Virus record (IMG/VR): IMGVR_UViG_3300035698_016797
Location: 96,001 to 160,000 of that record
DNA length: 64,000 nt
Source: a virus
Direction: 5' to 3' (one strand)
Shown in pieces: positions 1 through 64,000 of the stretch. Both the position numbers and the translations under genes were made by a program. How positions within the stretch are numbered: the first letter of the stretch is position 1; the number at the start of each line of letters is the position of its first letter. Below the pieces are notes generated by a model. The model saw only the letters and a list, made by a program, of their open reading frames with translations, searched no databases and had not been told where the DNA came from.

Positions 1-1
1 C

Positions 2-277
2 ATGGCATTTTATCAAACAGGCGAAAGTGCTGGAGGCATTAAGGTAAACCCTAAACATCTGCAAGGATTGATGGGAAATTTAAAAGAATTCTTTGGATGT
101 TTTAGAATTTATGGAGTGACTCCAAACGGAGATTACGTATTCTTGAATGAAGAAAAATCCAACATGGAAACAGGTGCCTTGAATGATTTAGCAGGTACAG
201 TTCTACAAAATTTGTTTACCAGGGTTGGATGTGAAGAAGGAGAAGGAGAAGACGAAGAAGAGGAAATGTCAAGCTAA
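2..277 (+). CDS. Hypothetical protein with an acidic C-terminus; possibly 5'-truncated by the window edge
   Basis: 91-aa ORF and the only credible plus-strand gene. It converges on the protease gene, with the stop codons overlapping at 274-277. It ends in EEGEGEDEEEE. Confidence 0.5.
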   Translation: MAFYQTGESAGGIKVNPKHLQGLMGNLKEFFGCFRIYGVTPNGDYVFLNEEKSNMETGALNDLAGTVLQNLFTRVGCEEGEGEDEEEEMSS

Positions 278-984
278 GCTCTCTGTTTGAGTATCTTATA
301 AATTGTGTTTTTAACACTTGATCTATTGACAGGCTGTAACTGGTTTAGGAAGTCCTTTCTGGTTACAGACCTGTCATAGCTTTTTGCCAGAGCGGCAATT
401 CCAGACACAAATGCAGCAGAAACACTGTGACCACTCATTTCTTTTTCATTCCCAAACGGCCATGCAGAAGTGAGAGTGTGTGGTGCCACTAGGTTGTAAT
501 ATATATCGGTTTGCTCAAACGATGCAACTGCTATCACGAATGGATATATGGATGGATATGTTCCATTAGAAGACGCACTAACAACTATGGTCCCGTTATG
601 ATCCAATCTCTCTAGCATTTCTTTAATCTCTGGATCTTCAATAGTGTAGGCTAAGCTTAAGTTTATAACGTCTGGTTGTAATTTTAACGCCCACTCTATT
701 CCATTACGTAACCATTCAACCCTTCCGCTACTAGTCTGAGAAACGTGTGCAATATTAAGAGTACACTCCTGTGCCAACTGACATATGGTTCCAGCAACGT
801 GAGTACAGTGACTCTCTGCATAAAACTCTCTTCCAGGAACAAACCTCTTAACGATTCCAACGTTTTGTCTTATCATGGGATGTGCGGTATCTATTGCGGA
901 GTCACATATTAGAACAGAAGAGTCTCTCCCTTTGGAATCTATCCATTCTATTGGAACCGACTTTAAACTATACTCCTGGTGCAT
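274..984 (-). CDS. Subtilisin-like (S8) serine protease
   Basis: Catalytic-triad motifs in S8 order: LICDSAIDTAHP (Asp), HCTHVAGTI (His), MSGHSVSAAFVSGIAAL (Ser). Also DVINLSL and VSASSN. I prefer the ATG at 984 (GAAGGA upstream) to the track start at 1071, which overlaps the neighbouring gene more. Confidence 0.85.
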   Translation of the reverse strand: MHQEYSLKSVPIEWIDSKGRDSSVLICDSAIDTAHPMIRQNVGIVKRFVPGREFYAESHCTHVAGTICQLAQECTLNIAHVSQTSSGRVEWLRNGIEWALKLQPDVINLSLAYTIEDPEIKEMLERLDHNGTIVVSASSNGTYPSIYPFVIAVASFEQTDIYYNLVAPHTLTSAWPFGNEKEMSGHSVSAAFVSGIAALAKSYDRSVTRKDFLNQLQPVNRSSVKNTIYKILKQRA

Positions 985-2284
985 TTTGATCTGATCCTTC
1001 AAAATTATCCTCCACCACAAATTGAGCATCAGTAACCCACACCTCATGTCTTCCTCCAAAGTTATCCTCAAGGATTACTAGAGCCTTTCCTAACACTTCT
1101 GCCCCTAGACACTGTTCTACCCAATTGCCGTCCTCAGACAAGCCTGCTGCAATATTAAAGCTTACTGGTTGTCCATGTAGTCCTGTTGGTAGATCCCATT
1201 CATCAGTAGTGGAATAACAATTTGCAGATGCTGGGTCATTAAGGTATGGAATGTCTCCTCCTCCGCCAGACATTTCAGAATCGTCATAAAACTCTCCGCT
1301 TGGATCTACAGTGTTATATCTAAGCTCTCCACTAGGATTTTTGGTTAGAAATTCGTGATAATAATTTCCAGGAGAACCAACATTTCCATCATCATCACTG
1401 AATGGTGATTGAATTACGCTACTATAAAGATCTCTGTATGGAATTTGTACATTGACTTCAAACCCATCTCCAAAATCTTCATCATCTACGTCTCTGTCTT
1501 CGTGATATTGCCATCTTTCCCAGTCCGAATGTATCACAGTTTGATATTCAATTGTTGGATAGATGTAATATTTATCTGCATATCCATATCTTCTTGCGAT
1601 GTTGTCTTCAACTGGACCATCACTTGATTCATAATGATAATCCTCTCTTCCCGCTGCATACTTACGTGGTATTGTCCATTCACAATTGGGAGGAAACGCA
1701 TCAGGAGACCAGTTCCAAGTACTGACTCCGCTTGGGTCATTAGCAGCCCTTAAGGCGTGATCTCTTATCATCTCAATATCATCTTGCCAATATTCTATTG
1801 GAAGGGTTCTCCCAAGATTTACCCAATAGAAGAAGTTGTCCTTTGTTTCTCTGTACGGTCCATGTGTGTGCATTTCTCTACTTGCATCATATTTTATCCC
1901 AGTTTTTCCAATAACACTGATTTGATCGTCATTATTTTCTGAACTATCCCACGGCTGTATATATATACGTCTCCAAAATTCACGGATGTAGAAAAACCAT
2001 TTTGGTGTTCCTATAATTTTCATGTTGTCAGGAATATTTGAATCAAATTCTTTGACTCTTTCAGACCATGTGTCTTCAAGTTTGAACCTGTAGTTTTGGA
2101 CACCCTTGTACGCCTGTCCACCACTTGAACTAGTAGGATCATGTCCAAGCATAAAGAAATGAACATGTCCTCTGTGTTTATAGGGATTACTTTGCCATCC
2201 AGAAGAGTATGTATACGTTCTAAAAATCCACTGATCGTGAAAAATATAATACAGCGGGAAAAACCTTAATCCTTGTCCTATCAT
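968..2284 (-). CDS. Hypothetical protein, probably virion-associated (rich in D/W/Y)
   Basis: 438-aa ORF with TAGGAG SD 6 nt upstream; distal end of the tail module; three PSG motifs. Confidence 0.6.
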   Translation of the reverse strand: MIGQGLRFFPLYYIFHDQWIFRTYTYSSGWQSNPYKHRGHVHFFMLGHDPTSSSGGQAYKGVQNYRFKLEDTWSERVKEFDSNIPDNMKIIGTPKWFFYIREFWRRIYIQPWDSSENNDDQISVIGKTGIKYDASREMHTHGPYRETKDNFFYWVNLGRTLPIEYWQDDIEMIRDHALRAANDPSGVSTWNWSPDAFPPNCEWTIPRKYAAGREDYHYESSDGPVEDNIARRYGYADKYYIYPTIEYQTVIHSDWERWQYHEDRDVDDEDFGDGFEVNVQIPYRDLYSSVIQSPFSDDDGNVGSPGNYYHEFLTKNPSGELRYNTVDPSGEFYDDSEMSGGGGDIPYLNDPASANCYSTTDEWDLPTGLHGQPVSFNIAAGLSEDGNWVEQCLGAEVLGKALVILEDNFGGRHEVWVTDAQFVVEDNFEGSDQNAPGV

Positions 2285-2293
2285 AATAATCTC

Positions 2294-2701
2294 CTATGTT
2301 GTTGGTGGAGGGATTGGTGCTGGCAAATTTGTAGATACGTATAAGTGCGATACATAGTTTGGTTTTAGCAGGTGATCAACGTTCCTCATTAATCCAATGA
2401 GGTGAAACTCTTTAATGTGGTCAGGCTCATTACTCGGGGCACCAAGATATGAGGATATTCCTTCGTATCTTGGTTCTACGACCTTGCTGAAATTCCAGAA
2501 TGGATGTGGTTGTATCCACATTGTCATTGCAGAACTAGATGCATTTCCATCTGCAAGGAGTGGTGGGCTTGGACTTCCGGCATCAACATCTATAGCTACT
2601 ACCTTGTGAAATCTCACAAACTGCATATCTTCTCCACTAATGCTTGCATATGGAGATACTCCCATAATCCTTCCGGTATATGTAATGTCTCCTTGTGCCA
2701 T
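2294..2701 (-). CDS. Hypothetical small protein of the tail module
   Basis: ATG at 2701 has GAGGAG 7 nt upstream and follows the previous stop (TAA-A-ATG); Pro-rich C-terminus. Confidence 0.6.
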   Translation of the reverse strand: MAQGDITYTGRIMGVSPYASISGEDMQFVRFHKVVAIDVDAGSPSPPLLADGNASSSAMTMWIQPHPFWNFSKVVEPRYEGISSYLGAPSNEPDHIKEFHLIGLMRNVDHLLKPNYVSHLYVSTNLPAPIPPPTT

Positions 2702-2702
2702 T

Positions 2703-5700
2703 TTACAGCTCCTCGTATCCATCTCCGAACTTTAAGTACTTTATTTCCTCGTGATACAAAAAGTTTGATGGACTCATCTCTCCATCGTAAGTTTCTGATT
2801 CACTAGGTGTCATCCACGACCCTCTTACAAATATATTCTTAGAGGTATCATCGTTGCGAAACTCTATCATAATTTGTACGTCTGCTTCTGCCGATACATT
2901 TTGAAGTTCACTTGGAACATATGTAAGTGGAAGTTCTATTGATTTTGCATTCCCAAATTTGCTTGATTCCACATTGTTTATGTCTCCAGAGGGATTCCAC
3001 CAAGAAGAATTGCGATCCCACACGTTTACCCACGTCCTATCCTCAAGTGTTGCTGTTTTCACCAGAACATTTCCACTATTACTATCATTGTAGTACATTC
3101 TTTTTACATATGTACCATAATACAAATCCTCAACTACGCATGGATTCATAGTATTTGCAGTATCTATTTCAACCTGTTCATCTGTCCAGATTTCTCCATC
3201 TATGGACGTTTGACTGTAGATTTTACTACCACCAGCAACATATCTTGTATAGTACATTTGATAACCACTTGGGGTCATTATAGCATATGGAGTGTTTAAT
3301 ACGTCAGAAGATTCTATGACGGGACTTCCTCCATTCTCTGCTGTGAAATATGTCCCATCCTCAGAGGTGGAATAGAAAATTCCGCTTGGACTAGTAGAGT
3401 TACAATACCACATGTGATATGAACTTCCATCATATACTACAGAAGGACTGTACACTCCGTTTCCAATGTTTGTCTCAAGTATGTCAGACCAAGCATCTCC
3501 ATCTAATGATTGTGTGTATGCAATACGGTTTTGAGATCCATTGTATACGGTAAGCCACATTTTGAAAATACCACCGGAATACATCACAAAAGGTGTATAT
3601 GCAGAGGCATATCCAGTTTCGCTTTCCAGTGTTGTTACTGCATCTTTTGGAAACGCCTGTTCATATTCCCCAAAATTCTCAGGAGTTTTTCCTCTTGCGT
3701 GTAGTATAACGTTTTCATTAAAAGTATTAGGTTTTGAATACCACATGTAATATTGGTGTTCTTCTGTGATTGCAACAACAGGACGCGATCTATCTATTCC
3801 ATATGGAACCCAAATGGTTGGGTTTTCTATCTCGTGATCACTGTGGGTAACAGGTCTATCTGTTGGGAATGTCACACTTTCAGATGTTGCCCAAACTGGA
3901 GTCTTATCATTGAGAGAGTACCATATGTTATAAAGAGAAGCCTCTTGTAACGACTCGTCTGCATACATGGTGTAATCAATATCTATTTCAGACAATGATG
4001 GGTAGACATCAATGGAGGTAATTAATGGCCTAGGCTCTTCTAGTGGAGCAATACTCCATGTGTTATAAGCCCTGGTTCTCCATTGATAGGTGGTATTGAA
4101 CTCTGCAACTCCAGAAGGTAATGTATCTGTCATTGTAGGGTATGTGTTGTTGATAAAAAAGTCCTCTCTATCCCCTGGCATATCATCCTTGTCAAGGATA
4201 TACGTACACATAACTGACTCTTGAGCCTGTATTGTTGTTTCTGTAGATCCCAAAAAACTCTCGTCGTTATTTGCTGTAAACCCTTCATCCCATGGCTGTC
4301 CTTCTCCGTCTCCAAAGCCTTCCCACTGTTTGTCAAAGTCTTGCATAGACAAATCAACTTCTCCGTCTGGAGGATTCATGCTTTCCCTATTTGGTCCGCC
4401 AACAATTCTGTCACCATCGCTGGTAAATAAATAATCTCTCAATGGCAACCCACTCTGGGAACTGAACGCAGAGGTAAAATCTAATTGAAATTGATGATAA
4501 ACTTCATATCTTTCATCGTACGAGACTTGATAGTCATCGTTGGCGTCAAAAGCATCGTCTCCATAAGGCATACTTTCCACCCTAAATCTAAATATTCCAT
4601 TGGCAGTAAGGTTCCCTATGTATCCATTGTTATAGTATCCCTGATCAATAAGGTCTTTTCTTATATCCTTTTCTGCCTCATCTCTTACATTCCTCCAATA
4701 AGGAATTTCAACATTGCGCATTCCATCTATTAGTTCACGCTTCTCTGCAACAACTTCATCCCTACTAACTCCTGGAACTATTTCCTTTTCCCACCATGCG
4801 GTTATTCCTACAAAATCATCTGGAACACCGCTTGCATTTGGAGGATCATAGAAATTATAGATACCGGAAGGAGATGGTTTAATCATCATTTCATCAATTT
4901 CTTTTTCAAGTCTGTCGATCTCTCCAGAAAGGTGAAGAGGTGGGTCCATTTTTTCAAGAGAGTCTGTTTCTTCATCATAAACATATTCTTGTATGTGTCC
5001 GGTCATCCTTCTCAGTTCCAGTTCCGCCTTGTTAAGCACTGGATTATGACGCTTGTTCCAGTTAAAAATTGGAGCAGTCAAACCATTCAAAAGTTTAGAT
5101 GGACACACCTCCATGCGAATACGATATTTATCTCCCGGCGTCAAATCTTCTGTTGCAATAAGCCAATTCACAGTGTGCTCGTTTGACCCTTCAACAGAGG
5201 ACAGGCTGTATCTTTCCCCGGTAACATTCCCATCGTTAATTTGTGTAAACGTTTCTCCATCGGTCGAATACCATAAATTTGTGACATGATAGTCGTCTCC
5301 TTGAGAATCATCAAGCCTAAAATTGATAACCAGAGTCTTGCTCCATGGCTCATAAGATGTGGAAGTTATGTTTGCAGGGTTTGACGCATGTCTATCCACA
5401 AAAAACTTGTTACTATATACCCACGTAGAGAATGTTCGAGAAACGCTATCGTATTGACGTATGCGCAGTCGGTAGTCATATCCCTCTTCTAACAGTTGTT
5501 TGTTTATGATGTCCCAGTATGCGTGCCAACGATTTGGTTGCACTAATTTAGCGTCTGCCTCTGATACATATTCAGAATCTTCAGAATTTACATCGTAATA
5601 ATCAGTGTGTTCTGTGTCGCTCAGATATTTTGACACCTGCAAGTGAATCATTGATGTATCACTGACCGTTGCCTGCCAATGTAGTGTATTATAGGCATCC

Positions 5701-7958
5701 CACCCAGACTGTAGGTAAATTATTCTCAAAGGCTCAAGAGGATTGATGGTAACAAAGTTCCCATACAGAGCAAAGTTTCCTTTTTCCCATCTAAACAGCG
5801 GTGTTGGTCTTTTAAGGTGCCCACTACTTTCTGCTGGAGAATATCCTACAACATAATCTTCTTTACCTTCAAACATGGTTCCAACAACAGGAATATAGTC
5901 TCTTGATCTTATGAAGTTGGCATGAATATTTGAGTTTACAATAAAATCATGTGCAGGAGGGTTATAATCAGAGGTTGATTTCTTAGCCATGTTGACTTCT
6001 GCATTCAAAAAAGGATATACACCGCTGGACAATGCTTTTGGAGCATCCAACTGAAAAGTTGTTCTTTGAAAATTCTCATATTCCGGTAATGGCTTTGGGA
6101 AAATCGTGTCAGCCTTTACTGGACTTCCAAAGATAAATTGATATCCACGCTCAAATCTTGGAGTGTGTGCTCTAAATCCAGCGTAGAAGTTGTTTGTTAA
6201 TGGGTAAATCCAATCTTCAATTGGCTTATAATCAGACGTTGCATATGTGTATATTTGGTAAGGGTCAGTTCTTTCACTAGAAAAACGACTGCCACTACAG
6301 GCAACGCATGGAGTTCTTTCGTACAATCCAGATGCAACCTGAACCAAACCAGAGACTTCCCATCCTTGTCCATCACATGTGGTGCAGTGTTTTCTGTCTG
6401 CTAATGCTTTGAATCTGAACCTAAGATGCCCAAATCTTGTTCCAGCTTTTGCAAAATCAACATCCGTAGCCTCGATGTGCCATCCATCAGGGCCATAATA
6501 GTCAATTCTTTTGGCCATAGGAGGATCTTCTGCATCAAAATCTTGAAACGTTAATTCTCCTGGAGAATGACTCCACCAGTCTCCGGCGTCCCATCCTACA
6601 GGGATTCCCCACTCGTCAAACTCTTGAGTTAAAGGACTGATGATTGCGTCTGCATTGTTATTAGGGGACATTTCCAAACCATATGTATATGTAAGGTGGA
6701 TAGGAGATGAGGAGTGACCATAAGATGGTCCCCTATCTATGGCTCCATCTTTATCTCTCAATGCACTGGTGAGAAGCCCTTCGCTGTAATGTTTCCACCC
6801 TATAATCTCGTTTATATCAACCTTATATACTCCAGAATAATCTGTAGCAAAAGGTCTAAGTTCACAGCCTACTGGCATCTGTTCCTCTGATAGAGGTGAC
6901 TCTACATATTTGGCAACCAATCCATAAATTGGAAACTCTATATCAAAAGATCCAATTCCTCCAGAAGATCCTCCAATCGTAGAGTTGTCCATCGAGAATG
7001 GTCCATAAAAGACTTCAAGGCCGGGTCCAATAGAGTCGTACGGAGTAAAATGTATAGAATAATCATCAGACTCAACAAGCTGTTCGTCTCTACCACTTCT
7101 CCAAACTATGGTCCTTTGTTCTCCCTGTATAACCCTCAACAAGGGGTTAAGAAGGCTCATTTTTGTACTTGTTGAACCGGTATTTCCACCAGTATAATTT
7201 GCGTGAATATATACATCTTCACCATCAAGGTCTGTAACCGTAAATGTTATGTAGACATCTCCATACACATTACCTGTGACATATACTTCGTCAATAGTTA
7301 TTGATGGCGGAAAGTTTTGGTAATTAACAAAACCATTTACACGAGTCCAATTTCCATAATCATAACCATCATATGCTCTCACCTTCCAAAAGTATGAGAT
7401 CCCAGAATTAACAAAGACGTTTGTTTTTGTGTTTGGACTTGAATAATTTTGTGGAATTTCAAGATCGTATACTTCATCAAAGGGATCTACGAATGTTGGA
7501 TCAGTTGAAACCAAAACTTCATAGATAATAGACTGACCACTGTTTGGATCTGCTGCATTTTTCCATTGAAGATATGCAGTGTCTGCGTTGTGAAGCTCTT
7601 CCGCAATGGGATCATAAACAAAATATTGAATACCAGATGAATATTCAAAAGTTTCCCACCAACTACCGTTTTCTGAAATTGCAATCTCAACAGACAATAA
7701 ACCCTGGAAATTAGTTCCCATTGGAACACCAAGTGGGTATTGAAAGAATTCGTCAGAAGAAACTTTCGTTCCAGACTGATACAATCCAGTTTGCCCAGTC
7801 TCTTCGCTTGTGATACGGATAGAGAAACGCGCTTGCGTAACATCTTCCGGTACAGTCCACGAAATGATTGGGGTTGAGCTAGAAGTAGCCGTTGGACAAG
7901 CTTTTGAAAGCTCCAATGAAGGACCAACGGCAATGTTAAGATCTAATACCTGTGCCAT
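2703..7958 (-). CDS. Large tail-associated protein: FN3/Ig-like domains, CxxCxGxG zinc finger, C-terminal five-bladed beta-propeller-like region
   Basis: 1751 aa with GAGGA SD. FN3-like YFWKVRAYDG. CTTCDGQG...CVACSGS. Repeated blades of the form P-x-V-x-Y-x(3)-Y-x-M-W-Y...S-x-D-G-x(2)-W. Confidence 0.7.
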   Translation of the reverse strand: MAQVLDLNIAVGPSLELSKACPTATSSSTPIISWTVPEDVTQARFSIRITSEETGQTGLYQSGTKVSSDEFFQYPLGVPMGTNFQGLLSVEIAISENGSWWETFEYSSGIQYFVYDPIAEELHNADTAYLQWKNAADPNSGQSIIYEVLVSTDPTFVDPFDEVYDLEIPQNYSSPNTKTNVFVNSGISYFWKVRAYDGYDYGNWTRVNGFVNYQNFPPSITIDEVYVTGNVYGDVYITFTVTDLDGEDVYIHANYTGGNTGSTSTKMSLLNPLLRVIQGEQRTIVWRSGRDEQLVESDDYSIHFTPYDSIGPGLEVFYGPFSMDNSTIGGSSGGIGSFDIEFPIYGLVAKYVESPLSEEQMPVGCELRPFATDYSGVYKVDINEIIGWKHYSEGLLTSALRDKDGAIDRGPSYGHSSSPIHLTYTYGLEMSPNNNADAIISPLTQEFDEWGIPVGWDAGDWWSHSPGELTFQDFDAEDPPMAKRIDYYGPDGWHIEATDVDFAKAGTRFGHLRFRFKALADRKHCTTCDGQGWEVSGLVQVASGLYERTPCVACSGSRFSSERTDPYQIYTYATSDYKPIEDWIYPLTNNFYAGFRAHTPRFERGYQFIFGSPVKADTIFPKPLPEYENFQRTTFQLDAPKALSSGVYPFLNAEVNMAKKSTSDYNPPAHDFIVNSNIHANFIRSRDYIPVVGTMFEGKEDYVVGYSPAESSGHLKRPTPLFRWEKGNFALYGNFVTINPLEPLRIIYLQSGWDAYNTLHWQATVSDTSMIHLQVSKYLSDTEHTDYYDVNSEDSEYVSEADAKLVQPNRWHAYWDIINKQLLEEGYDYRLRIRQYDSVSRTFSTWVYSNKFFVDRHASNPANITSTSYEPWSKTLVINFRLDDSQGDDYHVTNLWYSTDGETFTQINDGNVTGERYSLSSVEGSNEHTVNWLIATEDLTPGDKYRIRMEVCPSKLLNGLTAPIFNWNKRHNPVLNKAELELRRMTGHIQEYVYDEETDSLEKMDPPLHLSGEIDRLEKEIDEMMIKPSPSGIYNFYDPPNASGVPDDFVGITAWWEKEIVPGVSRDEVVAEKRELIDGMRNVEIPYWRNVRDEAEKDIRKDLIDQGYYNNGYIGNLTANGIFRFRVESMPYGDDAFDANDDYQVSYDERYEVYHQFQLDFTSAFSSQSGLPLRDYLFTSDGDRIVGGPNRESMNPPDGEVDLSMQDFDKQWEGFGDGEGQPWDEGFTANNDESFLGSTETTIQAQESVMCTYILDKDDMPGDREDFFINNTYPTMTDTLPSGVAEFNTTYQWRTRAYNTWSIAPLEEPRPLITSIDVYPSLSEIDIDYTMYADESLQEASLYNIWYSLNDKTPVWATSESVTFPTDRPVTHSDHEIENPTIWVPYGIDRSRPVVAITEEHQYYMWYSKPNTFNENVILHARGKTPENFGEYEQAFPKDAVTTLESETGYASAYTPFVMYSGGIFKMWLTVYNGSQNRIAYTQSLDGDAWSDILETNIGNGVYSPSVVYDGSSYHMWYCNSTSPSGIFYSTSEDGTYFTAENGGSPVIESSDVLNTPYAIMTPSGYQMYYTRYVAGGSKIYSQTSIDGEIWTDEQVEIDTANTMNPCVVEDLYYGTYVKRMYYNDSNSGNVLVKTATLEDRTWVNVWDRNSSWWNPSGDINNVESSKFGNAKSIELPLTYVPSELQNVSAEADVQIMIEFRNDDTSKNIFVRGSWMTPSESETYDGEMSPSNFLYHEEIKYLKFGDGYEEL

Positions 7959-7969
7959 TTTGGTTCCTC

Positions 7970-10753
7970 TTACGTGTCAATGTTGTAGTATTTGCCTTCA
8001 ATCTCTGCTGAGAAAACTTTGCGACCCACGGTTGTTGCAGGATAACTGCTGCCTCCAGTTCCTCCAATAACCCATACAACACGACCATAAAAAACCGTCC
8101 TAGCACTAACGTCAAATCCAAATGATGCATTTTTCCAGGTGGACAAGATTGTTCTTGCTGCCGTCTTGGTGCAAAACGAATCAAACGTGTAACTTTCCTT
8201 TACTTCCATGGCTGATTTGTCATATGTTTCAGTAGCGGTTCCAACCTGAATATCCCATGGCCTATTAACATCTAATACTTGGTCTATTGTTCCATCGTTG
8301 TCGTTGTCATACCCTCTAGCTAAAAACTTAAGCTTACCATCTTCAAGAATTGCATCTCCCTCATTAACAAGTTTTACATCAATCCATGTATAGTCTGGAA
8401 AGAGAGGAGTGTCATCTGCTACAATGGTACTGTCTCTGAAAATCAAAGTACCAAAACCATCGTTTGTTAACCTTTTGTAGGTGTGATGGTAATAGTCGAG
8501 AGATAGACGTCCAGAAGGAACAAACGCATATTCGTCTCCATGGGCCGTTGTTCCGTTTGAAAATTCCACTAAACCTCTGTCTTTATCAAGAGTATAGTTG
8601 GCCGCAACCTTTCCAGAAGGAGAAGCTGACGTTGGATACCCATGCACATATGTTGCAACCTTGTTTACTACAGCACCTGATGGGGTTACATACATAGCTG
8701 GGTCAAGATAATCAACAAGATCATCAGTAGATGCGGTAAACAGTCTAGTATAATCCTGAGCAACCCTATCTGCCTCGTTTACGTAATGAGTATAGTCTGA
8801 AGTTACCACACCACTTGGATCTTGCAAAAATGTTACTTGCCCAGCGTCTAAATCTACGTCTATTTCTGTGTCATAGTAGTCGTAAATCATTCTTAAGGCT
8901 CCGCTATAGGACTGTCCGGTTGGGTATTTGTGTAGCCACACCTCTCCAACTGTTTCGTCAACGTGGTAATTGGAAAAAGTTCTTTCGTGCTTTTCTCCAG
9001 CCTTAAATTTGAAGCCAGACGCAGCTGTAGAGGCATCGGAATAAAGAATTAAACAAATTCTTGAAATCCCACGAATTGTAGGAATTTCAAACCCTCCATT
9101 TACGTCTGCGTTGACAGAGTATCCTGTTGAAAGCTCTATTACTTGGTTGCCTTTTCCACTATATGCATACAGCTCTGTTAACTTGGAAGAGTCTAGTAGT
9201 GTATATGTAGTCTCTCCTCTGGCTCCAAGAACTGCTTGTGTTGCACCGGCAGCAGTCGCATCATATAAGGCTACATGGTCTCCTGTGTATGGAGACATAT
9301 TATTGTAAGGAGGACCATAGCTGTTAGGATCAAGATAGAAGTGTTCAAACTCTAAGTCTACGTCTCCGTATCCAGTATTGTCTATTATCCAATACCTAAA
9401 GTTCCCAATGTATGAACTTTCAAGATTAGAATAATCCTTTGTTGCATCATCGGTCCAATCTACAGTGGTAGCTCGTCCTTCAGAGTCATAAACCACAGCA
9501 CCACTAGAGATCTGAACAGCATCATAGCTGGTAGTACTCGCTCCATTCATTGCAATACACAAAGATTCATCAAGATCTCCGTCTTGATCAACAGGATAAG
9601 AGTGAGTGGTTGGATAAAAAATGTCATCCCATCTGCGGGTGAACGTTCCAGCTAAAGATTGGGTTTCACTAACAACACTTGTACTTCCTTGTTGTGTTAC
9701 CTCAATTATTACGTGGTCATATTCCGAGCTTGGTTCTCTTAATAGACGGTTGTCGCATTCAAAAACACGAGTGTTACATCTAATAGTTTTTGTCGCAACC
9801 GTAGTGTTGGTCGCAGCATCTCTAAATGTAACACTGATATCAGAGTCCGCATCATAGTCATAATCTGTGCCTGTTAACGTTACAGTGGCACTTGTTTTGT
9901 ATGTTATCCAAGATCTTACGTCTGATTGGTCATCAATATCCCCATCAATATAAATTTCAAGATCAAGATAGTCTTCAGCATAGATGTCAAGAATAACAGT
10001 CCTGTCTGGAGAAAAAGACCCATCTGTGGCTATATCTATGCCCGTGTAGACAGTTTCATCAGAAACTGTGCCGTTGATTTTAAGATAAGTATTTGCTGGA
10101 GCAGTTGTATGCATCAAAATGGTATCACTAGCCGTAGTACTCGTGTTATAGTATGCATCTCTCAACTTTACATATACACTCTTAGATTCTTCGGTCAGGG
10201 TTGTGAGTGTGATCCCAGCCGTTCCAGATGGAGCGGTGTAAGCTTGCCAACTTGCACCTGAAAACGCGCTTGTTTCTGCTGTTTTATAATATGTGGCATT
10301 TCCACTTGCTGTTACGGCAAACGATAACGATTGAACGTTTGTATATGGATCAAGTGAAAACGATACTCCAGAAGGGTCTGCCGTATAAATATTGAACGGA
10401 TCTGTTGTGTAATATCCACTGCTTGCAACACCACTGGCATCTGTAAGCATAAGTCTGAACAACATTTCTTCAGAAGAATATCCGTCAAGGTCTGTTTTTA
10501 CGTCCCATCTTAACAGTGTACTTCTTCCTGGACTAGACACGTATGAGGGCATAGCCAGTCCCGTTGTAGAGCTGTCTAGGGTTCCATCGTACCAAACTCC
10601 AGAAGCACTACTAAATGCATACTGAAAACCACTTGCTGACACATCACATGCCAACTGTAGATCGTGCTGGAGTTTGAACGATACTTCTGCAACAGGACTT
10701 TCAAGATATGTTGTCATTAATCCTGCAATGTCGTTAATAACTGGTACTGCCAT
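7970..10753 (-). CDS. Tail-associated protein with Ig-like repeats and a CUB-like domain
   Basis: 927 aa with AGGAG SD. Modules such as VYVKLRDAYYNTS; CUB-like LEFEHFYLD...DHVALYD...LYSDASTAASGFKF; 11 [AP]SG motifs. Confidence 0.65.
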   Translation of the reverse strand: MAVPVINDIAGLMTTYLESPVAEVSFKLQHDLQLACDVSASGFQYAFSSASGVWYDGTLDSSTTGLAMPSYVSSPGRSTLLRWDVKTDLDGYSSEEMLFRLMLTDASGVASSGYYTTDPFNIYTADPSGVSFSLDPYTNVQSLSFAVTASGNATYYKTAETSAFSGASWQAYTAPSGTAGITLTTLTEESKSVYVKLRDAYYNTSTTASDTILMHTTAPANTYLKINGTVSDETVYTGIDIATDGSFSPDRTVILDIYAEDYLDLEIYIDGDIDDQSDVRSWITYKTSATVTLTGTDYDYDADSDISVTFRDAATNTTVATKTIRCNTRVFECDNRLLREPSSEYDHVIIEVTQQGSTSVVSETQSLAGTFTRRWDDIFYPTTHSYPVDQDGDLDESLCIAMNGASTTSYDAVQISSGAVVYDSEGRATTVDWTDDATKDYSNLESSYIGNFRYWIIDNTGYGDVDLEFEHFYLDPNSYGPPYNNMSPYTGDHVALYDATAAGATQAVLGARGETTYTLLDSSKLTELYAYSGKGNQVIELSTGYSVNADVNGGFEIPTIRGISRICLILYSDASTAASGFKFKAGEKHERTFSNYHVDETVGEVWLHKYPTGQSYSGALRMIYDYYDTEIDVDLDAGQVTFLQDPSGVVTSDYTHYVNEADRVAQDYTRLFTASTDDLVDYLDPAMYVTPSGAVVNKVATYVHGYPTSASPSGKVAANYTLDKDRGLVEFSNGTTAHGDEYAFVPSGRLSLDYYHHTYKRLTNDGFGTLIFRDSTIVADDTPLFPDYTWIDVKLVNEGDAILEDGKLKFLARGYDNDNDGTIDQVLDVNRPWDIQVGTATETYDKSAMEVKESYTFDSFCTKTAARTILSTWKNASFGFDVSARTVFYGRVVWVIGGTGGSSYPATTVGRKVFSAEIEGKYYNIDT

Positions 10754-10771
10754 AGCCTTATCTCCTTATCC

Positions 10772-11878
10772 TTATGCGCTCAATTTTACAGATAGCGCAT
10801 CATATGGTGTGATTGTTACAATTTGAGGCTTGAGTACTCCGTCAACGTAGAAATTGCGAGGAGTGTAGGAGTCGTCACGATTTATCCATTTTGAGTACAA
10901 TGAACCTGGAAAAACCTTGTCTCCAATTGCCTGATAAACATATCCTCCACTAGCTGCGCTAACTTGTGTTAAGGTTTGACCTGTAACGTTGCGAACATTA
11001 ACCAGCGGAGAGTACGCTGCATAAACAGGATATGTGGTACTGTTAAATTCTGAAGGAAAAGTTATCAAACCTCTTCTAAAATCTATTTGATACTCTGAAT
11101 CTTCTACAAATTGAGGAACAGCCCCCTGAATAATTGGGTTTCCACTAAGATCTTCAGAGTCATCTCCTGGGTAATCATAAGTTCCCTTAAAGACATCTGG
11201 ATTTAAGTATAGATGTCCAAAAATCCAGTTTTCTCTCTCTCCAATAAAATACTTAGTTGTTTCTGCCTCATATGTGTAGTCTGCGGAAACTCCCGAAGCC
11301 GGACTGCTTAGAGTGAGCATTCCAGACGCAGGAGTTGTAGTATATGTACTTTGGTCCATCACTTCATCGGAAGAATCATAGATGATTACACTAAACATCA
11401 TATTTCCACCATCGTACCAATCGTCTTGATATCCCGCGTATGTTGTGGTTGATTCCGTTCCCTGTCTCCAGTATCTCATATAGGCACCAGATGGGTATGC
11501 AGAGCTGAAAATTGCACCACTTGGAGTTAGAGAGTATCCCGACGCAGCTATTTGTACGCCACTAGCACTAAAAATTGCAGGTACAAAAGAAGTTCCGCTT
11601 GGACTTGTCAATATATCAGTATGCCCACTTGTAACGGTTTGTTCAGCTGTACTGTTTGGTATGAGAACGCTCTCTTGCACTCCAGAAGCATAGTTGATTG
11701 GAATTAAATCTTCTGAAGCTATCCACTTTACCCCTGTTAGTTGAGGCCAGTCTTCAGGAACCAAAGGTTTGTCTTCAACTCCTATTAATTCGTCATTTGT
11801 TGATTGTTGTATATCATTATCTCCAGCCTCAGAATAGCCAGTAGGCAATTGATATACTTTAATTTTTGGTGTAGCCAT
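10772..11878 (-). CDS. Tail-associated protein built from short beta modules
   Basis: 368 aa with TAAGGAG SD. Modules such as YQIDFRRGLITF and YTTTPASGMLTL; 9 [AP]SG motifs. Confidence 0.6.
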   Translation of the reverse strand: MATPKIKVYQLPTGYSEAGDNDIQQSTNDELIGVEDKPLVPEDWPQLTGVKWIASEDLIPINYASGVQESVLIPNSTAEQTVTSGHTDILTSPSGTSFVPAIFSASGVQIAASGYSLTPSGAIFSSAYPSGAYMRYWRQGTESTTTYAGYQDDWYDGGNMMFSVIIYDSSDEVMDQSTYTTTPASGMLTLSSPASGVSADYTYEAETTKYFIGERENWIFGHLYLNPDVFKGTYDYPGDDSEDLSGNPIIQGAVPQFVEDSEYQIDFRRGLITFPSEFNSTTYPVYAAYSPLVNVRNVTGQTLTQVSAASGGYVYQAIGDKVFPGSLYSKWINRDDSYTPRNFYVDGVLKPQIVTITPYDALSVKLSA

Positions 11879-11889
11879 AACCTTTCTCC

Positions 11890-14800
11890 TTAAACGTTGG
11901 GTTCTATACTACTATCTCTTTCTTTCAAATAAACTACAACAGTAGGAACCCCAAAGCATATTCCTTGTCTGCCTGACGCAATCGCGCCAACCTCAACACC
12001 GACTGAAAATCCTGTATATTTTAGTCCTCCAGTACGGTCCCATTTCACAATATGCTCTCCATCGGCCCAATATTCGTGTTTAGTTTTTGCCGCTGCGTAC
12101 ACAGTAAAGTTCCCAGAAATAATTGATTGAGGCAATCCGTAGAATGTCACCTCTCCACTCACCATTCCTGTTATATATGATCCAGAAGGACTAGTTTGGT
12201 ATGTTCCTCCGAAATATTGATTTGTTATTGCTTCCTCTGTCCATCCCCCAGCAGGAAGTTCATTACCTTTTATATGTGACATTCCAAAATCTCCATACAA
12301 AGGATCATTGTTGGTAACTGTCCAATTCAGGTTGTATTTATTGTTGCTATTTGTAGGAAGCTTTACGGACTGACCCATGGATGGAAGTTGACCGAACGAT
12401 GTCGGGATTCCATCTGGAGTTGAAGTTCCAGCAGGCTCATATCCTGCAATAAAATTGACAGAATCCTTTTCAAGTTGATAAGATGGACCACCTCCAACAG
12501 CGGTAACATCTATATTGATTGGCATTCCTACTCCAGTAAAATATTCGACCTGTACAAAACCAGGAATGGTCATAACTTTAAAATCATTTGGATCAAGGTC
12601 GTTGTTTAAGTCCCATATGTTTCCCCCTGCGGTTCCATCTGGGTTCTTAAAATATCTTGGTAACACTATTTCGTTCTTTGCTGGATCAAAAAAGTAACGA
12701 CCACCAGTAACGGCAAAATATGTCAAGTTTGTATTTGGATCTACTTCGGAGGCTGTGTTCCAATAAAAGTCTGATGATGTTCTTGAAGAAGACTCGGTCA
12801 TCGGAAGGTGTACCGTATCGTAGACTCCAGCATTAACAGATAAAATCCTAGACGGAAAGTCTGGCATGGCAAAGGCGTCCATTCCTATAACATATGGAGT
12901 GGAAAACACAGAGGCAGAATCTGTAACCTTCATATAGCTTGGCTTTGACTCGTATCCATACACTTCAAGTTTTGCACAAGATGAAAGATAAAAGTATTTC
13001 CACACCCTCCACTCTACATAGCCGGAAGTGTCAGTCGGACCACCAGCTAGGTCAAATGTTGTTTCAGTGTTAGCTACAACCGTATCGGTAAACGCCGGAG
13101 ACGTAAAATTGCCAGATGCCGTGGTCATTTCAAACGTTGCACTTGTCCAATCATCATCCTCTACTTCGTACCCAGAAGGCATTTCATATTGTCCACTTGT
13201 AGACACCAAAGAACCTACAGGTAACCCAGAGCTTCCAACCATATACCTCTTAAATCTTCGAGGTTTTGGACGATATCTTACATATCGTGCACGAGGAGAT
13301 ACGAAGTGATATCCGCTAATAGCAGCGCCCGCACTCGTTGAATCTCCACCATTAACCCAATATCCCTTGAAGAATGTTGGCAATTCTGAACCAGTTTCTG
13401 CCACTTTTACTCCAGAAGTATCATACTTTGTCCAGGTCCACTCGTTGCCACTTTCAGACCAGCTTGTACTCACTATGGTTTTCCACCTAGACTCTTCATC
13501 TCCAAGCACATCTATGTCAAAACCATGCTTATAATCATCAAGAATTGAAGGTGTGGGATTTACAGAAATAGCTTTTATAAATACATCATCATCAAATGGC
13601 TCTTCATAGGTAACTGTTTCAATTCCATCACCACCTTCATAGATTGCCCCAGTGGCAGGCAAGGTTGTCAAATCCGACCCACAAACAGAGCATATTGTGG
13701 AAGTTATAGATGGTGCCGTGGCAGACTTTCCAGCTCCCTGTACATATTGTGAAAATTCAGAGACTGTCATGTTGCGATGTCCAACATAACATTCTGAAGC
13801 TCCACACACAGCATTTGCACAGTTCCACTTTCCAGGATGACGACGCCAATCGCGTCTTATATTCTCTATTGGAAGAGGGATTAGATCAATTTGAAAATTT
13901 GGAACTTCAGAAGTTTGTTTTAGTACATACCAATATCCACTCGCAGATGGAGTCCCAGAATTTTCAGCAGTGTCTGTGGCTGTAATAATTTGCTTTGGAT
14001 GATAGGTATAATAGTCTGAATTTTCAGGGTCTCCAGAGGCTGATGGAGGAGTATACCAATCACTTACAGCCGAAATACGACCAGATGCAGCCGTACTGAG
14101 ATTATATTCATCTCCATAAACCAATGTTGGAAGATTGTTGTCAGCAGCAAGTTTTGGGTGATGCCACGGATCGTTTAACCATGCACCATGGGTAGAGTTC
14201 CAATATCTATAGTTGATAGCTCCACTAGGGTCGCTGTCTCCATCAAAAAATGCTGGATTTGTTCTGTCAGAACGATTTTGATTATGTAGTTCATCATAGG
14301 ATATCCCAGCAGAAGTTGTAAATGCTCTAGGTATTCTTTTGTCATACCTTTCTTTTACCACATCTGTGATGTCAAGGACTCTTGTTGCCCATCCTCCATT
14401 GTTGTTACCAGAACCTCCAGAAGAGTAGGAAGAAGGACTAGTGGAAGATGTGCTTGATGTTTTTAGCTTAAACCCATCACCACTCTGAACAATAACCTCT
14501 CCTCCTTCAGCCCAGGATGTGTCCGACACCTTTTCTTCTACCACTGGGCCAGTTCTTTGATACCACATTTTTCCATTCATACCACTCAAGTCTTGAAAGT
14601 TTGTAATTGGTTGTACCCAATTGTTAAGGTATAGAGAAAGTAATCTTTGACTAAACATGGTAAAATCATATCCAACACCATCAACATCAAGATCTCCACA
14701 CTTAAATGTTAGCTTCATCTTGTCTCTGTCAATCTTGTCGCTGAATTCCTGAAATGTAAAATCTTTCCACAGCTGATCTTCAGTATACTTTTGTACCATA

Positions 14801-17800
14801 TCTTGACCTAGACCATCCCATTCAAGGGCAGATGCCCACTCTTGAGTTGGCCCATTAAATCCAAAAGATGAATCGTGGTGATGAGCAATTGTTCCCATGA
14901 TGTCATCAAACATACTGGAACGAGCAGATGTGTATGGGTGATATCCCTCACTTCCTCCTGCTCCATCTGCGTATTCGCTATCATATCCATCAATCCACTT
15001 TGGTTTTGTCTTTGAATCTTTTGTCAAATCAAAAGTTCCATGTAACCATATGTCCTCATGGTCAGTCATGAACGGATGATAATGTCTATTTCTTTTTCCC
15101 CCAGACCAAACTACTCCTATAGGAGGCTTGCTTGGTTCTGTTGCTGGAGATATTATTGCGTAAGCCTTTACAACTTCCTTGTCCAGTGGAAGATATCCAT
15201 GTAAAAAGAAAAATGCGTTAGATTCTATTTTGTCTCCAGTGTATCCCCAAGCTCCACCGTGGTCTTCTTGAAAAGAATCATCAAAGTGGGCATCTGAAGC
15301 ACCTCCTCCACGAGAAATTCCTCCAATATACTGATTAATACGCCACCAACATGTTCCAGTAGGAACGTACTCTCTAATCATGATAGGAGGAAAGCCACCG
15401 TCCCAATATTGTTGATATTGATCACACCCAAGACTGTTTGCCGCAATAATCTGAACCGGTAAAGATCCAGGCTTCATATGATAGTCACGATCAACAGATG
15501 GATTATATCTATTTTTGTGTCCTTGTTGTTTTGAAGGAAAGTAATCTCCATGTGCATGTTTTCCAACGTAATAACCATACATGGGTTCAACTTTATTGCG
15601 CAAATTTTTCAACTGATCAATTGTAACCATGTCGAGACCAGGGATACTAGTCCCATATGGGGCTATAACATCGTCTGAATATGTACCACCATCCAGCCTC
15701 TCATTAGAGTATCCTGTCATTCCACTTGAGTTTTCGTCAGGCCCACGATCCAACATATCAGAAGATTGAACACCCTCGTCGCGAGAGTAAATTTGTGTAG
15801 TGTCTGCAATGGTTTCATTTTTGTCCGCAATATCCTCGTCTGTTGGAATAAACCCAGGAAATGAATATCCCTCAAACCTTCCGCTTGGTTCCGGCAAACC
15901 TTCCTTCAGTAAATTTCCACTTGGATCTGCATATTTGAACACGGAATATTCTGACTCAGAGTTTGCAGAGTTTGTAGGACCGAGAGAATACCCTCCACCA
16001 CCACTGTTTAATGCCCCAAGCTTCCCAACCACCTGTCTTACGGTAGAACTGTTTACTATGGTTGGATTTTTCCAATACATACCATCCTTGTTAATAGTCT
16101 GTCCTGGCAATCCCCAAATTGTGACATTTCCTCTAGCTTTGACGTTTGGAAAGTGAGACCAATTCCCACCAGAACCAAGCTCTTCTCCGCACGATTTACA
16201 TGTTGGAAAATTTTCAGACTCCCAATCTGTAACTATTTGTGTTATATTTACATACCCAGATGCATCCATAAGTCCAGATGGATTTGGATTCCCACCCATA
16301 TCATATCCTACATCATCCCAGGAGCAGCTTCCACATCTTAAAAAACTTCTTTCTGTTGGAAGCTGTCCGGTAGGAGGATTTCTTGGGGCGATACTTCTTC
16401 CGGTATCTCCGTCTTCAAGGTTTGAGAAGAGTGCCAAATCTGCACGACTATCACTAGAGTAGATATATGCACTACGTATTGTTGCACCTTTAGAATGAGT
16501 TGGAGAAATAATGCTATTCCCAACTATACCATAAATTGGAGTGGCATCATTGTATTCGTCAGGTTTGTTTGACATTCTTGGACCTTCCGGTACTGTTGGG
16601 AACACTCCAGAAGCAAATTGTTCCAAGTTTCCCAAAGCCCTTCCGTCGTCAATAAATTCTCCAGACTTATCAATCCAATATCCCATGTAAAAGCCTTTGT
16701 CTGATTTGGAGTGCTTTTCCTCTCCCCCTTTGTTGCCTCTGGTAAAGTCTTCAATACCACCACCTTCTGCCTTTACGGCCAAAACCTCTTCTCCCATCTT
16801 TGAGCGATCTTTATATTCTGGATGTCTTCCTCCAAAGAATTCACGATCATTTGTAACCTGACATATAAATTCTGAGGGAGATTTGTAGTCATCATAAAGT
16901 TTGACCAACCAAGGAACTCCACTTGGATAACATGATGGAGAATTCACGGTTCCGTCATTGGCCATGTATATAGCACCACTTCCGCTGTCATATTGTTCAA
17001 TGTGGGCAAAGAGGTTTGCATCATAATGTCCACTTGCAGACCATTTTGACCTGTCATAGTAAAAATAGACGTGTAAATTGCTAGATGGTACATCTGGAAT
17101 AGTTTTTACATAGCAGTTAAGGGCACCGCTTGGCGCTACAGCCGCAAAGATACCGCTAGGACTTGTCCCGGACACCGTTGCGGTCATAGTGTCACCTACT
17201 ATCCTATACTCCTCTAAGGCACTGCTACAGGCTTCTAGTCCACCTTGTCTGAATGGGGTAAGAACATTATCATAAAGAAGCTTGTAGTTGAAGTCATATT
17301 CTTTTGCTCTGCGAGGAATTTCTGAATATGGACAGTTGTGTGTATAGTACCTACAATACTCTTCTCCTCCAACTCCTGAGAAGGTTCCTTCTTTTAACCC
17401 TCCTATCATACGAATTCCATATGCTGGGTTACATTTTTCTGGCTTGTAACATGGCATCACATTTCTATTGAAGCGTGCAGAACTCATCAAGTTTCTGTCT
17501 CCAAAGAATTGACTATCAACTCCACCAAAATTTTCAGTATCCTTGGTATCAAATGAAAATCTTCCAGTGCCTCTTTTGATTTGCTTGTAGTCGTCGTACA
17601 GAAGATTTCTTCCTTCATCGTTATATATCTCTCTGCCCATTGCTGGAATTTTTCTATAGGTATATTCGACTCTCCAGCGCATGTCTGTATCTCCCATCTG
17701 TCTTGGGAGTGTTGTTGGATTGTTTAAGGCATAAAGAGATCCGAGTCCCATTCCACCCCACATTAAACTTCCACCACCTAGAGGAGTCATTGATCCAGAA

Positions 17801-19110
17801 AATATAGCCTTAGAGTTTGTTAAATTACGACCACCTCCTGCTGCATCATAGTTGTCAATAGTTGTCCACATTGACGCGAACTCATCTGGAGTCTGTGCCT
17901 CTGCCTCATACAGTGCTATTTCTTGTGCTCCTGCGGCATGATAGTGAGGACATGTTCCACTATACCCAGAGTCCTGCATACAGTATGTTGGGTTTACGAC
18001 ATTTTCAGGTTCATTAGATCCAAGTTCAGAAGCCAACGTGCACCCTATGGTTCCGGCAGCACTCCCTCTAAAAAACGAACATCCTTTATGAACAATTTCG
18101 GAGTCTGAGAAGTTTGTTCCTATTATTTTTAGTCTTAACTTTCCAGGAGACCCCTTGTATGTAGGGGTTGGTTGTCTTATTGCTGTTCCAACAGTTGATG
18201 CTGAATACTGTTCAAAACGCGTTCCAGAAGCAGATGCCATTGTGAGTGCACTAATTCTACTGATTAAGATATAGTTCAAACCTTTTGACCAAGCTGCCCC
18301 ATGGGTATAGTCAATGATTCCATCAATGGTGGCATAGATCGGAGACCCAACTGTGGCTATGTATGTGGGAATAACTTGTGTGCTGTAAATGTTGGCTGGT
18401 TCGAAATATTCTTTTGGAGCCATCATATTTACAGTGTCGGTTGGAATGTTAGCGTGCTCCCCACCCTTGGTAGACTCAGCCTCTACGCGATTTCTATAGA
18501 GTCTTACTCCTTTATTGCGTCCTGGATATTTAAACTGAAAACGCTTTTTATAGGCGCTTGTGCGAGTGAACGTACTGAATCCACTGGCTGATGCCCTGTT
18601 GTCTTTCCAGTCATTAGCTTCTAAAAACTCTTGTGTAAAAATGTCACCAGTTTCTATGTTCTGATAATTCCACAGAGTTTCGTTCCAAGAGTGCGTTGTT
18701 CCACCAATTTTTTTCAGATCGAACTTTCCAGATGGTTGGATTACAGTTAGGCTTGATGGATGAAATAATTCTGGCTCTACCGTTTGATCATCACTTTCTC
18801 TGGTTCCCTTATAGGTGTATGTTGTAAACAGCCATGGAGAATCAACCTCTGGAAACGCATACAGGTGTGCATTTTTATCAGAGACTGCTGCAAAGCGAAC
18901 GTCTGGTTGAAACTTGTCCATCCAGTTTGTCCACTTTTGATATCCAGAGGGGCTTGCGCCGTCTCTAGTCATGTTGATGTACTTTCCACCATAAAAGTTT
19001 TCTCTGGCCTGACCATATTGACCACGAACCATATAAGACCTATCCGCAGGCGGAAGATCAAATTGAAAACCCGTACGATCTGGGTAATTGCTAAAAAAAT
19101 CGTTTGGCAT
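11890..19110 (-). CDS. Very large Cys-rich tail-tip or central-fibre-like protein
   Basis: About 2406 aa. Start placed at the ATG at 19110, just after the upstream stop (track start 19134). Several CxxC pairs; F5/8-type-C-like segment (ARYVRYR...KLEVYG) near the C-terminus. Confidence 0.6.
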   Translation of the reverse strand: MPNDFFSNYPDRTGFQFDLPPADRSYMVRGQYGQARENFYGGKYINMTRDGASPSGYQKWTNWMDKFQPDVRFAAVSDKNAHLYAFPEVDSPWLFTTYTYKGTRESDDQTVEPELFHPSSLTVIQPSGKFDLKKIGGTTHSWNETLWNYQNIETGDIFTQEFLEANDWKDNRASASGFSTFTRTSAYKKRFQFKYPGRNKGVRLYRNRVEAESTKGGEHANIPTDTVNMMAPKEYFEPANIYSTQVIPTYIATVGSPIYATIDGIIDYTHGAAWSKGLNYILISRISALTMASASGTRFEQYSASTVGTAIRQPTPTYKGSPGKLRLKIIGTNFSDSEIVHKGCSFFRGSAAGTIGCTLASELGSNEPENVVNPTYCMQDSGYSGTCPHYHAAGAQEIALYEAEAQTPDEFASMWTTIDNYDAAGGGRNLTNSKAIFSGSMTPLGGGSLMWGGMGLGSLYALNNPTTLPRQMGDTDMRWRVEYTYRKIPAMGREIYNDEGRNLLYDDYKQIKRGTGRFSFDTKDTENFGGVDSQFFGDRNLMSSARFNRNVMPCYKPEKCNPAYGIRMIGGLKEGTFSGVGGEEYCRYYTHNCPYSEIPRRAKEYDFNYKLLYDNVLTPFRQGGLEACSSALEEYRIVGDTMTATVSGTSPSGIFAAVAPSGALNCYVKTIPDVPSSNLHVYFYYDRSKWSASGHYDANLFAHIEQYDSGSGAIYMANDGTVNSPSCYPSGVPWLVKLYDDYKSPSEFICQVTNDREFFGGRHPEYKDRSKMGEEVLAVKAEGGGIEDFTRGNKGGEEKHSKSDKGFYMGYWIDKSGEFIDDGRALGNLEQFASGVFPTVPEGPRMSNKPDEYNDATPIYGIVGNSIISPTHSKGATIRSAYIYSSDSRADLALFSNLEDGDTGRSIAPRNPPTGQLPTERSFLRCGSCSWDDVGYDMGGNPNPSGLMDASGYVNITQIVTDWESENFPTCKSCGEELGSGGNWSHFPNVKARGNVTIWGLPGQTINKDGMYWKNPTIVNSSTVRQVVGKLGALNSGGGGYSLGPTNSANSESEYSVFKYADPSGNLLKEGLPEPSGRFEGYSFPGFIPTDEDIADKNETIADTTQIYSRDEGVQSSDMLDRGPDENSSGMTGYSNERLDGGTYSDDVIAPYGTSIPGLDMVTIDQLKNLRNKVEPMYGYYVGKHAHGDYFPSKQQGHKNRYNPSVDRDYHMKPGSLPVQIIAANSLGCDQYQQYWDGGFPPIMIREYVPTGTCWWRINQYIGGISRGGGASDAHFDDSFQEDHGGAWGYTGDKIESNAFFFLHGYLPLDKEVVKAYAIISPATEPSKPPIGVVWSGGKRNRHYHPFMTDHEDIWLHGTFDLTKDSKTKPKWIDGYDSEYADGAGGSEGYHPYTSARSSMFDDIMGTIAHHHDSSFGFNGPTQEWASALEWDGLGQDMVQKYTEDQLWKDFTFQEFSDKIDRDKMKLTFKCGDLDVDGVGYDFTMFSQRLLSLYLNNWVQPITNFQDLSGMNGKMWYQRTGPVVEEKVSDTSWAEGGEVIVQSGDGFKLKTSSTSSTSPSSYSSGGSGNNNGGWATRVLDITDVVKERYDKRIPRAFTTSAGISYDELHNQNRSDRTNPAFFDGDSDPSGAINYRYWNSTHGAWLNDPWHHPKLAADNNLPTLVYGDEYNLSTAASGRISAVSDWYTPPSASGDPENSDYYTYHPKQIITATDTAENSGTPSASGYWYVLKQTSEVPNFQIDLIPLPIENIRRDWRRHPGKWNCANAVCGASECYVGHRNMTVSEFSQYVQGAGKSATAPSITSTICSVCGSDLTTLPATGAIYEGGDGIETVTYEEPFDDDVFIKAISVNPTPSILDDYKHGFDIDVLGDEESRWKTIVSTSWSESGNEWTWTKYDTSGVKVAETGSELPTFFKGYWVNGGDSTSAGAAISGYHFVSPRARYVRYRPKPRRFKRYMVGSSGLPVGSLVSTSGQYEMPSGYEVEDDDWTSATFEMTTASGNFTSPAFTDTVVANTETTFDLAGGPTDTSGYVEWRVWKYFYLSSCAKLEVYGYESKPSYMKVTDSASVFSTPYVIGMDAFAMPDFPSRILSVNAGVYDTVHLPMTESSSRTSSDFYWNTASEVDPNTNLTYFAVTGGRYFFDPAKNEIVLPRYFKNPDGTAGGNIWDLNNDLDPNDFKVMTIPGFVQVEYFTGVGMPINIDVTAVGGGPSYQLEKDSVNFIAGYEPAGTSTPDGIPTSFGQLPSMGQSVKLPTNSNNKYNLNWTVTNNDPLYGDFGMSHIKGNELPAGGWTEEAITNQYFGGTYQTSPSGSYITGMVSGEVTFYGLPQSIISGNFTVYAAAKTKHEYWADGEHIVKWDRTGGLKYTGFSVGVEVGAIASGRQGICFGVPTVVVYLKERDSSIEPNV

Positions 19111-19121
19111 TGCCTTTATTC

Positions 19122-19532
19122 CTATGCTTCCCAAGGTTGCTGTGGTACTGCTGTACCAGGATGATATACTGCAAATGCAAACCCTCCGTGTGCATTATCT
19201 CTGTGATCGTGCAATCCCATTGCACCAGGAATAACTCCTCCATCATAATCACTTGTATGTCTATGTATATTGTATCCTTCCGTAGCAACCTCTGGTGCCT
19301 TAATCCTTAACCCTGCTTCGTGAACTCTCGCCTGATACTGATTATAATACAAAACTGCCTGCACATCGTTCCATGCAATTGGAGTTTGAGACCCATCATG
19401 AAAGTGAATTGCGGCAGAATCCCACCAAAAACGATCTTCAGCTTCTTGATCTGTCATCATATTCATAATCTGCCTCATCTTTGTGAGTTTAGCAGCAAGC
19501 TGAGATGGTGTATATTTTACGCTTCTAGCCAT
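19122..19532 (-). CDS. Small tail-tip protein with two HxH motifs (spike-tip-like)
   Basis: 136 aa with AGGAG SD; IHRHTS and LHDHRDN motifs; directly downstream of the hub-like gene. Confidence 0.5.
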   Translation of the reverse strand: MARSVKYTPSQLAAKLTKMRQIMNMMTDQEAEDRFWWDSAAIHFHDGSQTPIAWNDVQAVLYYNQYQARVHEAGLRIKAPEVATEGYNIHRHTSDYDGGVIPGAMGLHDHRDNAHGGFAFAVYHPGTAVPQQPWEA

Positions 19533-19543
19533 GGGTATTCTCC

Positions 19544-22500
19544 TTATCCAATGATGGATGCTCCGTCGCCTCGCTTATTCATGTCTGGATCGTTATAGAT
19601 ATTACCCTGCAAACTTGTAGAATATGCAGTTTTATGAGTTCCAAATACCCATTGGTTCAACAATGTGTGAATATAGCGTTCGCTATCCTTGTCACTTTCC
19701 TTCTTTTGTCCAAGACGAAATTCTTCTGTACTCAACTCAAGAGTTGTAGTAAATGGTCCAGAAAAATTGTGAACCATCCTAACAATTGAAGAGTATACTC
19801 CACTTGCCAATGCGATATACCCAAGCCCATTACCAAGGTCATAGTTTGATCCTCTAACGGTAATGTTTCCAGTAACCTGAATGTCGTTCCTTTTTTCCAG
19901 TTCACGAACGGCATGTTTGATTAGGCGATATCTGTCGTCTCGCTGAACCCATTGAATCTTCTTTGGAAATGCATCTGCCTTACCAATATCAGTAGTGTCT
20001 AGTCCTGACCCCTCCTGCTCTCTATATTTTAGCTGTTCAATTGTTTGTATTGCCCCAAGAGAATAATAGTATCCATTTGCCTGATATTCTGCCAATAATC
20101 CAGATGGATCTGCCCATTTATAAGTATCACGCTCTGGTATGGGTAAATTTCTACTGTCCCAAGGGTGTATTTGCCACTTATATTCATTCATTATGCCACT
20201 TTTTATTACAGGTCTAGTCGAAACATTAAATTCGGTTCCGGTTGCATACTTCTTATATACCTCAAAAACTGGTCTTCCGTCCCAAATACTTGATTGTGCC
20301 TTGTATGTGATTCCTTCAACTACAATTTCTTTTGGATTGGTTCCTAGCCTTTGGCCAGAATCATATCCAGAAAGGTTAACTGGAAATCTGTCGTAGTATT
20401 TTTTTCTGTGGAAATAGCATGTTATCCAAGCTCTTGGAGGTCTCCAGTACGACAGGGTTCCACTGTCAGAAGATGTATCATAAACAGTTGAGAATCCCCT
20501 GTCATTATGTTTACATATGTGACTAATTTTTTCATTACTAATTTTGAGATCCTGAGTTTTTATAACCTTCATAGCCTTGCTACATACAATCGCCTGACGA
20601 TGGCTAAATACAACATCTCCTTTGACGTGGTCAATAGAAGCCTGTACCCCTGGCTGTACAGAAGAGCTGGTTAAATATCTAATCTTTAAGTTGTCTGGGA
20701 AAATTCTCTTTTGGTCATCCGTTCCTCCACCGGTACTGCTCAATTCTCCAGCTAATGGATGCGGAATTACTCCAACAGCCTTCCATGTACTGCCGGAATC
20801 CGATTCGCTTGCAGCTTGGCTAACTTCTATCTGGACTTGTGCAGGATATGAATATGTTAACTCTCTAACCATTTCTTCCCACGTTCTATTTCCTATGCTC
20901 TTTGCTGACGCTCCTTCTATCTTTACTTTAGACGGAGGTAAGTCAATCAGATTAGAAAGAATATTTCGAATCTTAAAACGTGGCTCTTGTCCAACTCCTC
21001 TACATGCAGGGCACATATTTATCCAAGGAACTGGATGTGTTGATGGTTCATATTCTTTGGCCGTAGTGTTCCATTCAAAGACATAATCAAATGGTGAAAG
21101 TTGTGAAACGCCGGAAGCTGCCGTTCCATCACTATCACGAGATTGTCCGAACCATTCGTCTTCTTTTCCTGCCCATCCAGAAGCAGATGCTACAGCACCA
21201 GTTCCTCCACAATGAGAACATGCTCCAGGCCATGGCATCCAAGCCTCATATCTCAATCCTAAAATACTAGCATATTTTTTTTCTCTGGAATTCGCAAGAA
21301 ACGGATCATATGGAAAGATGTCGTCCAGCTTTGTGTATCCCTGTTTTTCAGATTCTCCTTTGTATGAATCTGTTGCTGTTGCTATCAGCTCTGCCATCCC
21401 TCCCCACTCTGTAGTGCTTGGATATGTCATTGTGTGTTTAATATTGACGGTTGCAGCATCGTAACCACTCGTAACGTCCCATCCTGGATACAGAGGGCAA
21501 CCAACAATACAATATCTTCCACTAGCATTCGCCAATGCATATGTAGGCATGGAGTATCTGTACCCATCCCAATTGTAGTTGTTTAAATAGTAAACACTAC
21601 TGGCTGTTGGAGTCATTGTCATATCTTTATGGTCTGGATGTATGTATGAGTGTCCACTATACCATTCAATCGGAGATCCAAACAGGCGGAATACGGTTGC
21701 AAGCTCGCTTGTTTTTTTGACAGAGTTGTCCTTAATTACATTGACTGACCCTGAATGTTCACCAGTAGTATCTAAGACCAAATCGTAAATGTAATCTTTG
21801 TTAGGATTGGCAGAGTCCGCCGTGGCATAGTGTAAAGGTCTCAAATCTCCTTGATTAGAATTTGATAGTGAAACTTTTGTGATTACCAAACCGTCCATTC
21901 CTGGATCATACACAATTTTGTATGTTCCGGCAGAAGATATTGTCTGATAAATAGCTTCGGCTACAGAGGTGTTTTCAAACCTTAGCATTTTTGGAACAAA
22001 GCTTGCCAAATCTGAGGTGTTAGAAAAGTCAATAGAGGAATATGTAAACCAAGTAAGAGGAGTATATTCGGCATCAAATTCGAAGATTTGCTTTGCTGCA
22101 CTGGCAAAAATATCCTCAATAATTTCTGCAACTGTCATGTTTTCCTCTTTTACGACCAAGTTCTTTTCGTCCCAGTTCATTTCTCTTGGATCATCATAAG
22201 ATTCGTTATAAATTTTAGTTACAGTTTCATCGTTAAGTCTTGATTTCATGCATTTACATGTAACTGTGTACTGAGAACCCTTCCCACCTTTTTGATGTGC
22301 AACATTAGATACAATCCCCTGAAAGATTATGCTCATGTCAACATCTCCCCATGAGCTTGCGACGCCTCCGGCACTTGTGGCTTTTGCAACAACTTCTTGC
22401 CCAATACTTGGAACAGTAAGACTTCCTTTGGCTTCATACGTAGTAGTATTACTGTCTGTAATGGTAAATGTCATAGTTCCTGGGACTGCATCTGATGTGA

Positions 22501-22645
22501 CCGTTATAGAACTAACGTTACAGTCTAATTCTTCTCCTCCAGCTGGGGAAGCTCCAAGAACAAGAGTTCCAGAGACAAAGCTTTGAACTCTAATCAAGTA
22601 TGGTGTTAGCGGTGATTGTACTTCCGTATTTGCATCAACTGTCAT
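19544..22645 (-). CDS. Baseplate hub / Tal-like tail-tip protein
   Basis: 1033 aa, third gene after the TMP. N-terminal IFQGIVSNV...YTVTCKCMKSRL and C-terminal VTGNITVRG...FTTTLELST resemble gp27/gpD-like hub folds. Contains a CxxCxGxG pair. Confidence 0.6.
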   Translation of the reverse strand: MTVDANTEVQSPLTPYLIRVQSFVSGTLVLGASPAGGEELDCNVSSITVTSDAVPGTMTFTITDSNTTTYEAKGSLTVPSIGQEVVAKATSAGGVASSWGDVDMSIIFQGIVSNVAHQKGGKGSQYTVTCKCMKSRLNDETVTKIYNESYDDPREMNWDEKNLVVKEENMTVAEIIEDIFASAAKQIFEFDAEYTPLTWFTYSSIDFSNTSDLASFVPKMLRFENTSVAEAIYQTISSAGTYKIVYDPGMDGLVITKVSLSNSNQGDLRPLHYATADSANPNKDYIYDLVLDTTGEHSGSVNVIKDNSVKKTSELATVFRLFGSPIEWYSGHSYIHPDHKDMTMTPTASSVYYLNNYNWDGYRYSMPTYALANASGRYCIVGCPLYPGWDVTSGYDAATVNIKHTMTYPSTTEWGGMAELIATATDSYKGESEKQGYTKLDDIFPYDPFLANSREKKYASILGLRYEAWMPWPGACSHCGGTGAVASASGWAGKEDEWFGQSRDSDGTAASGVSQLSPFDYVFEWNTTAKEYEPSTHPVPWINMCPACRGVGQEPRFKIRNILSNLIDLPPSKVKIEGASAKSIGNRTWEEMVRELTYSYPAQVQIEVSQAASESDSGSTWKAVGVIPHPLAGELSSTGGGTDDQKRIFPDNLKIRYLTSSSVQPGVQASIDHVKGDVVFSHRQAIVCSKAMKVIKTQDLKISNEKISHICKHNDRGFSTVYDTSSDSGTLSYWRPPRAWITCYFHRKKYYDRFPVNLSGYDSGQRLGTNPKEIVVEGITYKAQSSIWDGRPVFEVYKKYATGTEFNVSTRPVIKSGIMNEYKWQIHPWDSRNLPIPERDTYKWADPSGLLAEYQANGYYYSLGAIQTIEQLKYREQEGSGLDTTDIGKADAFPKKIQWVQRDDRYRLIKHAVRELEKRNDIQVTGNITVRGSNYDLGNGLGYIALASGVYSSIVRMVHNFSGPFTTTLELSTEEFRLGQKKESDKDSERYIHTLLNQWVFGTHKTAYSTSLQGNIYNDPDMNKRGDGASIIG

Positions 22646-22657
22646 AACCTTTTCCTC

Positions 22658-23557
22658 TTAATATTGGGCAGTAAACGATACTGCCGTTCCTTTTCCGTTT
22701 CTTCCGGGAGACACACCTACGCTCGATCCATCAATGAACAGGTCTAAAAATAATTCATCCCCAGAATCTAAACTATCTACAACTTTTATATCAACCTTTC
22801 CGTCCGTAAATCCATTGGATATATCCACCAATGCTGCGTTGCCCAAGCTCCCAGAGGGAGGAGATACACAACCCGCTCCTGGCCCAGCCGTTCCCTGTAC
22901 GGCGAAACTTCTTCTGTTCCACCCTGAAAAGTAAAGCTCAGAACCATTTGCAAACGTATATGTTTGTTCTGCTATCCTTGGTATCTCTGCTGTGATTGTA
23001 ACAACTCCTCCATCAAGAATGTAGTCATTTGCATTGCTGCTGATTTTAACCTTTTTAGATGGTACTTCTGCTTCTATTAAAGTTGCACTATACTTAATAA
23101 GATTAGGCCAAAGAGTCTCTTCTATTGTAAGAGATTGAGGTCTCGCATAAACTCTTCCGCCGCCATTATTCAATAAACCACTTGGAAGAGGAACACACCT
23201 GTTGTCCTCAAGGGTTCCCCAACTTGACATTGCAGTGGGAGCTACACCTTCTGATGCTGTTGAAAGGGCACTATATAGGGCTTCATATGCAGATTTTAAA
23301 GAGTTGTATTTAGATTCATCTGTTCCAGTTCCTCCTGATGGAAGAATCTCAGCGTTGATTGTAAACGTTCCATTGATAGTATAGACAGCCTTAGATCTTC
23401 CAACATTGGCTTCGTTATAAACAAACCCAACCTGCATACTTGCAAGATAATATCCCCACAATGGATCATAAACCTCGCTTCTCACATCTGGAGTAACAGG
23501 AGGCGTTGGGTTTATGTCCAGAGATCGTATGTGTCCATAATGTATTGGTAAAGACAT
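22658..23557 (-). CDS. Distal tail (Dit-like) protein, inferred from position
   Basis: 299-aa beta-rich ORF between the TMP and the hub-like gene; TAAGGA SD. Confidence 0.45.
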   Translation of the reverse strand: MSLPIHYGHIRSLDINPTPPVTPDVRSEVYDPLWGYYLASMQVGFVYNEANVGRSKAVYTINGTFTINAEILPSGGTGTDESKYNSLKSAYEALYSALSTASEGVAPTAMSSWGTLEDNRCVPLPSGLLNNGGGRVYARPQSLTIEETLWPNLIKYSATLIEAEVPSKKVKISSNANDYILDGGVVTITAEIPRIAEQTYTFANGSELYFSGWNRRSFAVQGTAGPGAGCVSPPSGSLGNAALVDISNGFTDGKVDIKVVDSLDSGDELFLDLFIDGSSVGVSPGRNGKGTAVSFTAQY

Positions 23558-23566
23558 GTTTTATCC

Positions 23567-24316
23567 TTATAGTATCTGTGGAGGTGCAATCATTTCCGCT
23601 GTCATGTGTGCAATTTTATTTTCAACATCCCATCTCACAGAACCTTTGGTTATCATACACTCGTGAATATCAGTTTCTGTAGGCTCCAAGGCTTCTGGTA
23701 TTGCCTCTGAAAGGTCAAACGTTAAAGGATACCCAGAAGGAGATGTGGCGCTATCAGAAGAAAGTCTTTGTTCCAACGTTGAAACCAATCCACTAGGATA
23801 AGCATCATTACTATTGACCACATAGTCTCCTGTAACAGTAACCTTAAGCATGTCGTGTCCCAGTTGTTGCCTTTGCCATCCGTCTACGGAGAATGCCGCG
23901 TCTTGTGCCCTTCTGATTTTAGATGGAGTTATAGAAATCTTTGGGTTCCACAGGGTGTATCCCCACCATCCTATTGATGCAGCTGTACTTCCCGAGTTGT
24001 CGTTGTCAAATTCGAGAGTTACTTTTCCCCAATCTCTCCACACACCTCCGTCATAAGAGATTCCCTTCAGGATCATATTGTTTAAAACTGCGTGTGGAAG
24101 AGTTAGGGTTCCGACTCCAACGTTTGATCCCTTCATCGCATCAAGATCTGCGGCGGTCATTTCTGACGTTTGTAGGGTTCCTGTTACAGAAATTGACATA
24201 GTATTTCTGGCGGAGCCAGAGCCTTCCCATGCAAACTTGTGCTGTATGTAATACATGATACGAGACAACGTGCACGTACCACTATCATTTGTAAAGGACA
24301 TGTTGCTAAGTGCCAT
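23567..24316 (-). CDS. Distal tail (Dit-like) protein, inferred from position
   Basis: 249-aa beta-rich ORF immediately after the TMP, with two similar halves (ISVTGTL / VTVTGDY). Confidence 0.45.
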   Translation of the reverse strand: MALSNMSFTNDSGTCTLSRIMYYIQHKFAWEGSGSARNTMSISVTGTLQTSEMTAADLDAMKGSNVGVGTLTLPHAVLNNMILKGISYDGGVWRDWGKVTLEFDNDNSGSTAASIGWWGYTLWNPKISITPSKIRRAQDAAFSVDGWQRQQLGHDMLKVTVTGDYVVNSNDAYPSGLVSTLEQRLSSDSATSPSGYPLTFDLSEAIPEALEPTETDIHECMITKGSVRWDVENKIAHMTAEMIAPPQIL

Positions 24317-24326
24317 AACCTGTTCC

Positions 24327-27300
24327 TTATCCTATAGACTGATCTTGTACAATCTGACCAGTCTGCAACTGATCCCTGGTGTCCTGAGCCTGAATGATCA
24401 ACGCTCTTAGTTCCGTTAGCATCTCAGTGACGCTGTCATCAATAGAAACCTCAACGTTTCCTTCGTGTTCAACATGAGCACTACTTATATTACCCTCAGA
24501 ACCGCTTATTGTTTTCATATTTTCTACGGCAAGCTTAAATTCTTCTGCAACTTGCCTGAATTGATTTACTACTGGAGCAAATTGAGCATCATTTGCGCGA
24601 GCAAAATCACTAGTACTGACATTTCTACCAGAACCATTTGCAAACCCTGGGACACCCATCTTTTCAAAGGTGTCTACGTCTCCAGCAGACAAAACTCTTT
24701 CTTGCCCATGAAGTAGTGCCAGTTGTGCCATATTTCTACTACCAGGAAGTCTTCCGCGACTACCATTTTTGAATTGTCTGCCACCAGCCATTTTTTTAGC
24801 TTCATCAACAGTTAATTCTCCACTTCTAAACTTGGCTAAAACTCCAAGTCCTTCATTGCTTGGTCTGCCATGTAGAACATTTGGTTTTTTAGGTACTTTT
24901 GCATATGGGTCTGATTTTATTCCCGGATCACCAATTTTAGACTTTTTAATTACTATATGATAACCTCTATCTCTTAAATCTTGAATATATTTAGCCTGAT
25001 CTTTCCAAGACATGGCATCAAGCATTGCCTTTTCGACATGAACCTTGCGTTTAGGACGTATAACTTTAGCTTTTGACCCACTCATAACTTGAGGGTTGGC
25101 TATGTTTATTTCTCTCTGCTTTGGCCTTGTAGAGATCGCCATTAAAGATTTGCTACTAGAGGTAGTTTTTGAAGTTTCAAGTTCTGACTTTTCTTGCTTC
25201 AACAATTCTAGCTGTTTCTGCTTTTGAAGCTCTTCTTTTAGCCAAACATCTCCCTGCTTTCTATTTTTAGGGTCGCCATAACGTGCACGACTCTGCATGG
25301 TTTGAACAAATTCACCAGTGGCAATATTATACTCTCTTCCCTCTCCATCAGTCTTCAGAAGAATACTTCTATTTAACGCTTTAATTCTTTGTTCAAGAGA
25401 GGAAATTTTCTCTCCCCTATTAAGGTCTGAATAGCGAGATTTTTCATACGACAGAAAGCTATTTCCCCCTTTGTGAAAGTCTTCAAGGGTTGCATCTGGA
25501 TATGTTTTTTGGAAAGACTCCAACGTTCTAAGAGCACCAGACTTTTTCAGAGAGTCTTTCATCTCTTTAAGCTCTTTGATGCGGTTTTCAGATTGTCTGG
25601 CTTGTTTTGTAGGTCTGCCTCCTGGGCCAACCTCTTGCGATCTGTTTTGATGGAACGCAGATGCTTCTTTGAGCCATTTTGCGACTTGAGTGGGAGCTTC
25701 ATTGTAGAGTTGATTGTTGTAGAACTTGGTAAATCCTGGATCGGCCTTCATAGCCTTGAAAAGTTCTTCATTCTTGAATTCCAAGTCGCTCATTAGTTTG
25801 ACGGCACGAGTAGGCTCACGCCTTTTGACATGTTCTGCAATTTTATCTTTGATAGCCTGAACGTGATGACGCCAGTCTCCATAGACTCTTTTATTTCTGT
25901 CGTCGTCTCCTTCTAAATTTCCAACTGTTGTTGCCCTTTTGAGAGATAGGGGTTCAAGCTCTTTAAGTTTTTCTACAAACCTTTTCTTCTCATCAGGAAG
26001 AGGCATACTTCCAGTAACAAGACGACTCATCCAACTTTCGTACATTGCAAAACGATCACCATCTGTATACTTTTCCGTATCCATAAGTTTGGAAATAAGA
26101 GAGCCTGCTGTTCCTTTTCTGGAAATCTTAGAAAGATGTTGTCCAACATTGGGCCAGTCAAATTGTGGATATATATCAGTGGCGGCAAATGCACTCTTAT
26201 AGTTCGTAGGAATGGCGTTATTCCCCAATTGATTAGAGAGAAACTTGCTCATTCCAGAGTCATATCTTGTTTTTCTATTACCGGCTCCAAGCTTTCGTAA
26301 CTCCTCTAAAAATTCAAAGACGTTTCCAGCGTTGGCGCTTGTGTCTGTTCCACGTTTTGTAAGGGTTGAGCTTGTAAGATTAGCCTTCATAAGTTGGCCA
26401 AGACGATGTCCATAATTAGCCCTCATGGAATCTTTTGAATCTCCACGAGCTAAGCCTTCCCCAATACCAAAGTCAACACCGGCAGATCCAAAGATCGTCA
26501 TACCGCCCCTGTTGAGAAATGAGCTGTTTCCGTCTTCGGCAGTAGCGGCAATCATTCTGTCGGCAGTTGAAATAGTTCCAACGGAATCTTCCTTGTCACT
26601 CTTAAATAGATTTCCAACACCACGCCCACTTTCTTTTAAAGTTTTTAGAGCTAGGGGAAGACCAAGATTGGCTACCGTGGTTCCAACACCTCTCATCAAC
26701 TGTCCTGTTCCATGGGTTGCACCACGGGCGCTTAGAAGACTTGCGTTTCCACCTTTGTCTCCACCAGCAAGAGCTTCCATTCCAACTCCACCAACGTTAA
26801 TAAGAGATCCAATTGCAGATGTTGTAAACGCTGTGGTTGCAGCAGCAGATCCAAGAGCCTTGCCTGCAAGTTTTCCGGCAGATCCAAGAACCTTTCCAGC
26901 TCCACGTCCTACGTTACCAGCATGTCTGCCCATTGTTGGCATTGCAGCCTTCCCATTAACGAGGGCGTTTCCTATTTGACCCTTGGCAGCTGTTAATGCC
27001 TTTCCAATTCCTCCACGAGCAGATCCAAGAGCATCACCGATTCCTTTCGCCATAGGGCCGACCTTGCCGGTTGAAGCTCTTAGGGTAGAGCCTGCAAGTT
27101 CGGTAGCCTTTTTGAAAGAGCCAGGATTAAGTTTGTTGAGAATGGAAGAGTCTAGTCCAAACATTCCAGATTCCCAAGCAGTAGATCTAAGTTTTCCAAA
27201 AGTGGATTTGTCGTCATCCATCCATGCTGCACCAATATTACTAGCATGGTTGACAGCGGACATTCCTATTCCAGCCGTCCCAAGTCCTACACTGGAATTT

Positions 27301-30300
27301 TTGCCAATAACCTTTTTAAGACCACTAATTCCCATTGCTCCAGTAGAACCAATTCCACTTAGATTCCCAACCATTTGTGCGTATAGATTATTTTTGTCAA
27401 AACTTTCACCTTCTCTAAGGTTTTTTAAGTCCATTGCTGTACTAATGTTTTCATGAAGTTCGTATGCGTGTTTTCCAGCCTCAAATGCTCCTCCAACAGC
27501 AACTACTCCTCCAAGCCCAAACTTATTAGCACCAATAGATTCGGCCATTCCTTCTGACAATTTGAACTTTTCTCTCCAGCCCACTCCAAACGGTATTTTG
27601 CTTCCAGTTTCAAATCCTGGAACACCAAGTCTTTCATAAGAGTCAACTTCGTTTGCTGAAAGAACTCTTTCCTGTCCATGTAATACAGACAGTAATGGTT
27701 GAGATCTTCCCAGTGGAATTCTTCCGTTAGTAGATTTGTAAGATCTTCCTGTCCCTCTTGCTTCATGAGGAAGTCCCATGTTTCCAACGTTTTGCCCCGT
27801 GATAACATCTCTTACAGTTCCCCTGTCTCCCATTGATGCACGAAGCATCATTGACATCATTTTGACAAGTTCTACCATTCCGCTTTTTTCATCATTTCCC
27901 GCACCGGCTATCTGTTTTTTGGTAAGCGCATCCCATTGACGAAAGGAGTCTGGACTCATTCCTCCAGAGCCTCCTATACCAGCCGCAAGCTTTTGACCCA
28001 GAGCTTCAATTTCTGAAATCTCTACAGGTGCAGCTTTTGCTCTCGCTGCAACCAACATTGTAGTTGCTGCTGCAAAGATGATTTCAGCGGCATTCATTTG
28101 TAGCTTACTTGCCTCTGCAAGAGCAATGCTTTCCTCATTTCTTGCCATTTTGTCTACGAGAGCACCTATCAGAGTACTTGTCTTGGCAAGTTGCTTTAGT
28201 CCTGGATCTGAAAAGATTCCCTCAAGAGATTTTCCAGAAGACTTAAGTGCTTGAATGTAACCATATGCTGCCTTTTCTTGACCGGACGCCATTGCGAAAT
28301 TCTTTCGCATTGCAGGATCACTTTCTCTATTAACATTCTTAATTGCCTTTCCAGCCTGTGCTATTGCACCTCTCATGGTTGCAGTGACAGCTTCTGGCAG
28401 ACGTCCTTCAAATTGATTCATCACCTGAGCTGCAACAACCGCGATTTCTTTCATTTCACCAGTCACAGTCTTAGTCATATTTACTTGTGCCTGAAAAACT
28501 CCTGAACCAAGCATTTTTGCTGCACTGTATTCTGCACGAGAACGCTTCTGTAGCTGTACCTGTTTAGCCATTGCACTAAGCATTTTCAATTGAGCATTAG
28601 CTTTTTGCTCTGCGAGCTTGGCAAGTTCTGCTTCAAACTTTGCTCCCATTTGAGAAAGTTTGTTTACTTCAGCCTGTGCGGCTGAGATGTTTTCGTGAAG
28701 TTGATATCTGTCTCTTAAAGCCTTTAGGTCTCCCTCTTGCTTTCTAATACTTGCAAGTTGATTGGCAACTGTACTGATTGTGATGTTCAGCGCCCTCATA
28801 TTTGAGATTTCGCTAGAGGCAACACCCTTGATTATCTTTTGATAACTGTTTAGGTATTGGGTAAATTCCTTATAGTTTTTGAAGAAGTTATCAAGCTCAA
28901 CTCTTGATGCAATGATGCTGTCCTTATATCTTTCTTGGGCATCTGCACTCTGTACAAGAACCTGTCTCATATTAGAGAATTCTTTGATGGATTTATTCAA
29001 CGCATTAAGCTGAGTTCTTGCAGCCTTAATCTTCTGTTCAAGATTTCCCATCTCATCTTTTGCACCATCAGACTTGTTGGCCATATTTCTATATTCTGTA
29101 ATAGACTTTGTAAGACCTTGAATTTCTTCTTTCAGTTCTTGGGCATTTCTTTTCCTTCTCTGGATTTGTCTCAACAGAGATGTTGCAACGGCATCCATGG
29201 GTGCCTGAAGAGCATTGAGTTGCTGACGAGTATTACTGAACAGAGAGTTTACTTCAGAATTTATGCGACGAGCAGCATCTGTTGTTAACTGGAAATCTTT
29301 AACAAGAGCTTTTCCAACTTGGATACGAGAAAGCTTCCCAGCTTGACCATGAACCTTCTTAAGCCCTTCACTGGCCTTTACAGAGAGATCAGTTACTTCT
29401 TTAATGCTCGATCTAAGCTGTGTGTACGCCTGCTTCTCAAGTATTGATTGTGCAAGCAGTAATGCCTCTGTTAATTTGTTGCTACCAAGCCTTGCTCTTT
29501 CCTGTGCGTCTGATACGTCATTAAATTCGGCAACCAATTTCTCCGTAGAGTAGTCGAGGTTTGCCATTTGGAAAATCTGATTCATCCAGTCTGCATACGA
29601 CTGGAATGTTTTTAGTGCGCCATCTGCACCCTCTCCCATGTCATAAAATCCCTTTGCTGTTTGTTTCGCGCTTTGAGATACTGCGCGAGCATACAGAGTG
29701 GGAAGTTCAAGGATCAATTGACGTTGCTTTTCGTTCATTGCCATACTGGCCATTCCAGCAGAGAACATGTCCGAAATGCTTCCTTCTGGTTTCTGTGCCA
29801 TTTTTCCCATCATGGCAATTGTACTACCAAGGCTTTCAACGTTTAGTTTTGCATTTTCAATATTATTGATTGCAGTCTGAAACTCTGGACCAATAGCACC
29901 AATCAATTTTGGCAGACTTTCCATACTTTTTGATGTTAACTGAATCTGACGACGCAACTCTGGAAGCGTGTCTGTTTGAAAAAGTGTGAACTGTTGAAGT
30001 TTAAGAGGGTGCTCCATCTGCATCTTCATTATGCTGTAATTGTCTATTATACTTTGGAACAAAGTCTTCGATGTTGTCCCGAATCTTTTCAGAGCTTTAA
30101 GAGGTGTTCTGAGAAGTCCAGAACCAAGCGTATCTAGGGATATAATCACATCTTCATACTTTTTGAGGTCAATATCTGGTGCTTGAACCGACAAGGCTTT
30201 CAACGCACCTTTTCTAACCGTAGTAGTATCGCTATCCTTGTTTACCTCGAAGTTAATATTGCTAGTATCTCCAGCACCTTCTCCTGTAAACTTTCCATTT

Positions 30301-33300
30301 TTACCAAGGAATTTTGTTCTCTGTACAGTAAATGCTCTCATTCCTTCAGAAGCTTTGCGAGTCATATCTTCAAACAGGATGAATTGTTCAGCTCTTTCCT
30401 CAAGAACCTTTTTCACACCAGGAGACATCCTAAAGGATAATCCCTTGAAAGATTGTGATATTTTCTTTCTAGCCAATTCGCTAACAACTTGCTGTTCACT
30501 AGAGTGTTTGGCAAGCGTGCTGAGGGCAATCTTCTCTTCTTTAGTAAGGGTGTTCATCATGGTACTGGCAGATTTAATACCTCTCATTGCCATATAAACA
30601 GCAGTTCCCTGGTCTTCTATTGCCCTATAAACGTGTTCTGATTGTTTGTCTACCTGGGTTCTAATTGTAGATTGAGCATCGCTCATCTTGATGATGCTTT
30701 GGTCTATGCGTGCACGCTTCTCTAACAAACTTCTTCCCATACCAAGGGGTCCATCTTTAAGAGCTTTCTCGGGACCAACCTTCGCAATCTTTGCATCAAT
30801 ACTGCGTCTTTCCAATTCAAGCTTGTCAAGTCCCTTGTTGTATCCTTTCATTTGCCCAACAAGACTGTCGAATAGGGTTCCTCCAAACATTCCTGTGCTC
30901 TGGAAGAATGCAGACGTAGAGGCTTTTGATCTCAATTGCTTGCGAGTTTTATCCCTTTTCTCACTGTTCCCAAATGCAGATTCTGCTGCATCTGCATTGA
31001 TTCCATTATACAGTGCTGGGGCACCAATCTTTCTTGCACCGGGAAGAAGTCTACTTAGAGCATCTTCTGCATCCTTAAAATTTTGCATATCAATTGGAGT
31101 GATAGGCTGAGAATTTTTCATCAAATCGCTAATGCGCATATATACACTTAATGATGCATCAAGAGTTTTAAGACGTTCCTGTTCTAGTCCAATAATCCTA
31201 CGGGTAAGAGCTTCGCTGCCAGTGATTCTTTTCCCAATATCACCAATAGCTCTTCTTGAAAGAGTTAACGTTGCCAAGATTGCCAAACCGGCGGCAACCC
31301 ATCCTTGCTTGAACTGGAAGGCTGTTTTGGTTGATTTTACAAGCATCTTATTGATGCCACCAATTGCACTTCCAACTTTTTCGCTACTGCCCACCATGTT
31401 TCCTACCATGGTTCCAAAAATAGCTTGATTCATTACAATAGAACCTGTCGCGTTAGCAACATCTCCCATCATGGTTCTTCCACTTGGGCTAAACATATCC
31501 TTTTGCGTTTGAGCAAACGTTTTCATCGCTATACCGGTCATCGTTAATTGTAAACGATACCTATTGAAAAACATGTGTGTCTGTTCTCCAACTTCTGCAA
31601 TCTTGTTCTTTTGTTTGTCCCAGGCTTTGCCCATTCCAGAGAAGTAAATCTGTTCTTTTTCGAGTCTAGCTTTGGCTGTTTCTCCAGCACCTCTTTTAAG
31701 TTCTTGCTCTTGTTCTGGTGATGTACCTTCTCCTCTTGCAGATCTTGCGGCAAGTCTGGCTTGAAGAATATCATTGGTCATCGTTTCGCTAGTCTCGTTT
31801 TGGCCGAGAAACTTTCCAAACCCCGTACCTTTACCTCCAAAACCTGTTCTTGCAAAACCTGTAATTCCTTGCTCTTTTCTCCACTTAGACATTCGGCTAT
31901 TCATAGCCTTATTTACACCCTGTCTTTCTCCTCCATGTGCAACAAATTGATCTAGGCCAGAAAATCTAAATGCTCTAGCTCCAACTGCTCCAATACCTCC
32001 AAGAACACCTGCTGTTGCGAATAATGACTTGCCAGGCATTTTTTCAAAAATACCAGTAACATCCTTAGTGAGAGATGCTATTGATTTCAAAATGCTTAAA
32101 GCGCCAGAGTCTCCAATCTGAGCATATAGACTTTGAAACCCTGCTCTCATGGATGCTAACTGTTTCTCCGTAGTATCCATAACCTTCTGATTCTCTCGGA
32201 AGGTTGAACCTTGAGAATCAAGACTGAGTTTTGTAGATTTGATTACGTCGTCCCACTTATCCATAAGAACAAGGATACTGTTATAACGACGAGTTCCCGC
32301 AATCGTAATCGCAGCATTCTGTCTTTGGACGTTGGTAAGAGTTTTCCATCTTCCGCCAAGTTGTTGTAGAATACTAAATGCATCCCTGAATTGACCGTCA
32401 GCGTTATATACTGCAATACCAAGGTTCTGTAGGGCTTCTACTGCCTCGTCCGTTCTTAAGTGGGATAGAATGTATCTAAAAGACCTACCTAGCTGATTAC
32501 CAGTCTGTCTGGTTGAAGATCCTACGGCAGCTACAAAACCATTCAACTCATCAAAAGTGATACCGGCAATACGAGCTGCTGTACCAGACTGTTTTACAGC
32601 CTGAGCAAGGGTTGCAGATGTAACGGCTGTTCTGTTCTCAACTTCATTCCATGCATCAAGAATTCTAATCGAATCTTTGTCTTCGATATTAAACTGTCTA
32701 ATTGCGGCAGTAAGAGATTCTGTTGCCTCTGCTGCCTTCAGTACGGTAGTGTTTGATGCTATCATAGCTGTCTCTGCAAGCTGGGTTGCTGCGGCAGCAC
32801 TTTTGCCCTGTTGTGCAAAGATTGTCATGGCGTTTGCAGTTTCTACAATTGAAGTACCAAATTCTTTAGCCATTCTTTGGGAAGATTGTGAAACCTGTTC
32901 GATGTTTACGAACAAAGGGTTCATTACCTTAGTAACGTTGACAACGGCAGATTCAAATTGAGTCATCGTTTGAACTGCATTGCGAAGCCTGTGGATTACT
33001 CCGTATAGAGCAAAAGACATTCCTCCGTATAGAACAACTCTATTGGCAACACCCTTTACCAGCTTGTTTACGGAATACTCTGCCGCGAGAGTTTCTCTAG
33101 CTGTTTTCCCAACCTGTTTTTCGTGTCTTGCAAGTGCAGATGGGTCCGCTGTCTGTAGGGTGCTGGCTTTTCCTTCTCCGGCACTTGCCATGTGAGACAG
33201 ACGACTTCTCAATCCTTCTTGTAGACCTTGGGCAGTCTTTGGAGACATGTTGGCACGCATTTCAGAAAGAGTGACCTTCTTATTCTTGGCCAATCCTTCA

Positions 33301-36300
33301 AGTTTTCTATATTCCCTAAGTGTTTCTTGTATTGCTTTTGTGCGAAGCTTTTCGAATGCTACTGATTCTTTTGTGACGTCCGAAACTTTTGTAGCGTTGT
33401 TAAGAAGGGTTAACATTCTGTGAGTATATGCTACTGGTTGTTCTCCGTCAAAAGCTTCTACTCCAGCTCCTGTAAGCTTAGAAACGGAAGCATCCGAACT
33501 CAGGCTTGAATAAGGAACATCTACTGTCGAGGCACCCTGCATTAGGTCTGCAATTTGAGCTTTTCCCTTTTTTGTATTCCCTTTTATGCCCTTTAAACGC
33601 TCTACCAACTCTCCTCCGGTTACAAGATCTCCAGGAACCCTTTCTCCCTTTGCTTCGGTATTTTCTTTGGTAAGTTGGATAAATCCTGCACTCATCATGC
33701 TCTTAGGAGTCATGTGAGACAGTCCTTTTGAGAGAAGTTGGAGTTTCTTCTGTGTTTCTGCAACTTCTTTTGCGGGTTCACCAGAAAGAATTTGCTGACG
33801 ATATTTGGCTATGTCGCTTTCCAATACTCCCAAAATCTTCATGTTTACACCACGCAAGTGCTCAGTAAGAGAATCGTTAATGGTGCGTAGACCCTTAACC
33901 ATATTCATTGCTTCTTTTTTGGTGGTGATTTCTTTAGCTTCTTGTTCGTCTACTTTTCCACCTATGGCAGCAATTGAGTCTACAACATGTCTCTCTTGTT
34001 TTATCTTAGCTTTTCCCTTTGCCTTCTTTTTGTCTTTTTTGACAGCTTCAGATGCTTCTTCTGCGGTAATTAGGTGATTTGGATCTATTCCCTGTTCCTT
34101 TTGAAGCTTTTTAGTTTGTGCTCTCAATCCTTCTGCCCCAGCAGCAGCAACCGGTATGGTTGAAGGCTTGGCAGCCAACATTGCGGCTGTCAGCTTAGAG
34201 AGTCCCTGAATAACAATAGACATTTCATCTTTAAGGGCACTAGTGGAAGTAATTCCAGAAAGAACTGTCCCATTAAGTATGTCTATCCCTTTTAATAAGA
34301 GAACAAATCCAAGAGGAACCCCTTTTCCTCCACCTGTGCCATCGCCTCCTGGCCCTTCTGGTGCAGCCGGTACGTCTGGAGGTGTTGTTGGTGGAACATT
34401 TCCGCCATCACCTGATCCAGCCTTTCCCCTAGATCCTCTGAGTTTTTTAGGTTTTTCAGAGTCTACAGATTTGGGAAGTTCCTCTGTTAAAACAGGCTTA
34501 TCTTGTGTATCCTTTACAGACTTTGCCGCCTTAACACTGGGTTTTGTAAGAGGCTTGTATGTAGAATCTAATCCAGGAAGAATTGCACGATCTATTAATC
34601 CTGACAACATCCCCATTGGGGGCATTCCAAGAGATTCTTTCATTCGAGATTCTGTCATTCCCGGTATTTGAGCTTTAAATTCTGTTCCGCCAGGTCCAAT
34701 CATGTGAGTTTGTTTTTCAGTTCTTGGAGTTGAAGAGACGTTGGTACTCACTTGTGAGTCTGTCATTCCGAAATATTTACCAAGACCCTCTACTTTGCCA
34801 ATCCTCTTTTTGTCTATTTGATAGCCATGCTCTCCCATAGATCCTGAAGCTCTGATGTTGGACATCATTTCAGCAATAAGTCTATTAAACTCAACGAATG
34901 TTCCCCTTAATCTACCCATGTCTTCATCGGAACCTTTAACCTTGATTCCCTTTTTTCCAGAAGTATAAGAGGGTCCAGTCTTTGCATCTTCTTTAAACCC
35001 AGCTATACCAAGAGAGCGTTTATAGAAGTCTGCCAACTGACTTTCTGGCAAATCTTTTTCAAATGTTCTTCCAAGACCACTTGCAGCCCCACTTTTTACT
35101 GTTCTTCCAGCTTGATATGCAAGGTCGTACGACCCATCTTTATTAGCTTTGACTGGAGTAATATTTTGCAATGCAGCAGCGTCCATTGAAACTTTTCCGC
35201 CACCGTGGAACTTTCTAGCAATTTCTACTCTTCCCTTAGATTGGAACTGTTCTGCTTCAAGAGATTTTGCGGAGGAAATTCTCTGTTTTTCAGAATCTAT
35301 TTTGCTGATGGCCGTTTGAATGCCGGTAAACAGTTTGTTTAGATTTTTTCTTGGAGCGTCTGAACTAATTCTATACTGTCCGTCTCTTCCCATTGCATAT
35401 TCTGCACCTGAAAGTTTTCCTTTTCCCTTTGTAAATCCAGCACTTTCAAGCTGCTCTTTTGACATATCTTTAAAACCTGCAATACTATCTTTTAGATTTC
35501 TAGGTGCTCCACCCTTAAACAGTTCGATTGCATCTTTAAGACCTCTCATGGCAGAACTTATCTGGGCTGCAACTTTAGCCTGCTCTTCTGCCTGTAGGCG
35601 TGCGGAGTGTAAAAACCTTTTACTATCTTCTGAAATCTTAACCGACTCTGGATCACCTAATATTTTATCAACAGACTTGCTTTCTTTACCTGTCAACTCT
35701 TTTGATCTTAGCATTTTGATTCCGCCAAGACGTGATCTTGCAACATCCAATAGACCACTATGATCTTCCCCACCCTTAGTACGAGTTTCAAGATCTGAAA
35801 TCATTTCTTTCAGGAGTTTTGTAGATCCTCCAGCTGTGATTGGATCAAATACATTCACACGTTTACCACCTGATCTCATTTCTTGTAAACGTGCGATGCC
35901 TTCTTCTGTTGCTCTTCCAACAAGTTTTGCCTTTTCAGGATCTTCAGATTCAGAGATTCCTCTTTTGACTGCCAAATCTTTAACACCTGCAAACGTAAAC
36001 ATCTTAGACGCGGCTGCTAATGGCTTTTGAAGAGCCTCTGCAAGCTGTGGAGTCATTGCATCTCTTTCATGTGGTGCAGAATCGTATTGTTTGTCACTTG
36101 CAATTCCCATCATTCTTGATGCTTCGTCCATTTTTTGAACACGAAAGTTCAAAGCCCTTGCCTCTTCAGAGTTTTGTTCCTTATTTGACATGCTTCCAAG
36201 TCTTGAAACCAGTCCACTTCTTGCCTCTCCAACATGTTTCATTGTACCGGCAAGACTATATCCCTTCTGACCCCCTGTCCTCTCTTGCAAAGAAAGTTTA

Positions 36301-39300
36301 TTGTTAGCAACCTGAGTGTATGTTGCAATTGCAATTCTTCTCAAAGAGTCTTTGACTGCATTTGCAAATTCTCTCGAATCTGATGTGACGTTTTTACTTT
36401 CTTTATATGCAGCAACGGTTTCATCAACCTTTGAAACTCTTCTTCTGTCTTTAACTTCTTCTGGTGTCAGGTCTTTTTCTTGTAGTGCAAAACGCTCCAT
36501 GCGAAGTTTCAACGATTGTCCATACTCAGATTCTCGCCCTTCTGGTGAAGCCTGTATAAAACTATTAGTCTTACTTCTAAATGTAGTTGCGTCATAATCT
36601 CCAGCATTATAGGCCGATCTTGCAGCATTAAATCCCTGGGTCAGCTCTGGAGAGTTGATACTGGCAACTCCCTTACTCATTTCAAGAACATCCGGCTTAA
36701 AGGTTTTGTGCGCAGTCTGCAATCTTTTGCGTGCACCTCTTGATTTTCCAATCATTGCAGATTTTTCTTCTTGGATTTGAGCCTCTACTGCCATTGTCTG
36801 TTTAGATATCTGCCCTGTTTCAATTGGAGCCATGAGATTTGCAGTGCCAGAACTGCGCATGGCAGATTCCCAACGGTCTTTCAACATTTCTGAAAGTGCT
36901 TCTCCATCAGCCTTAACTCCACCAGGGTCCATTGCTCCAAACATTGCACCAGCAAATTGACTAGTAGATCCAGCATGTGTTGCAGATATGCCGGTTTGAT
37001 TTGCCCAAGTGTCAGACATCCCCTTAATTCTGGACGCTGTGCCGGAATACCCCACTGGCTTTCTCTTCAAAGTTTTTCCAGGCATGTCCTTGTAAAAATC
37101 TTCCTCTTTGGTAGAGAACGGAATATGTGATAGTCTTGTGTCAAACAATCCAATTCTTGCAGCTTCTGCCGCCTGAGCCTCTCCCCTTCTGTCCTTTTTT
37201 ACATCTCCATATTTTGACCAAGCTTGTTTAAGATTTACCCCTGTCTGAGCAGAAACATCAGCCATTGGAACGCGCCTTCCTTCATCATCCTTAGCTTCTC
37301 TGTATATCTTTAACGCGTCAACCACAGAGTCCATCTCTTTACCTGTGCGAATCAGTGCAGCCTTTTCTTCTGTCCTATTTGTTCCTTCGGCCTTAGAATA
37401 AGCCTTAGAACTTTCCCCAGAATAGTGCTGAATAACCTCGTCTGTGTCAAAATCTTTAATCCCCCTAGAGCCGGACCTTCCGATAATTTGTCCTTGCTCA
37501 TAAATCTGTGATTTTGTTCCCCTTTGAGCTTTTCTTCCAGCCATCTTTTCAACTTCAGCGATATATCGAGATCCTTCAATAACAAAGTCTCTTATTTCTT
37601 TTGTTGCGGCAATTGCCATTGCAGCGTCTGGTCTTCCACTCAACTCTGGAATGCGTGCTTCAAGTTCTTTGGCAATAGATCCCTGACTCTGCTTCATTCC
37701 AACTCCAGCTTTACCACCAACCGTTCCTGTTAAAGCTCCCATATTATTGAGAATCATATCCTGAACTTCTCTCAATCCTGTTCCAGATCCTTCAAACTGA
37801 GAACCTTTCATTTTCCTAACATTTTTATACGAACGAATTGTTCTAAAGAACGATTCGTGCATCCCCATTTGATCTTCGGGAACACCTGTTGCAGTCAGCT
37901 GTTTGTCTCTAAATTTTTCGGTTGCTTTATCAAGAGACATGTTTGGATAAGCCCTTGAGTATGCGGTCTTGGCTGTTGATGTTGCAACATCTCCACCATA
38001 CAGAGAGGACAGTGTAGCTGGATCTTTAGGGTTTCTAAGTAACGCTCCAAGACCGCCTTCGATTCCACCCATCTCTCTAAGCTGTCTTGTCTTGGAAGTT
38101 TCAAACCCTGGCATTCTGGCGTATCCCTTTTTGGCACCATTCTGCCTATAGTAGTCAAGAAAATGTCCGGCATCCTGAGTGGAAAGAGGAGCTTCTGTCG
38201 TGTCTCTTAATTGTTTTCCAGAATTTTTTACTAAATTGCCTGCCAACGAAGCTCTGTCAACCTTTTGCCCTTTTGGAAGTTCTTCTAGCATATTACTAAC
38301 GGACTGTAGTAAAATGTCTCTCCCAACTGGCCCACCAAGACGTTCTATTAAATTCCCTCTTTGTCCACCCCTATCGACAACATTTTGTTTAATTCTTTCT
38401 CCACCAGCTGCTGTTGCCTTTGCATATCCTCCGCTTCCAAGGCCAATTAGTTCACCTTGTGCAGCTTCAAGTAAATCTTTTCCATGACTGGATTTAGACT
38501 CAAAAACGCGACCTCTTACTGCGTCAGTAAGTTTGCCTTGCTTTTTAAGTTGATCTGCTGTTACACCTAGACTTCTGGTTGCACCGTTGGATGCAGTTTC
38601 AATAGTCTCAAGAGCCTTTGCAACCTCTAACAGTTTAGCAGCTTTTCCAATTTGTCTTTGTTGACTTTCTGTTGGTTTTGGGAATGCTTCTTTAAGAGTA
38701 TTTAAAGCACTGGTCATTTCCGAAATAGAAGCGGTTTCATACGCTCCAGTAGTTCTTTTTACAGAGCTTTCACCCTCCGAAAACTCGTCAAACATCGTTC
38801 CAATTTCACTACGGTTCCATTCATTAGAAGATGTACTTTTTGACGTGTTGCCAGATGTAAGAGTGGATTCCACAATATTAGAGAATTCATTTCTAGTATT
38901 CATTCCAGCAAGACCCATCGCAGCCTTTCTATAGTCAACAAGTTTTTCACTATCAATTGCTGGAGTTTTAGTTGCAACTTTTTCCGCACGTCTTTGTGAA
39001 GATGCCCCTCCAGTCTTTGCTAATACAGCAGAACTTGAGCTGGTAATAGCCGTAAACGTGTCTTTAAGTAAACTCTTAAACTCTTTGCCTGATGTGTCTG
39101 CCATTCCTTCTGGGAATGTTTTTTCTACTCTATCTCCTATTTCACTTCCAATCCCTCCACGACGATAAAGTCTTTTCTTTCCTTCCTCCACTCTTCCAAA
39201 CTCTTGAGAAGCACTCATTACCGCATAACTCATGGCGCTGGAAGCGCCCTCTTTTTCGTTTATGCCATAGTGTTTTAGTTGACGACCGCCAAGACCCATG

Positions 39301-40847
39301 TTTGCTTGAACGGTTGCTTTGCGTAAAAGTTCATTTACAATGGAGACATGTCCTCCAGAAATAACTTCCCCTCTGCCTCTTTTTGCCTCTGCTGTTTGGG
39401 CTAAATTGGCACGTTCGTTTTGCATTCCTCCAATACGACTTCCAGATCTACCTATAATTTCATTTTTTAGGTTGCCCAAAGCTTGAGAAACTGACACATC
39501 TTTACCTTTTGAGGGTACAACTTTTCCTCCATGTCCTCCATTCTCTGTGCTCGTAATATAATCGGTGAGAGCCTTTTCTTTGGCCCTGATCATTTTTTGA
39601 ATGCCTTCTCCGAGTCCCTTTGTTTGGGTTGCAGACTGAAGACTATCAATCAAGCCGTCCATTCCACCTCCACCTTTTTTGACATGGGATATGAGCTTTT
39701 TGGCAAAGTTTTGAGACACGTTCATTTCACTTTTGCCCACAGCGGAAGCTAGATCCTTTGGATTCATTCCACTTTGAGCGGCAACTCCAACTCCCATCAT
39801 GTCTGCAAGAATTTCATTAGTGGCTGCTCTGCGAACTGTGTGTTTTTTTACACTACTTCCCTTTTTTCTGGTGGCAATTTCATAATCTCTGGTTCCGGCC
39901 TGAAGATTTCCAATACTGTTTTTCTTTGCAGCGGCTCCAACAGCATGAACCATTTCGTGAGCAGCTCTTGTTGCATCCATGACACCGCTTTGCTTACCGC
40001 GCATAGTTATATCGTATTTGCCTTTGCCTCCTTGGGCAATATAGGCTCCGGTGTCAGGATTGTTTGCGAAGGTTGGAGAGGTACTATTTGAACGTCTTTG
40101 GAATTTAACACCAAAGTTTCTGTCGAAGGATTTGCCTAGAGCATCTATCTGTCTAAGCATGTTGGAGAAGGTGGAACGGGAAGATGAGTCAACGTCACGA
40201 AGGTCTTTTGCAACCCTAGAAAACGCATCATCTTTATCTGCTCCCCCAGTACGTCTAGTTGAACTTTCTCTTTTGTGGGAACTTGCAGAAGCGGCAGTTG
40301 CCCCAGGAGACTGTTGAGCCTTTTTCTTAACGGTGCTTACGGTGTTGCCAACAGCAGCTATTTGTTGCTGTGTTGATTGAACACTTGCATCCATCTTTTG
40401 TAAAATTGCTCTCATTGCGGCAGCGTTTTCTCCGCCACCACTTGAAGTTCCACCACTACTTGATCCTCCACTACTTGGAGAAGTTCCACCACCACCTGAT
40501 TCGCTTACTCTCTTGACTGCTGCTGTTGCAGCTTGGTCGATTTTGGAAATTGCAGCATTTGCTATAGTCCCAAGCGTAGATCTATAGTCATCTTTCATTT
40601 TTTTCATTGTCCCACTTCTGCGTCTAGTGGTTGCAGTAATAGATGTATCTAGTTTTTTAAGATCTTTCACTATAGACTTAAGAGGTTCTATATTGTCCTT
40701 TACACCCTTCAGGCTTTCTGTTGCAGTATTCATTGCATTAACATACGACTGAAGATTCTCGGCATTTTTTCCAATTGCCGCAGTATCTTTATCATCAAGG
40801 TTGAAACGAACGTTGACGCCCCATTGTTCTGTCATACTCTCTGCCAT
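24327..40847 (-). CDS. Tape measure protein (5506 aa) with a long N-terminal extension
   Basis: TP901-type TMP core at about 32450-32980 (FESAVVNVTKV...AKEFGTS...ETANAM...LAQAVKQSG...FDELNG...GNQLGRSF). Coiled coils, hydrophobic and Gly-rich segments, AGGAGG SD; follows the tail tube and chaperone genes. Confidence 0.9.
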   Translation of the reverse strand: MAESMTEQWGVNVRFNLDDKDTAAIGKNAENLQSYVNAMNTATESLKGVKDNIEPLKSIVKDLKKLDTSITATTRRRSGTMKKMKDDYRSTLGTIANAAISKIDQAATAAVKRVSESGGGGTSPSSGGSSSGGTSSGGGENAAAMRAILQKMDASVQSTQQQIAAVGNTVSTVKKKAQQSPGATAASASSHKRESSTRRTGGADKDDAFSRVAKDLRDVDSSSRSTFSNMLRQIDALGKSFDRNFGVKFQRRSNSTSPTFANNPDTGAYIAQGGKGKYDITMRGKQSGVMDATRAAHEMVHAVGAAAKKNSIGNLQAGTRDYEIATRKKGSSVKKHTVRRAATNEILADMMGVGVAAQSGMNPKDLASAVGKSEMNVSQNFAKKLISHVKKGGGGMDGLIDSLQSATQTKGLGEGIQKMIRAKEKALTDYITSTENGGHGGKVVPSKGKDVSVSQALGNLKNEIIGRSGSRIGGMQNERANLAQTAEAKRGRGEVISGGHVSIVNELLRKATVQANMGLGGRQLKHYGINEKEGASSAMSYAVMSASQEFGRVEEGKKRLYRRGGIGSEIGDRVEKTFPEGMADTSGKEFKSLLKDTFTAITSSSSAVLAKTGGASSQRRAEKVATKTPAIDSEKLVDYRKAAMGLAGMNTRNEFSNIVESTLTSGNTSKSTSSNEWNRSEIGTMFDEFSEGESSVKRTTGAYETASISEMTSALNTLKEAFPKPTESQQRQIGKAAKLLEVAKALETIETASNGATRSLGVTADQLKKQGKLTDAVRGRVFESKSSHGKDLLEAAQGELIGLGSGGYAKATAAGGERIKQNVVDRGGQRGNLIERLGGPVGRDILLQSVSNMLEELPKGQKVDRASLAGNLVKNSGKQLRDTTEAPLSTQDAGHFLDYYRQNGAKKGYARMPGFETSKTRQLREMGGIEGGLGALLRNPKDPATLSSLYGGDVATSTAKTAYSRAYPNMSLDKATEKFRDKQLTATGVPEDQMGMHESFFRTIRSYKNVRKMKGSQFEGSGTGLREVQDMILNNMGALTGTVGGKAGVGMKQSQGSIAKELEARIPELSGRPDAAMAIAATKEIRDFVIEGSRYIAEVEKMAGRKAQRGTKSQIYEQGQIIGRSGSRGIKDFDTDEVIQHYSGESSKAYSKAEGTNRTEEKAALIRTGKEMDSVVDALKIYREAKDDEGRRVPMADVSAQTGVNLKQAWSKYGDVKKDRRGEAQAAEAARIGLFDTRLSHIPFSTKEEDFYKDMPGKTLKRKPVGYSGTASRIKGMSDTWANQTGISATHAGSTSQFAGAMFGAMDPGGVKADGEALSEMLKDRWESAMRSSGTANLMAPIETGQISKQTMAVEAQIQEEKSAMIGKSRGARKRLQTAHKTFKPDVLEMSKGVASINSPELTQGFNAARSAYNAGDYDATTFRSKTNSFIQASPEGRESEYGQSLKLRMERFALQEKDLTPEEVKDRRRVSKVDETVAAYKESKNVTSDSREFANAVKDSLRRIAIATYTQVANNKLSLQERTGGQKGYSLAGTMKHVGEARSGLVSRLGSMSNKEQNSEEARALNFRVQKMDEASRMMGIASDKQYDSAPHERDAMTPQLAEALQKPLAAASKMFTFAGVKDLAVKRGISESEDPEKAKLVGRATEEGIARLQEMRSGGKRVNVFDPITAGGSTKLLKEMISDLETRTKGGEDHSGLLDVARSRLGGIKMLRSKELTGKESKSVDKILGDPESVKISEDSKRFLHSARLQAEEQAKVAAQISSAMRGLKDAIELFKGGAPRNLKDSIAGFKDMSKEQLESAGFTKGKGKLSGAEYAMGRDGQYRISSDAPRKNLNKLFTGIQTAISKIDSEKQRISSAKSLEAEQFQSKGRVEIARKFHGGGKVSMDAAALQNITPVKANKDGSYDLAYQAGRTVKSGAASGLGRTFEKDLPESQLADFYKRSLGIAGFKEDAKTGPSYTSGKKGIKVKGSDEDMGRLRGTFVEFNRLIAEMMSNIRASGSMGEHGYQIDKKRIGKVEGLGKYFGMTDSQVSTNVSSTPRTEKQTHMIGPGGTEFKAQIPGMTESRMKESLGMPPMGMLSGLIDRAILPGLDSTYKPLTKPSVKAAKSVKDTQDKPVLTEELPKSVDSEKPKKLRGSRGKAGSGDGGNVPPTTPPDVPAAPEGPGGDGTGGGKGVPLGFVLLLKGIDILNGTVLSGITSTSALKDEMSIVIQGLSKLTAAMLAAKPSTIPVAAAGAEGLRAQTKKLQKEQGIDPNHLITAEEASEAVKKDKKKAKGKAKIKQERHVVDSIAAIGGKVDEQEAKEITTKKEAMNMVKGLRTINDSLTEHLRGVNMKILGVLESDIAKYRQQILSGEPAKEVAETQKKLQLLSKGLSHMTPKSMMSAGFIQLTKENTEAKGERVPGDLVTGGELVERLKGIKGNTKKGKAQIADLMQGASTVDVPYSSLSSDASVSKLTGAGVEAFDGEQPVAYTHRMLTLLNNATKVSDVTKESVAFEKLRTKAIQETLREYRKLEGLAKNKKVTLSEMRANMSPKTAQGLQEGLRSRLSHMASAGEGKASTLQTADPSALARHEKQVGKTARETLAAEYSVNKLVKGVANRVVLYGGMSFALYGVIHRLRNAVQTMTQFESAVVNVTKVMNPLFVNIEQVSQSSQRMAKEFGTSIVETANAMTIFAQQGKSAAAATQLAETAMIASNTTVLKAAEATESLTAAIRQFNIEDKDSIRILDAWNEVENRTAVTSATLAQAVKQSGTAARIAGITFDELNGFVAAVGSSTRQTGNQLGRSFRYILSHLRTDEAVEALQNLGIAVYNADGQFRDAFSILQQLGGRWKTLTNVQRQNAAITIAGTRRYNSILVLMDKWDDVIKSTKLSLDSQGSTFRENQKVMDTTEKQLASMRAGFQSLYAQIGDSGALSILKSIASLTKDVTGIFEKMPGKSLFATAGVLGGIGAVGARAFRFSGLDQFVAHGGERQGVNKAMNSRMSKWRKEQGITGFARTGFGGKGTGFGKFLGQNETSETMTNDILQARLAARSARGEGTSPEQEQELKRGAGETAKARLEKEQIYFSGMGKAWDKQKNKIAEVGEQTHMFFNRYRLQLTMTGIAMKTFAQTQKDMFSPSGRTMMGDVANATGSIVMNQAIFGTMVGNMVGSSEKVGSAIGGINKMLVKSTKTAFQFKQGWVAAGLAILATLTLSRRAIGDIGKRITGSEALTRRIIGLEQERLKTLDASLSVYMRISDLMKNSQPITPIDMQNFKDAEDALSRLLPGARKIGAPALYNGINADAAESAFGNSEKRDKTRKQLRSKASTSAFFQSTGMFGGTLFDSLVGQMKGYNKGLDKLELERRSIDAKIAKVGPEKALKDGPLGMGRSLLEKRARIDQSIIKMSDAQSTIRTQVDKQSEHVYRAIEDQGTAVYMAMRGIKSASTMMNTLTKEEKIALSTLAKHSSEQQVVSELARKKISQSFKGLSFRMSPGVKKVLEERAEQFILFEDMTRKASEGMRAFTVQRTKFLGKNGKFTGEGAGDTSNINFEVNKDSDTTTVRKGALKALSVQAPDIDLKKYEDVIISLDTLGSGLLRTPLKALKRFGTTSKTLFQSIIDNYSIMKMQMEHPLKLQQFTLFQTDTLPELRRQIQLTSKSMESLPKLIGAIGPEFQTAINNIENAKLNVESLGSTIAMMGKMAQKPEGSISDMFSAGMASMAMNEKQRQLILELPTLYARAVSQSAKQTAKGFYDMGEGADGALKTFQSYADWMNQIFQMANLDYSTEKLVAEFNDVSDAQERARLGSNKLTEALLLAQSILEKQAYTQLRSSIKEVTDLSVKASEGLKKVHGQAGKLSRIQVGKALVKDFQLTTDAARRINSEVNSLFSNTRQQLNALQAPMDAVATSLLRQIQRRKRNAQELKEEIQGLTKSITEYRNMANKSDGAKDEMGNLEQKIKAARTQLNALNKSIKEFSNMRQVLVQSADAQERYKDSIIASRVELDNFFKNYKEFTQYLNSYQKIIKGVASSEISNMRALNITISTVANQLASIRKQEGDLKALRDRYQLHENISAAQAEVNKLSQMGAKFEAELAKLAEQKANAQLKMLSAMAKQVQLQKRSRAEYSAAKMLGSGVFQAQVNMTKTVTGEMKEIAVVAAQVMNQFEGRLPEAVTATMRGAIAQAGKAIKNVNRESDPAMRKNFAMASGQEKAAYGYIQALKSSGKSLEGIFSDPGLKQLAKTSTLIGALVDKMARNEESIALAEASKLQMNAAEIIFAAATTMLVAARAKAAPVEISEIEALGQKLAAGIGGSGGMSPDSFRQWDALTKKQIAGAGNDEKSGMVELVKMMSMMLRASMGDRGTVRDVITGQNVGNMGLPHEARGTGRSYKSTNGRIPLGRSQPLLSVLHGQERVLSANEVDSYERLGVPGFETGSKIPFGVGWREKFKLSEGMAESIGANKFGLGGVVAVGGAFEAGKHAYELHENISTAMDLKNLREGESFDKNNLYAQMVGNLSGIGSTGAMGISGLKKVIGKNSSVGLGTAGIGMSAVNHASNIGAAWMDDDKSTFGKLRSTAWESGMFGLDSSILNKLNPGSFKKATELAGSTLRASTGKVGPMAKGIGDALGSARGGIGKALTAAKGQIGNALVNGKAAMPTMGRHAGNVGRGAGKVLGSAGKLAGKALGSAAATTAFTTSAIGSLINVGGVGMEALAGGDKGGNASLLSARGATHGTGQLMRGVGTTVANLGLPLALKTLKESGRGVGNLFKSDKEDSVGTISTADRMIAATAEDGNSSFLNRGGMTIFGSAGVDFGIGEGLARGDSKDSMRANYGHRLGQLMKANLTSSTLTKRGTDTSANAGNVFEFLEELRKLGAGNRKTRYDSGMSKFLSNQLGNNAIPTNYKSAFAATDIYPQFDWPNVGQHLSKISRKGTAGSLISKLMDTEKYTDGDRFAMYESWMSRLVTGSMPLPDEKKRFVEKLKELEPLSLKRATTVGNLEGDDDRNKRVYGDWRHHVQAIKDKIAEHVKRREPTRAVKLMSDLEFKNEELFKAMKADPGFTKFYNNQLYNEAPTQVAKWLKEASAFHQNRSQEVGPGGRPTKQARQSENRIKELKEMKDSLKKSGALRTLESFQKTYPDATLEDFHKGGNSFLSYEKSRYSDLNRGEKISSLEQRIKALNRSILLKTDGEGREYNIATGEFVQTMQSRARYGDPKNRKQGDVWLKEELQKQKQLELLKQEKSELETSKTTSSSKSLMAISTRPKQREINIANPQVMSGSKAKVIRPKRKVHVEKAMLDAMSWKDQAKYIQDLRDRGYHIVIKKSKIGDPGIKSDPYAKVPKKPNVLHGRPSNEGLGVLAKFRSGELTVDEAKKMAGGRQFKNGSRGRLPGSRNMAQLALLHGQERVLSAGDVDTFEKMGVPGFANGSGRNVSTSDFARANDAQFAPVVNQFRQVAEEFKLAVENMKTISGSEGNISSAHVEHEGNVEVSIDDSVTEMLTELRALIIQAQDTRDQLQTGQIVQDQSIG

Positions 40848-40866
40848 TGTGTCTTCCTCCTAAAAC

Positions 40867-41781
40867 CTAAAGTGAATCAAACGATGTTCTAACTTTGTAA
40901 GGTTGATCAACCTTATAGCTTTTACCGTTTGCCGGTGTGTCACCACCTTTCTTGTTTCTCTTGTTCATTTGTTGAATCCAATCAAAAAGACTTTCATCAT
41001 CTTCTATAATTTCTGCTGATGGAGCTTGTGGGTATGCATAGATGTCGTCATAAAAATCACTCCAATAACAAATAGCAACCTTATTTTTATCCCACGATGC
41101 ACTTGCTCCTTCGAAAACTGACGCTCCAGTTTGTTTTGAAGCCTTCCATCTTTGTCTCCACTCTAACGTGCGTGCTAAGGCTCTTATTACAGAAGGGTCA
41201 ATTCCAATCATCATTATGATGAAGTTTTGCTTTGCCATCATTACAAATCTCTTGTCGTGAGATTTCTCAAAGTCCTTATACGTTGTCCAGTATTGTGTAT
41301 CAAGCTCTTCTCCGTGCATTGTGCAGCAGGATAACAGATACATCATGCGTACCTCTTCTGCTTTTAATTCGATAGTGTTCTCTAAGATACTATCCTCTAT
41401 AATCTCAAGTTGTCTCAACTCTCTTCTTAAATCTTCAGACTTCTTTTGTAGCTCTCCAACCTGTATGTCTGAATTTGTTATTTCTTTTGCCCTATCAAAT
41501 GATTCAAGCTGCTTTTTTATGCGTTCTGTTTTGTGATAAAAGTCTGTAGGTAAAAGACCATGCTTTTTGATTATTTGTTTCATATCTTCTATGGTAGGGA
41601 GTCCTGCCTGTTGTAATTTTTTACAGGTCTTTGCATAAGTTAGTCTAGCTCTGTCCCTGTTTGATATTGTTGGAAATTTTACAGCATAAATTTCTCCATC
41701 AAGGCCAATAAACATCTTTTTGCCGGTAATGATTTCTACCAACAACTCTTCTATCTCTTGTTTGTTTAGATCAATTTTCAT
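40867..41781 (-). CDS. Tail assembly chaperone 2 (GT-like; paralog of the upstream chaperone plus a C-terminal extension)
   Basis: Immediately upstream of the TMP; shares FPT, E-x-KAE and W-x-T-[FY] motifs with 41844..42554. Start uncertain: 41781 (after the terminator) or 41823/41820. Confidence 0.65.
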   Translation of the reverse strand: MKIDLNKQEIEELLVEIITGKKMFIGLDGEIYAVKFPTISNRDRARLTYAKTCKKLQQAGLPTIEDMKQIIKKHGLLPTDFYHKTERIKKQLESFDRAKEITNSDIQVGELQKKSEDLRRELRQLEIIEDSILENTIELKAEEVRMMYLLSCCTMHGEELDTQYWTTYKDFEKSHDKRFVMMAKQNFIIMMIGIDPSVIRALARTLEWRQRWKASKQTGASVFEGASASWDKNKVAICYWSDFYDDIYAYPQAPSAEIIEDDESLFDWIQQMNKRNKKGGDTPANGKSYKVDQPYKVRTSFDSL

Positions 41782-41784
41782 GGT

Positions 41785-41820
41785 AAAAAAAATGACAAGG
41801 GAGTATTCCTCCCTTGTCAT
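41785..41820 (-). terminator. Rho-independent terminator between the two tail chaperone genes
   Basis: Perfect 12-bp stem ATGACAAGGGAG-GAATA-CTCCCTTGTCAT followed by 7 T on the minus strand. Confidence 0.85.
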
Positions 41821-41843
41821 CATATCTTTTTGTGAGTTTTGAT

Positions 41844-42554
41844 TTATACCGCAGTGACATCGGGAGAAGCTTCTTCTGCAACAGGATCTTCCTCTATGAC
41901 GACAGGAGCTTCTGTTACCAAAGCTTCCGTTTCCTCGTCTGTGATAATCTGTTCTGTTGCATCGGATGCAGTTTGGTTCTCTGGTAGCTGTTCAATGAAG
42001 TTGGCGTCAAGGCCGCTTTCAAATGTCATGTACTCATAAGTAGCCCTAAAGAGAAGGTTGTTATCCTGCTCTTTTCTGTACGTCTCGAATGTAAGCCAAA
42101 CTGGCGCTCCACTCTTCTCATACTCGGTTACCCTAGATACCACAAAATCTCTCTGTGCCTGCTCTGCCTTCGCTTCTGCGGAGTGAGCAAACAGTTCACT
42201 ACGAGCCTGTCTCTGTCCAAAGAGTTCTTGTCTCGCAGCTCCAAGAGTTTCTGCAACGCTTACTTTTTCCGATCCCTCAGTTTCACTCAAAGCCTCTTCC
42301 AACCCTACAACTTTGACCCTCTGGTCTTCAATGGCTTGGTCTTTTGTTTCGTCCCAAATACCATTCTTCATCAACTCTGCCAAAAGTCTGGCTTCTGGAA
42401 GAATTCCGTTAATGATTGCGTTGTTGAACGACTTTGAGAATTCAAACTCACCATCTTGTAATTCCTCGTTGGTTGGGAATCGTGTAGTTAAATTAGTCTC
42501 TTCTCCAGAGACTAGTTCAACGGTAAATTTTCTTCTATTGGTTAGTTCTGCCAT
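41844..42554 (-). CDS. Tail assembly chaperone 1 (G-like)
   Basis: 236 aa, helical with an acidic tail; lies between the tail tube and the TMP; AAGGAG SD. Confidence 0.65.
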   Translation of the reverse strand: MAELTNRRKFTVELVSGEETNLTTRFPTNEELQDGEFEFSKSFNNAIINGILPEARLLAELMKNGIWDETKDQAIEDQRVKVVGLEEALSETEGSEKVSVAETLGAARQELFGQRQARSELFAHSAEAKAEQAQRDFVVSRVTEYEKSGAPVWLTFETYRKEQDNNLLFRATYEYMTFESGLDANFIEQLPENQTASDATEQIITDEETEALVTEAPVVIEEDPVAEEASPDVTAV

Positions 42555-42556
42555 TA

Positions 42557-42880
42557 TTATTCTCCTTGTCCAGTAGGCATAACGTATGGTGTTGCCACCA
42601 ACGTGCGCTCTACTACGGTATCCATAATCCTTGTGACGTTAAACTCCGAAATTAGTTCTGGCAATTGACGAATTTTGTTATTGCCTGATCTCAACACCTT
42701 TGCTCTTAGACCTTGAAATTCCTTTTCGTTGTCACTTCCGTCACCCTTCAGGTGTGCAAAGCGAGAAGAAAGAGTGTCAAGAACTTCTGCAAAATGGGAG
42801 TTAAAAAGACGAATGATGATGTCGCAAAAAACGACACCATCATCCGTAGGTTTTGCCGGTACTACTATTGAATTCTCCAT
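42557..42880 (-). CDS. Hypothetical protein (tail module)
   Basis: 107-aa ORF with AAAGGA SD, co-directional with and tightly packed against its neighbours. Confidence 0.6.
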   Translation of the reverse strand: MENSIVVPAKPTDDGVVFCDIIIRLFNSHFAEVLDTLSSRFAHLKGDGSDNEKEFQGLRAKVLRSGNNKIRQLPELISEFNVTRIMDTVVERTLVATPYVMPTGQGE

Positions 42881-42935
42881 ATCCTTTATCCTTTATGTTT
42901 CCGTTCGAACCTTTACCAGTAGCTTATAGAGTCTC

Positions 42936-43850
42936 TTACGACTCTAATGGAATGGCTATGTCTGCTGCAAGATAGTTAAACGTGTAAGTCAAGAATCCGC
43001 CAACATTGACAGTCTCTGACTCGTCTACTTTAACTAGCCCAGTTGCAAGCACATAATTTGAAGTTGAAGTTGCGAAATCTCCTCCACCCGCAGATGGGGA
43101 AGTGTAATTGGTTCTATCTGCATGATTAGACAATCCTGCACCTATGACGCCCAATGAAGTCAACGAACCAGCACTTGCTGCACCCTCTTCTGTGTCGAGA
43201 ACTTCGACATCAACAGTAAGGTCCAGCGGATAAGTTGTAACAAACTTAATCGGCTGAGCAACACGCACATCTAATACGTTGTCTTTATTAATGGTACATC
43301 CAAAGGTTAGAGACTGACATCCAGAAGGTACAACACCACCAGCGGTGGCTACCCAAGAACCAGTTCCATTTTCTACCAACTCAATTCCAGATCCATCGTC
43401 ACCCATGACAACTGCATAATAAGACTCTTCTCCGTCTACCAAGACTGAAGGAGAAGCCATTGTTGTCAAAGAGCTGCCTGCCCCAGCTGTAATATAGCCG
43501 TACGAAACTGTCGCAGGTGCGCCAGCAGTAAAGGTCATATTACATGAGGTTAGGACGTACACTTCACTACCTAGGACGATATTCTGATCGGCATAGGTAT
43601 AGATAGAGGAGTCACCTACTACCGCAGAGCTTGACTGTTCCGTAAGGATACAATCAAGCGTAACGTCAGTAGTTTGGACTCCCGTTGTGTAGTCAACAAC
43701 TCCTCTCAAGCCAATTGCCTGTTGAGGGTCACGAGGGTAGTGTTTTGCAACTGTTACGGTCTGCAAAGCGTTTCCACCCCACAGTACGCCAGAAGCGGCC
43801 ATTACACCAGCAGCTGTATTGATGTTGTAATGTGAATAAATATCTGCCAT
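42936..43850 (-). CDS. Major tail (tube) protein
   Basis: 304 aa, beta-rich and rich in S/T/G/A/V; between the tail terminator and the chaperones; GAGGT SD; preceded by the largest intergenic gap. Confidence 0.7.
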   Translation of the reverse strand: MADIYSHYNINTAAGVMAASGVLWGGNALQTVTVAKHYPRDPQQAIGLRGVVDYTTGVQTTDVTLDCILTEQSSSAVVGDSSIYTYADQNIVLGSEVYVLTSCNMTFTAGAPATVSYGYITAGAGSSLTTMASPSVLVDGEESYYAVVMGDDGSGIELVENGTGSWVATAGGVVPSGCQSLTFGCTINKDNVLDVRVAQPIKFVTTYPLDLTVDVEVLDTEEGAASAGSLTSLGVIGAGLSNHADRTNYTSPSAGGGDFATSTSNYVLATGLVKVDESETVNVGGFLTYTFNYLAADIAIPLES

Positions 43851-43926
43851 AATTACTACCTCTTTTTTTTGTTTTCTTTTGCTTACGACTGAGAACTTGT
43901 ATCATGCGGCTGGAACATTTAAAGTT

Positions 43927-43972
43927 CTCAACTCACTATATAATATCCTAACTTACATTTCCTAATCACAAA
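43927..43972 (-). promoter_or_regulatory. Putative late promoter upstream of the tail tube gene
   Basis: TTTGTG-N15-TTAG-NN-TA-N-TAT-N8-TTGAG; matches 51238..51283 at 23 of 46 positions without gaps. Confidence 0.4.
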
Positions 43973-44707
43973 TTATGAGATAAAAGTTAGAATTCCCGTA
44001 ATTGAAGACCTATATTTCTCTTTTGGAGATATTTCACCAAGGTTAAGAAATTTAGCCCTTGTCTTTGTTGGGAGCTTTAGCGTTGCCTCTGTCTGATCAG
44101 CCAGATTAAAATCGGTATTCATGGTGCCGTCGTAATTGAGTGGCATCGCTAAACCAAAATCAACATATAGCATGGCATATCTCATTCCCTTCTGAATATA
44201 GTCAGTAAGGTCATATCTCATACCATCATTTGGGGCAAACACATCTATAAAAAAGCCAACACTCCAAAAGGATGATGAAACGCCAATTGCGTATGGACTG
44301 TCTTCTTGTGAATCCAAGTCTATCACCACCAACGGTAAGTCGGCATTCTCGAAATCTTCTCCTTCTGGAAACGCATCAAGAACGGTAACGGGCCAAAAAT
44401 TATAGTCAGCAGTAACCGCCCCAGAAGGAGTTGTATCAAGGGTTACAATGTTTGTGACATAATTGACAGTAAAAACAGAATTACTCAGGGCCACACCGTC
44501 ATCATAAATTGTAACTCCAGACGGGGCAAGATACCCAGAGGCATCGGCATATGCAATATTGTTATTTGCAAAAGTGTACACCGTACCAGAAGACTCTGTC
44601 AAAATCTCTCCTGCAACAGCCTCAATATATCCAAAATATGGCAAAATGTGAGTTTTGATTTCATGGAACATTGACAATTTTACGTTACGCATTTTTAGGA
44701 AAGACAT
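43973..44707 (-). CDS. Tail terminator / tail completion protein with an inserted beta module
   Basis: 244 aa. LPLVVID...WSVGFFIDVFA...RYDLTDYI resembles tail terminators; the insertion carries three [AP]SG motifs. Confidence 0.6.
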   Translation of the reverse strand: MSFLKMRNVKLSMFHEIKTHILPYFGYIEAVAGEILTESSGTVYTFANNNIAYADASGYLAPSGVTIYDDGVALSNSVFTVNYVTNIVTLDTTPSGAVTADYNFWPVTVLDAFPEGEDFENADLPLVVIDLDSQEDSPYAIGVSSSFWSVGFFIDVFAPNDGMRYDLTDYIQKGMRYAMLYVDFGLAMPLNYDGTMNTDFNLADQTEATLKLPTKTRAKFLNLGEISPKEKYRSSITGILTFIS

Positions 44708-44716
44708 ATTACACTC

Positions 44717-45409
44717 CTATCTTAGCGAAGATGCTACTTCGTCCATTACAGACTTGATATTCATCCTTGACTGTATGAAATATCCCATGCTGTTCTGTAA
44801 GCTTCCCAGAATCCTCAGCGGAGGGGCACCTGCCGAATCGTTTGTGTTCGGTTTCAGCTTCATTCTTTTTGCAAGTTCAGTGTTCATGGAAATGAGCATA
44901 CCCTCTCCATGCCTTCCACTGTGATCTTCATCTTCTCCAAAAATAGCATCCAATGTTTCCTTTTTTACAAACGCATAGTCTGAATGCTGTCCTATTCTTT
45001 TGCTTGGAGATCCAATCTCGTGATATCTCCACCACCCTCCACCTACAGACTGTGCCCTATTGCTCAATGGCGTCACATTGTCCATAAATGCAATGTCAAA
45101 AATTTTAATACCAACACCGGTAGGGCTTTCTACGATCTGACTTCTACTCATGGCTTCAGAATAAGCATCTTCTAAATGCATTTGTTTTGCGGCAACTCCC
45201 CAGCCGCTATCAACTAGCTTTCTGCGACGAAGTTTTGTTCCGAACGATGTTCTAATGTCTTGATTGGCATTTTTAATTGCCCTGTTGGTTAAATCTTTAG
45301 CAGCTCTTGTGATAACTCTTTTTGCAATCACCCCTATGTTTGCCAATTTCCTCGGGCTGATATTAGAGTATACTCTACCACCTCTTGTTAGGTCAAACGT
45401 TATATGCAT
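44717..45409 (-). CDS. Neck / tail completion protein (position like HK97 gp10)
   Basis: Basic 230-aa ORF with WRYHEIGS (compare the YxExGT motif of the gp10-like family); start placed at the ATG at 45409. Confidence 0.5.
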   Translation of the reverse strand: MHITFDLTRGGRVYSNISPRKLANIGVIAKRVITRAAKDLTNRAIKNANQDIRTSFGTKLRRRKLVDSGWGVAAKQMHLEDAYSEAMSRSQIVESPTGVGIKIFDIAFMDNVTPLSNRAQSVGGGWWRYHEIGSPSKRIGQHSDYAFVKKETLDAIFGEDEDHSGRHGEGMLISMNTELAKRMKLKPNTNDSAGAPPLRILGSLQNSMGYFIQSRMNIKSVMDEVASSLR

Positions 45410-45410
45410 A

Positions 45411-45902
45411 CTAATCGTCCCTCTTGCAAATGGCAACACAAACAACGTTGTCCTTCAAACCTCTCTTGATAACATTTACCAGCATTGTTCTCACCCCTTG
45501 GATTTCTATCCATTCGGCATTTTTCAAATCATCATAGTATCTGATATATGTTTTCATTTTGAAGAATCCACCCTCTACAGATCCTCCTGGAGATGACACG
45601 AAAGTATCATTCTCATTCATGCTTCCCCAGTTGACGGTACAGTCTATTGCTTTTGTTGAGGATGTTGACAACTCTCCATCTCCATTACAGACGGGACAAA
45701 TGCCTCCGGTGAACGGAGTTGGACCAGTATCGTTATACTTTCCAGAGCTACACTTGTGAACGATGTCGTATACACAATTTGTACATTGGACCTGGGAAGA
45801 TTTGTTGTGCAAGACAACATCTCCACTTTCGCTCAAGTCTGCAATGAGCTGTTCCGTATATCTCTTATATAGAGCAAGATGTTTTGCTTTAACTAGTGCC
45901 AT
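45411..45902 (-). CDS. Head closure (stopper)-like protein with a zinc finger
   Basis: 163 aa. CTNC...CPVCNGDG. C-terminal LKNAEWIEIQGVR...IKRGL beta-barrel pattern; overlaps the stop of the adaptor gene (TAATG). Confidence 0.55.
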   Translation of the reverse strand: MALVKAKHLALYKRYTEQLIADLSESGDVVLHNKSSQVQCTNCVYDIVHKCSSGKYNDTGPTPFTGGICPVCNGDGELSTSSTKAIDCTVNWGSMNENDTFVSSPGGSVEGGFFKMKTYIRYYDDLKNAEWIEIQGVRTMLVNVIKRGLKDNVVCVAICKRDD

Positions 45903-46546
45903 TATACTTGTATTACTCCATGAAATCTATTGATTCTAACAATCTTCAGAAGGTCTTCATATCTCTGAGCGATCGGTCCATAGCCACGAGTTTTTTCTCG
46001 ACTGGAAGCCGCCGTATCAATTGTAGTATCTCCATCCTTAATGAAAATTGCATCTCCTCCAGCTTCTACTACTTCTGCTCCTAAAATTTGGATAGCAGTA
46101 CCATATACAAACAACGCTCTCAAATCTTTGTCCACGGTTTCATATGTGATTGTAGGATTGGCTGCATCAAGGTCTCCGTCTGCATTATATCCAAAAAGAA
46201 AGTCTGTATTAAAGATTGGACCAATAACATTGTCTACGGAATCTCCAATATTGTCTGAGACATTATCATCCGTATAGGATACGTATGAGTACTCTACAAC
46301 AATTGCTGAGCCTGCCGGGACTAACGTATCCATCTTGATAATGCTTCCAGTGACAGTGTAGGAGTCATCAGACTGTGCCACGTTATCAATTAACACTCCA
46401 CTTGCAACGGGGGTTGCATAACCGTCCTGAGTCAGCTGAATATAATAGCTCGCACTATCCGTGGATGCTATAGTATCAATTGTGGACGATGAAGTGTCAC
46501 TGATAAGACGTCTTACGTCCGGTATTAGTGTGGAATAGTCAAACAT
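45902..46546 (-). CDS. Head-tail adaptor-like protein
   Basis: 214 aa. LIPDVRRLISD N-terminus; IKDGDTTIDT...YEDLL C-terminus; first gene of the neck cluster. Confidence 0.55.
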   Translation of the reverse strand: MFDYSTLIPDVRRLISDTSSSTIDTIASTDSASYYIQLTQDGYATPVASGVLIDNVAQSDDSYTVTGSIIKMDTLVPAGSAIVVEYSYVSYTDDNVSDNIGDSVDNVIGPIFNTDFLFGYNADGDLDAANPTITYETVDKDLRALFVYGTAIQILGAEVVEAGGDAIFIKDGDTTIDTAASSREKTRGYGPIAQRYEDLLKIVRINRFHGVIQV

Positions 46547-46560
46547 GTTTTATCTCCATC

Positions 46561-47040
46561 TTACAGATTGTTAACGTTTAGACCTGTGGTTGACCCAAGA
46601 ATATCGGGATTGTTATCAGTGTTGACGGTCAAATGAGCTTCTATAGTTTTTGTCATAATGCCGAGTCTTTCATCTGTTCTGTGTTGATTCATTTGAGTGA
46701 GACCGAGGCTACACATGGCTACAAGAACGGTGCAAACCGCAGACGCTATTGCAATTTTAACTTTCGTTCCTAATCTTTTACGTTCTTTTACATCTTCTTC
46801 AACCGTAGCTACAAATTTGTTAATTGCTTCTGTGCGTTGTACACAGGTTGTTTCCATGGTCGCCAATCTCACAGATACTGACTTCTCCCCATTTCCTTCT
46901 ATTAAAATTTTACGTAGATGACAAACATCGTCTTTAACGTCTCCAATGGATGTTGTCAGGCCATTGACTGCTTGTGTCAACGAAGCTGTAGCTTTTATCA
47001 TTTCCAAAAACTGTGCTTCTTCTGCTTGATTTAGGGCCAT
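46561..47040 (-). CDS. Coiled-coil protein with a single TM helix (holin-like or other membrane protein)
   Basis: ATG at 47040 with AAGGAG SD; coiled coil followed by the hydrophobic VKIAIASAVCTVLVAMCSLGL. Confidence 0.5.
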   Translation of the reverse strand: MALNQAEEAQFLEMIKATASLTQAVNGLTTSIGDVKDDVCHLRKILIEGNGEKSVSVRLATMETTCVQRTEAINKFVATVEEDVKERKRLGTKVKIAIASAVCTVLVAMCSLGLTQMNQHRTDERLGIMTKTIEAHLTVNTDNNPDILGSTTGLNVNNL

Positions 47041-47061
47041 TTTTTTTTGACTCCTTTTTTT

Positions 47062-47096
47062 AAGAAAGAAGGGAACCGACATAAATGCCGATTCCC
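47062..47096 (-). terminator. Rho-independent terminator ending the capsid gene block
   Basis: GGGAATCGGCA-TTTA-TGTCGGTTCCC (11 bp including 2 G-U pairs) followed by TTCTTTCTT. Confidence 0.75.
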
Positions 47097-47119
47097 TATC
47101 GTAAAAACCCAGAGAGTTA

Positions 47120-47758
47120 CTAAGAAATAGCTGTATTGATATTTCTCACTTGCAACTCTCGGATGGCCATAACCCTTTTGGGTGCTGTCATCCTATCGAA
47201 CCTCATCTGAGTAAACTTTTGCAGTTCATCTGCATCTGTCTTTTTTAGAGCTTGTTCGAATCCACCAATAGGAAATCTCATAAGACGAGATGCGTCCATA
47301 ACGCCCTCGTGTGATTTTTTAGTGTCGTTATTTAACGAGTGGGCAACGCTTATTGCAGCCTCTCTGGCGGCAGCAAGCTTCTTTCCCATTTCTACGTTCT
47401 CAGGTGTCATCCTGTCTTCGACAGTGATCTGTACGTCTTTAATCAACTCAAAGCCGTTTTCTTCTGAACACTCTGTTTTACTAGATTTCCAATGTCGATC
47501 AAGATTGCCTCTTCGTTTGTATTCAGTCTTGCAACCTAGACAAACAAACTTGTTAGGTGCACTCTTTGTTTTTTCAGCAAATCTATTGCTAAGCATTTCG
47601 GAGTGAGCTACAGTTTTTTTGAAGCCTTCTTGCAACTGGGTTAAAGTGTCAGAAGAAGCGACGGCATCCTTTGACAGGATACCGCCACTTCCTGCTGACG
47701 GGTTCTCATCTTCTTTCGTCATACGGTCTAGTAGTTCTTTAACGCTACCGCTTTCCAT
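47120..47758 (-). CDS. Hypothetical protein with a classical-type zinc finger
   Basis: 212 aa with AAGGAG SD; FVCLGCKTEYKRRGNLDRHWKSSKTEC. Confidence 0.65.
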   Translation of the reverse strand: MESGSVKELLDRMTKEDENPSAGSGGILSKDAVASSDTLTQLQEGFKKTVAHSEMLSNRFAEKTKSAPNKFVCLGCKTEYKRRGNLDRHWKSSKTECSEENGFELIKDVQITVEDRMTPENVEMGKKLAAAREAAISVAHSLNNDTKKSHEGVMDASRLMRFPIGGFEQALKKTDADELQKFTQMRFDRMTAPKRVMAIRELQVRNINTAIS

Positions 47759-47813
47759 GATAAAACTCCTTTTCCTTTACTTACCTTTTCCGATTGAGGT
47801 AAGGACGTCAGCC

Positions 47814-48695
47814 TTAGCTGAATGTCACTTTAATCAATCCCTTTTCATCAAGAATACCGAATCCGATCAACTCTCTTGCCATGATACCAATCTTCCATTC
47901 CATTAGGGCAATTGGATTGTCAAAAGTCTGAAGTTCTTTCCTAATCGGCATAACACCGTAGGTGAACCCCTGTCTGCGACCAAAGGCATACCCAGCACTG
48001 TCTGCGACGAGTTCTGAGTTATATACTTTGTGCATGTTGACTTCCCAGATGTTGTTAAGTCCACCGCTACTGAAGGAAGCATCTTTCATCTTCTCAGAAT
48101 ACGCGACGGTCTGAACCCATCCTCTCATGTCTGCAAAACGTGTTGGTGAGATGTACATATCAGTAATCTGTCTACGCAAAACATCACCAGCGGTAACGAT
48201 ATCGTTAAACGCTGTAACGTTAAGCCCAGAAGCAGAAACCTGCTGTCCAGCGGCCACCACGGCTGCATGAGCTTTAATCAGAGACCAGCCTGCCAACTCT
48301 TCCTGCTCAATAACTTTGTTCTTAAGCAGTTCTGTTGCAAGCTCGCCTACTCGGAAACGGCCTTGCTCTGCCACGTCCATTTGATACTGGACAGCGGCGT
48401 CAAGCCCGAATGTGGTTACGTAGATCTCTGTACCTTCAACCTGGATCTGTGGAATACCACCGATCTGCGGCATTGTCCATGCACAGGAGATGTCGTCAAA
48501 CGGAATGTCATAACGAGCCTCTCCTCCTGGTGGAATCTGTTCTGGTACAAAAATTGCACGAATTGTTGACTGTTCATCAATCAACGGCAAAATTACCCTC
48601 GCCCTGGACTTCGCATACTCTGCACGAGCTTTAGGTGAGGATGCCGTAGCCTTGAACAGCTTGACTTTTTGGTTAAATTTCAATTCATTAGCCAT
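47814..48695 (-). CDS. Major capsid protein (HK97 fold)
   Basis: 293 aa, following protease, scaffold and decoration genes. C-terminal GIMARELIGFGILDEKGLIKVTF is typical of HK97-fold capsid proteins; GAGGAG SD. Confidence 0.85.
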   Translation of the reverse strand: MANELKFNQKVKLFKATASSPKARAEYAKSRARVILPLIDEQSTIRAIFVPEQIPPGGEARYDIPFDDISCAWTMPQIGGIPQIQVEGTEIYVTTFGLDAAVQYQMDVAEQGRFRVGELATELLKNKVIEQEELAGWSLIKAHAAVVAAGQQVSASGLNVTAFNDIVTAGDVLRRQITDMYISPTRFADMRGWVQTVAYSEKMKDASFSSGGLNNIWEVNMHKVYNSELVADSAGYAFGRRQGFTYGVMPIRKELQTFDNPIALMEWKIGIMARELIGFGILDEKGLIKVTFS

Positions 48696-48709
48696 TGTTC
48701 ATCTCCTCA

Positions 48710-49207
48710 TTATATGATGCGGAAGTCCACACGTACGCGAATTAGGGTAGCTCCGTCTGTTCCAGCTGTCTCAGCGATTGCAATAGCAGGGTCTGTGCCT
48801 GTCTGTGTAATCGAAAGTTTGCCAGAAGCAGCAGGATAAAGACTTGCACCAATAGTAGCTGCACCGACGTAGTTGTTTGTAAGCAACCAACCTTGTCCGG
48901 TAACAACACCAACGGTATCGTCAATCCTTGCCTTCGTGTTATTGTGGAATTCATAGTTTCTAAGTTCACCGAGCGCACTTGCGTCATAGACTTGTTGCGC
49001 CAGTAACCCGATAACTGTACCCGATGGAGCCGAACCTGCTGTAACAAGTTCTACTTCATCACCGGTTCCAGATACGAATTGTACCGGAGCGCCTTCTGGT
49101 GCCACTGCACCCATTTTGTAAAATGGGGCTACTTGACAACCAAAATGAACGACAAGACCTTTGGCTTTACGCGCTGGTAGTACTAGAGGAATATTTGGTG
49201 ATGCCAT
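48710..49207 (-). CDS. Capsid decoration / cement protein
   Basis: 165 aa between the scaffold and the MCP. VGVVTGQGW...IGASLYPAASGKL...IAIAE matches decoration-protein (beta-tulip-like) patterns. Confidence 0.65.
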   Translation of the reverse strand: MASPNIPLVLPARKAKGLVVHFGCQVAPFYKMGAVAPEGAPVQFVSGTGDEVELVTAGSAPSGTVIGLLAQQVYDASALGELRNYEFHNNTKARIDDTVGVVTGQGWLLTNNYVGAATIGASLYPAASGKLSITQTGTDPAIAIAETAGTDGATLIRVRVDFRII

Positions 49208-49227
49208 AATGCTTTTCTCCTCTTTGC

Positions 49228-50301
49228 TTACATCTGTGAGTAGACAGCGACCTGATCATCGTCCGGTTTCACATCCTGCGTAAGGGCCGCAATGGACCTA
49301 CGGAATGTATCACCTTCACTCAAATCAGCTTGTTCGATGTCGTCTTCTACGGATGATTGCGCTTTGTTTTTAGTTCCATCTTCACCTTCGCCAGTGTCTT
49401 CCTCGGATGCGTTTGCCTTATCGGCAGCGCCCTCTTCGGCGTCCTCTTCCTCGTCGGTTTTGGACTTTCCAGCTTGTGCTTTAATGGTCTCTGCGAATGC
49501 AGTCATTTCTGCCTTATAACTCTCAAAGTCTTCGTCAGACATAGCACTGGCCTTAGCGACCTGTGCGTCTCTTGCTTCGCCTTCCGGCAAAATTAGACTA
49601 GTTTCTGTGAGAGTCTTTGTACGGGCAGCAATAGTCTGCGCTTCGCGCAACTTGTTCAGCTCAGTTTCTAGGCGAGTTGCGGTAGCTGATAGCTCCTCCT
49701 TCTCTTTCTCAAGATCTTGAACCTTCGTATCCTTTTCCGAAGTTGCCGTAGCAGCCTCAGTCTTGGATTCTTCTAGTTCTTGAGAGAGCTTGGCTACACA
49801 CACCCCTTTTTCATTGAGCTGCTCGGCAAGATCACTCTTCTCCTGTTCCAAACCCGCAATTCTGGCTTCCACCTTCTGTTGCGCGTCCTTCTCAGCAAGA
49901 ATAACTTCTACCTCTTGCTTAATGGCTTTTTTGTCAATTACATCTGCCATATCATTTGCTCCTTGTGTTGTGCCATTCTGCTCTGAGGAGGTTTCTGTAC
50001 TATCAGTACCAGCCATACTGTGTCGTTCAGACTCTCCATCTTCAGAGCCATGCTCACCTTGTTGTGACAATGCAGCAACTGCCAAGTTAGGCACGGATTG
50101 CTGCAATTCTTCAGGGAGTGTCTGATCTAAAGGATCAACACTTTCCCCACTCTTCTCGTCACGGTTCTTCCACATACTGTAACATGTAGCTGTAGCTTGC
50201 TTTTTGGCGTCGCCATCGCTAATGCCATCGGTCTTTAAGACCTCAGAAAGACACGCGTCAAGAAATTCTTGTTTTGTTTTATAGTCTTTAGGATTCAGCA
50301 T
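49228..50301 (-). CDS. Capsid scaffolding protein
   Basis: Acidic long coiled coil between the protease and the decoration gene; ATG at 50301 with GGAGG SD; in-frame internal start at 49950. Confidence 0.7.
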   Translation of the reverse strand: MLNPKDYKTKQEFLDACLSEVLKTDGISDGDAKKQATATCYSMWKNRDEKSGESVDPLDQTLPEELQQSVPNLAVAALSQQGEHGSEDGESERHSMAGTDSTETSSEQNGTTQGANDMADVIDKKAIKQEVEVILAEKDAQQKVEARIAGLEQEKSDLAEQLNEKGVCVAKLSQELEESKTEAATATSEKDTKVQDLEKEKEELSATATRLETELNKLREAQTIAARTKTLTETSLILPEGEARDAQVAKASAMSDEDFESYKAEMTAFAETIKAQAGKSKTDEEEDAEEGAADKANASEEDTGEGEDGTKNKAQSSVEDDIEQADLSEGDTFRRSIAALTQDVKPDDDQVAVYSQM

Positions 50302-50302
50302 C

Positions 50303-51208
50303 TTAAGCTTCCTCCATTTCATACTTCATACATGCGATTGATAGTGTAACTTCACGATGTTCATCTTGGATATCGTCATTTGGTTCTGCCTCAAAAAGAA
50401 CGTGAAGCTCATGATGTCGTTTCTCAAGTGTAGATAACTCTTTTTCCATACTGGCTGTGAGAAATACGGATGTTTTATTAGCTGGTTTTGCAGTTGCTGC
50501 AACCCCACCAAACAAAAGACCACGCAATACGCGTGATACTCTTCTTCCTGCAACAACCTTTGAATGGTGCCAATCATCCATCAGATATGCCGTAGCTTCT
50601 GTTTTTTTAACAATCTCATCTCCAACTAAAAAGTCAAAGCCAGTAAACCACGTTTCCATGCTCACAAACATTTCTCCCTTTTCAGCTGACTCCTCAATGT
50701 CGGCAACTGTTTTGGGGAAGCACATCTTGTAAAGAACGGCAGATGCAACGATGTCTATTTTTTGATCTACAGGTCTTAAAGGATCGTCATTGTGATCCAA
50801 ATCTGCAATCGCTTGTTCGTTCAAAATCTTCCCATCACACACAACTGCTGTCTCAACCATATGTCCTATGATTGTATTTTCATTGTGATTAAGGATTGGC
50901 TCTTCAATGTAGCTGGCGTTTTCTTCAAGCTGATGTTCTACATTAAAAGGTTTGTGTCTGGGTGTTTGCCAAGCTCTGGCCATTTCACTTCGTGCAAAAT
51001 AGTCAGCATTACCGTTCTCATGCTCAGACACAAGCAGGAACTTTACATATGTCAAATCAGCCATACATAAGTCACTTGGTGGCTCAAGAGCTGCTACAGC
51101 CTTCATGATTCCAGGTTCAACCCCCGTGGGTTTGTCTGGAAGAATCATTCTGGCCTTTACCAGTGTACGTTGATATTTGTCGAAAGGTGAATTTGATTTT
51201 TCTGCCAT
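50303..51208 (-). CDS. Prohead maturation protease (HK97/herpes-like fold)
   Basis: 301 aa. KPFNVEH (His), FVSME (Ser), LLFGGVAATAKPAN; positioned after the portal. Confidence 0.75.
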   Translation of the reverse strand: MAEKSNSPFDKYQRTLVKARMILPDKPTGVEPGIMKAVAALEPPSDLCMADLTYVKFLLVSEHENGNADYFARSEMARAWQTPRHKPFNVEHQLEENASYIEEPILNHNENTIIGHMVETAVVCDGKILNEQAIADLDHNDDPLRPVDQKIDIVASAVLYKMCFPKTVADIEESAEKGEMFVSMETWFTGFDFLVGDEIVKKTEATAYLMDDWHHSKVVAGRRVSRVLRGLLFGGVAATAKPANKTSVFLTASMEKELSTLEKRHHELHVLFEAEPNDDIQDEHREVTLSIACMKYEMEEA

Positions 51209-51237
51209 ATCCGCAACTCCGAGGGTTAACGTGATAA

Positions 51238-51283
51238 CTCAATATCACTAATATTACACTAATGCATCGTAGGATAACACAAA
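51238..51283 (-). promoter_or_regulatory. Putative late promoter upstream of the protease-scaffold-capsid block; overlaps a GTGATA-N6-TATCAC palindrome (51231..51248)
   Basis: Shares an ungapped motif with 43927..43972; AT-rich intergenic region. Confidence 0.4.
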
Positions 51284-51298
51284 ATTGTAGAAAAAAAA

Positions 51299-51571
51299 TT
51301 ACATTTGTTCGAACTGTGAAGGTTCTATAACTTCATTTTCATCAACTTCAATATGACTTGCAGCCAAAGTAGCTAGACAAGGATCGTAAGTATAGGTTGT
51401 ATAAATCCTAACACCCTGATCCTTCTTTTTTGCCTCCGTGCTGTAAGAAAATTCTACATGATCATTCCATTGAGATAGAAATAAAGCAGCACTTTTTGGC
51501 TTAACATCTTTGCCGTTTACAGTAAAGCTTGTGCCTTCTTTTGTTCCGTCAGATTTGATAACGATATCCAT
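51299..51571 (-). CDS. Hypothetical protein
   Basis: 90-aa ORF with GGAG SD, between the portal and the protease. Confidence 0.65.
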   Translation of the reverse strand: MDIVIKSDGTKEGTSFTVNGKDVKPKSAALFLSQWNDHVEFSYSTEAKKKDQGVRIYTTYTYDPCLATLAASHIEVDENEVIEPSQFEQM

Positions 51572-51573
51572 TT

Positions 51574-53682
51574 TTAATCTCCCTGATTTTCTTCTAATTC
51601 TGCTGCGATTTCACAGCCTAGGACAGTAGGAACTACCTCGTTGAGTTCTTGATCTTCCTGTCTAATTGTTGATGCTTTTGCAACTACGTAATAAAGGAAT
51701 TCTTCTGGGTCATCATCTATATGATACTTTTCCAAAAGAGATTTTGAAACACTAAGCCAACACTTAGAATATGTCTCATCCTTTTTTCTCTTGGTCATTC
51801 TTTTACCTTCACTTCTCGCCACACCTTCTGCTTGTGCAAATGCAGCTTCAAACATTTCTGATGCCACACCTTTTATCTCTTCGTATTTAGGCAAGTTAGC
51901 AACTAGCTTCAATCCGTTTGGAGATCTAGGTTTACCCTGCCTCTTTGGCCTGCCAGGCTCCTTTTTACCAGGAGGTCTACCGGGAGTACCACTTTTAGGA
52001 GTCGAGCTTTCTCTGTCTTCCTTCTTCTCTGCAACCTGAGGAATCAAAATTTTGAACTTATCCCTAAGACTCTGTTCTGATTTAAGTCTCTTGACTTCTC
52101 GTGGGAATTGGTATCCAATTGTTTCCATTGCAGTCTCGTAAGAAATGATTTGCTTTTCAACCAATTGTGCAACAACTCTCATAAACTCATTTTCGTCTTT
52201 CATATTGAGTCTTGCAAATGAACCTTCTGGCATTTCTTCAATATCTAAAGCTTTGCAGATCTGCTTAACTTCTTTATTAAACCATTCTATGAACGAATCT
52301 TGTGCGTCACACAGGATCTCAACCAAACCTTTTAAGTTCAAAACATTGTTACCAATACTTTCTCCACTGCTACCTGTAAGAATCTTGGCGATACCAAAAC
52401 ATGTTCTAATGTCCTCATTTACAGGTTCGAACTTATCGTTGTTGAGGGATTCAAGTTCTGGCTCAACAAATTCCATCTGTAGTGTGTGGTTCCAAAAAAT
52501 GGTAAGTGTTCTACTGGGCTTGTTGAATTCTGCTGCAAGTTTAGCTATTTCGGTAGGGTCAAAAACTGGAAACTCATCATTACCAACGGTAACCTTAAGA
52601 ATCCTATTACGAACACTTCTTACGGTTGCTCTGTCCATTTGAATAAGTTCGTATTTGTAATCAAGAGCCTCAAAACCGTGTGCCGTAATTGGATCTGCCC
52701 ACTTTTCATAAGGCTGTTTACTTCTGGTGCACATTGACGCCAACTCTTCCGGTAGAAGGATTTCGGTTTTACCATCAAGTATCTGAGAGAGTATCTCTCT
52801 TGGAATTGCGTCTATCAATGGTTTTGTTTCTGCATTTGGTCTTTCTACTAAATTCTTGAAGTCGTCTTGAACCTGAAGATACATCTGTCTTCCCCACGGA
52901 AAGGTTGATGGCCCCTTGATGGTTATGCTCAGAGGATTAAGTACGGTATATGCCCCAGGAATTGAACGCTTACTCCATCTGTACTTGCGTTCTGCATAAA
53001 CCTTTTCCACCTCTTTCACGGTTTTCTTATCTATGTCTCCGGCGGCAAACTTTTTCCTTGCCCCATGTAGAAATCTCCACGCTTCCATATATTCGTTCCG
53101 AGCCTTAATGCTTTCAGATGCAAGTCTTCCAGATTTTACACTGCCGGTTGTTTGTCCAAGTTTTCCATGAAGTTTAGGTCTGTACGGTACAAGGGTTTTG
53201 AAAATTGGAACATTACCAGATCTGAAGTATTCTAAAAAATACCATCTTTGAAACTCTGTTCCTGCAACATCTTTCCACCAAGCCTTAAAGAAATCCTCAA
53301 CCTTCTTGTTCTCTGCGTTGATTCTAAACGTATCGTTTGAAAGAGCTGACAAAAGATCTACAGACTTGCTTACCACTGGATCTTTGTTGTAGTACTTCAT
53401 AGCCTTCTGTATTCGACTCTTTGGGTCTGTAGCATACGATGGGTCTCCCCAGTCTGATTCATTTTCCCACACAGGTGAAACGAAATCATTTCTACGAACG
53501 ATTGCTCCTGTAGCAAGGTTTGGATAAAACGTTTCACTACCATCCTTATTGTGCTTGGAATAGAATTCCCCGCCTTCTGTTGGTTCTACGGGAGCATCTG
53601 ACGTGCCAGCTTGAGCCAAAATCATTTGCTCAGCTTCTTCCTTATTACCTGCTGCCATTTCTTTTGGTGTGCCAGTTTCCAT
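51574..53682 (-). CDS. Portal protein
   Basis: About 702 aa directly after TerL. YYNKDPVVSKSVDL, MDRATVR...RILKVTVG and a GRPPG C-terminal linker; AAGGAG SD 7 nt before the ATG at 53682. Confidence 0.85.
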   Translation of the reverse strand: METGTPKEMAAGNKEEAEQMILAQAGTSDAPVEPTEGGEFYSKHNKDGSETFYPNLATGAIVRRNDFVSPVWENESDWGDPSYATDPKSRIQKAMKYYNKDPVVSKSVDLLSALSNDTFRINAENKKVEDFFKAWWKDVAGTEFQRWYFLEYFRSGNVPIFKTLVPYRPKLHGKLGQTTGSVKSGRLASESIKARNEYMEAWRFLHGARKKFAAGDIDKKTVKEVEKVYAERKYRWSKRSIPGAYTVLNPLSITIKGPSTFPWGRQMYLQVQDDFKNLVERPNAETKPLIDAIPREILSQILDGKTEILLPEELASMCTRSKQPYEKWADPITAHGFEALDYKYELIQMDRATVRSVRNRILKVTVGNDEFPVFDPTEIAKLAAEFNKPSRTLTIFWNHTLQMEFVEPELESLNNDKFEPVNEDIRTCFGIAKILTGSSGESIGNNVLNLKGLVEILCDAQDSFIEWFNKEVKQICKALDIEEMPEGSFARLNMKDENEFMRVVAQLVEKQIISYETAMETIGYQFPREVKRLKSEQSLRDKFKILIPQVAEKKEDRESSTPKSGTPGRPPGKKEPGRPKRQGKPRSPNGLKLVANLPKYEEIKGVASEMFEAAFAQAEGVARSEGKRMTKRKKDETYSKCWLSVSKSLLEKYHIDDDPEEFLYYVVAKASTIRQEDQELNEVVPTVLGCEIAAELEENQGD

Positions 53683-53694
53683 TGACAATCTCCT

Positions 53695-55419
53695 TTAGCT
53701 CCAAAAACCAGACGCTAATTGTGTCGGTTTTTCTGTTGCACGAATGTAATCTCTGCCCATTGCGTGTGCGATAAGGGCTGCACTGTATCTGTCTTTTCTT
53801 TGATGTTTCATTGGAGTGTCCCAGTGCATTCTTCCGTGCCCAGTAACGGACACCACGATATTTTGAACTTCTTCAAGTGTTTTAAGTACTTGTTCATCTG
53901 CGTCTTCTTTTGCCGGAGTACATGTTTCGCCGTCACAAGGTGGTGTAGATGCTATTTTAAATGTTCCGTGTTGTAATCCAGAAAGCATGTCGTGATTAGC
54001 ATCGTGCAACCATTCGTATTTACTAAACTCTATCAGTTCTAGTATTCTACTCCCTTTCATGCCAACATGTTCATCAAAACCTCTTTGTAAAATTAATTGT
54101 TGTCCTTGTGGGCACAAATCTTTGTTTGCCAAAAGGTCTCTAATTGTTGTTCCACCACCACCACTATCCATTCCTATCTCTGCTATGTTGTATATTTCCA
54201 TAAGCTTTCTGATTTCACTATGCATCAGTGGAAAGCTTTTCTTGTGATATGTCAACATTCTTACTAGCTGGACCTCTTTCGCACTTAAGTCAACTTTAAC
54301 AATTGCTATTGCAAAATTGTCTCCACTACGAGCAGGGTCTACTCCTGCTATGTATATTGTATCTTCCTCCGCTTTCAAATGACACGAAAAGTTGCGATGT
54401 TCCCTCGCTTTGTCTAGTAAAGATCTTGGATAAAAACCCTCAGAATCAGGAGGAAAGAAACAGCAGTATTCCATTTTGAACATATAGTCAGACATCTCTC
54501 TTCGGGCCTCATCAATACTGCTTTGATTCATAAAGCCTTCTGGAGGGTCTTCATAGTTAAACAAAACAAGTGCGCGTTCGTTATCCATCATTATTCTATG
54601 TGGGACTTGTCCATGATTTGGACTTGGACCACGACACTCAACCGCAACATCTTCTGGTATTGGTTTTCCAGCATCCTTTAGGAGTTGACACTTCTTTTTC
54701 TTTTCAAGAAGTATCTCTATAAATTTCGCAACACGTTCCCATAGATGATTATATTGAAAGTATGAGGTTGATGCAAAAACAATCTTGTTTTGTGCAGCCT
54801 GTTGAATGCTATCAATTTCTCCAGCTTCCAACAACTTCCTTTGCTCCTGAAGACGTCTTACATTCTCCATTGGATCTTTTGTAGTAGCCATCATACCGCG
54901 AATAACAATATCAAGAATGTCTCTTGGAATCTGAGCAACCTCATCGCAAATGATAGTAAAGAAACGTGCTCCACGAATTTTTCCACCATCTCCAAGAGGA
55001 AGGGCTTCGATTGAAGATCCCATTCTGTTCTCAGATCCGCTCAATCTAAGATAGCAACTCTCTGGACCACGAACAGGAGGCTTAATGCACGCCTCTCTAA
55101 AGTCTGGTGAGATTTCATATATCTTTTCAACCTCTGCAAATACAAACTTACTCTGCCTGTATGTCGGTGCCAAAATACCTACTTTCTCTCCGGGAAAAAG
55201 CAGTGCTCTTAGAACTGCAAATAGTGCAAGCATGAACGTTTTTCCACCACCACGAGTTAGGCAGATTATGGAATAGTTTGATTCCCACATCGCCTTCATT
55301 GTTAATCTTTGATGTGGTGCAAGATCAATGCCTAAAATATCGCTAGAAGCAATGCACGGATTTTCTCTGTAATACTGAATAAGCTCTAGTTTGTTTCTTG
55401 CTGTTTCTTTTTCTGCCAT
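53695..55419 (-). CDS. terL: Terminase large subunit
   Basis: Walker A RGGGKT, Walker B IICDEVA, coupling motif ASTS, nuclease motifs GVDPARSGD, MDSGGGG and KDRYSA; no intein. Confidence 0.95.
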   Translation of the reverse strand: MAEKETARNKLELIQYYRENPCIASSDILGIDLAPHQRLTMKAMWESNYSIICLTRGGGKTFMLALFAVLRALLFPGEKVGILAPTYRQSKFVFAEVEKIYEISPDFREACIKPPVRGPESCYLRLSGSENRMGSSIEALPLGDGGKIRGARFFTIICDEVAQIPRDILDIVIRGMMATTKDPMENVRRLQEQRKLLEAGEIDSIQQAAQNKIVFASTSYFQYNHLWERVAKFIEILLEKKKKCQLLKDAGKPIPEDVAVECRGPSPNHGQVPHRIMMDNERALVLFNYEDPPEGFMNQSSIDEARREMSDYMFKMEYCCFFPPDSEGFYPRSLLDKAREHRNFSCHLKAEEDTIYIAGVDPARSGDNFAIAIVKVDLSAKEVQLVRMLTYHKKSFPLMHSEIRKLMEIYNIAEIGMDSGGGGTTIRDLLANKDLCPQGQQLILQRGFDEHVGMKGSRILELIEFSKYEWLHDANHDMLSGLQHGTFKIASTPPCDGETCTPAKEDADEQVLKTLEEVQNIVVSVTGHGRMHWDTPMKHQRKDRYSAALIAHAMGRDYIRATEKPTQLASGFWS

Positions 55420-55420
55420 A

Positions 55421-58177
55421 TTAATACCTATATACTGTTAAGTCCGATGGAACACCAGGAGGTGTGTTTACAACAAACTGACCAACCGGACTCCATCCGG
55501 CAGAATCCTGATGCCCATCATTCGCCTTTATTCTCCAATAGTACTGATTGGAACTCAACACTTGTCCACCAAGCATTGTATAGTAGTAGGTTGGAATGTC
55601 CTCAATCGTTTGTACTATTGTCGGATTTCCCTGTTCGTCAGCGGAAAAATCATACTGAGTACCTACTTCCATAGTATACTCAATTACATCTAAAGTGTCA
55701 CCATCTAATGATTGTCCCCATTCAAAGTTAATGTTTGACAAAGATCCCACCATTGGGTTTGTAATCTGAGAATTCACACCATTGACATCCATTGGCCCAG
55801 TAGCATTTACAGGTATATGATTATATCTAACTTCAAAATGAGTTGTTGGTCCAAAGTTGCCTATGGTATTTCTGGCCGCAATATGGAAGTAGTATGTTCC
55901 TGCTCCTTCATATATCTCAAGATCATATCCTGTTATAGTTTGGGTTGTTCTTTGGAAAGAGTCAGATGCTTCTGTTCCTGAATTTTGATCTAAAAATATA
56001 AAGTATCCGTCGGTTGGATAGTATCCAGGTGTTGGAGCATTCCATGTAAATTCGATATCGTTTTCCTCTTGCCACGTTGCCTCTGCTACGTTGCAGGATA
56101 CAACAACCTCTCCTGGAGCATCCTCTATGACTGTAATTTTACCGTATAGATTCTTTGCCCAATATCTCGTAACCGTAATTTTTGCAGAGAAATCGTCATT
56201 AAACTCATCTATCCATCCATAGCTTTCTGGAGTATAAACCGCCATTGTTGCCCCAAGATCTTCTATTGCAATGATATATATCATAGCACCAAGGTCTCGG
56301 TTTACTTTGTACCCTACATTAATAATACACCCAAGCTCTGAATCGCCATATGTATTCAACTCAATCTTTGCTCCAACATCTGAGTATCCAAAAACATCAA
56401 ATACATTTATGTATGCACGCAAATCTTCATATGGAGAAATAGAAATTCTTGCACCAATATCTGCCCTTGAAAAGATTGTAAGCTTTGCGCTTATTTCTAC
56501 ATCGTGTGGTTTTGAAACTGTTATTGTTCCGCCAAGTTCTGAGACTAATTCTTTGTATACATTTAGAGATGCCCACAGATCAGAGTATGGTTTTATTGTA
56601 ACCTTACCGCCAAAGTTTGATAGAGAAGGCTTTACAACGCTCATTTTTGCAGAGAAGTCTACACTGATTGGAGTAACTTCCATTTCATTCCAAGACGACC
56701 ATCCTCCATACTGTTTGGAATCCCAGGCTCTCACTCTCCATGCAAATGTGCCGGACAGTAAGTCTGAATCAATCTTATAACTTGTTGTCAGTCCAAGGTC
56801 TGCTCCAGGTATATCGTAAAAGTTCACCTCAGAAGAGTATACATTTGGACTTAGTCCAGACGGAACAACTTGTAGGTGATACAATAATACATCAAGTTGA
56901 TCTTCGTCTTCCGCATTTCCCCATGTAAATGTTGGACGACTTGTATATGCTAATCCAGATGGATTTGGTAGCGTCTCGATATAGAACGGAGTGGTAGGGT
57001 CTGACGGTAGCGTGTTTATCTTTACGTTGTATGTTGAAGTTGAGCCTATCCATCCATATGAGTTCCTGGCCGCAACATGGAAAAACATACTTCCTGCATC
57101 GTACCATGTTTTGCCAATATAGTGAAATTGAGAATATTGATCAGATTGTGAAAGTGTATAGTCCTCGGTGTCATTCCATGCAACCATATACCCGTTGCCA
57201 GTTGCCAAATATCCCCAATCAGAAGGCTCATCCCATGTGAAGATAAACTCTTCTTCTTGTTGCCATGTGCCGGATGGCACTATTGAAGTTCCAGACGGAG
57301 GTAAACAATATCCACTAGGATCTAACCATCCACTTGGCATTGGAGGATATCCACTTGGCATTGGATAGGCAATTAGATCATAAACACCACTTGGTCTATT
57401 TGCTATAGGAGAAATGGAACTGCCAAGATTGCTAACGTCTTTACCATTAACTGTGATTAAGCCAGACAGTTGCTGATGGTCTACTGTAACCGTACATTTA
57501 CCACCAAGAGATGTGTACGAAGATTTGATAACCTTGATTTTTCCACCAAGCAACTGGTCTGTGACATCAACGGTAATTTTTGCATCAAGAGGGCTTGATC
57601 CTGATATAGTAATCTTGGCACCAAGGTATTGGCCTCCAAGCGTAACTGTTATAGATGCTTCAAATTCCTTTATTCCCCTAAGGACATTTATTTGTGCACC
57701 AAGATCCTCGTTCGTTGGAATAGAAAGCTTTGCTCCGAGATTTTTAGTCTCGGTTTGCATAACGGTAATTTTTGCATCAAAATCATCTTTTGGATAGACA
57801 AAAATCTTACCTTTTATACCACGATAAACAGTACACCTTGCAAGAAGATTTTTCTTTGGCTTAATAGTAAGCTTTGCTGGCAAATTTTTGTATGGAATAA
57901 CATAAATGCTTGCCAACATATTCGTATACAGATATTCAACAATTTTTATGCGTGAATCTAAGTCTGTGTTGCTGAATATAGAAATTTTTGCTGACAGATT
58001 TGCTCCACCAGCGCCGGAGATAATAATACGAGCATCAAGACCTGACTCTGGTTTCTCGACATCAATTCGAGCACCAAGAGTAGAGTGGTAAGAAGGAAGC
58101 AGCGTGTCAATACCATCCCATGTGGTATTAGTCTGATCCCATGTTTGATTTAGTAGATCCCAAGTCTGATTAGCCAT
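55421..58177 (-). CDS. Fibre-like virion protein: about 31 short beta repeats plus FN3-like domains
   Basis: 918 aa. Repeated [LF]-G-A-K-I-T-[VI] units in two blocks; FN3-like WRVRAWD and YYWRIKAND; dense PSG cluster. Confidence 0.65.
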   Translation of the reverse strand: MANQTWDLLNQTWDQTNTTWDGIDTLLPSYHSTLGARIDVEKPESGLDARIIISGAGGANLSAKISIFSNTDLDSRIKIVEYLYTNMLASIYVIPYKNLPAKLTIKPKKNLLARCTVYRGIKGKIFVYPKDDFDAKITVMQTETKNLGAKLSIPTNEDLGAQINVLRGIKEFEASITVTLGGQYLGAKITISGSSPLDAKITVDVTDQLLGGKIKVIKSSYTSLGGKCTVTVDHQQLSGLITVNGKDVSNLGSSISPIANRPSGVYDLIAYPMPSGYPPMPSGWLDPSGYCLPPSGTSIVPSGTWQQEEEFIFTWDEPSDWGYLATGNGYMVAWNDTEDYTLSQSDQYSQFHYIGKTWYDAGSMFFHVAARNSYGWIGSTSTYNVKINTLPSDPTTPFYIETLPNPSGLAYTSRPTFTWGNAEDEDQLDVLLYHLQVVPSGLSPNVYSSEVNFYDIPGADLGLTTSYKIDSDLLSGTFAWRVRAWDSKQYGGWSSWNEMEVTPISVDFSAKMSVVKPSLSNFGGKVTIKPYSDLWASLNVYKELVSELGGTITVSKPHDVEISAKLTIFSRADIGARISISPYEDLRAYINVFDVFGYSDVGAKIELNTYGDSELGCIINVGYKVNRDLGAMIYIIAIEDLGATMAVYTPESYGWIDEFNDDFSAKITVTRYWAKNLYGKITVIEDAPGEVVVSCNVAEATWQEENDIEFTWNAPTPGYYPTDGYFIFLDQNSGTEASDSFQRTTQTITGYDLEIYEGAGTYYFHIAARNTIGNFGPTTHFEVRYNHIPVNATGPMDVNGVNSQITNPMVGSLSNINFEWGQSLDGDTLDVIEYTMEVGTQYDFSADEQGNPTIVQTIEDIPTYYYTMLGGQVLSSNQYYWRIKANDGHQDSAGWSPVGQFVVNTPPGVPSDLTVYRY
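57328..57365. repeat. 17-bp direct repeat with a 21-bp period, encoding PMPSG twice
   Basis: ATCCACTTGGCATTGGA at 57328-57344 and 57349-57365. Confidence 0.9.
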
Positions 58178-58187
58178 TTTGCCACAT

Positions 58188-58219
58188 CCATTGTATTGGC
58201 TCCTTTACCATTGTATTGG
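58188..58219. repeat. 12-bp intergenic direct repeat flanking an SD sequence
   Basis: CCATTGTATTGG at 58188-58199 and 58208-58219 (20-bp period). Confidence 0.85.
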
Positions 58220-58225
58220 TTGAGG

Positions 58226-59326
58226 CTATGATCTTTTTGATTCTGCAATCGTGTTAAGCTTCTGTTCTATTTTAGTATGTTCTGCTAGTGATATATCAAA
58301 AGTTTCTGCAACTTTTTCAACATCTTTCATTCTTTGAATGGTATGTTTTGCAAATTCTTCTGTATATCCTTCCCCAAAAATGTTATACTCTCCCACTCCA
58401 TTAATTTCCATGTTTGAACCGAAAACTGGAGAAAAATGCACACTTGAAATGTTAACCTCTTTTGCAAAGTGCAACACTTTTTCAAGATGTGGTAATGTTT
58501 TTTTTGTAACCACACAGATAAGTGTTCTTATTTTGTGATGTGGATGTGCGTTTGCTATTTGTCTAATATTTTCCACAACATTATCAACCTTTACTCCACG
58601 GTTGAATAGATATGATTCTGGGTCAACTGAATCTATTGATATGTCAACCATAGAAATTGGACCCTCGTGAACCCACTTGTTATATCTCTCCAACGTTAAT
58701 CTTTGTCCGTTAGTAGTAAGACAAAAGGGCTTGCTAGATTCAGAATTTTTGAGTGGCAAAAGCAGCTTTGATAACTCTTCGTCTGTCAGTACCAGACATT
58801 CTCCGCCAACTATTCTAAATGCCGAAGCGTCCTTGGCCCATTTTCCAATGTGAGAATATGCCTCACTAGAATTTGGAGGGTGCATTATCCTATCCTTAGT
58901 ACTGAATTGAATACAAAACGTACATTTTGCATCACAAACGAGAGTGATTATAACTTGAGCGTTCAACGGAGTGCATTCAACGACAACTTCGTTGTTGTCA
59001 ACAAGGTTCAAAAAATATTCCAATTGTTCATCGGGAATACACTTTTTCATTGGACCAAGCCTCTCTTCTGGGGTTTCTGACTTGAGAAGTTCTGGACACG
59101 AAGTGCCTTTGCAACATTTGTACATTCCGTCTTTAAGCATATCTCCTCTCATCTCTTTGAAAAAATCTCCATTCCACCATTCAAAATCTCCAACATACGG
59201 TCCCTTCCAATCTTCATACAGGGCACCGCAGCGTCCCATTTGACAGCAACATGTAGCTCCGTTGTAGCTTGCAATTGCAGAAATCCAAGGCTTCATACAA
59301 ATATCTTTTCTATCTCTATTTTTCAT
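58226..59326 (-). CDS. Radical SAM protein with an N-terminal SPASM/twitch-like domain
   Basis: CDAKCTFC (CX3CX2C); N-terminal CMKPW...CCC...WWNG...MR...CCKGTSC. The ATG at 59326 overlaps the GT stop (TAATG). Confidence 0.85.
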   Translation of the reverse strand: MKNRDRKDICMKPWISAIASYNGATCCCQMGRCGALYEDWKGPYVGDFEWWNGDFFKEMRGDMLKDGMYKCCKGTSCPELLKSETPEERLGPMKKCIPDEQLEYFLNLVDNNEVVVECTPLNAQVIITLVCDAKCTFCIQFSTKDRIMHPPNSSEAYSHIGKWAKDASAFRIVGGECLVLTDEELSKLLLPLKNSESSKPFCLTTNGQRLTLERYNKWVHEGPISMVDISIDSVDPESYLFNRGVKVDNVVENIRQIANAHPHHKIRTLICVVTKKTLPHLEKVLHFAKEVNISSVHFSPVFGSNMEINGVGEYNIFGEGYTEEFAKHTIQRMKDVEKVAETFDISLAEHTKIEQKLNTIAESKRS

Positions 59327-62025
59327 TATCTTTTCCCACATAAATGTTCACACCTAACTCCGCCATGCAATAGAATTTTAAGGTTGCTGTCTCTAATGTC
59401 TCTACACATATTTGAATCCCAACCGTCAAGCCTGCCTTCTCTAAGCTTGGCTTTGAATGGCATACACTTTTTCAGTGCAAAGTTTTCCCATACGGTTAAA
59501 CCTCCTCCAACAAACCCAACTTCAATAATTTCTTCTTTCAAATCTTCAAAGAGAATAGTTTTGTGCCAATAGTCATACGCAGCTGCTGCTGTAACTGCCT
59601 TAGGATTGCCAGCGGAGGGGTATACTGCTGCACATGCACCTATTCTGCCCCAAGGCTTGAATGGCTTCATTAGATCCCATATAGCACCCTTATATGGTAT
59701 TACATCATCCTCACACGTAACTATTAAATCGTCAGTCAAACTCATAATTGCATGATTGTACAATTTGGCAACATGCAGATGTCTTATAAGCTCCATTTCG
59801 TGTGTTCCGGGAACAACCGTACATGGTTTAGATATTCTTGAAATTGTAAGCCTTTCAAACCTGTCTGCAACCTTGTTTTTGCGACACCAATCTGAAATCA
59901 TATTGTGATACTCTTCTGAGTTTGAGTTGTCAACTAGCATCAATGAACATTTTGGAGGAATGTTTTCAGTCATTAGCCAATTTGACCATCGTTCGAAAGG
60001 TTCCATTCTTCCAGCCAGAAGTGTAACAATACAAAAGGTTTTAGCGTTCCACATTGCAATTCTTTCTTTGTCTCCAATTTTTCCAGAAAGACATCTGCCT
60101 TCCTCGTGTCTGCGATATAGATATGCTGGACCGTGAAGCTTTTGACCCTTCCATCCAGCCCTGGTAAGTCTTAGAACAAGATTGTAGTCATCAAGAGTTG
60201 GGGATTCGTCGTCCCATCCGTCTATTTCTTCAAGGGCAGATTTTCTAAAAATGGCAAACGTATCAACATAATTTCCCTTTCTCAATTTCCAAAAGTCATA
60301 CTCTGGAACCTTCCAAAGTTGAGTATGTTTCATTTGAGAATCACAATATTGTATGTTGGAATATAGAAACGAAACATTTCCTTCAACGTGAAATAGCATA
60401 CTCTTTACGTGTGCACAATATCCTTCTGGCATCAAGTTGTCAGCATCCATGTATAAAATCCATGGTGTTTGAGCCTTCTTTATAGCAAGATTTCTTTGTG
60501 GATTAGGCTTTCCCCACTTGCCACCAATTACGGTCCAGTCGGCACGCCTACATAGCCAGTCTGGAACTTCGCAATCATCGAGTGTAATTATTTTTTGCTC
60601 AAACTCATAATCTTGTGAGTCTACACTATCAATAGCATCTTCAAGATAACATAAGTATTTTTCATGACATGTCATCATTAGTGTAATTGGGAGATATTTG
60701 CTATTTGCAAATTGTTCTGCCGGAGAAAGGTATTCATCCCTAAGTTTACCAGCTCTTTTGAAACTGAGAGAACGTATCAATCCTTTGACCTGAACCCTAA
60801 TTTCATCTACCACTCCATCTCCACTCTTCAGGTTTTTAAGCAGAGCGACAGCAGCCTTTCTATCATATATTACTTCAGCATCATCAGATTCTGATATTGA
60901 CGATTCAAGATCTTGGATAAGACGATGTTTCAGAACGTCTTTTAGTTTCAAGTGTGGATGGATGGAAGAACACCATTTAGACAGCTGTATGTTGTCAGAT
61001 ATTGCCGATATGTTTTCACTGTATGACAAGTGATGTCTTTGAACGGCACATAATAAACCAATAACTCTACCTTGGTCCATTTTGTGATTAATCAACGTGT
61101 CTAATGGAATCCTTTGTTCAATTACAGTGTTAGAATCTGAAAAGATTCCTCTTTTAGTAGAGAGTATTGGAGTTCCAGTATATAGACCGAACATTACTCC
61201 ATCTGCACCGTTGGTTAAAATTGCAGAGCTGTTAATAGTTAATTCTGCAAGGTCTGCATCCTCGTATTTCACAAATTGCCATCCCAAAGAATCAAATTGT
61301 GCCTTGTATTTTTTGCCGGTTTTATTCCACCACAATTCGCTGTTAAAATCTGGAACAACAACGACTGGAACGTTGTTGGAATTAATGTCAATTGCTGTAT
61401 TTATAAGAGGCTGAATATTATCTTTGGTCACAACCATTAATATATGACCATCTGGATCATAAGAGTTGAAACTCAGACCATGCTTTTTCATATCAGAATG
61501 TAGGTTTTCAATCTCATCTTTAGATGGTTTGATTGAATATTCTGAATTTACAACAACGGATGATTCTTCGCGAAATCCACACACATCGACAGAAAACGAA
61601 AAACGATTGCCGAGAAATCCGTCTCTAATAAAAAGAATGTTGCTTCCAAGCTTATTATACTCTTTTGCAGAACGTCCAACATCGTACACAATTAAATTAT
61701 CTGTGCCTTTTGCGAGCTTTGGTAAAGCTCTCACGTTGCGTCCAATAACTCCATATTTGGACATGTTAACATTTAACGTATCTAGTGCGTTTTCTATTGT
61801 TTCCCATGTTTTGGATTCAAAAATTCCAGAAGTTAACATAGCAAACGCATACTGTGGTTTGTCTGGAGCTAGTAGATATATTCCTCTGTCTGTTACCATA
61901 AAGCGCGAGTCGCTTCTTAGCAGTTCAACTAGAGAGTCAATATCTTGATTTTCTCCAATACAATTCCTTATACCTTTGTCGTTGAGTTGAAAAACTCTAT
62001 GATCTACAAAAAAATCCTTTTGCAT
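59326..62025 (-). CDS. Multi-domain glycosyltransferase (GT-B/capsule-synthesis-like domain, GT2 domain and a second GT-A-like domain)
   Basis: GT2 motifs QRNLAIKKAQTPWILYMDAD, DDYNLVLRL and LYRRH. Second GT-A region with CEDDVIP and HGGVRCEH. N-terminal INSSAILT...GLYTGTPILS segment. Confidence 0.85.
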   Translation of the reverse strand: MQKDFFVDHRVFQLNDKGIRNCIGENQDIDSLVELLRSDSRFMVTDRGIYLLAPDKPQYAFAMLTSGIFESKTWETIENALDTLNVNMSKYGVIGRNVRALPKLAKGTDNLIVYDVGRSAKEYNKLGSNILFIRDGFLGNRFSFSVDVCGFREESSVVVNSEYSIKPSKDEIENLHSDMKKHGLSFNSYDPDGHILMVVTKDNIQPLINTAIDINSNNVPVVVVPDFNSELWWNKTGKKYKAQFDSLGWQFVKYEDADLAELTINSSAILTNGADGVMFGLYTGTPILSTKRGIFSDSNTVIEQRIPLDTLINHKMDQGRVIGLLCAVQRHHLSYSENISAISDNIQLSKWCSSIHPHLKLKDVLKHRLIQDLESSISESDDAEVIYDRKAAVALLKNLKSGDGVVDEIRVQVKGLIRSLSFKRAGKLRDEYLSPAEQFANSKYLPITLMMTCHEKYLCYLEDAIDSVDSQDYEFEQKIITLDDCEVPDWLCRRADWTVIGGKWGKPNPQRNLAIKKAQTPWILYMDADNLMPEGYCAHVKSMLFHVEGNVSFLYSNIQYCDSQMKHTQLWKVPEYDFWKLRKGNYVDTFAIFRKSALEEIDGWDDESPTLDDYNLVLRLTRAGWKGQKLHGPAYLYRRHEEGRCLSGKIGDKERIAMWNAKTFCIVTLLAGRMEPFERWSNWLMTENIPPKCSLMLVDNSNSEEYHNMISDWCRKNKVADRFERLTISRISKPCTVVPGTHEMELIRHLHVAKLYNHAIMSLTDDLIVTCEDDVIPYKGAIWDLMKPFKPWGRIGACAAVYPSAGNPKAVTAAAAYDYWHKTILFEDLKEEIIEVGFVGGGLTVWENFALKKCMPFKAKLREGRLDGWDSNMCRDIRDSNLKILLHGGVRCEHLCGKR

Positions 62026-62040
62026 CCTTAAACCTTTCTT

Positions 62041-64000
62041 TTATATCGCAACTGTTCCGCTAAAGCTCCCCGTTGTTCCCGATATGTACGTTCTTGTAGA
62101 GCTTGAGTGCCATTGACTTGGCAATTGTCGTCCATCTTCATATGAACAAGGGATGTTATTTAATATATACAATCCTGGTTTTCCTCCCCACGTAATGAGT
62201 GTAAATGTATTACTATGTCTACGCATACCACAAATTCCATGATCATTTACTCCTTCAAGATTTCTCCATTGAGAAGAAAAGAAATGAGTAAAAGATATTC
62301 CAAGATCGGTCTTTCTAAGAATTTCTATATCCCAATTGAATGTTGACACCCCTGCCTCTGGCGTTCCAGAAATGAAAACGTAGTCTCCTGGTGGGGCATA
62401 TACACATCTAGGAACCCAAGTTCCCAATGTTACCTCTTTTAAAATGGTCATGTCGGATAGTCTGACTTTAAACAGTTTAGCAGGACTTCCTTTGCAGACA
62501 AAGTATGCGTGTTCGTTTTCAGAATCAATAGAAAGGCTTGTGATTGGCAAGTTTAACAACTCTCCTTGAAGTGCTGCTGAGGTTATAAAGTTGTGAGCAT
62601 CGTAATATAAAGAGTTTTGATATAAGCGCCCTTCATTAACAAAGAAGTATCCCACAGAGCTGCTGCCACACAATCCTAAATTGAATTCTGAATCATTTCC
62701 AACCGGCACACTGTAGGATAGACCACCAAAACTTGTTCCCAAGGTGTCGGTCATTCTCAAACCGTTTTGATCATAAGACTTGAAAAGCCAAAAGGATGGA
62801 GTAAAACTGTGAGACAGTGCCTCATATTCTAAATTTTTCCAGTCAGTGGTTATTGCAGGAGGAGGCGGTGGAGGAAGAATTGCAACATTACCACCTCCAT
62901 ATATACAACCAGAAGCTAATGCACGAATACCGCTTGGTGAAACCTTGTCTTTGAAAATATAAAGCTCGTCCAAATCTCCTTCAAGTGGATGAGAATACGT
63001 TGCAAGAAAAAGATCTACGTCATATGGTGCAGCTACTCCAACCCCAAAATTATCACCATTCAAAACTAGAAGGCTGCCTTTATCTTGCCAATTTACTAAG
63101 GACTCTCCAAATTTTTGACCATTAATGTAGAATTCGACAGGTTGGCCATCTTGCCATCCAACATAGTAATGAGTCCACCCACTTGGAACGGCTATCTCGG
63201 GAGATGAACATATCACGTCCACATCGAGGTAAGATCTATTAAACAAATTTATAACTCCATCTTTAAATGCCAGTCCATATATTGCTATTTCTCCAGCACT
63301 CGATCCTGCAAACCACTCTTGATGTCCACCAAAAATACCCTCATCTGGACTTCTTGCCCAAAATGAACAAGATCCTATATCCATGGGAAACGAACCATAA
63401 GTTCCTGCATATCCCACAATGCTATCGGCAAGTATGGACCATGAAGGAGTTCCAACATAATATCCGTCAGCATTTCCGGTAAAACATGAATCTCTAAAAC
63501 TAACCGTAGACTCTCTAATTCCAGAAGCTGCAACCGCAATACTGCCACGAGGTGAAAAATCTTGATGAGTAACCCACTCGTGTTCTGGACCATACTCATC
63601 TGTTCCGTCATCAGAAGCTGCAAAGAAAAAAGCTGTCCACATATTTTCAAAGTCAAATGTTGGTACAATTGGAATTGGCCATTCGTTTTCGTTTCCGCTT
63701 GCAGGTGGTGGAGTATATGGTTTTAAGTCAATCGTTGCACTATTTGTCCCAAGCTTACCATCAATTTCATCTACTACGACTGCACCTTCTGAGTTTAGTA
63801 CAAAATGTTGAGATCCAAATCCTGTCCACGTAATGGTAAACTCCACTTCTCCAACCTGAACTGCTAACTGCTCTCCGTAGGTGGTGAATGTGTGTTCGCT
63901 ATCCCCTCCTACATCAAAAACAAAATATCCCCCAACCGTTCCTACTGTAAAGGATTCTCCAGCAATAACCACGGTTGCGGTCTCACCTTCTTCTCCAATA
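62041..64000 (-). CDS. LamG/ConA-like domain virion protein, 5'-truncated by the window edge
   Basis: SCSFWAR...THYYVGW...FYING...GDLDELYIF is a LamG signature. The frame stays open from 63972 to the window end (IGEEGETAT), so the real start lies outside the window. Confidence 0.75.
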   Translation of the reverse strand, partial: IGEEGETATVVIAGESFTVGTVGGYFVFDVGGDSEHTFTTYGEQLAVQVGEVEFTITWTGFGSQHFVLNSEGAVVVDEIDGKLGTNSATIDLKPYTPPPASGNENEWPIPIVPTFDFENMWTAFFFAASDDGTDEYGPEHEWVTHQDFSPRGSIAVAASGIRESTVSFRDSCFTGNADGYYVGTPSWSILADSIVGYAGTYGSFPMDIGSCSFWARSPDEGIFGGHQEWFAGSSAGEIAIYGLAFKDGVINLFNRSYLDVDVICSSPEIAVPSGWTHYYVGWQDGQPVEFYINGQKFGESLVNWQDKGSLLVLNGDNFGVGVAAPYDVDLFLATYSHPLEGDLDELYIFKDKVSPSGIRALASGCIYGGGNVAILPPPPPPAITTDWKNLEYEALSHSFTPSFWLFKSYDQNGLRMTDTLGTSFGGLSYSVPVGNDSEFNLGLCGSSSVGYFFVNEGRLYQNSLYYDAHNFITSAALQGELLNLPITSLSIDSENEHAYFVCKGSPAKLFKVRLSDMTILKEVTLGTWVPRCVYAPPGDYVFISGTPEAGVSTFNWDIEILRKTDLGISFTHFFSSQWRNLEGVNDHGICGMRRHSNTFTLITWGGKPGLYILNNIPCSYEDGRQLPSQWHSSSTRTYISGTTGSFSGTVAI

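Follow-up and report, generated by a model that had tools for sequence, protein, structure and literature searches.

The window analysed here is a stretch of 64,000 nucleotides (positions 96,001 to 160,000 of IMG/VR record IMGVR_UViG_3300035698_016797) from an uncultured phage, designated G000, with a complete genome of 181 kb, and the features given below with window coordinates are all encoded on the minus strand. The tail module ends with an S8 peptidase (274..1071), which contains no [Pro/Ala]-Ser-Gly ([AP]SG) tripeptide and, being present in all relatives, is unconnected to this motif. The motif was observed in a 438-aa distal tail protein (968..2284; three sites against 0.27 expected), a 1751-aa tail fibre-like protein with a weak Ig_Rha78A_N match (2703..7958; 7 against 1.16), a 927-aa tail-tip protein of which the N-terminal half is FN3/Ig-like (7970..10753; 11 against 0.74), a 368-aa protein (10772..11878; 9 against 0.44), a 2414-aa tail protein (11890..19134; 21 against 2.8), a 1033-aa hub-like protein (19544..22645; 5 against 0.91) and distal-tail proteins of 299 and 249 aa (22658..24316; 3 and 2 sites). 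The 5506-aa tape measure protein (24327..40847), which served as an internal negative control, was shown to carry four sites against 6.2 expected.

Towards the head genes, the 304-aa and 244-aa proteins (42936..44707), assigned by position as tube and terminator, respectively, contain two sites (residues 19 and 175) and three sites (0.15 expected for the latter), while the major capsid protein (MCP) and a 165-aa decoration-like protein (47814..49207) carry one (residue 155 of 293) and two. A 918-aa fibre-like protein (55421..58177) encompasses eight sites, six of which are PSG packed into residues 262-303, and is followed by a 371-aa radical SAM (rSAM) protein (58226..59341), an 899-aa glycosyltransferase (GT; 59326..62025) and the C-terminal portion of a LamG protein of 842 aa (62041..64000; five sites in the window and six in full), the N-terminus of which lies past the window and resembles the decoration protein. 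Two further motif-rich proteins are encoded directly beyond the window end. The sites are dispersed, with most of them in tail-tip proteins. The counts per protein given in the initial annotation were all exactly reproduced, including those for the capsid, decoration and tube proteins and the absence of the motif from portal, protease, scaffold, GT, rSAM and S8 proteins, and the signal proved stronger than reported.

PSG was observed 48 times against an expectation of 5.2, and ASG 36 times against 6.9. When all 8000 tripeptides were ranked by z score, PSG (18.8) and ASG (11.1) occupied the first two places, followed by a tripeptide at 5.9; the best-ranked tripeptide in the proteomes of five relatives reached just 5.7-8.1. 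Across the complete 181-kb genome, [AP]SG occurred 93 times against 11.6 expected in putative exposed virion proteins (~eight-fold, P~1e-50), five times against 7.3 in internal and assembly proteins and 14 times against 14.4 in the remaining 35,000 residues, where the 'exposed' and 'internal' labels reflect gene order, Pfam/PHROG matches having been available only for MCP, portal and TerL. No excess is seen outside the virion module. Composition-shuffled expectations were 5-20 times below the counts per protein, and for seven proteins none of 1000 shuffles was as high as the observed count. An artefact of composition, which the initial annotation had named as a possible reason for its enrichment to vanish, is excluded, as the excess persists in both the shuffle and the tripeptide tests.

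The signal was shown to be specific, as counts remained flat when Ser was replaced by Thr, when the residue order was permuted or when other residues preceded SG; [AP]SA was mildly enriched (16 against 8.6 expected). Serine codons at the motif sites are drawn from both families (TCN 49, AGY 35), indicating that the signal resides in the peptide and not in a DNA word; together with Pro, Ala and Gly codons that match genome usage, this rules out a DNA-word artefact. Similarly, paralogy accounts for two of the 93 sites, which rules out duplicated domains as the source, and the resulting ~91 independent origins in some 20 unrelated proteins favour a factor acting in trans. Motif sites were found to cluster (18 close pairs against 8.8 expected), and tandem arrays are present in the 918-aa protein and in P0043, the nearest relative fragment (the contigs of P0043 and P0008 are fragments of 1.3-1.5 kb). 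The notion that the array of the 918-aa protein is an insertion exclusive to G000 was dropped, as the G001 ortholog carries PSG-bearing repeats in the same region.

G000 was compared with relatives including G001, G002, G005, G007, G008 and L007; a search by exact peptide words found no close relatives. In tail-tip orthologs, [AP]SG is present at 8.6-fold of expectation in G000 and at 2.7-, 2.8-, 1.1-, 1.8- and 0.9-fold in relatives. In the comparison with GT-less homologs proposed in the initial annotation, levels in these homologs are far lower; G001 and G002, which lack the 899-aa GT, retain a ~2.7-fold PSG excess that in part represents a repeat-domain hallmark. Orthologs of the 2414-aa protein in G001, G002, G005, G008 and L007 contain one to three sites, and the majority of 275 homologs of the 927-aa protein have far fewer sites than the G000 protein. 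In G000, Ser fills the middle position in 61% of P-x-G and in 37% of A-x-G tripeptides, compared with 0-33% (PSG) and ~7% (ASG) in relatives. Of 76 sites, 11 are common to G000 and its closest relative; at the unshared positions, orthologs mostly display ordinary turns (PDG, xNG and xDG), and the fold does not need [AP]SG. The excess is absent or weak in relatives, and the motif state is derived in the G000 lineage.

The location of the sites raises the question of whether the tripeptide is simply a preferred turn. A good AlphaFold model of the 927-aa protein places 10 of 11 sites in coil flanking beta-strands at their edges, and the serines, burial of which the initial annotation had named as a refutation, are not buried in strands; the sites of the 368-aa protein, whose AlphaFold model (pLDDT 46.6) was unusable, coincide with turn columns when its orthologs are aligned. 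A lineage-specific preference for P/A-S-G at beta-turns or strand starts of fibre/Ig-like folds, serving folding or habitat stability without any modification, would agree with such turn columns, in which G and often P are already conserved, with the hydrophobic or aromatic residue that follows the motif, as at a strand start, and with the 1.5-2.8-fold background in GT-less relatives. PSG is also a purely structural hallmark in the repeat modules of a 1025-aa protein of G001 and in P0116, a bacterial Ig-repeat protein. Nevertheless, the orthologous folds of G005, G008, L007 and G007 manage without the motif, no preference exists for forms with Thr, Asp or Asn in place of Ser, tandem arrays of 5-7 residues are too short to represent fold elements, and the convergence of ~65 sites in unrelated proteins on one exact tripeptide is hard to attribute to fold physics. 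We therefore regard a turn preference alone as a serious but somewhat unlikely explanation.

The frequent occurrence of xNG or xDG in orthologs at xSG positions of G000 would also be expected if Ser-Gly replaced Asn-Gly and Asp-Gly so as to avoid deamidation in long-lived extracellular particles. In the 14-protein ortholog set, NG indeed stands at 0.66 of expectation, compared with 1.0-1.35 in relatives. However, NG is equally low (0.62) in internal virion proteins, DG is not depleted (93 observed, 77.6 expected), and the strict requirement for Pro or Ala and the net gain of P-x-G are left unexplained. Given how many DG pairs remain and how specific the motif is for [AP], this explanation was largely rejected and is considered highly improbable.

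The 899-aa GT gene belongs to the late operon, where its neighbours on both sides encode motif-rich proteins, in agreement with the linkage claimed initially, and its product contains no [AP]SG. The three domains described in the initial annotation were confirmed as GT-like: a GT-B-like N-terminal domain (residues about 57-369) and two GT2 domains (447-894), which could be aligned to P0002 over residues 447-660 and 675-894; each GT2 domain possesses a DxD-type motif, seen as DAD and EDD in this alignment. Its Atlas neighbours are tandem GT2 proteins, and TarS was the sole sequence match in the PDB (E 0.37, weak). Three or four distant relatives were identified anywhere, located in glycan clusters, and among viral and metagenome contigs these relatives were present on fragments or on contigs free of virion genes, with no virion genes beside them. 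An enzyme of this multi-domain, polymerase-like kind does not necessarily initiate glycosylation on protein.

Further sugar-related genes were identified in the genome, including a GT4 pair as well as a sugar-tailoring cassette of nine genes at genome positions 74,429-85,073 (among its genes a DegT aminotransferase, a B12-rSAM, two methyltransferases and GT8-, GT1- and GT9-like genes), which is located in the replication module and could act on another target. The 899-aa GT, the 371-aa rSAM and the cassette were absent from all relatives tested, by whole-proteome BLAST for four relatives and, for all eight, with respect to GT, rSAM, GT4 pair, GT2 and DegT. The GT4 pair was ruled out as determinant of the motif, as G005 carries both genes and has zero PSG, as was the mere presence of any GT2, since G007 has a GT2 and a background-level proteome. 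No ThyA-type hydroxymethylase was found in the phage genome, which argues against DNA glycosylation of the T4 type as the role of the GTs.

The rSAM protein, which adjoins the GT in the late operon, has a CxxxCxxC motif (residues 136-143) and a Cys-rich N-terminus, and no relatives of it were found. As it is exclusive to G000, the motif serine might instead undergo another modification, such as oxidation or epimerisation by this enzyme, or be modified by an exploited host enzyme. The weak NCBIfam rSAM matches include several peptide-modifying maturases; all of them are far under every family cut-off, however (N_Twi_rSAM being the best, with 56 bits against 170), and would equally fit sugar or nucleotide chemistry (MoaA, viperin). 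Moreover, the protein lacks a SPASM-type Cys-rich tail, with one Cys beyond residue 207, as well as a recognisable peptide-binding domain, and we know of no rSAM enzyme that acts on an [AP]SG site. With regard to a host enzyme, PMC13445384 provides a precedent for such an enzyme modifying phage tail proteins. Overall, a modification other than glycosylation appears improbable.

The combination of the motif excess with sugar-transferase genes exclusive to G000 makes the tripeptide plausible as a sugar-attachment tag. Our favoured, although still tentative, reading is that [AP]SG functions in this one lineage as the recognition tag and acceptor for O-glycosylation by enzymes that only G000 encodes. 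Selection would have multiplied [Pro/Ala]-Ser-Gly on exposed turns of outer virion proteins, and the motif serine would be glycosylated in the host cytoplasm, probably by the late-operon three-domain GT, perhaps aided by the adjacent rSAM, while the tailoring cassette and the GT4 pair may supply or extend the sugars. The excess, specificity, virion restriction, derived state and turn position of the motif were observed, as were the unique gene gains, whereas any modification of the serine, its nature as a glycan and the identity of the initiating enzyme are inferred. The sequon with a linked GT that the initial annotation put forward survived those refutation checks that were run, with the link between GT and motif resting on one genome. 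A more far-reaching version, which we consider quite unlikely, is that of a proteoglycan-like particle, on which the GT, as a polymerase-type enzyme produced together with the late proteins, would grow methylated-amino-sugar polysaccharides from ~90 motif serines of the fibres, the baseplate, the tube and the head decoration.

If the tag reading is correct, this would represent the first defined three-residue glycosylation tag, from which glycosylated phage proteins could be predicted by sequence. Glyco-engineering would gain a compact, portable tag along with its enzyme, and the finding would be relevant to the stability and adsorption of phages and to their immune recognition. Should a proteoglycan-like particle exist, lineage-specific short 'surface sequons' might be a general, undescribed feature of large phages. 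Even without modification, the convergence of ~65 turns on the same tripeptide within one lineage constitutes an unusual evolutionary signal that calls for explanation.

Xylosylation sites of animal proteoglycans consist of Ser-Gly or Ser-Ala, as in E-D-E-A-S-G of decorin (PMC10424144). The phage motif resembles these sites in its core of Ser followed by Gly, in the Ala permitted before it and in the mild increase of [AP]SA. The analogy drawn in the initial annotation nonetheless fails, as the phage flanks are not acidic (D+E 9.2% upstream and 8.6% downstream, against a background of 12.6%), the sites occupy turns within folded beta domains and not disordered regions, and no GT14 domain (PF02485) was matched in the complete phage genome, while the control was matched in two genomes.

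In bacteria, adhesins are O-glycosylated in the cytoplasm by GtfA/GtfB, acting on serine-rich repeat proteins, and by the TibC/AAH heptosyltransferases, acting on autotransporters; these enzymes are soluble and, prior to export, act on numerous serines of large, repeat-rich surface proteins. G000 is similar to such systems through its GT4 pair and its GT9-like gene. However, the GT4 pair scores far under the GtfA cut-off (23.3 against 574.6 bits) and, as seen in G005, its presence does not follow that of the motif, and the GT9-like gene reaches 25 bits against a cut-off of 185. Two-domain GT2 polymerases of the capsule or glycosaminoglycan synthase type combine two GT-A domains, each with a DxD-type motif, in one chain, an arrangement also present in the 899-aa GT, the tandem GT2 domains of which may recall bacterial glycosaminoglycan polymerases.

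To our knowledge, the mycobacteriophages are the one group for which glycosylation of phage virions has been described, and its acceptor rule is undefined. In these phages, phage-encoded GTs glycosylate the C-termini of capsid and tail-tube subunits, according to Freeman et al. 2023 as cited in PMC12619734. G000 is comparable in being a tailed phage with its own GTs and in its proposed capsid and tail targets, which would be modified in the cytoplasm before release, and differs from the C-terminal glycans described there in presenting ~93 dispersed candidate turn sites, mostly in tail-tip and fibre proteins, along with a rare three-domain GT.

The complete phage genome (G000; 181,030 bp) carries direct terminal repeats at its ends; the window covers its positions 96,001–160,000, and every long gene of the window lies on the minus strand. 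Pfam and PHROG matches identified a large terminase (TerL), portal, major capsid protein (MCP), S8 peptidase, radical SAM protein and GT2 glycosyltransferase; tube, terminator, hub and similar role labels were assigned by gene order only. TerL exhibited 26–28% identity to Bacillus siphovirus counterparts and the MCP 22% to that of phage G, and, judged by sequence, G000 is remote from all deposited phages. The tail module ends with the S8 peptidase in all relatives; the peptidase ORF as listed (window 274–1071, minus strand) overlaps the upstream 438-aa gene (968–2284) by 104 bases, and its true start is therefore probably located further downstream. In relatives, a PolyA_pol/HD (CCA-adding-type) gene directly follows the tail genes (contig L007, 19814–21355; P0007 contig), and HNH genes sit between tail genes on the P0004 contig. 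Tape measure proteins across the phage group span 3991–6192 aa (window 24327–40847; relatives G001, G002, G005 and G008), which implies that very long tails would be common to the group.

The initial annotation had proposed that a Pro/Ala-Ser-Gly tripeptide ([AP]SG) serves as an O-glycosylation sequon in surface proteins. Its per-protein counts were all reproduced, and each enriched protein exceeded its own composition shuffles. Based on per-protein composition, PSG was observed 48 times against 5.2 expected (z 18.8) and ASG 36 times against 6.9 (z 11.1), representing the top two among 8000 tripeptides; no residue other than Pro or Ala was notably enriched before Ser-Gly in this survey, and the top tripeptide of relatives' proteomes reached only z 5.7–8.1. 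Across the whole genome, 20 putative exposed virion proteins harboured 93 sites (11.6 expected; Poisson P ~1e-50), while the tape measure, chaperones, scaffold, protease, portal and terminase contained five (7.3 expected) and the remaining proteins 14 (14.4 expected). Both serine codon families are used at the sites (TCN 49, AGY 35), indicative of selection on the peptide. Past the window end, two more [AP]SG-rich proteins were found, i.e. an 842-aa LamG protein (window 62041–64000 and beyond; genome 158041–160569) and another of 1163 aa, in which four LamG domains were identified. Over its full length, the 165-aa decoration-like protein (window 48710–49207) shares 48% identity with residues 1–165 of the 842-aa protein, and a LamG fibre is probably displayed on the capsid, anchored via its decoration-protein domain.

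Control patterns were flat (observed/expected: [AP]TG 12/10, GS[AP] 13/11.6, [AP]GS 9/11.6, [VILT]SG 23/26.9, [AP]DG 9/8.8), with only [AP]SA mildly raised (16/8.6). The exposed proteins are not mutual paralogs, one pair accounting for 2 of the 93 sites. Sites were clustered (18 neighbours at most 12 residues apart, versus 8.8 under random placement), with Val, Tyr or Leu favoured after the Gly and non-acidic flanks. Asn-Gly in G000 stood at 0.84 of expectation in exposed virion proteins, 0.62 in internal virion proteins and 1.38 in the rest of the proteome. Deamidation avoidance as the origin of the [AP]SG excess is very improbable.

In an AlphaFold model of the 927-aa tail-tip protein (mean pLDDT 81.6), 10 of 11 sites were predicted to lie in coil directly flanking a β-strand rather than within strands; its N-terminal half consists of an FN3/Ig-like domain chain, an arrangement shared with adhesins and with the T5 tail tip. 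Sites of the 368-aa protein likewise fell on turns when its orthologs were aligned. Among 275 homologs of the 927-aa protein, [AP]SG content ranged from 0 to ~26-fold, and close homologs, P0005 (45% identity) among them, have none. Within the conserved C-terminal domain, sites fall on P-x-G columns, where x is Ser in G000 and R, E, V, T, A, Q, D or K in other members.

A search of IMG/VR yielded eight relatives, on contigs of 46–441 kb, and the analysis covered five full genomes. Tail-tip orthologs carried the motif less often, with 8.6-fold enrichment in G000 versus 2.7 (G001), 2.8 (G002), 1.1 (G005), 1.8 (G008) and 0.9 (L007), and the 2414-aa tail protein has 21 sites versus 1–3 in its orthologs. 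Ser occupies 61% of P-x-G in G000 versus 33, 23, 9 and 0% in relatives, and 37% of A-x-G versus ~7%. G000 and G001 share 11 of 76 sites; at other G000 sites, orthologs show ordinary turns (PDG, PNG, xNG, xDG). By these alignments, the fold does not require [AP]SG.

A 1025-aa G001 protein (C1:60067–63144), orthologous to window 55421–58177, contains seven repeat modules, each opening with Pro-hydrophobic-hydrophobic-Pro-Ser-Gly-hydrophobic and together representing one fifth of G001's PSG count. P0043 (63% identity; 1.3-kb contig L071, JGI 3300014208), which among known proteins is closest to the 927-aa protein, carries four [AP]SG units within 20 residues (ASGVL-PSGVF-PSGVP-ASGLE), in a loop where G000 has no [AP]SG.

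A structural turn preference is the main rival explanation, though a less probable one: PSG is a plain hallmark of the G001 modules and of the bacterial Ig-repeat protein P0116, and relatives without the glycosyltransferase retain 1.5–2.8-fold background, but P0043 and the 918-aa fibre-like protein bear tandem [AP]SG units of 5–7 residues, too short for fold elements.

The 899-aa glycosyltransferase (window 59326–62025, minus strand) contains two GT2 domains (residues 447–894), each with a DxD-type motif; its N-terminal region resembles, in predicted structure, phage Capsule_synth/TagF-like GT-B proteins (TM 0.53), a lead only. A search of 5.8 billion proteins yielded just two relatives of this enzyme, and contig scans added one or two more; none of these adjoins virion genes. 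For the adjacent 371-aa radical SAM protein (58226–59341, minus strand) no relatives were found, and both genes are absent from all eight phage relatives. P0002 (contig L005), the protein most closely related to the tandem GT2 enzyme, is encoded among genes for sulfotransferases, an APS kinase, a GT25, methyltransferases and a pyruvyl transferase, which suggests that its organism makes a sulfated, heavily tailored glycan.

A sugar-tailoring cassette (genome 74,429–85,073) lies outside the window within the replication module, flanked by Pol III alpha/PHP genes on one side and by a PD-(D/E)XK nuclease on the other. Its nine-gene block (74,429–82,496), unique to G000 by proteome BLAST, encodes two methyltransferases, GT8-, GT1- and GT9-like proteins, a B12-radical SAM enzyme and a DegT-type sugar aminotransferase. 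The adjoining GT4 pair, common to G000, G001, G002 and G005, does not track the motif, as G005 has the pair without PSG excess; a generic GT2 was also rejected as determinant, since G007 has one, yet a background-level proteome. T4-style DNA glycosylation is unlikely, as no ThyA-type hydroxymethylase was found in G000.

The convergence of approximately 65 turns, spread over some 20 surface proteins with no mutual relationship, on one exact, ordered, Ser-specific tripeptide points to a trans-acting factor that recognises it. As lineage-specific candidates, only the late-operon glycosyltransferase/radical SAM pair and the sugar cassette are visible, and for these reasons putative O-glycosylation of the motif serine is, tentatively, the best single explanation. 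Another modification of this serine is unlikely.

No description of a phage [AP]SG acceptor was found in the literature. The animal Ser-Gly xylosylation site (PMC10424144) has the same Ser-Gly core, but its acidic flanks, disordered context and GT14 enzyme are not shared by the G000 motif. The nearest known system is mycobacteriophage virion glycosylation, which, as cited in PMC12619734, uses C-terminal tails.
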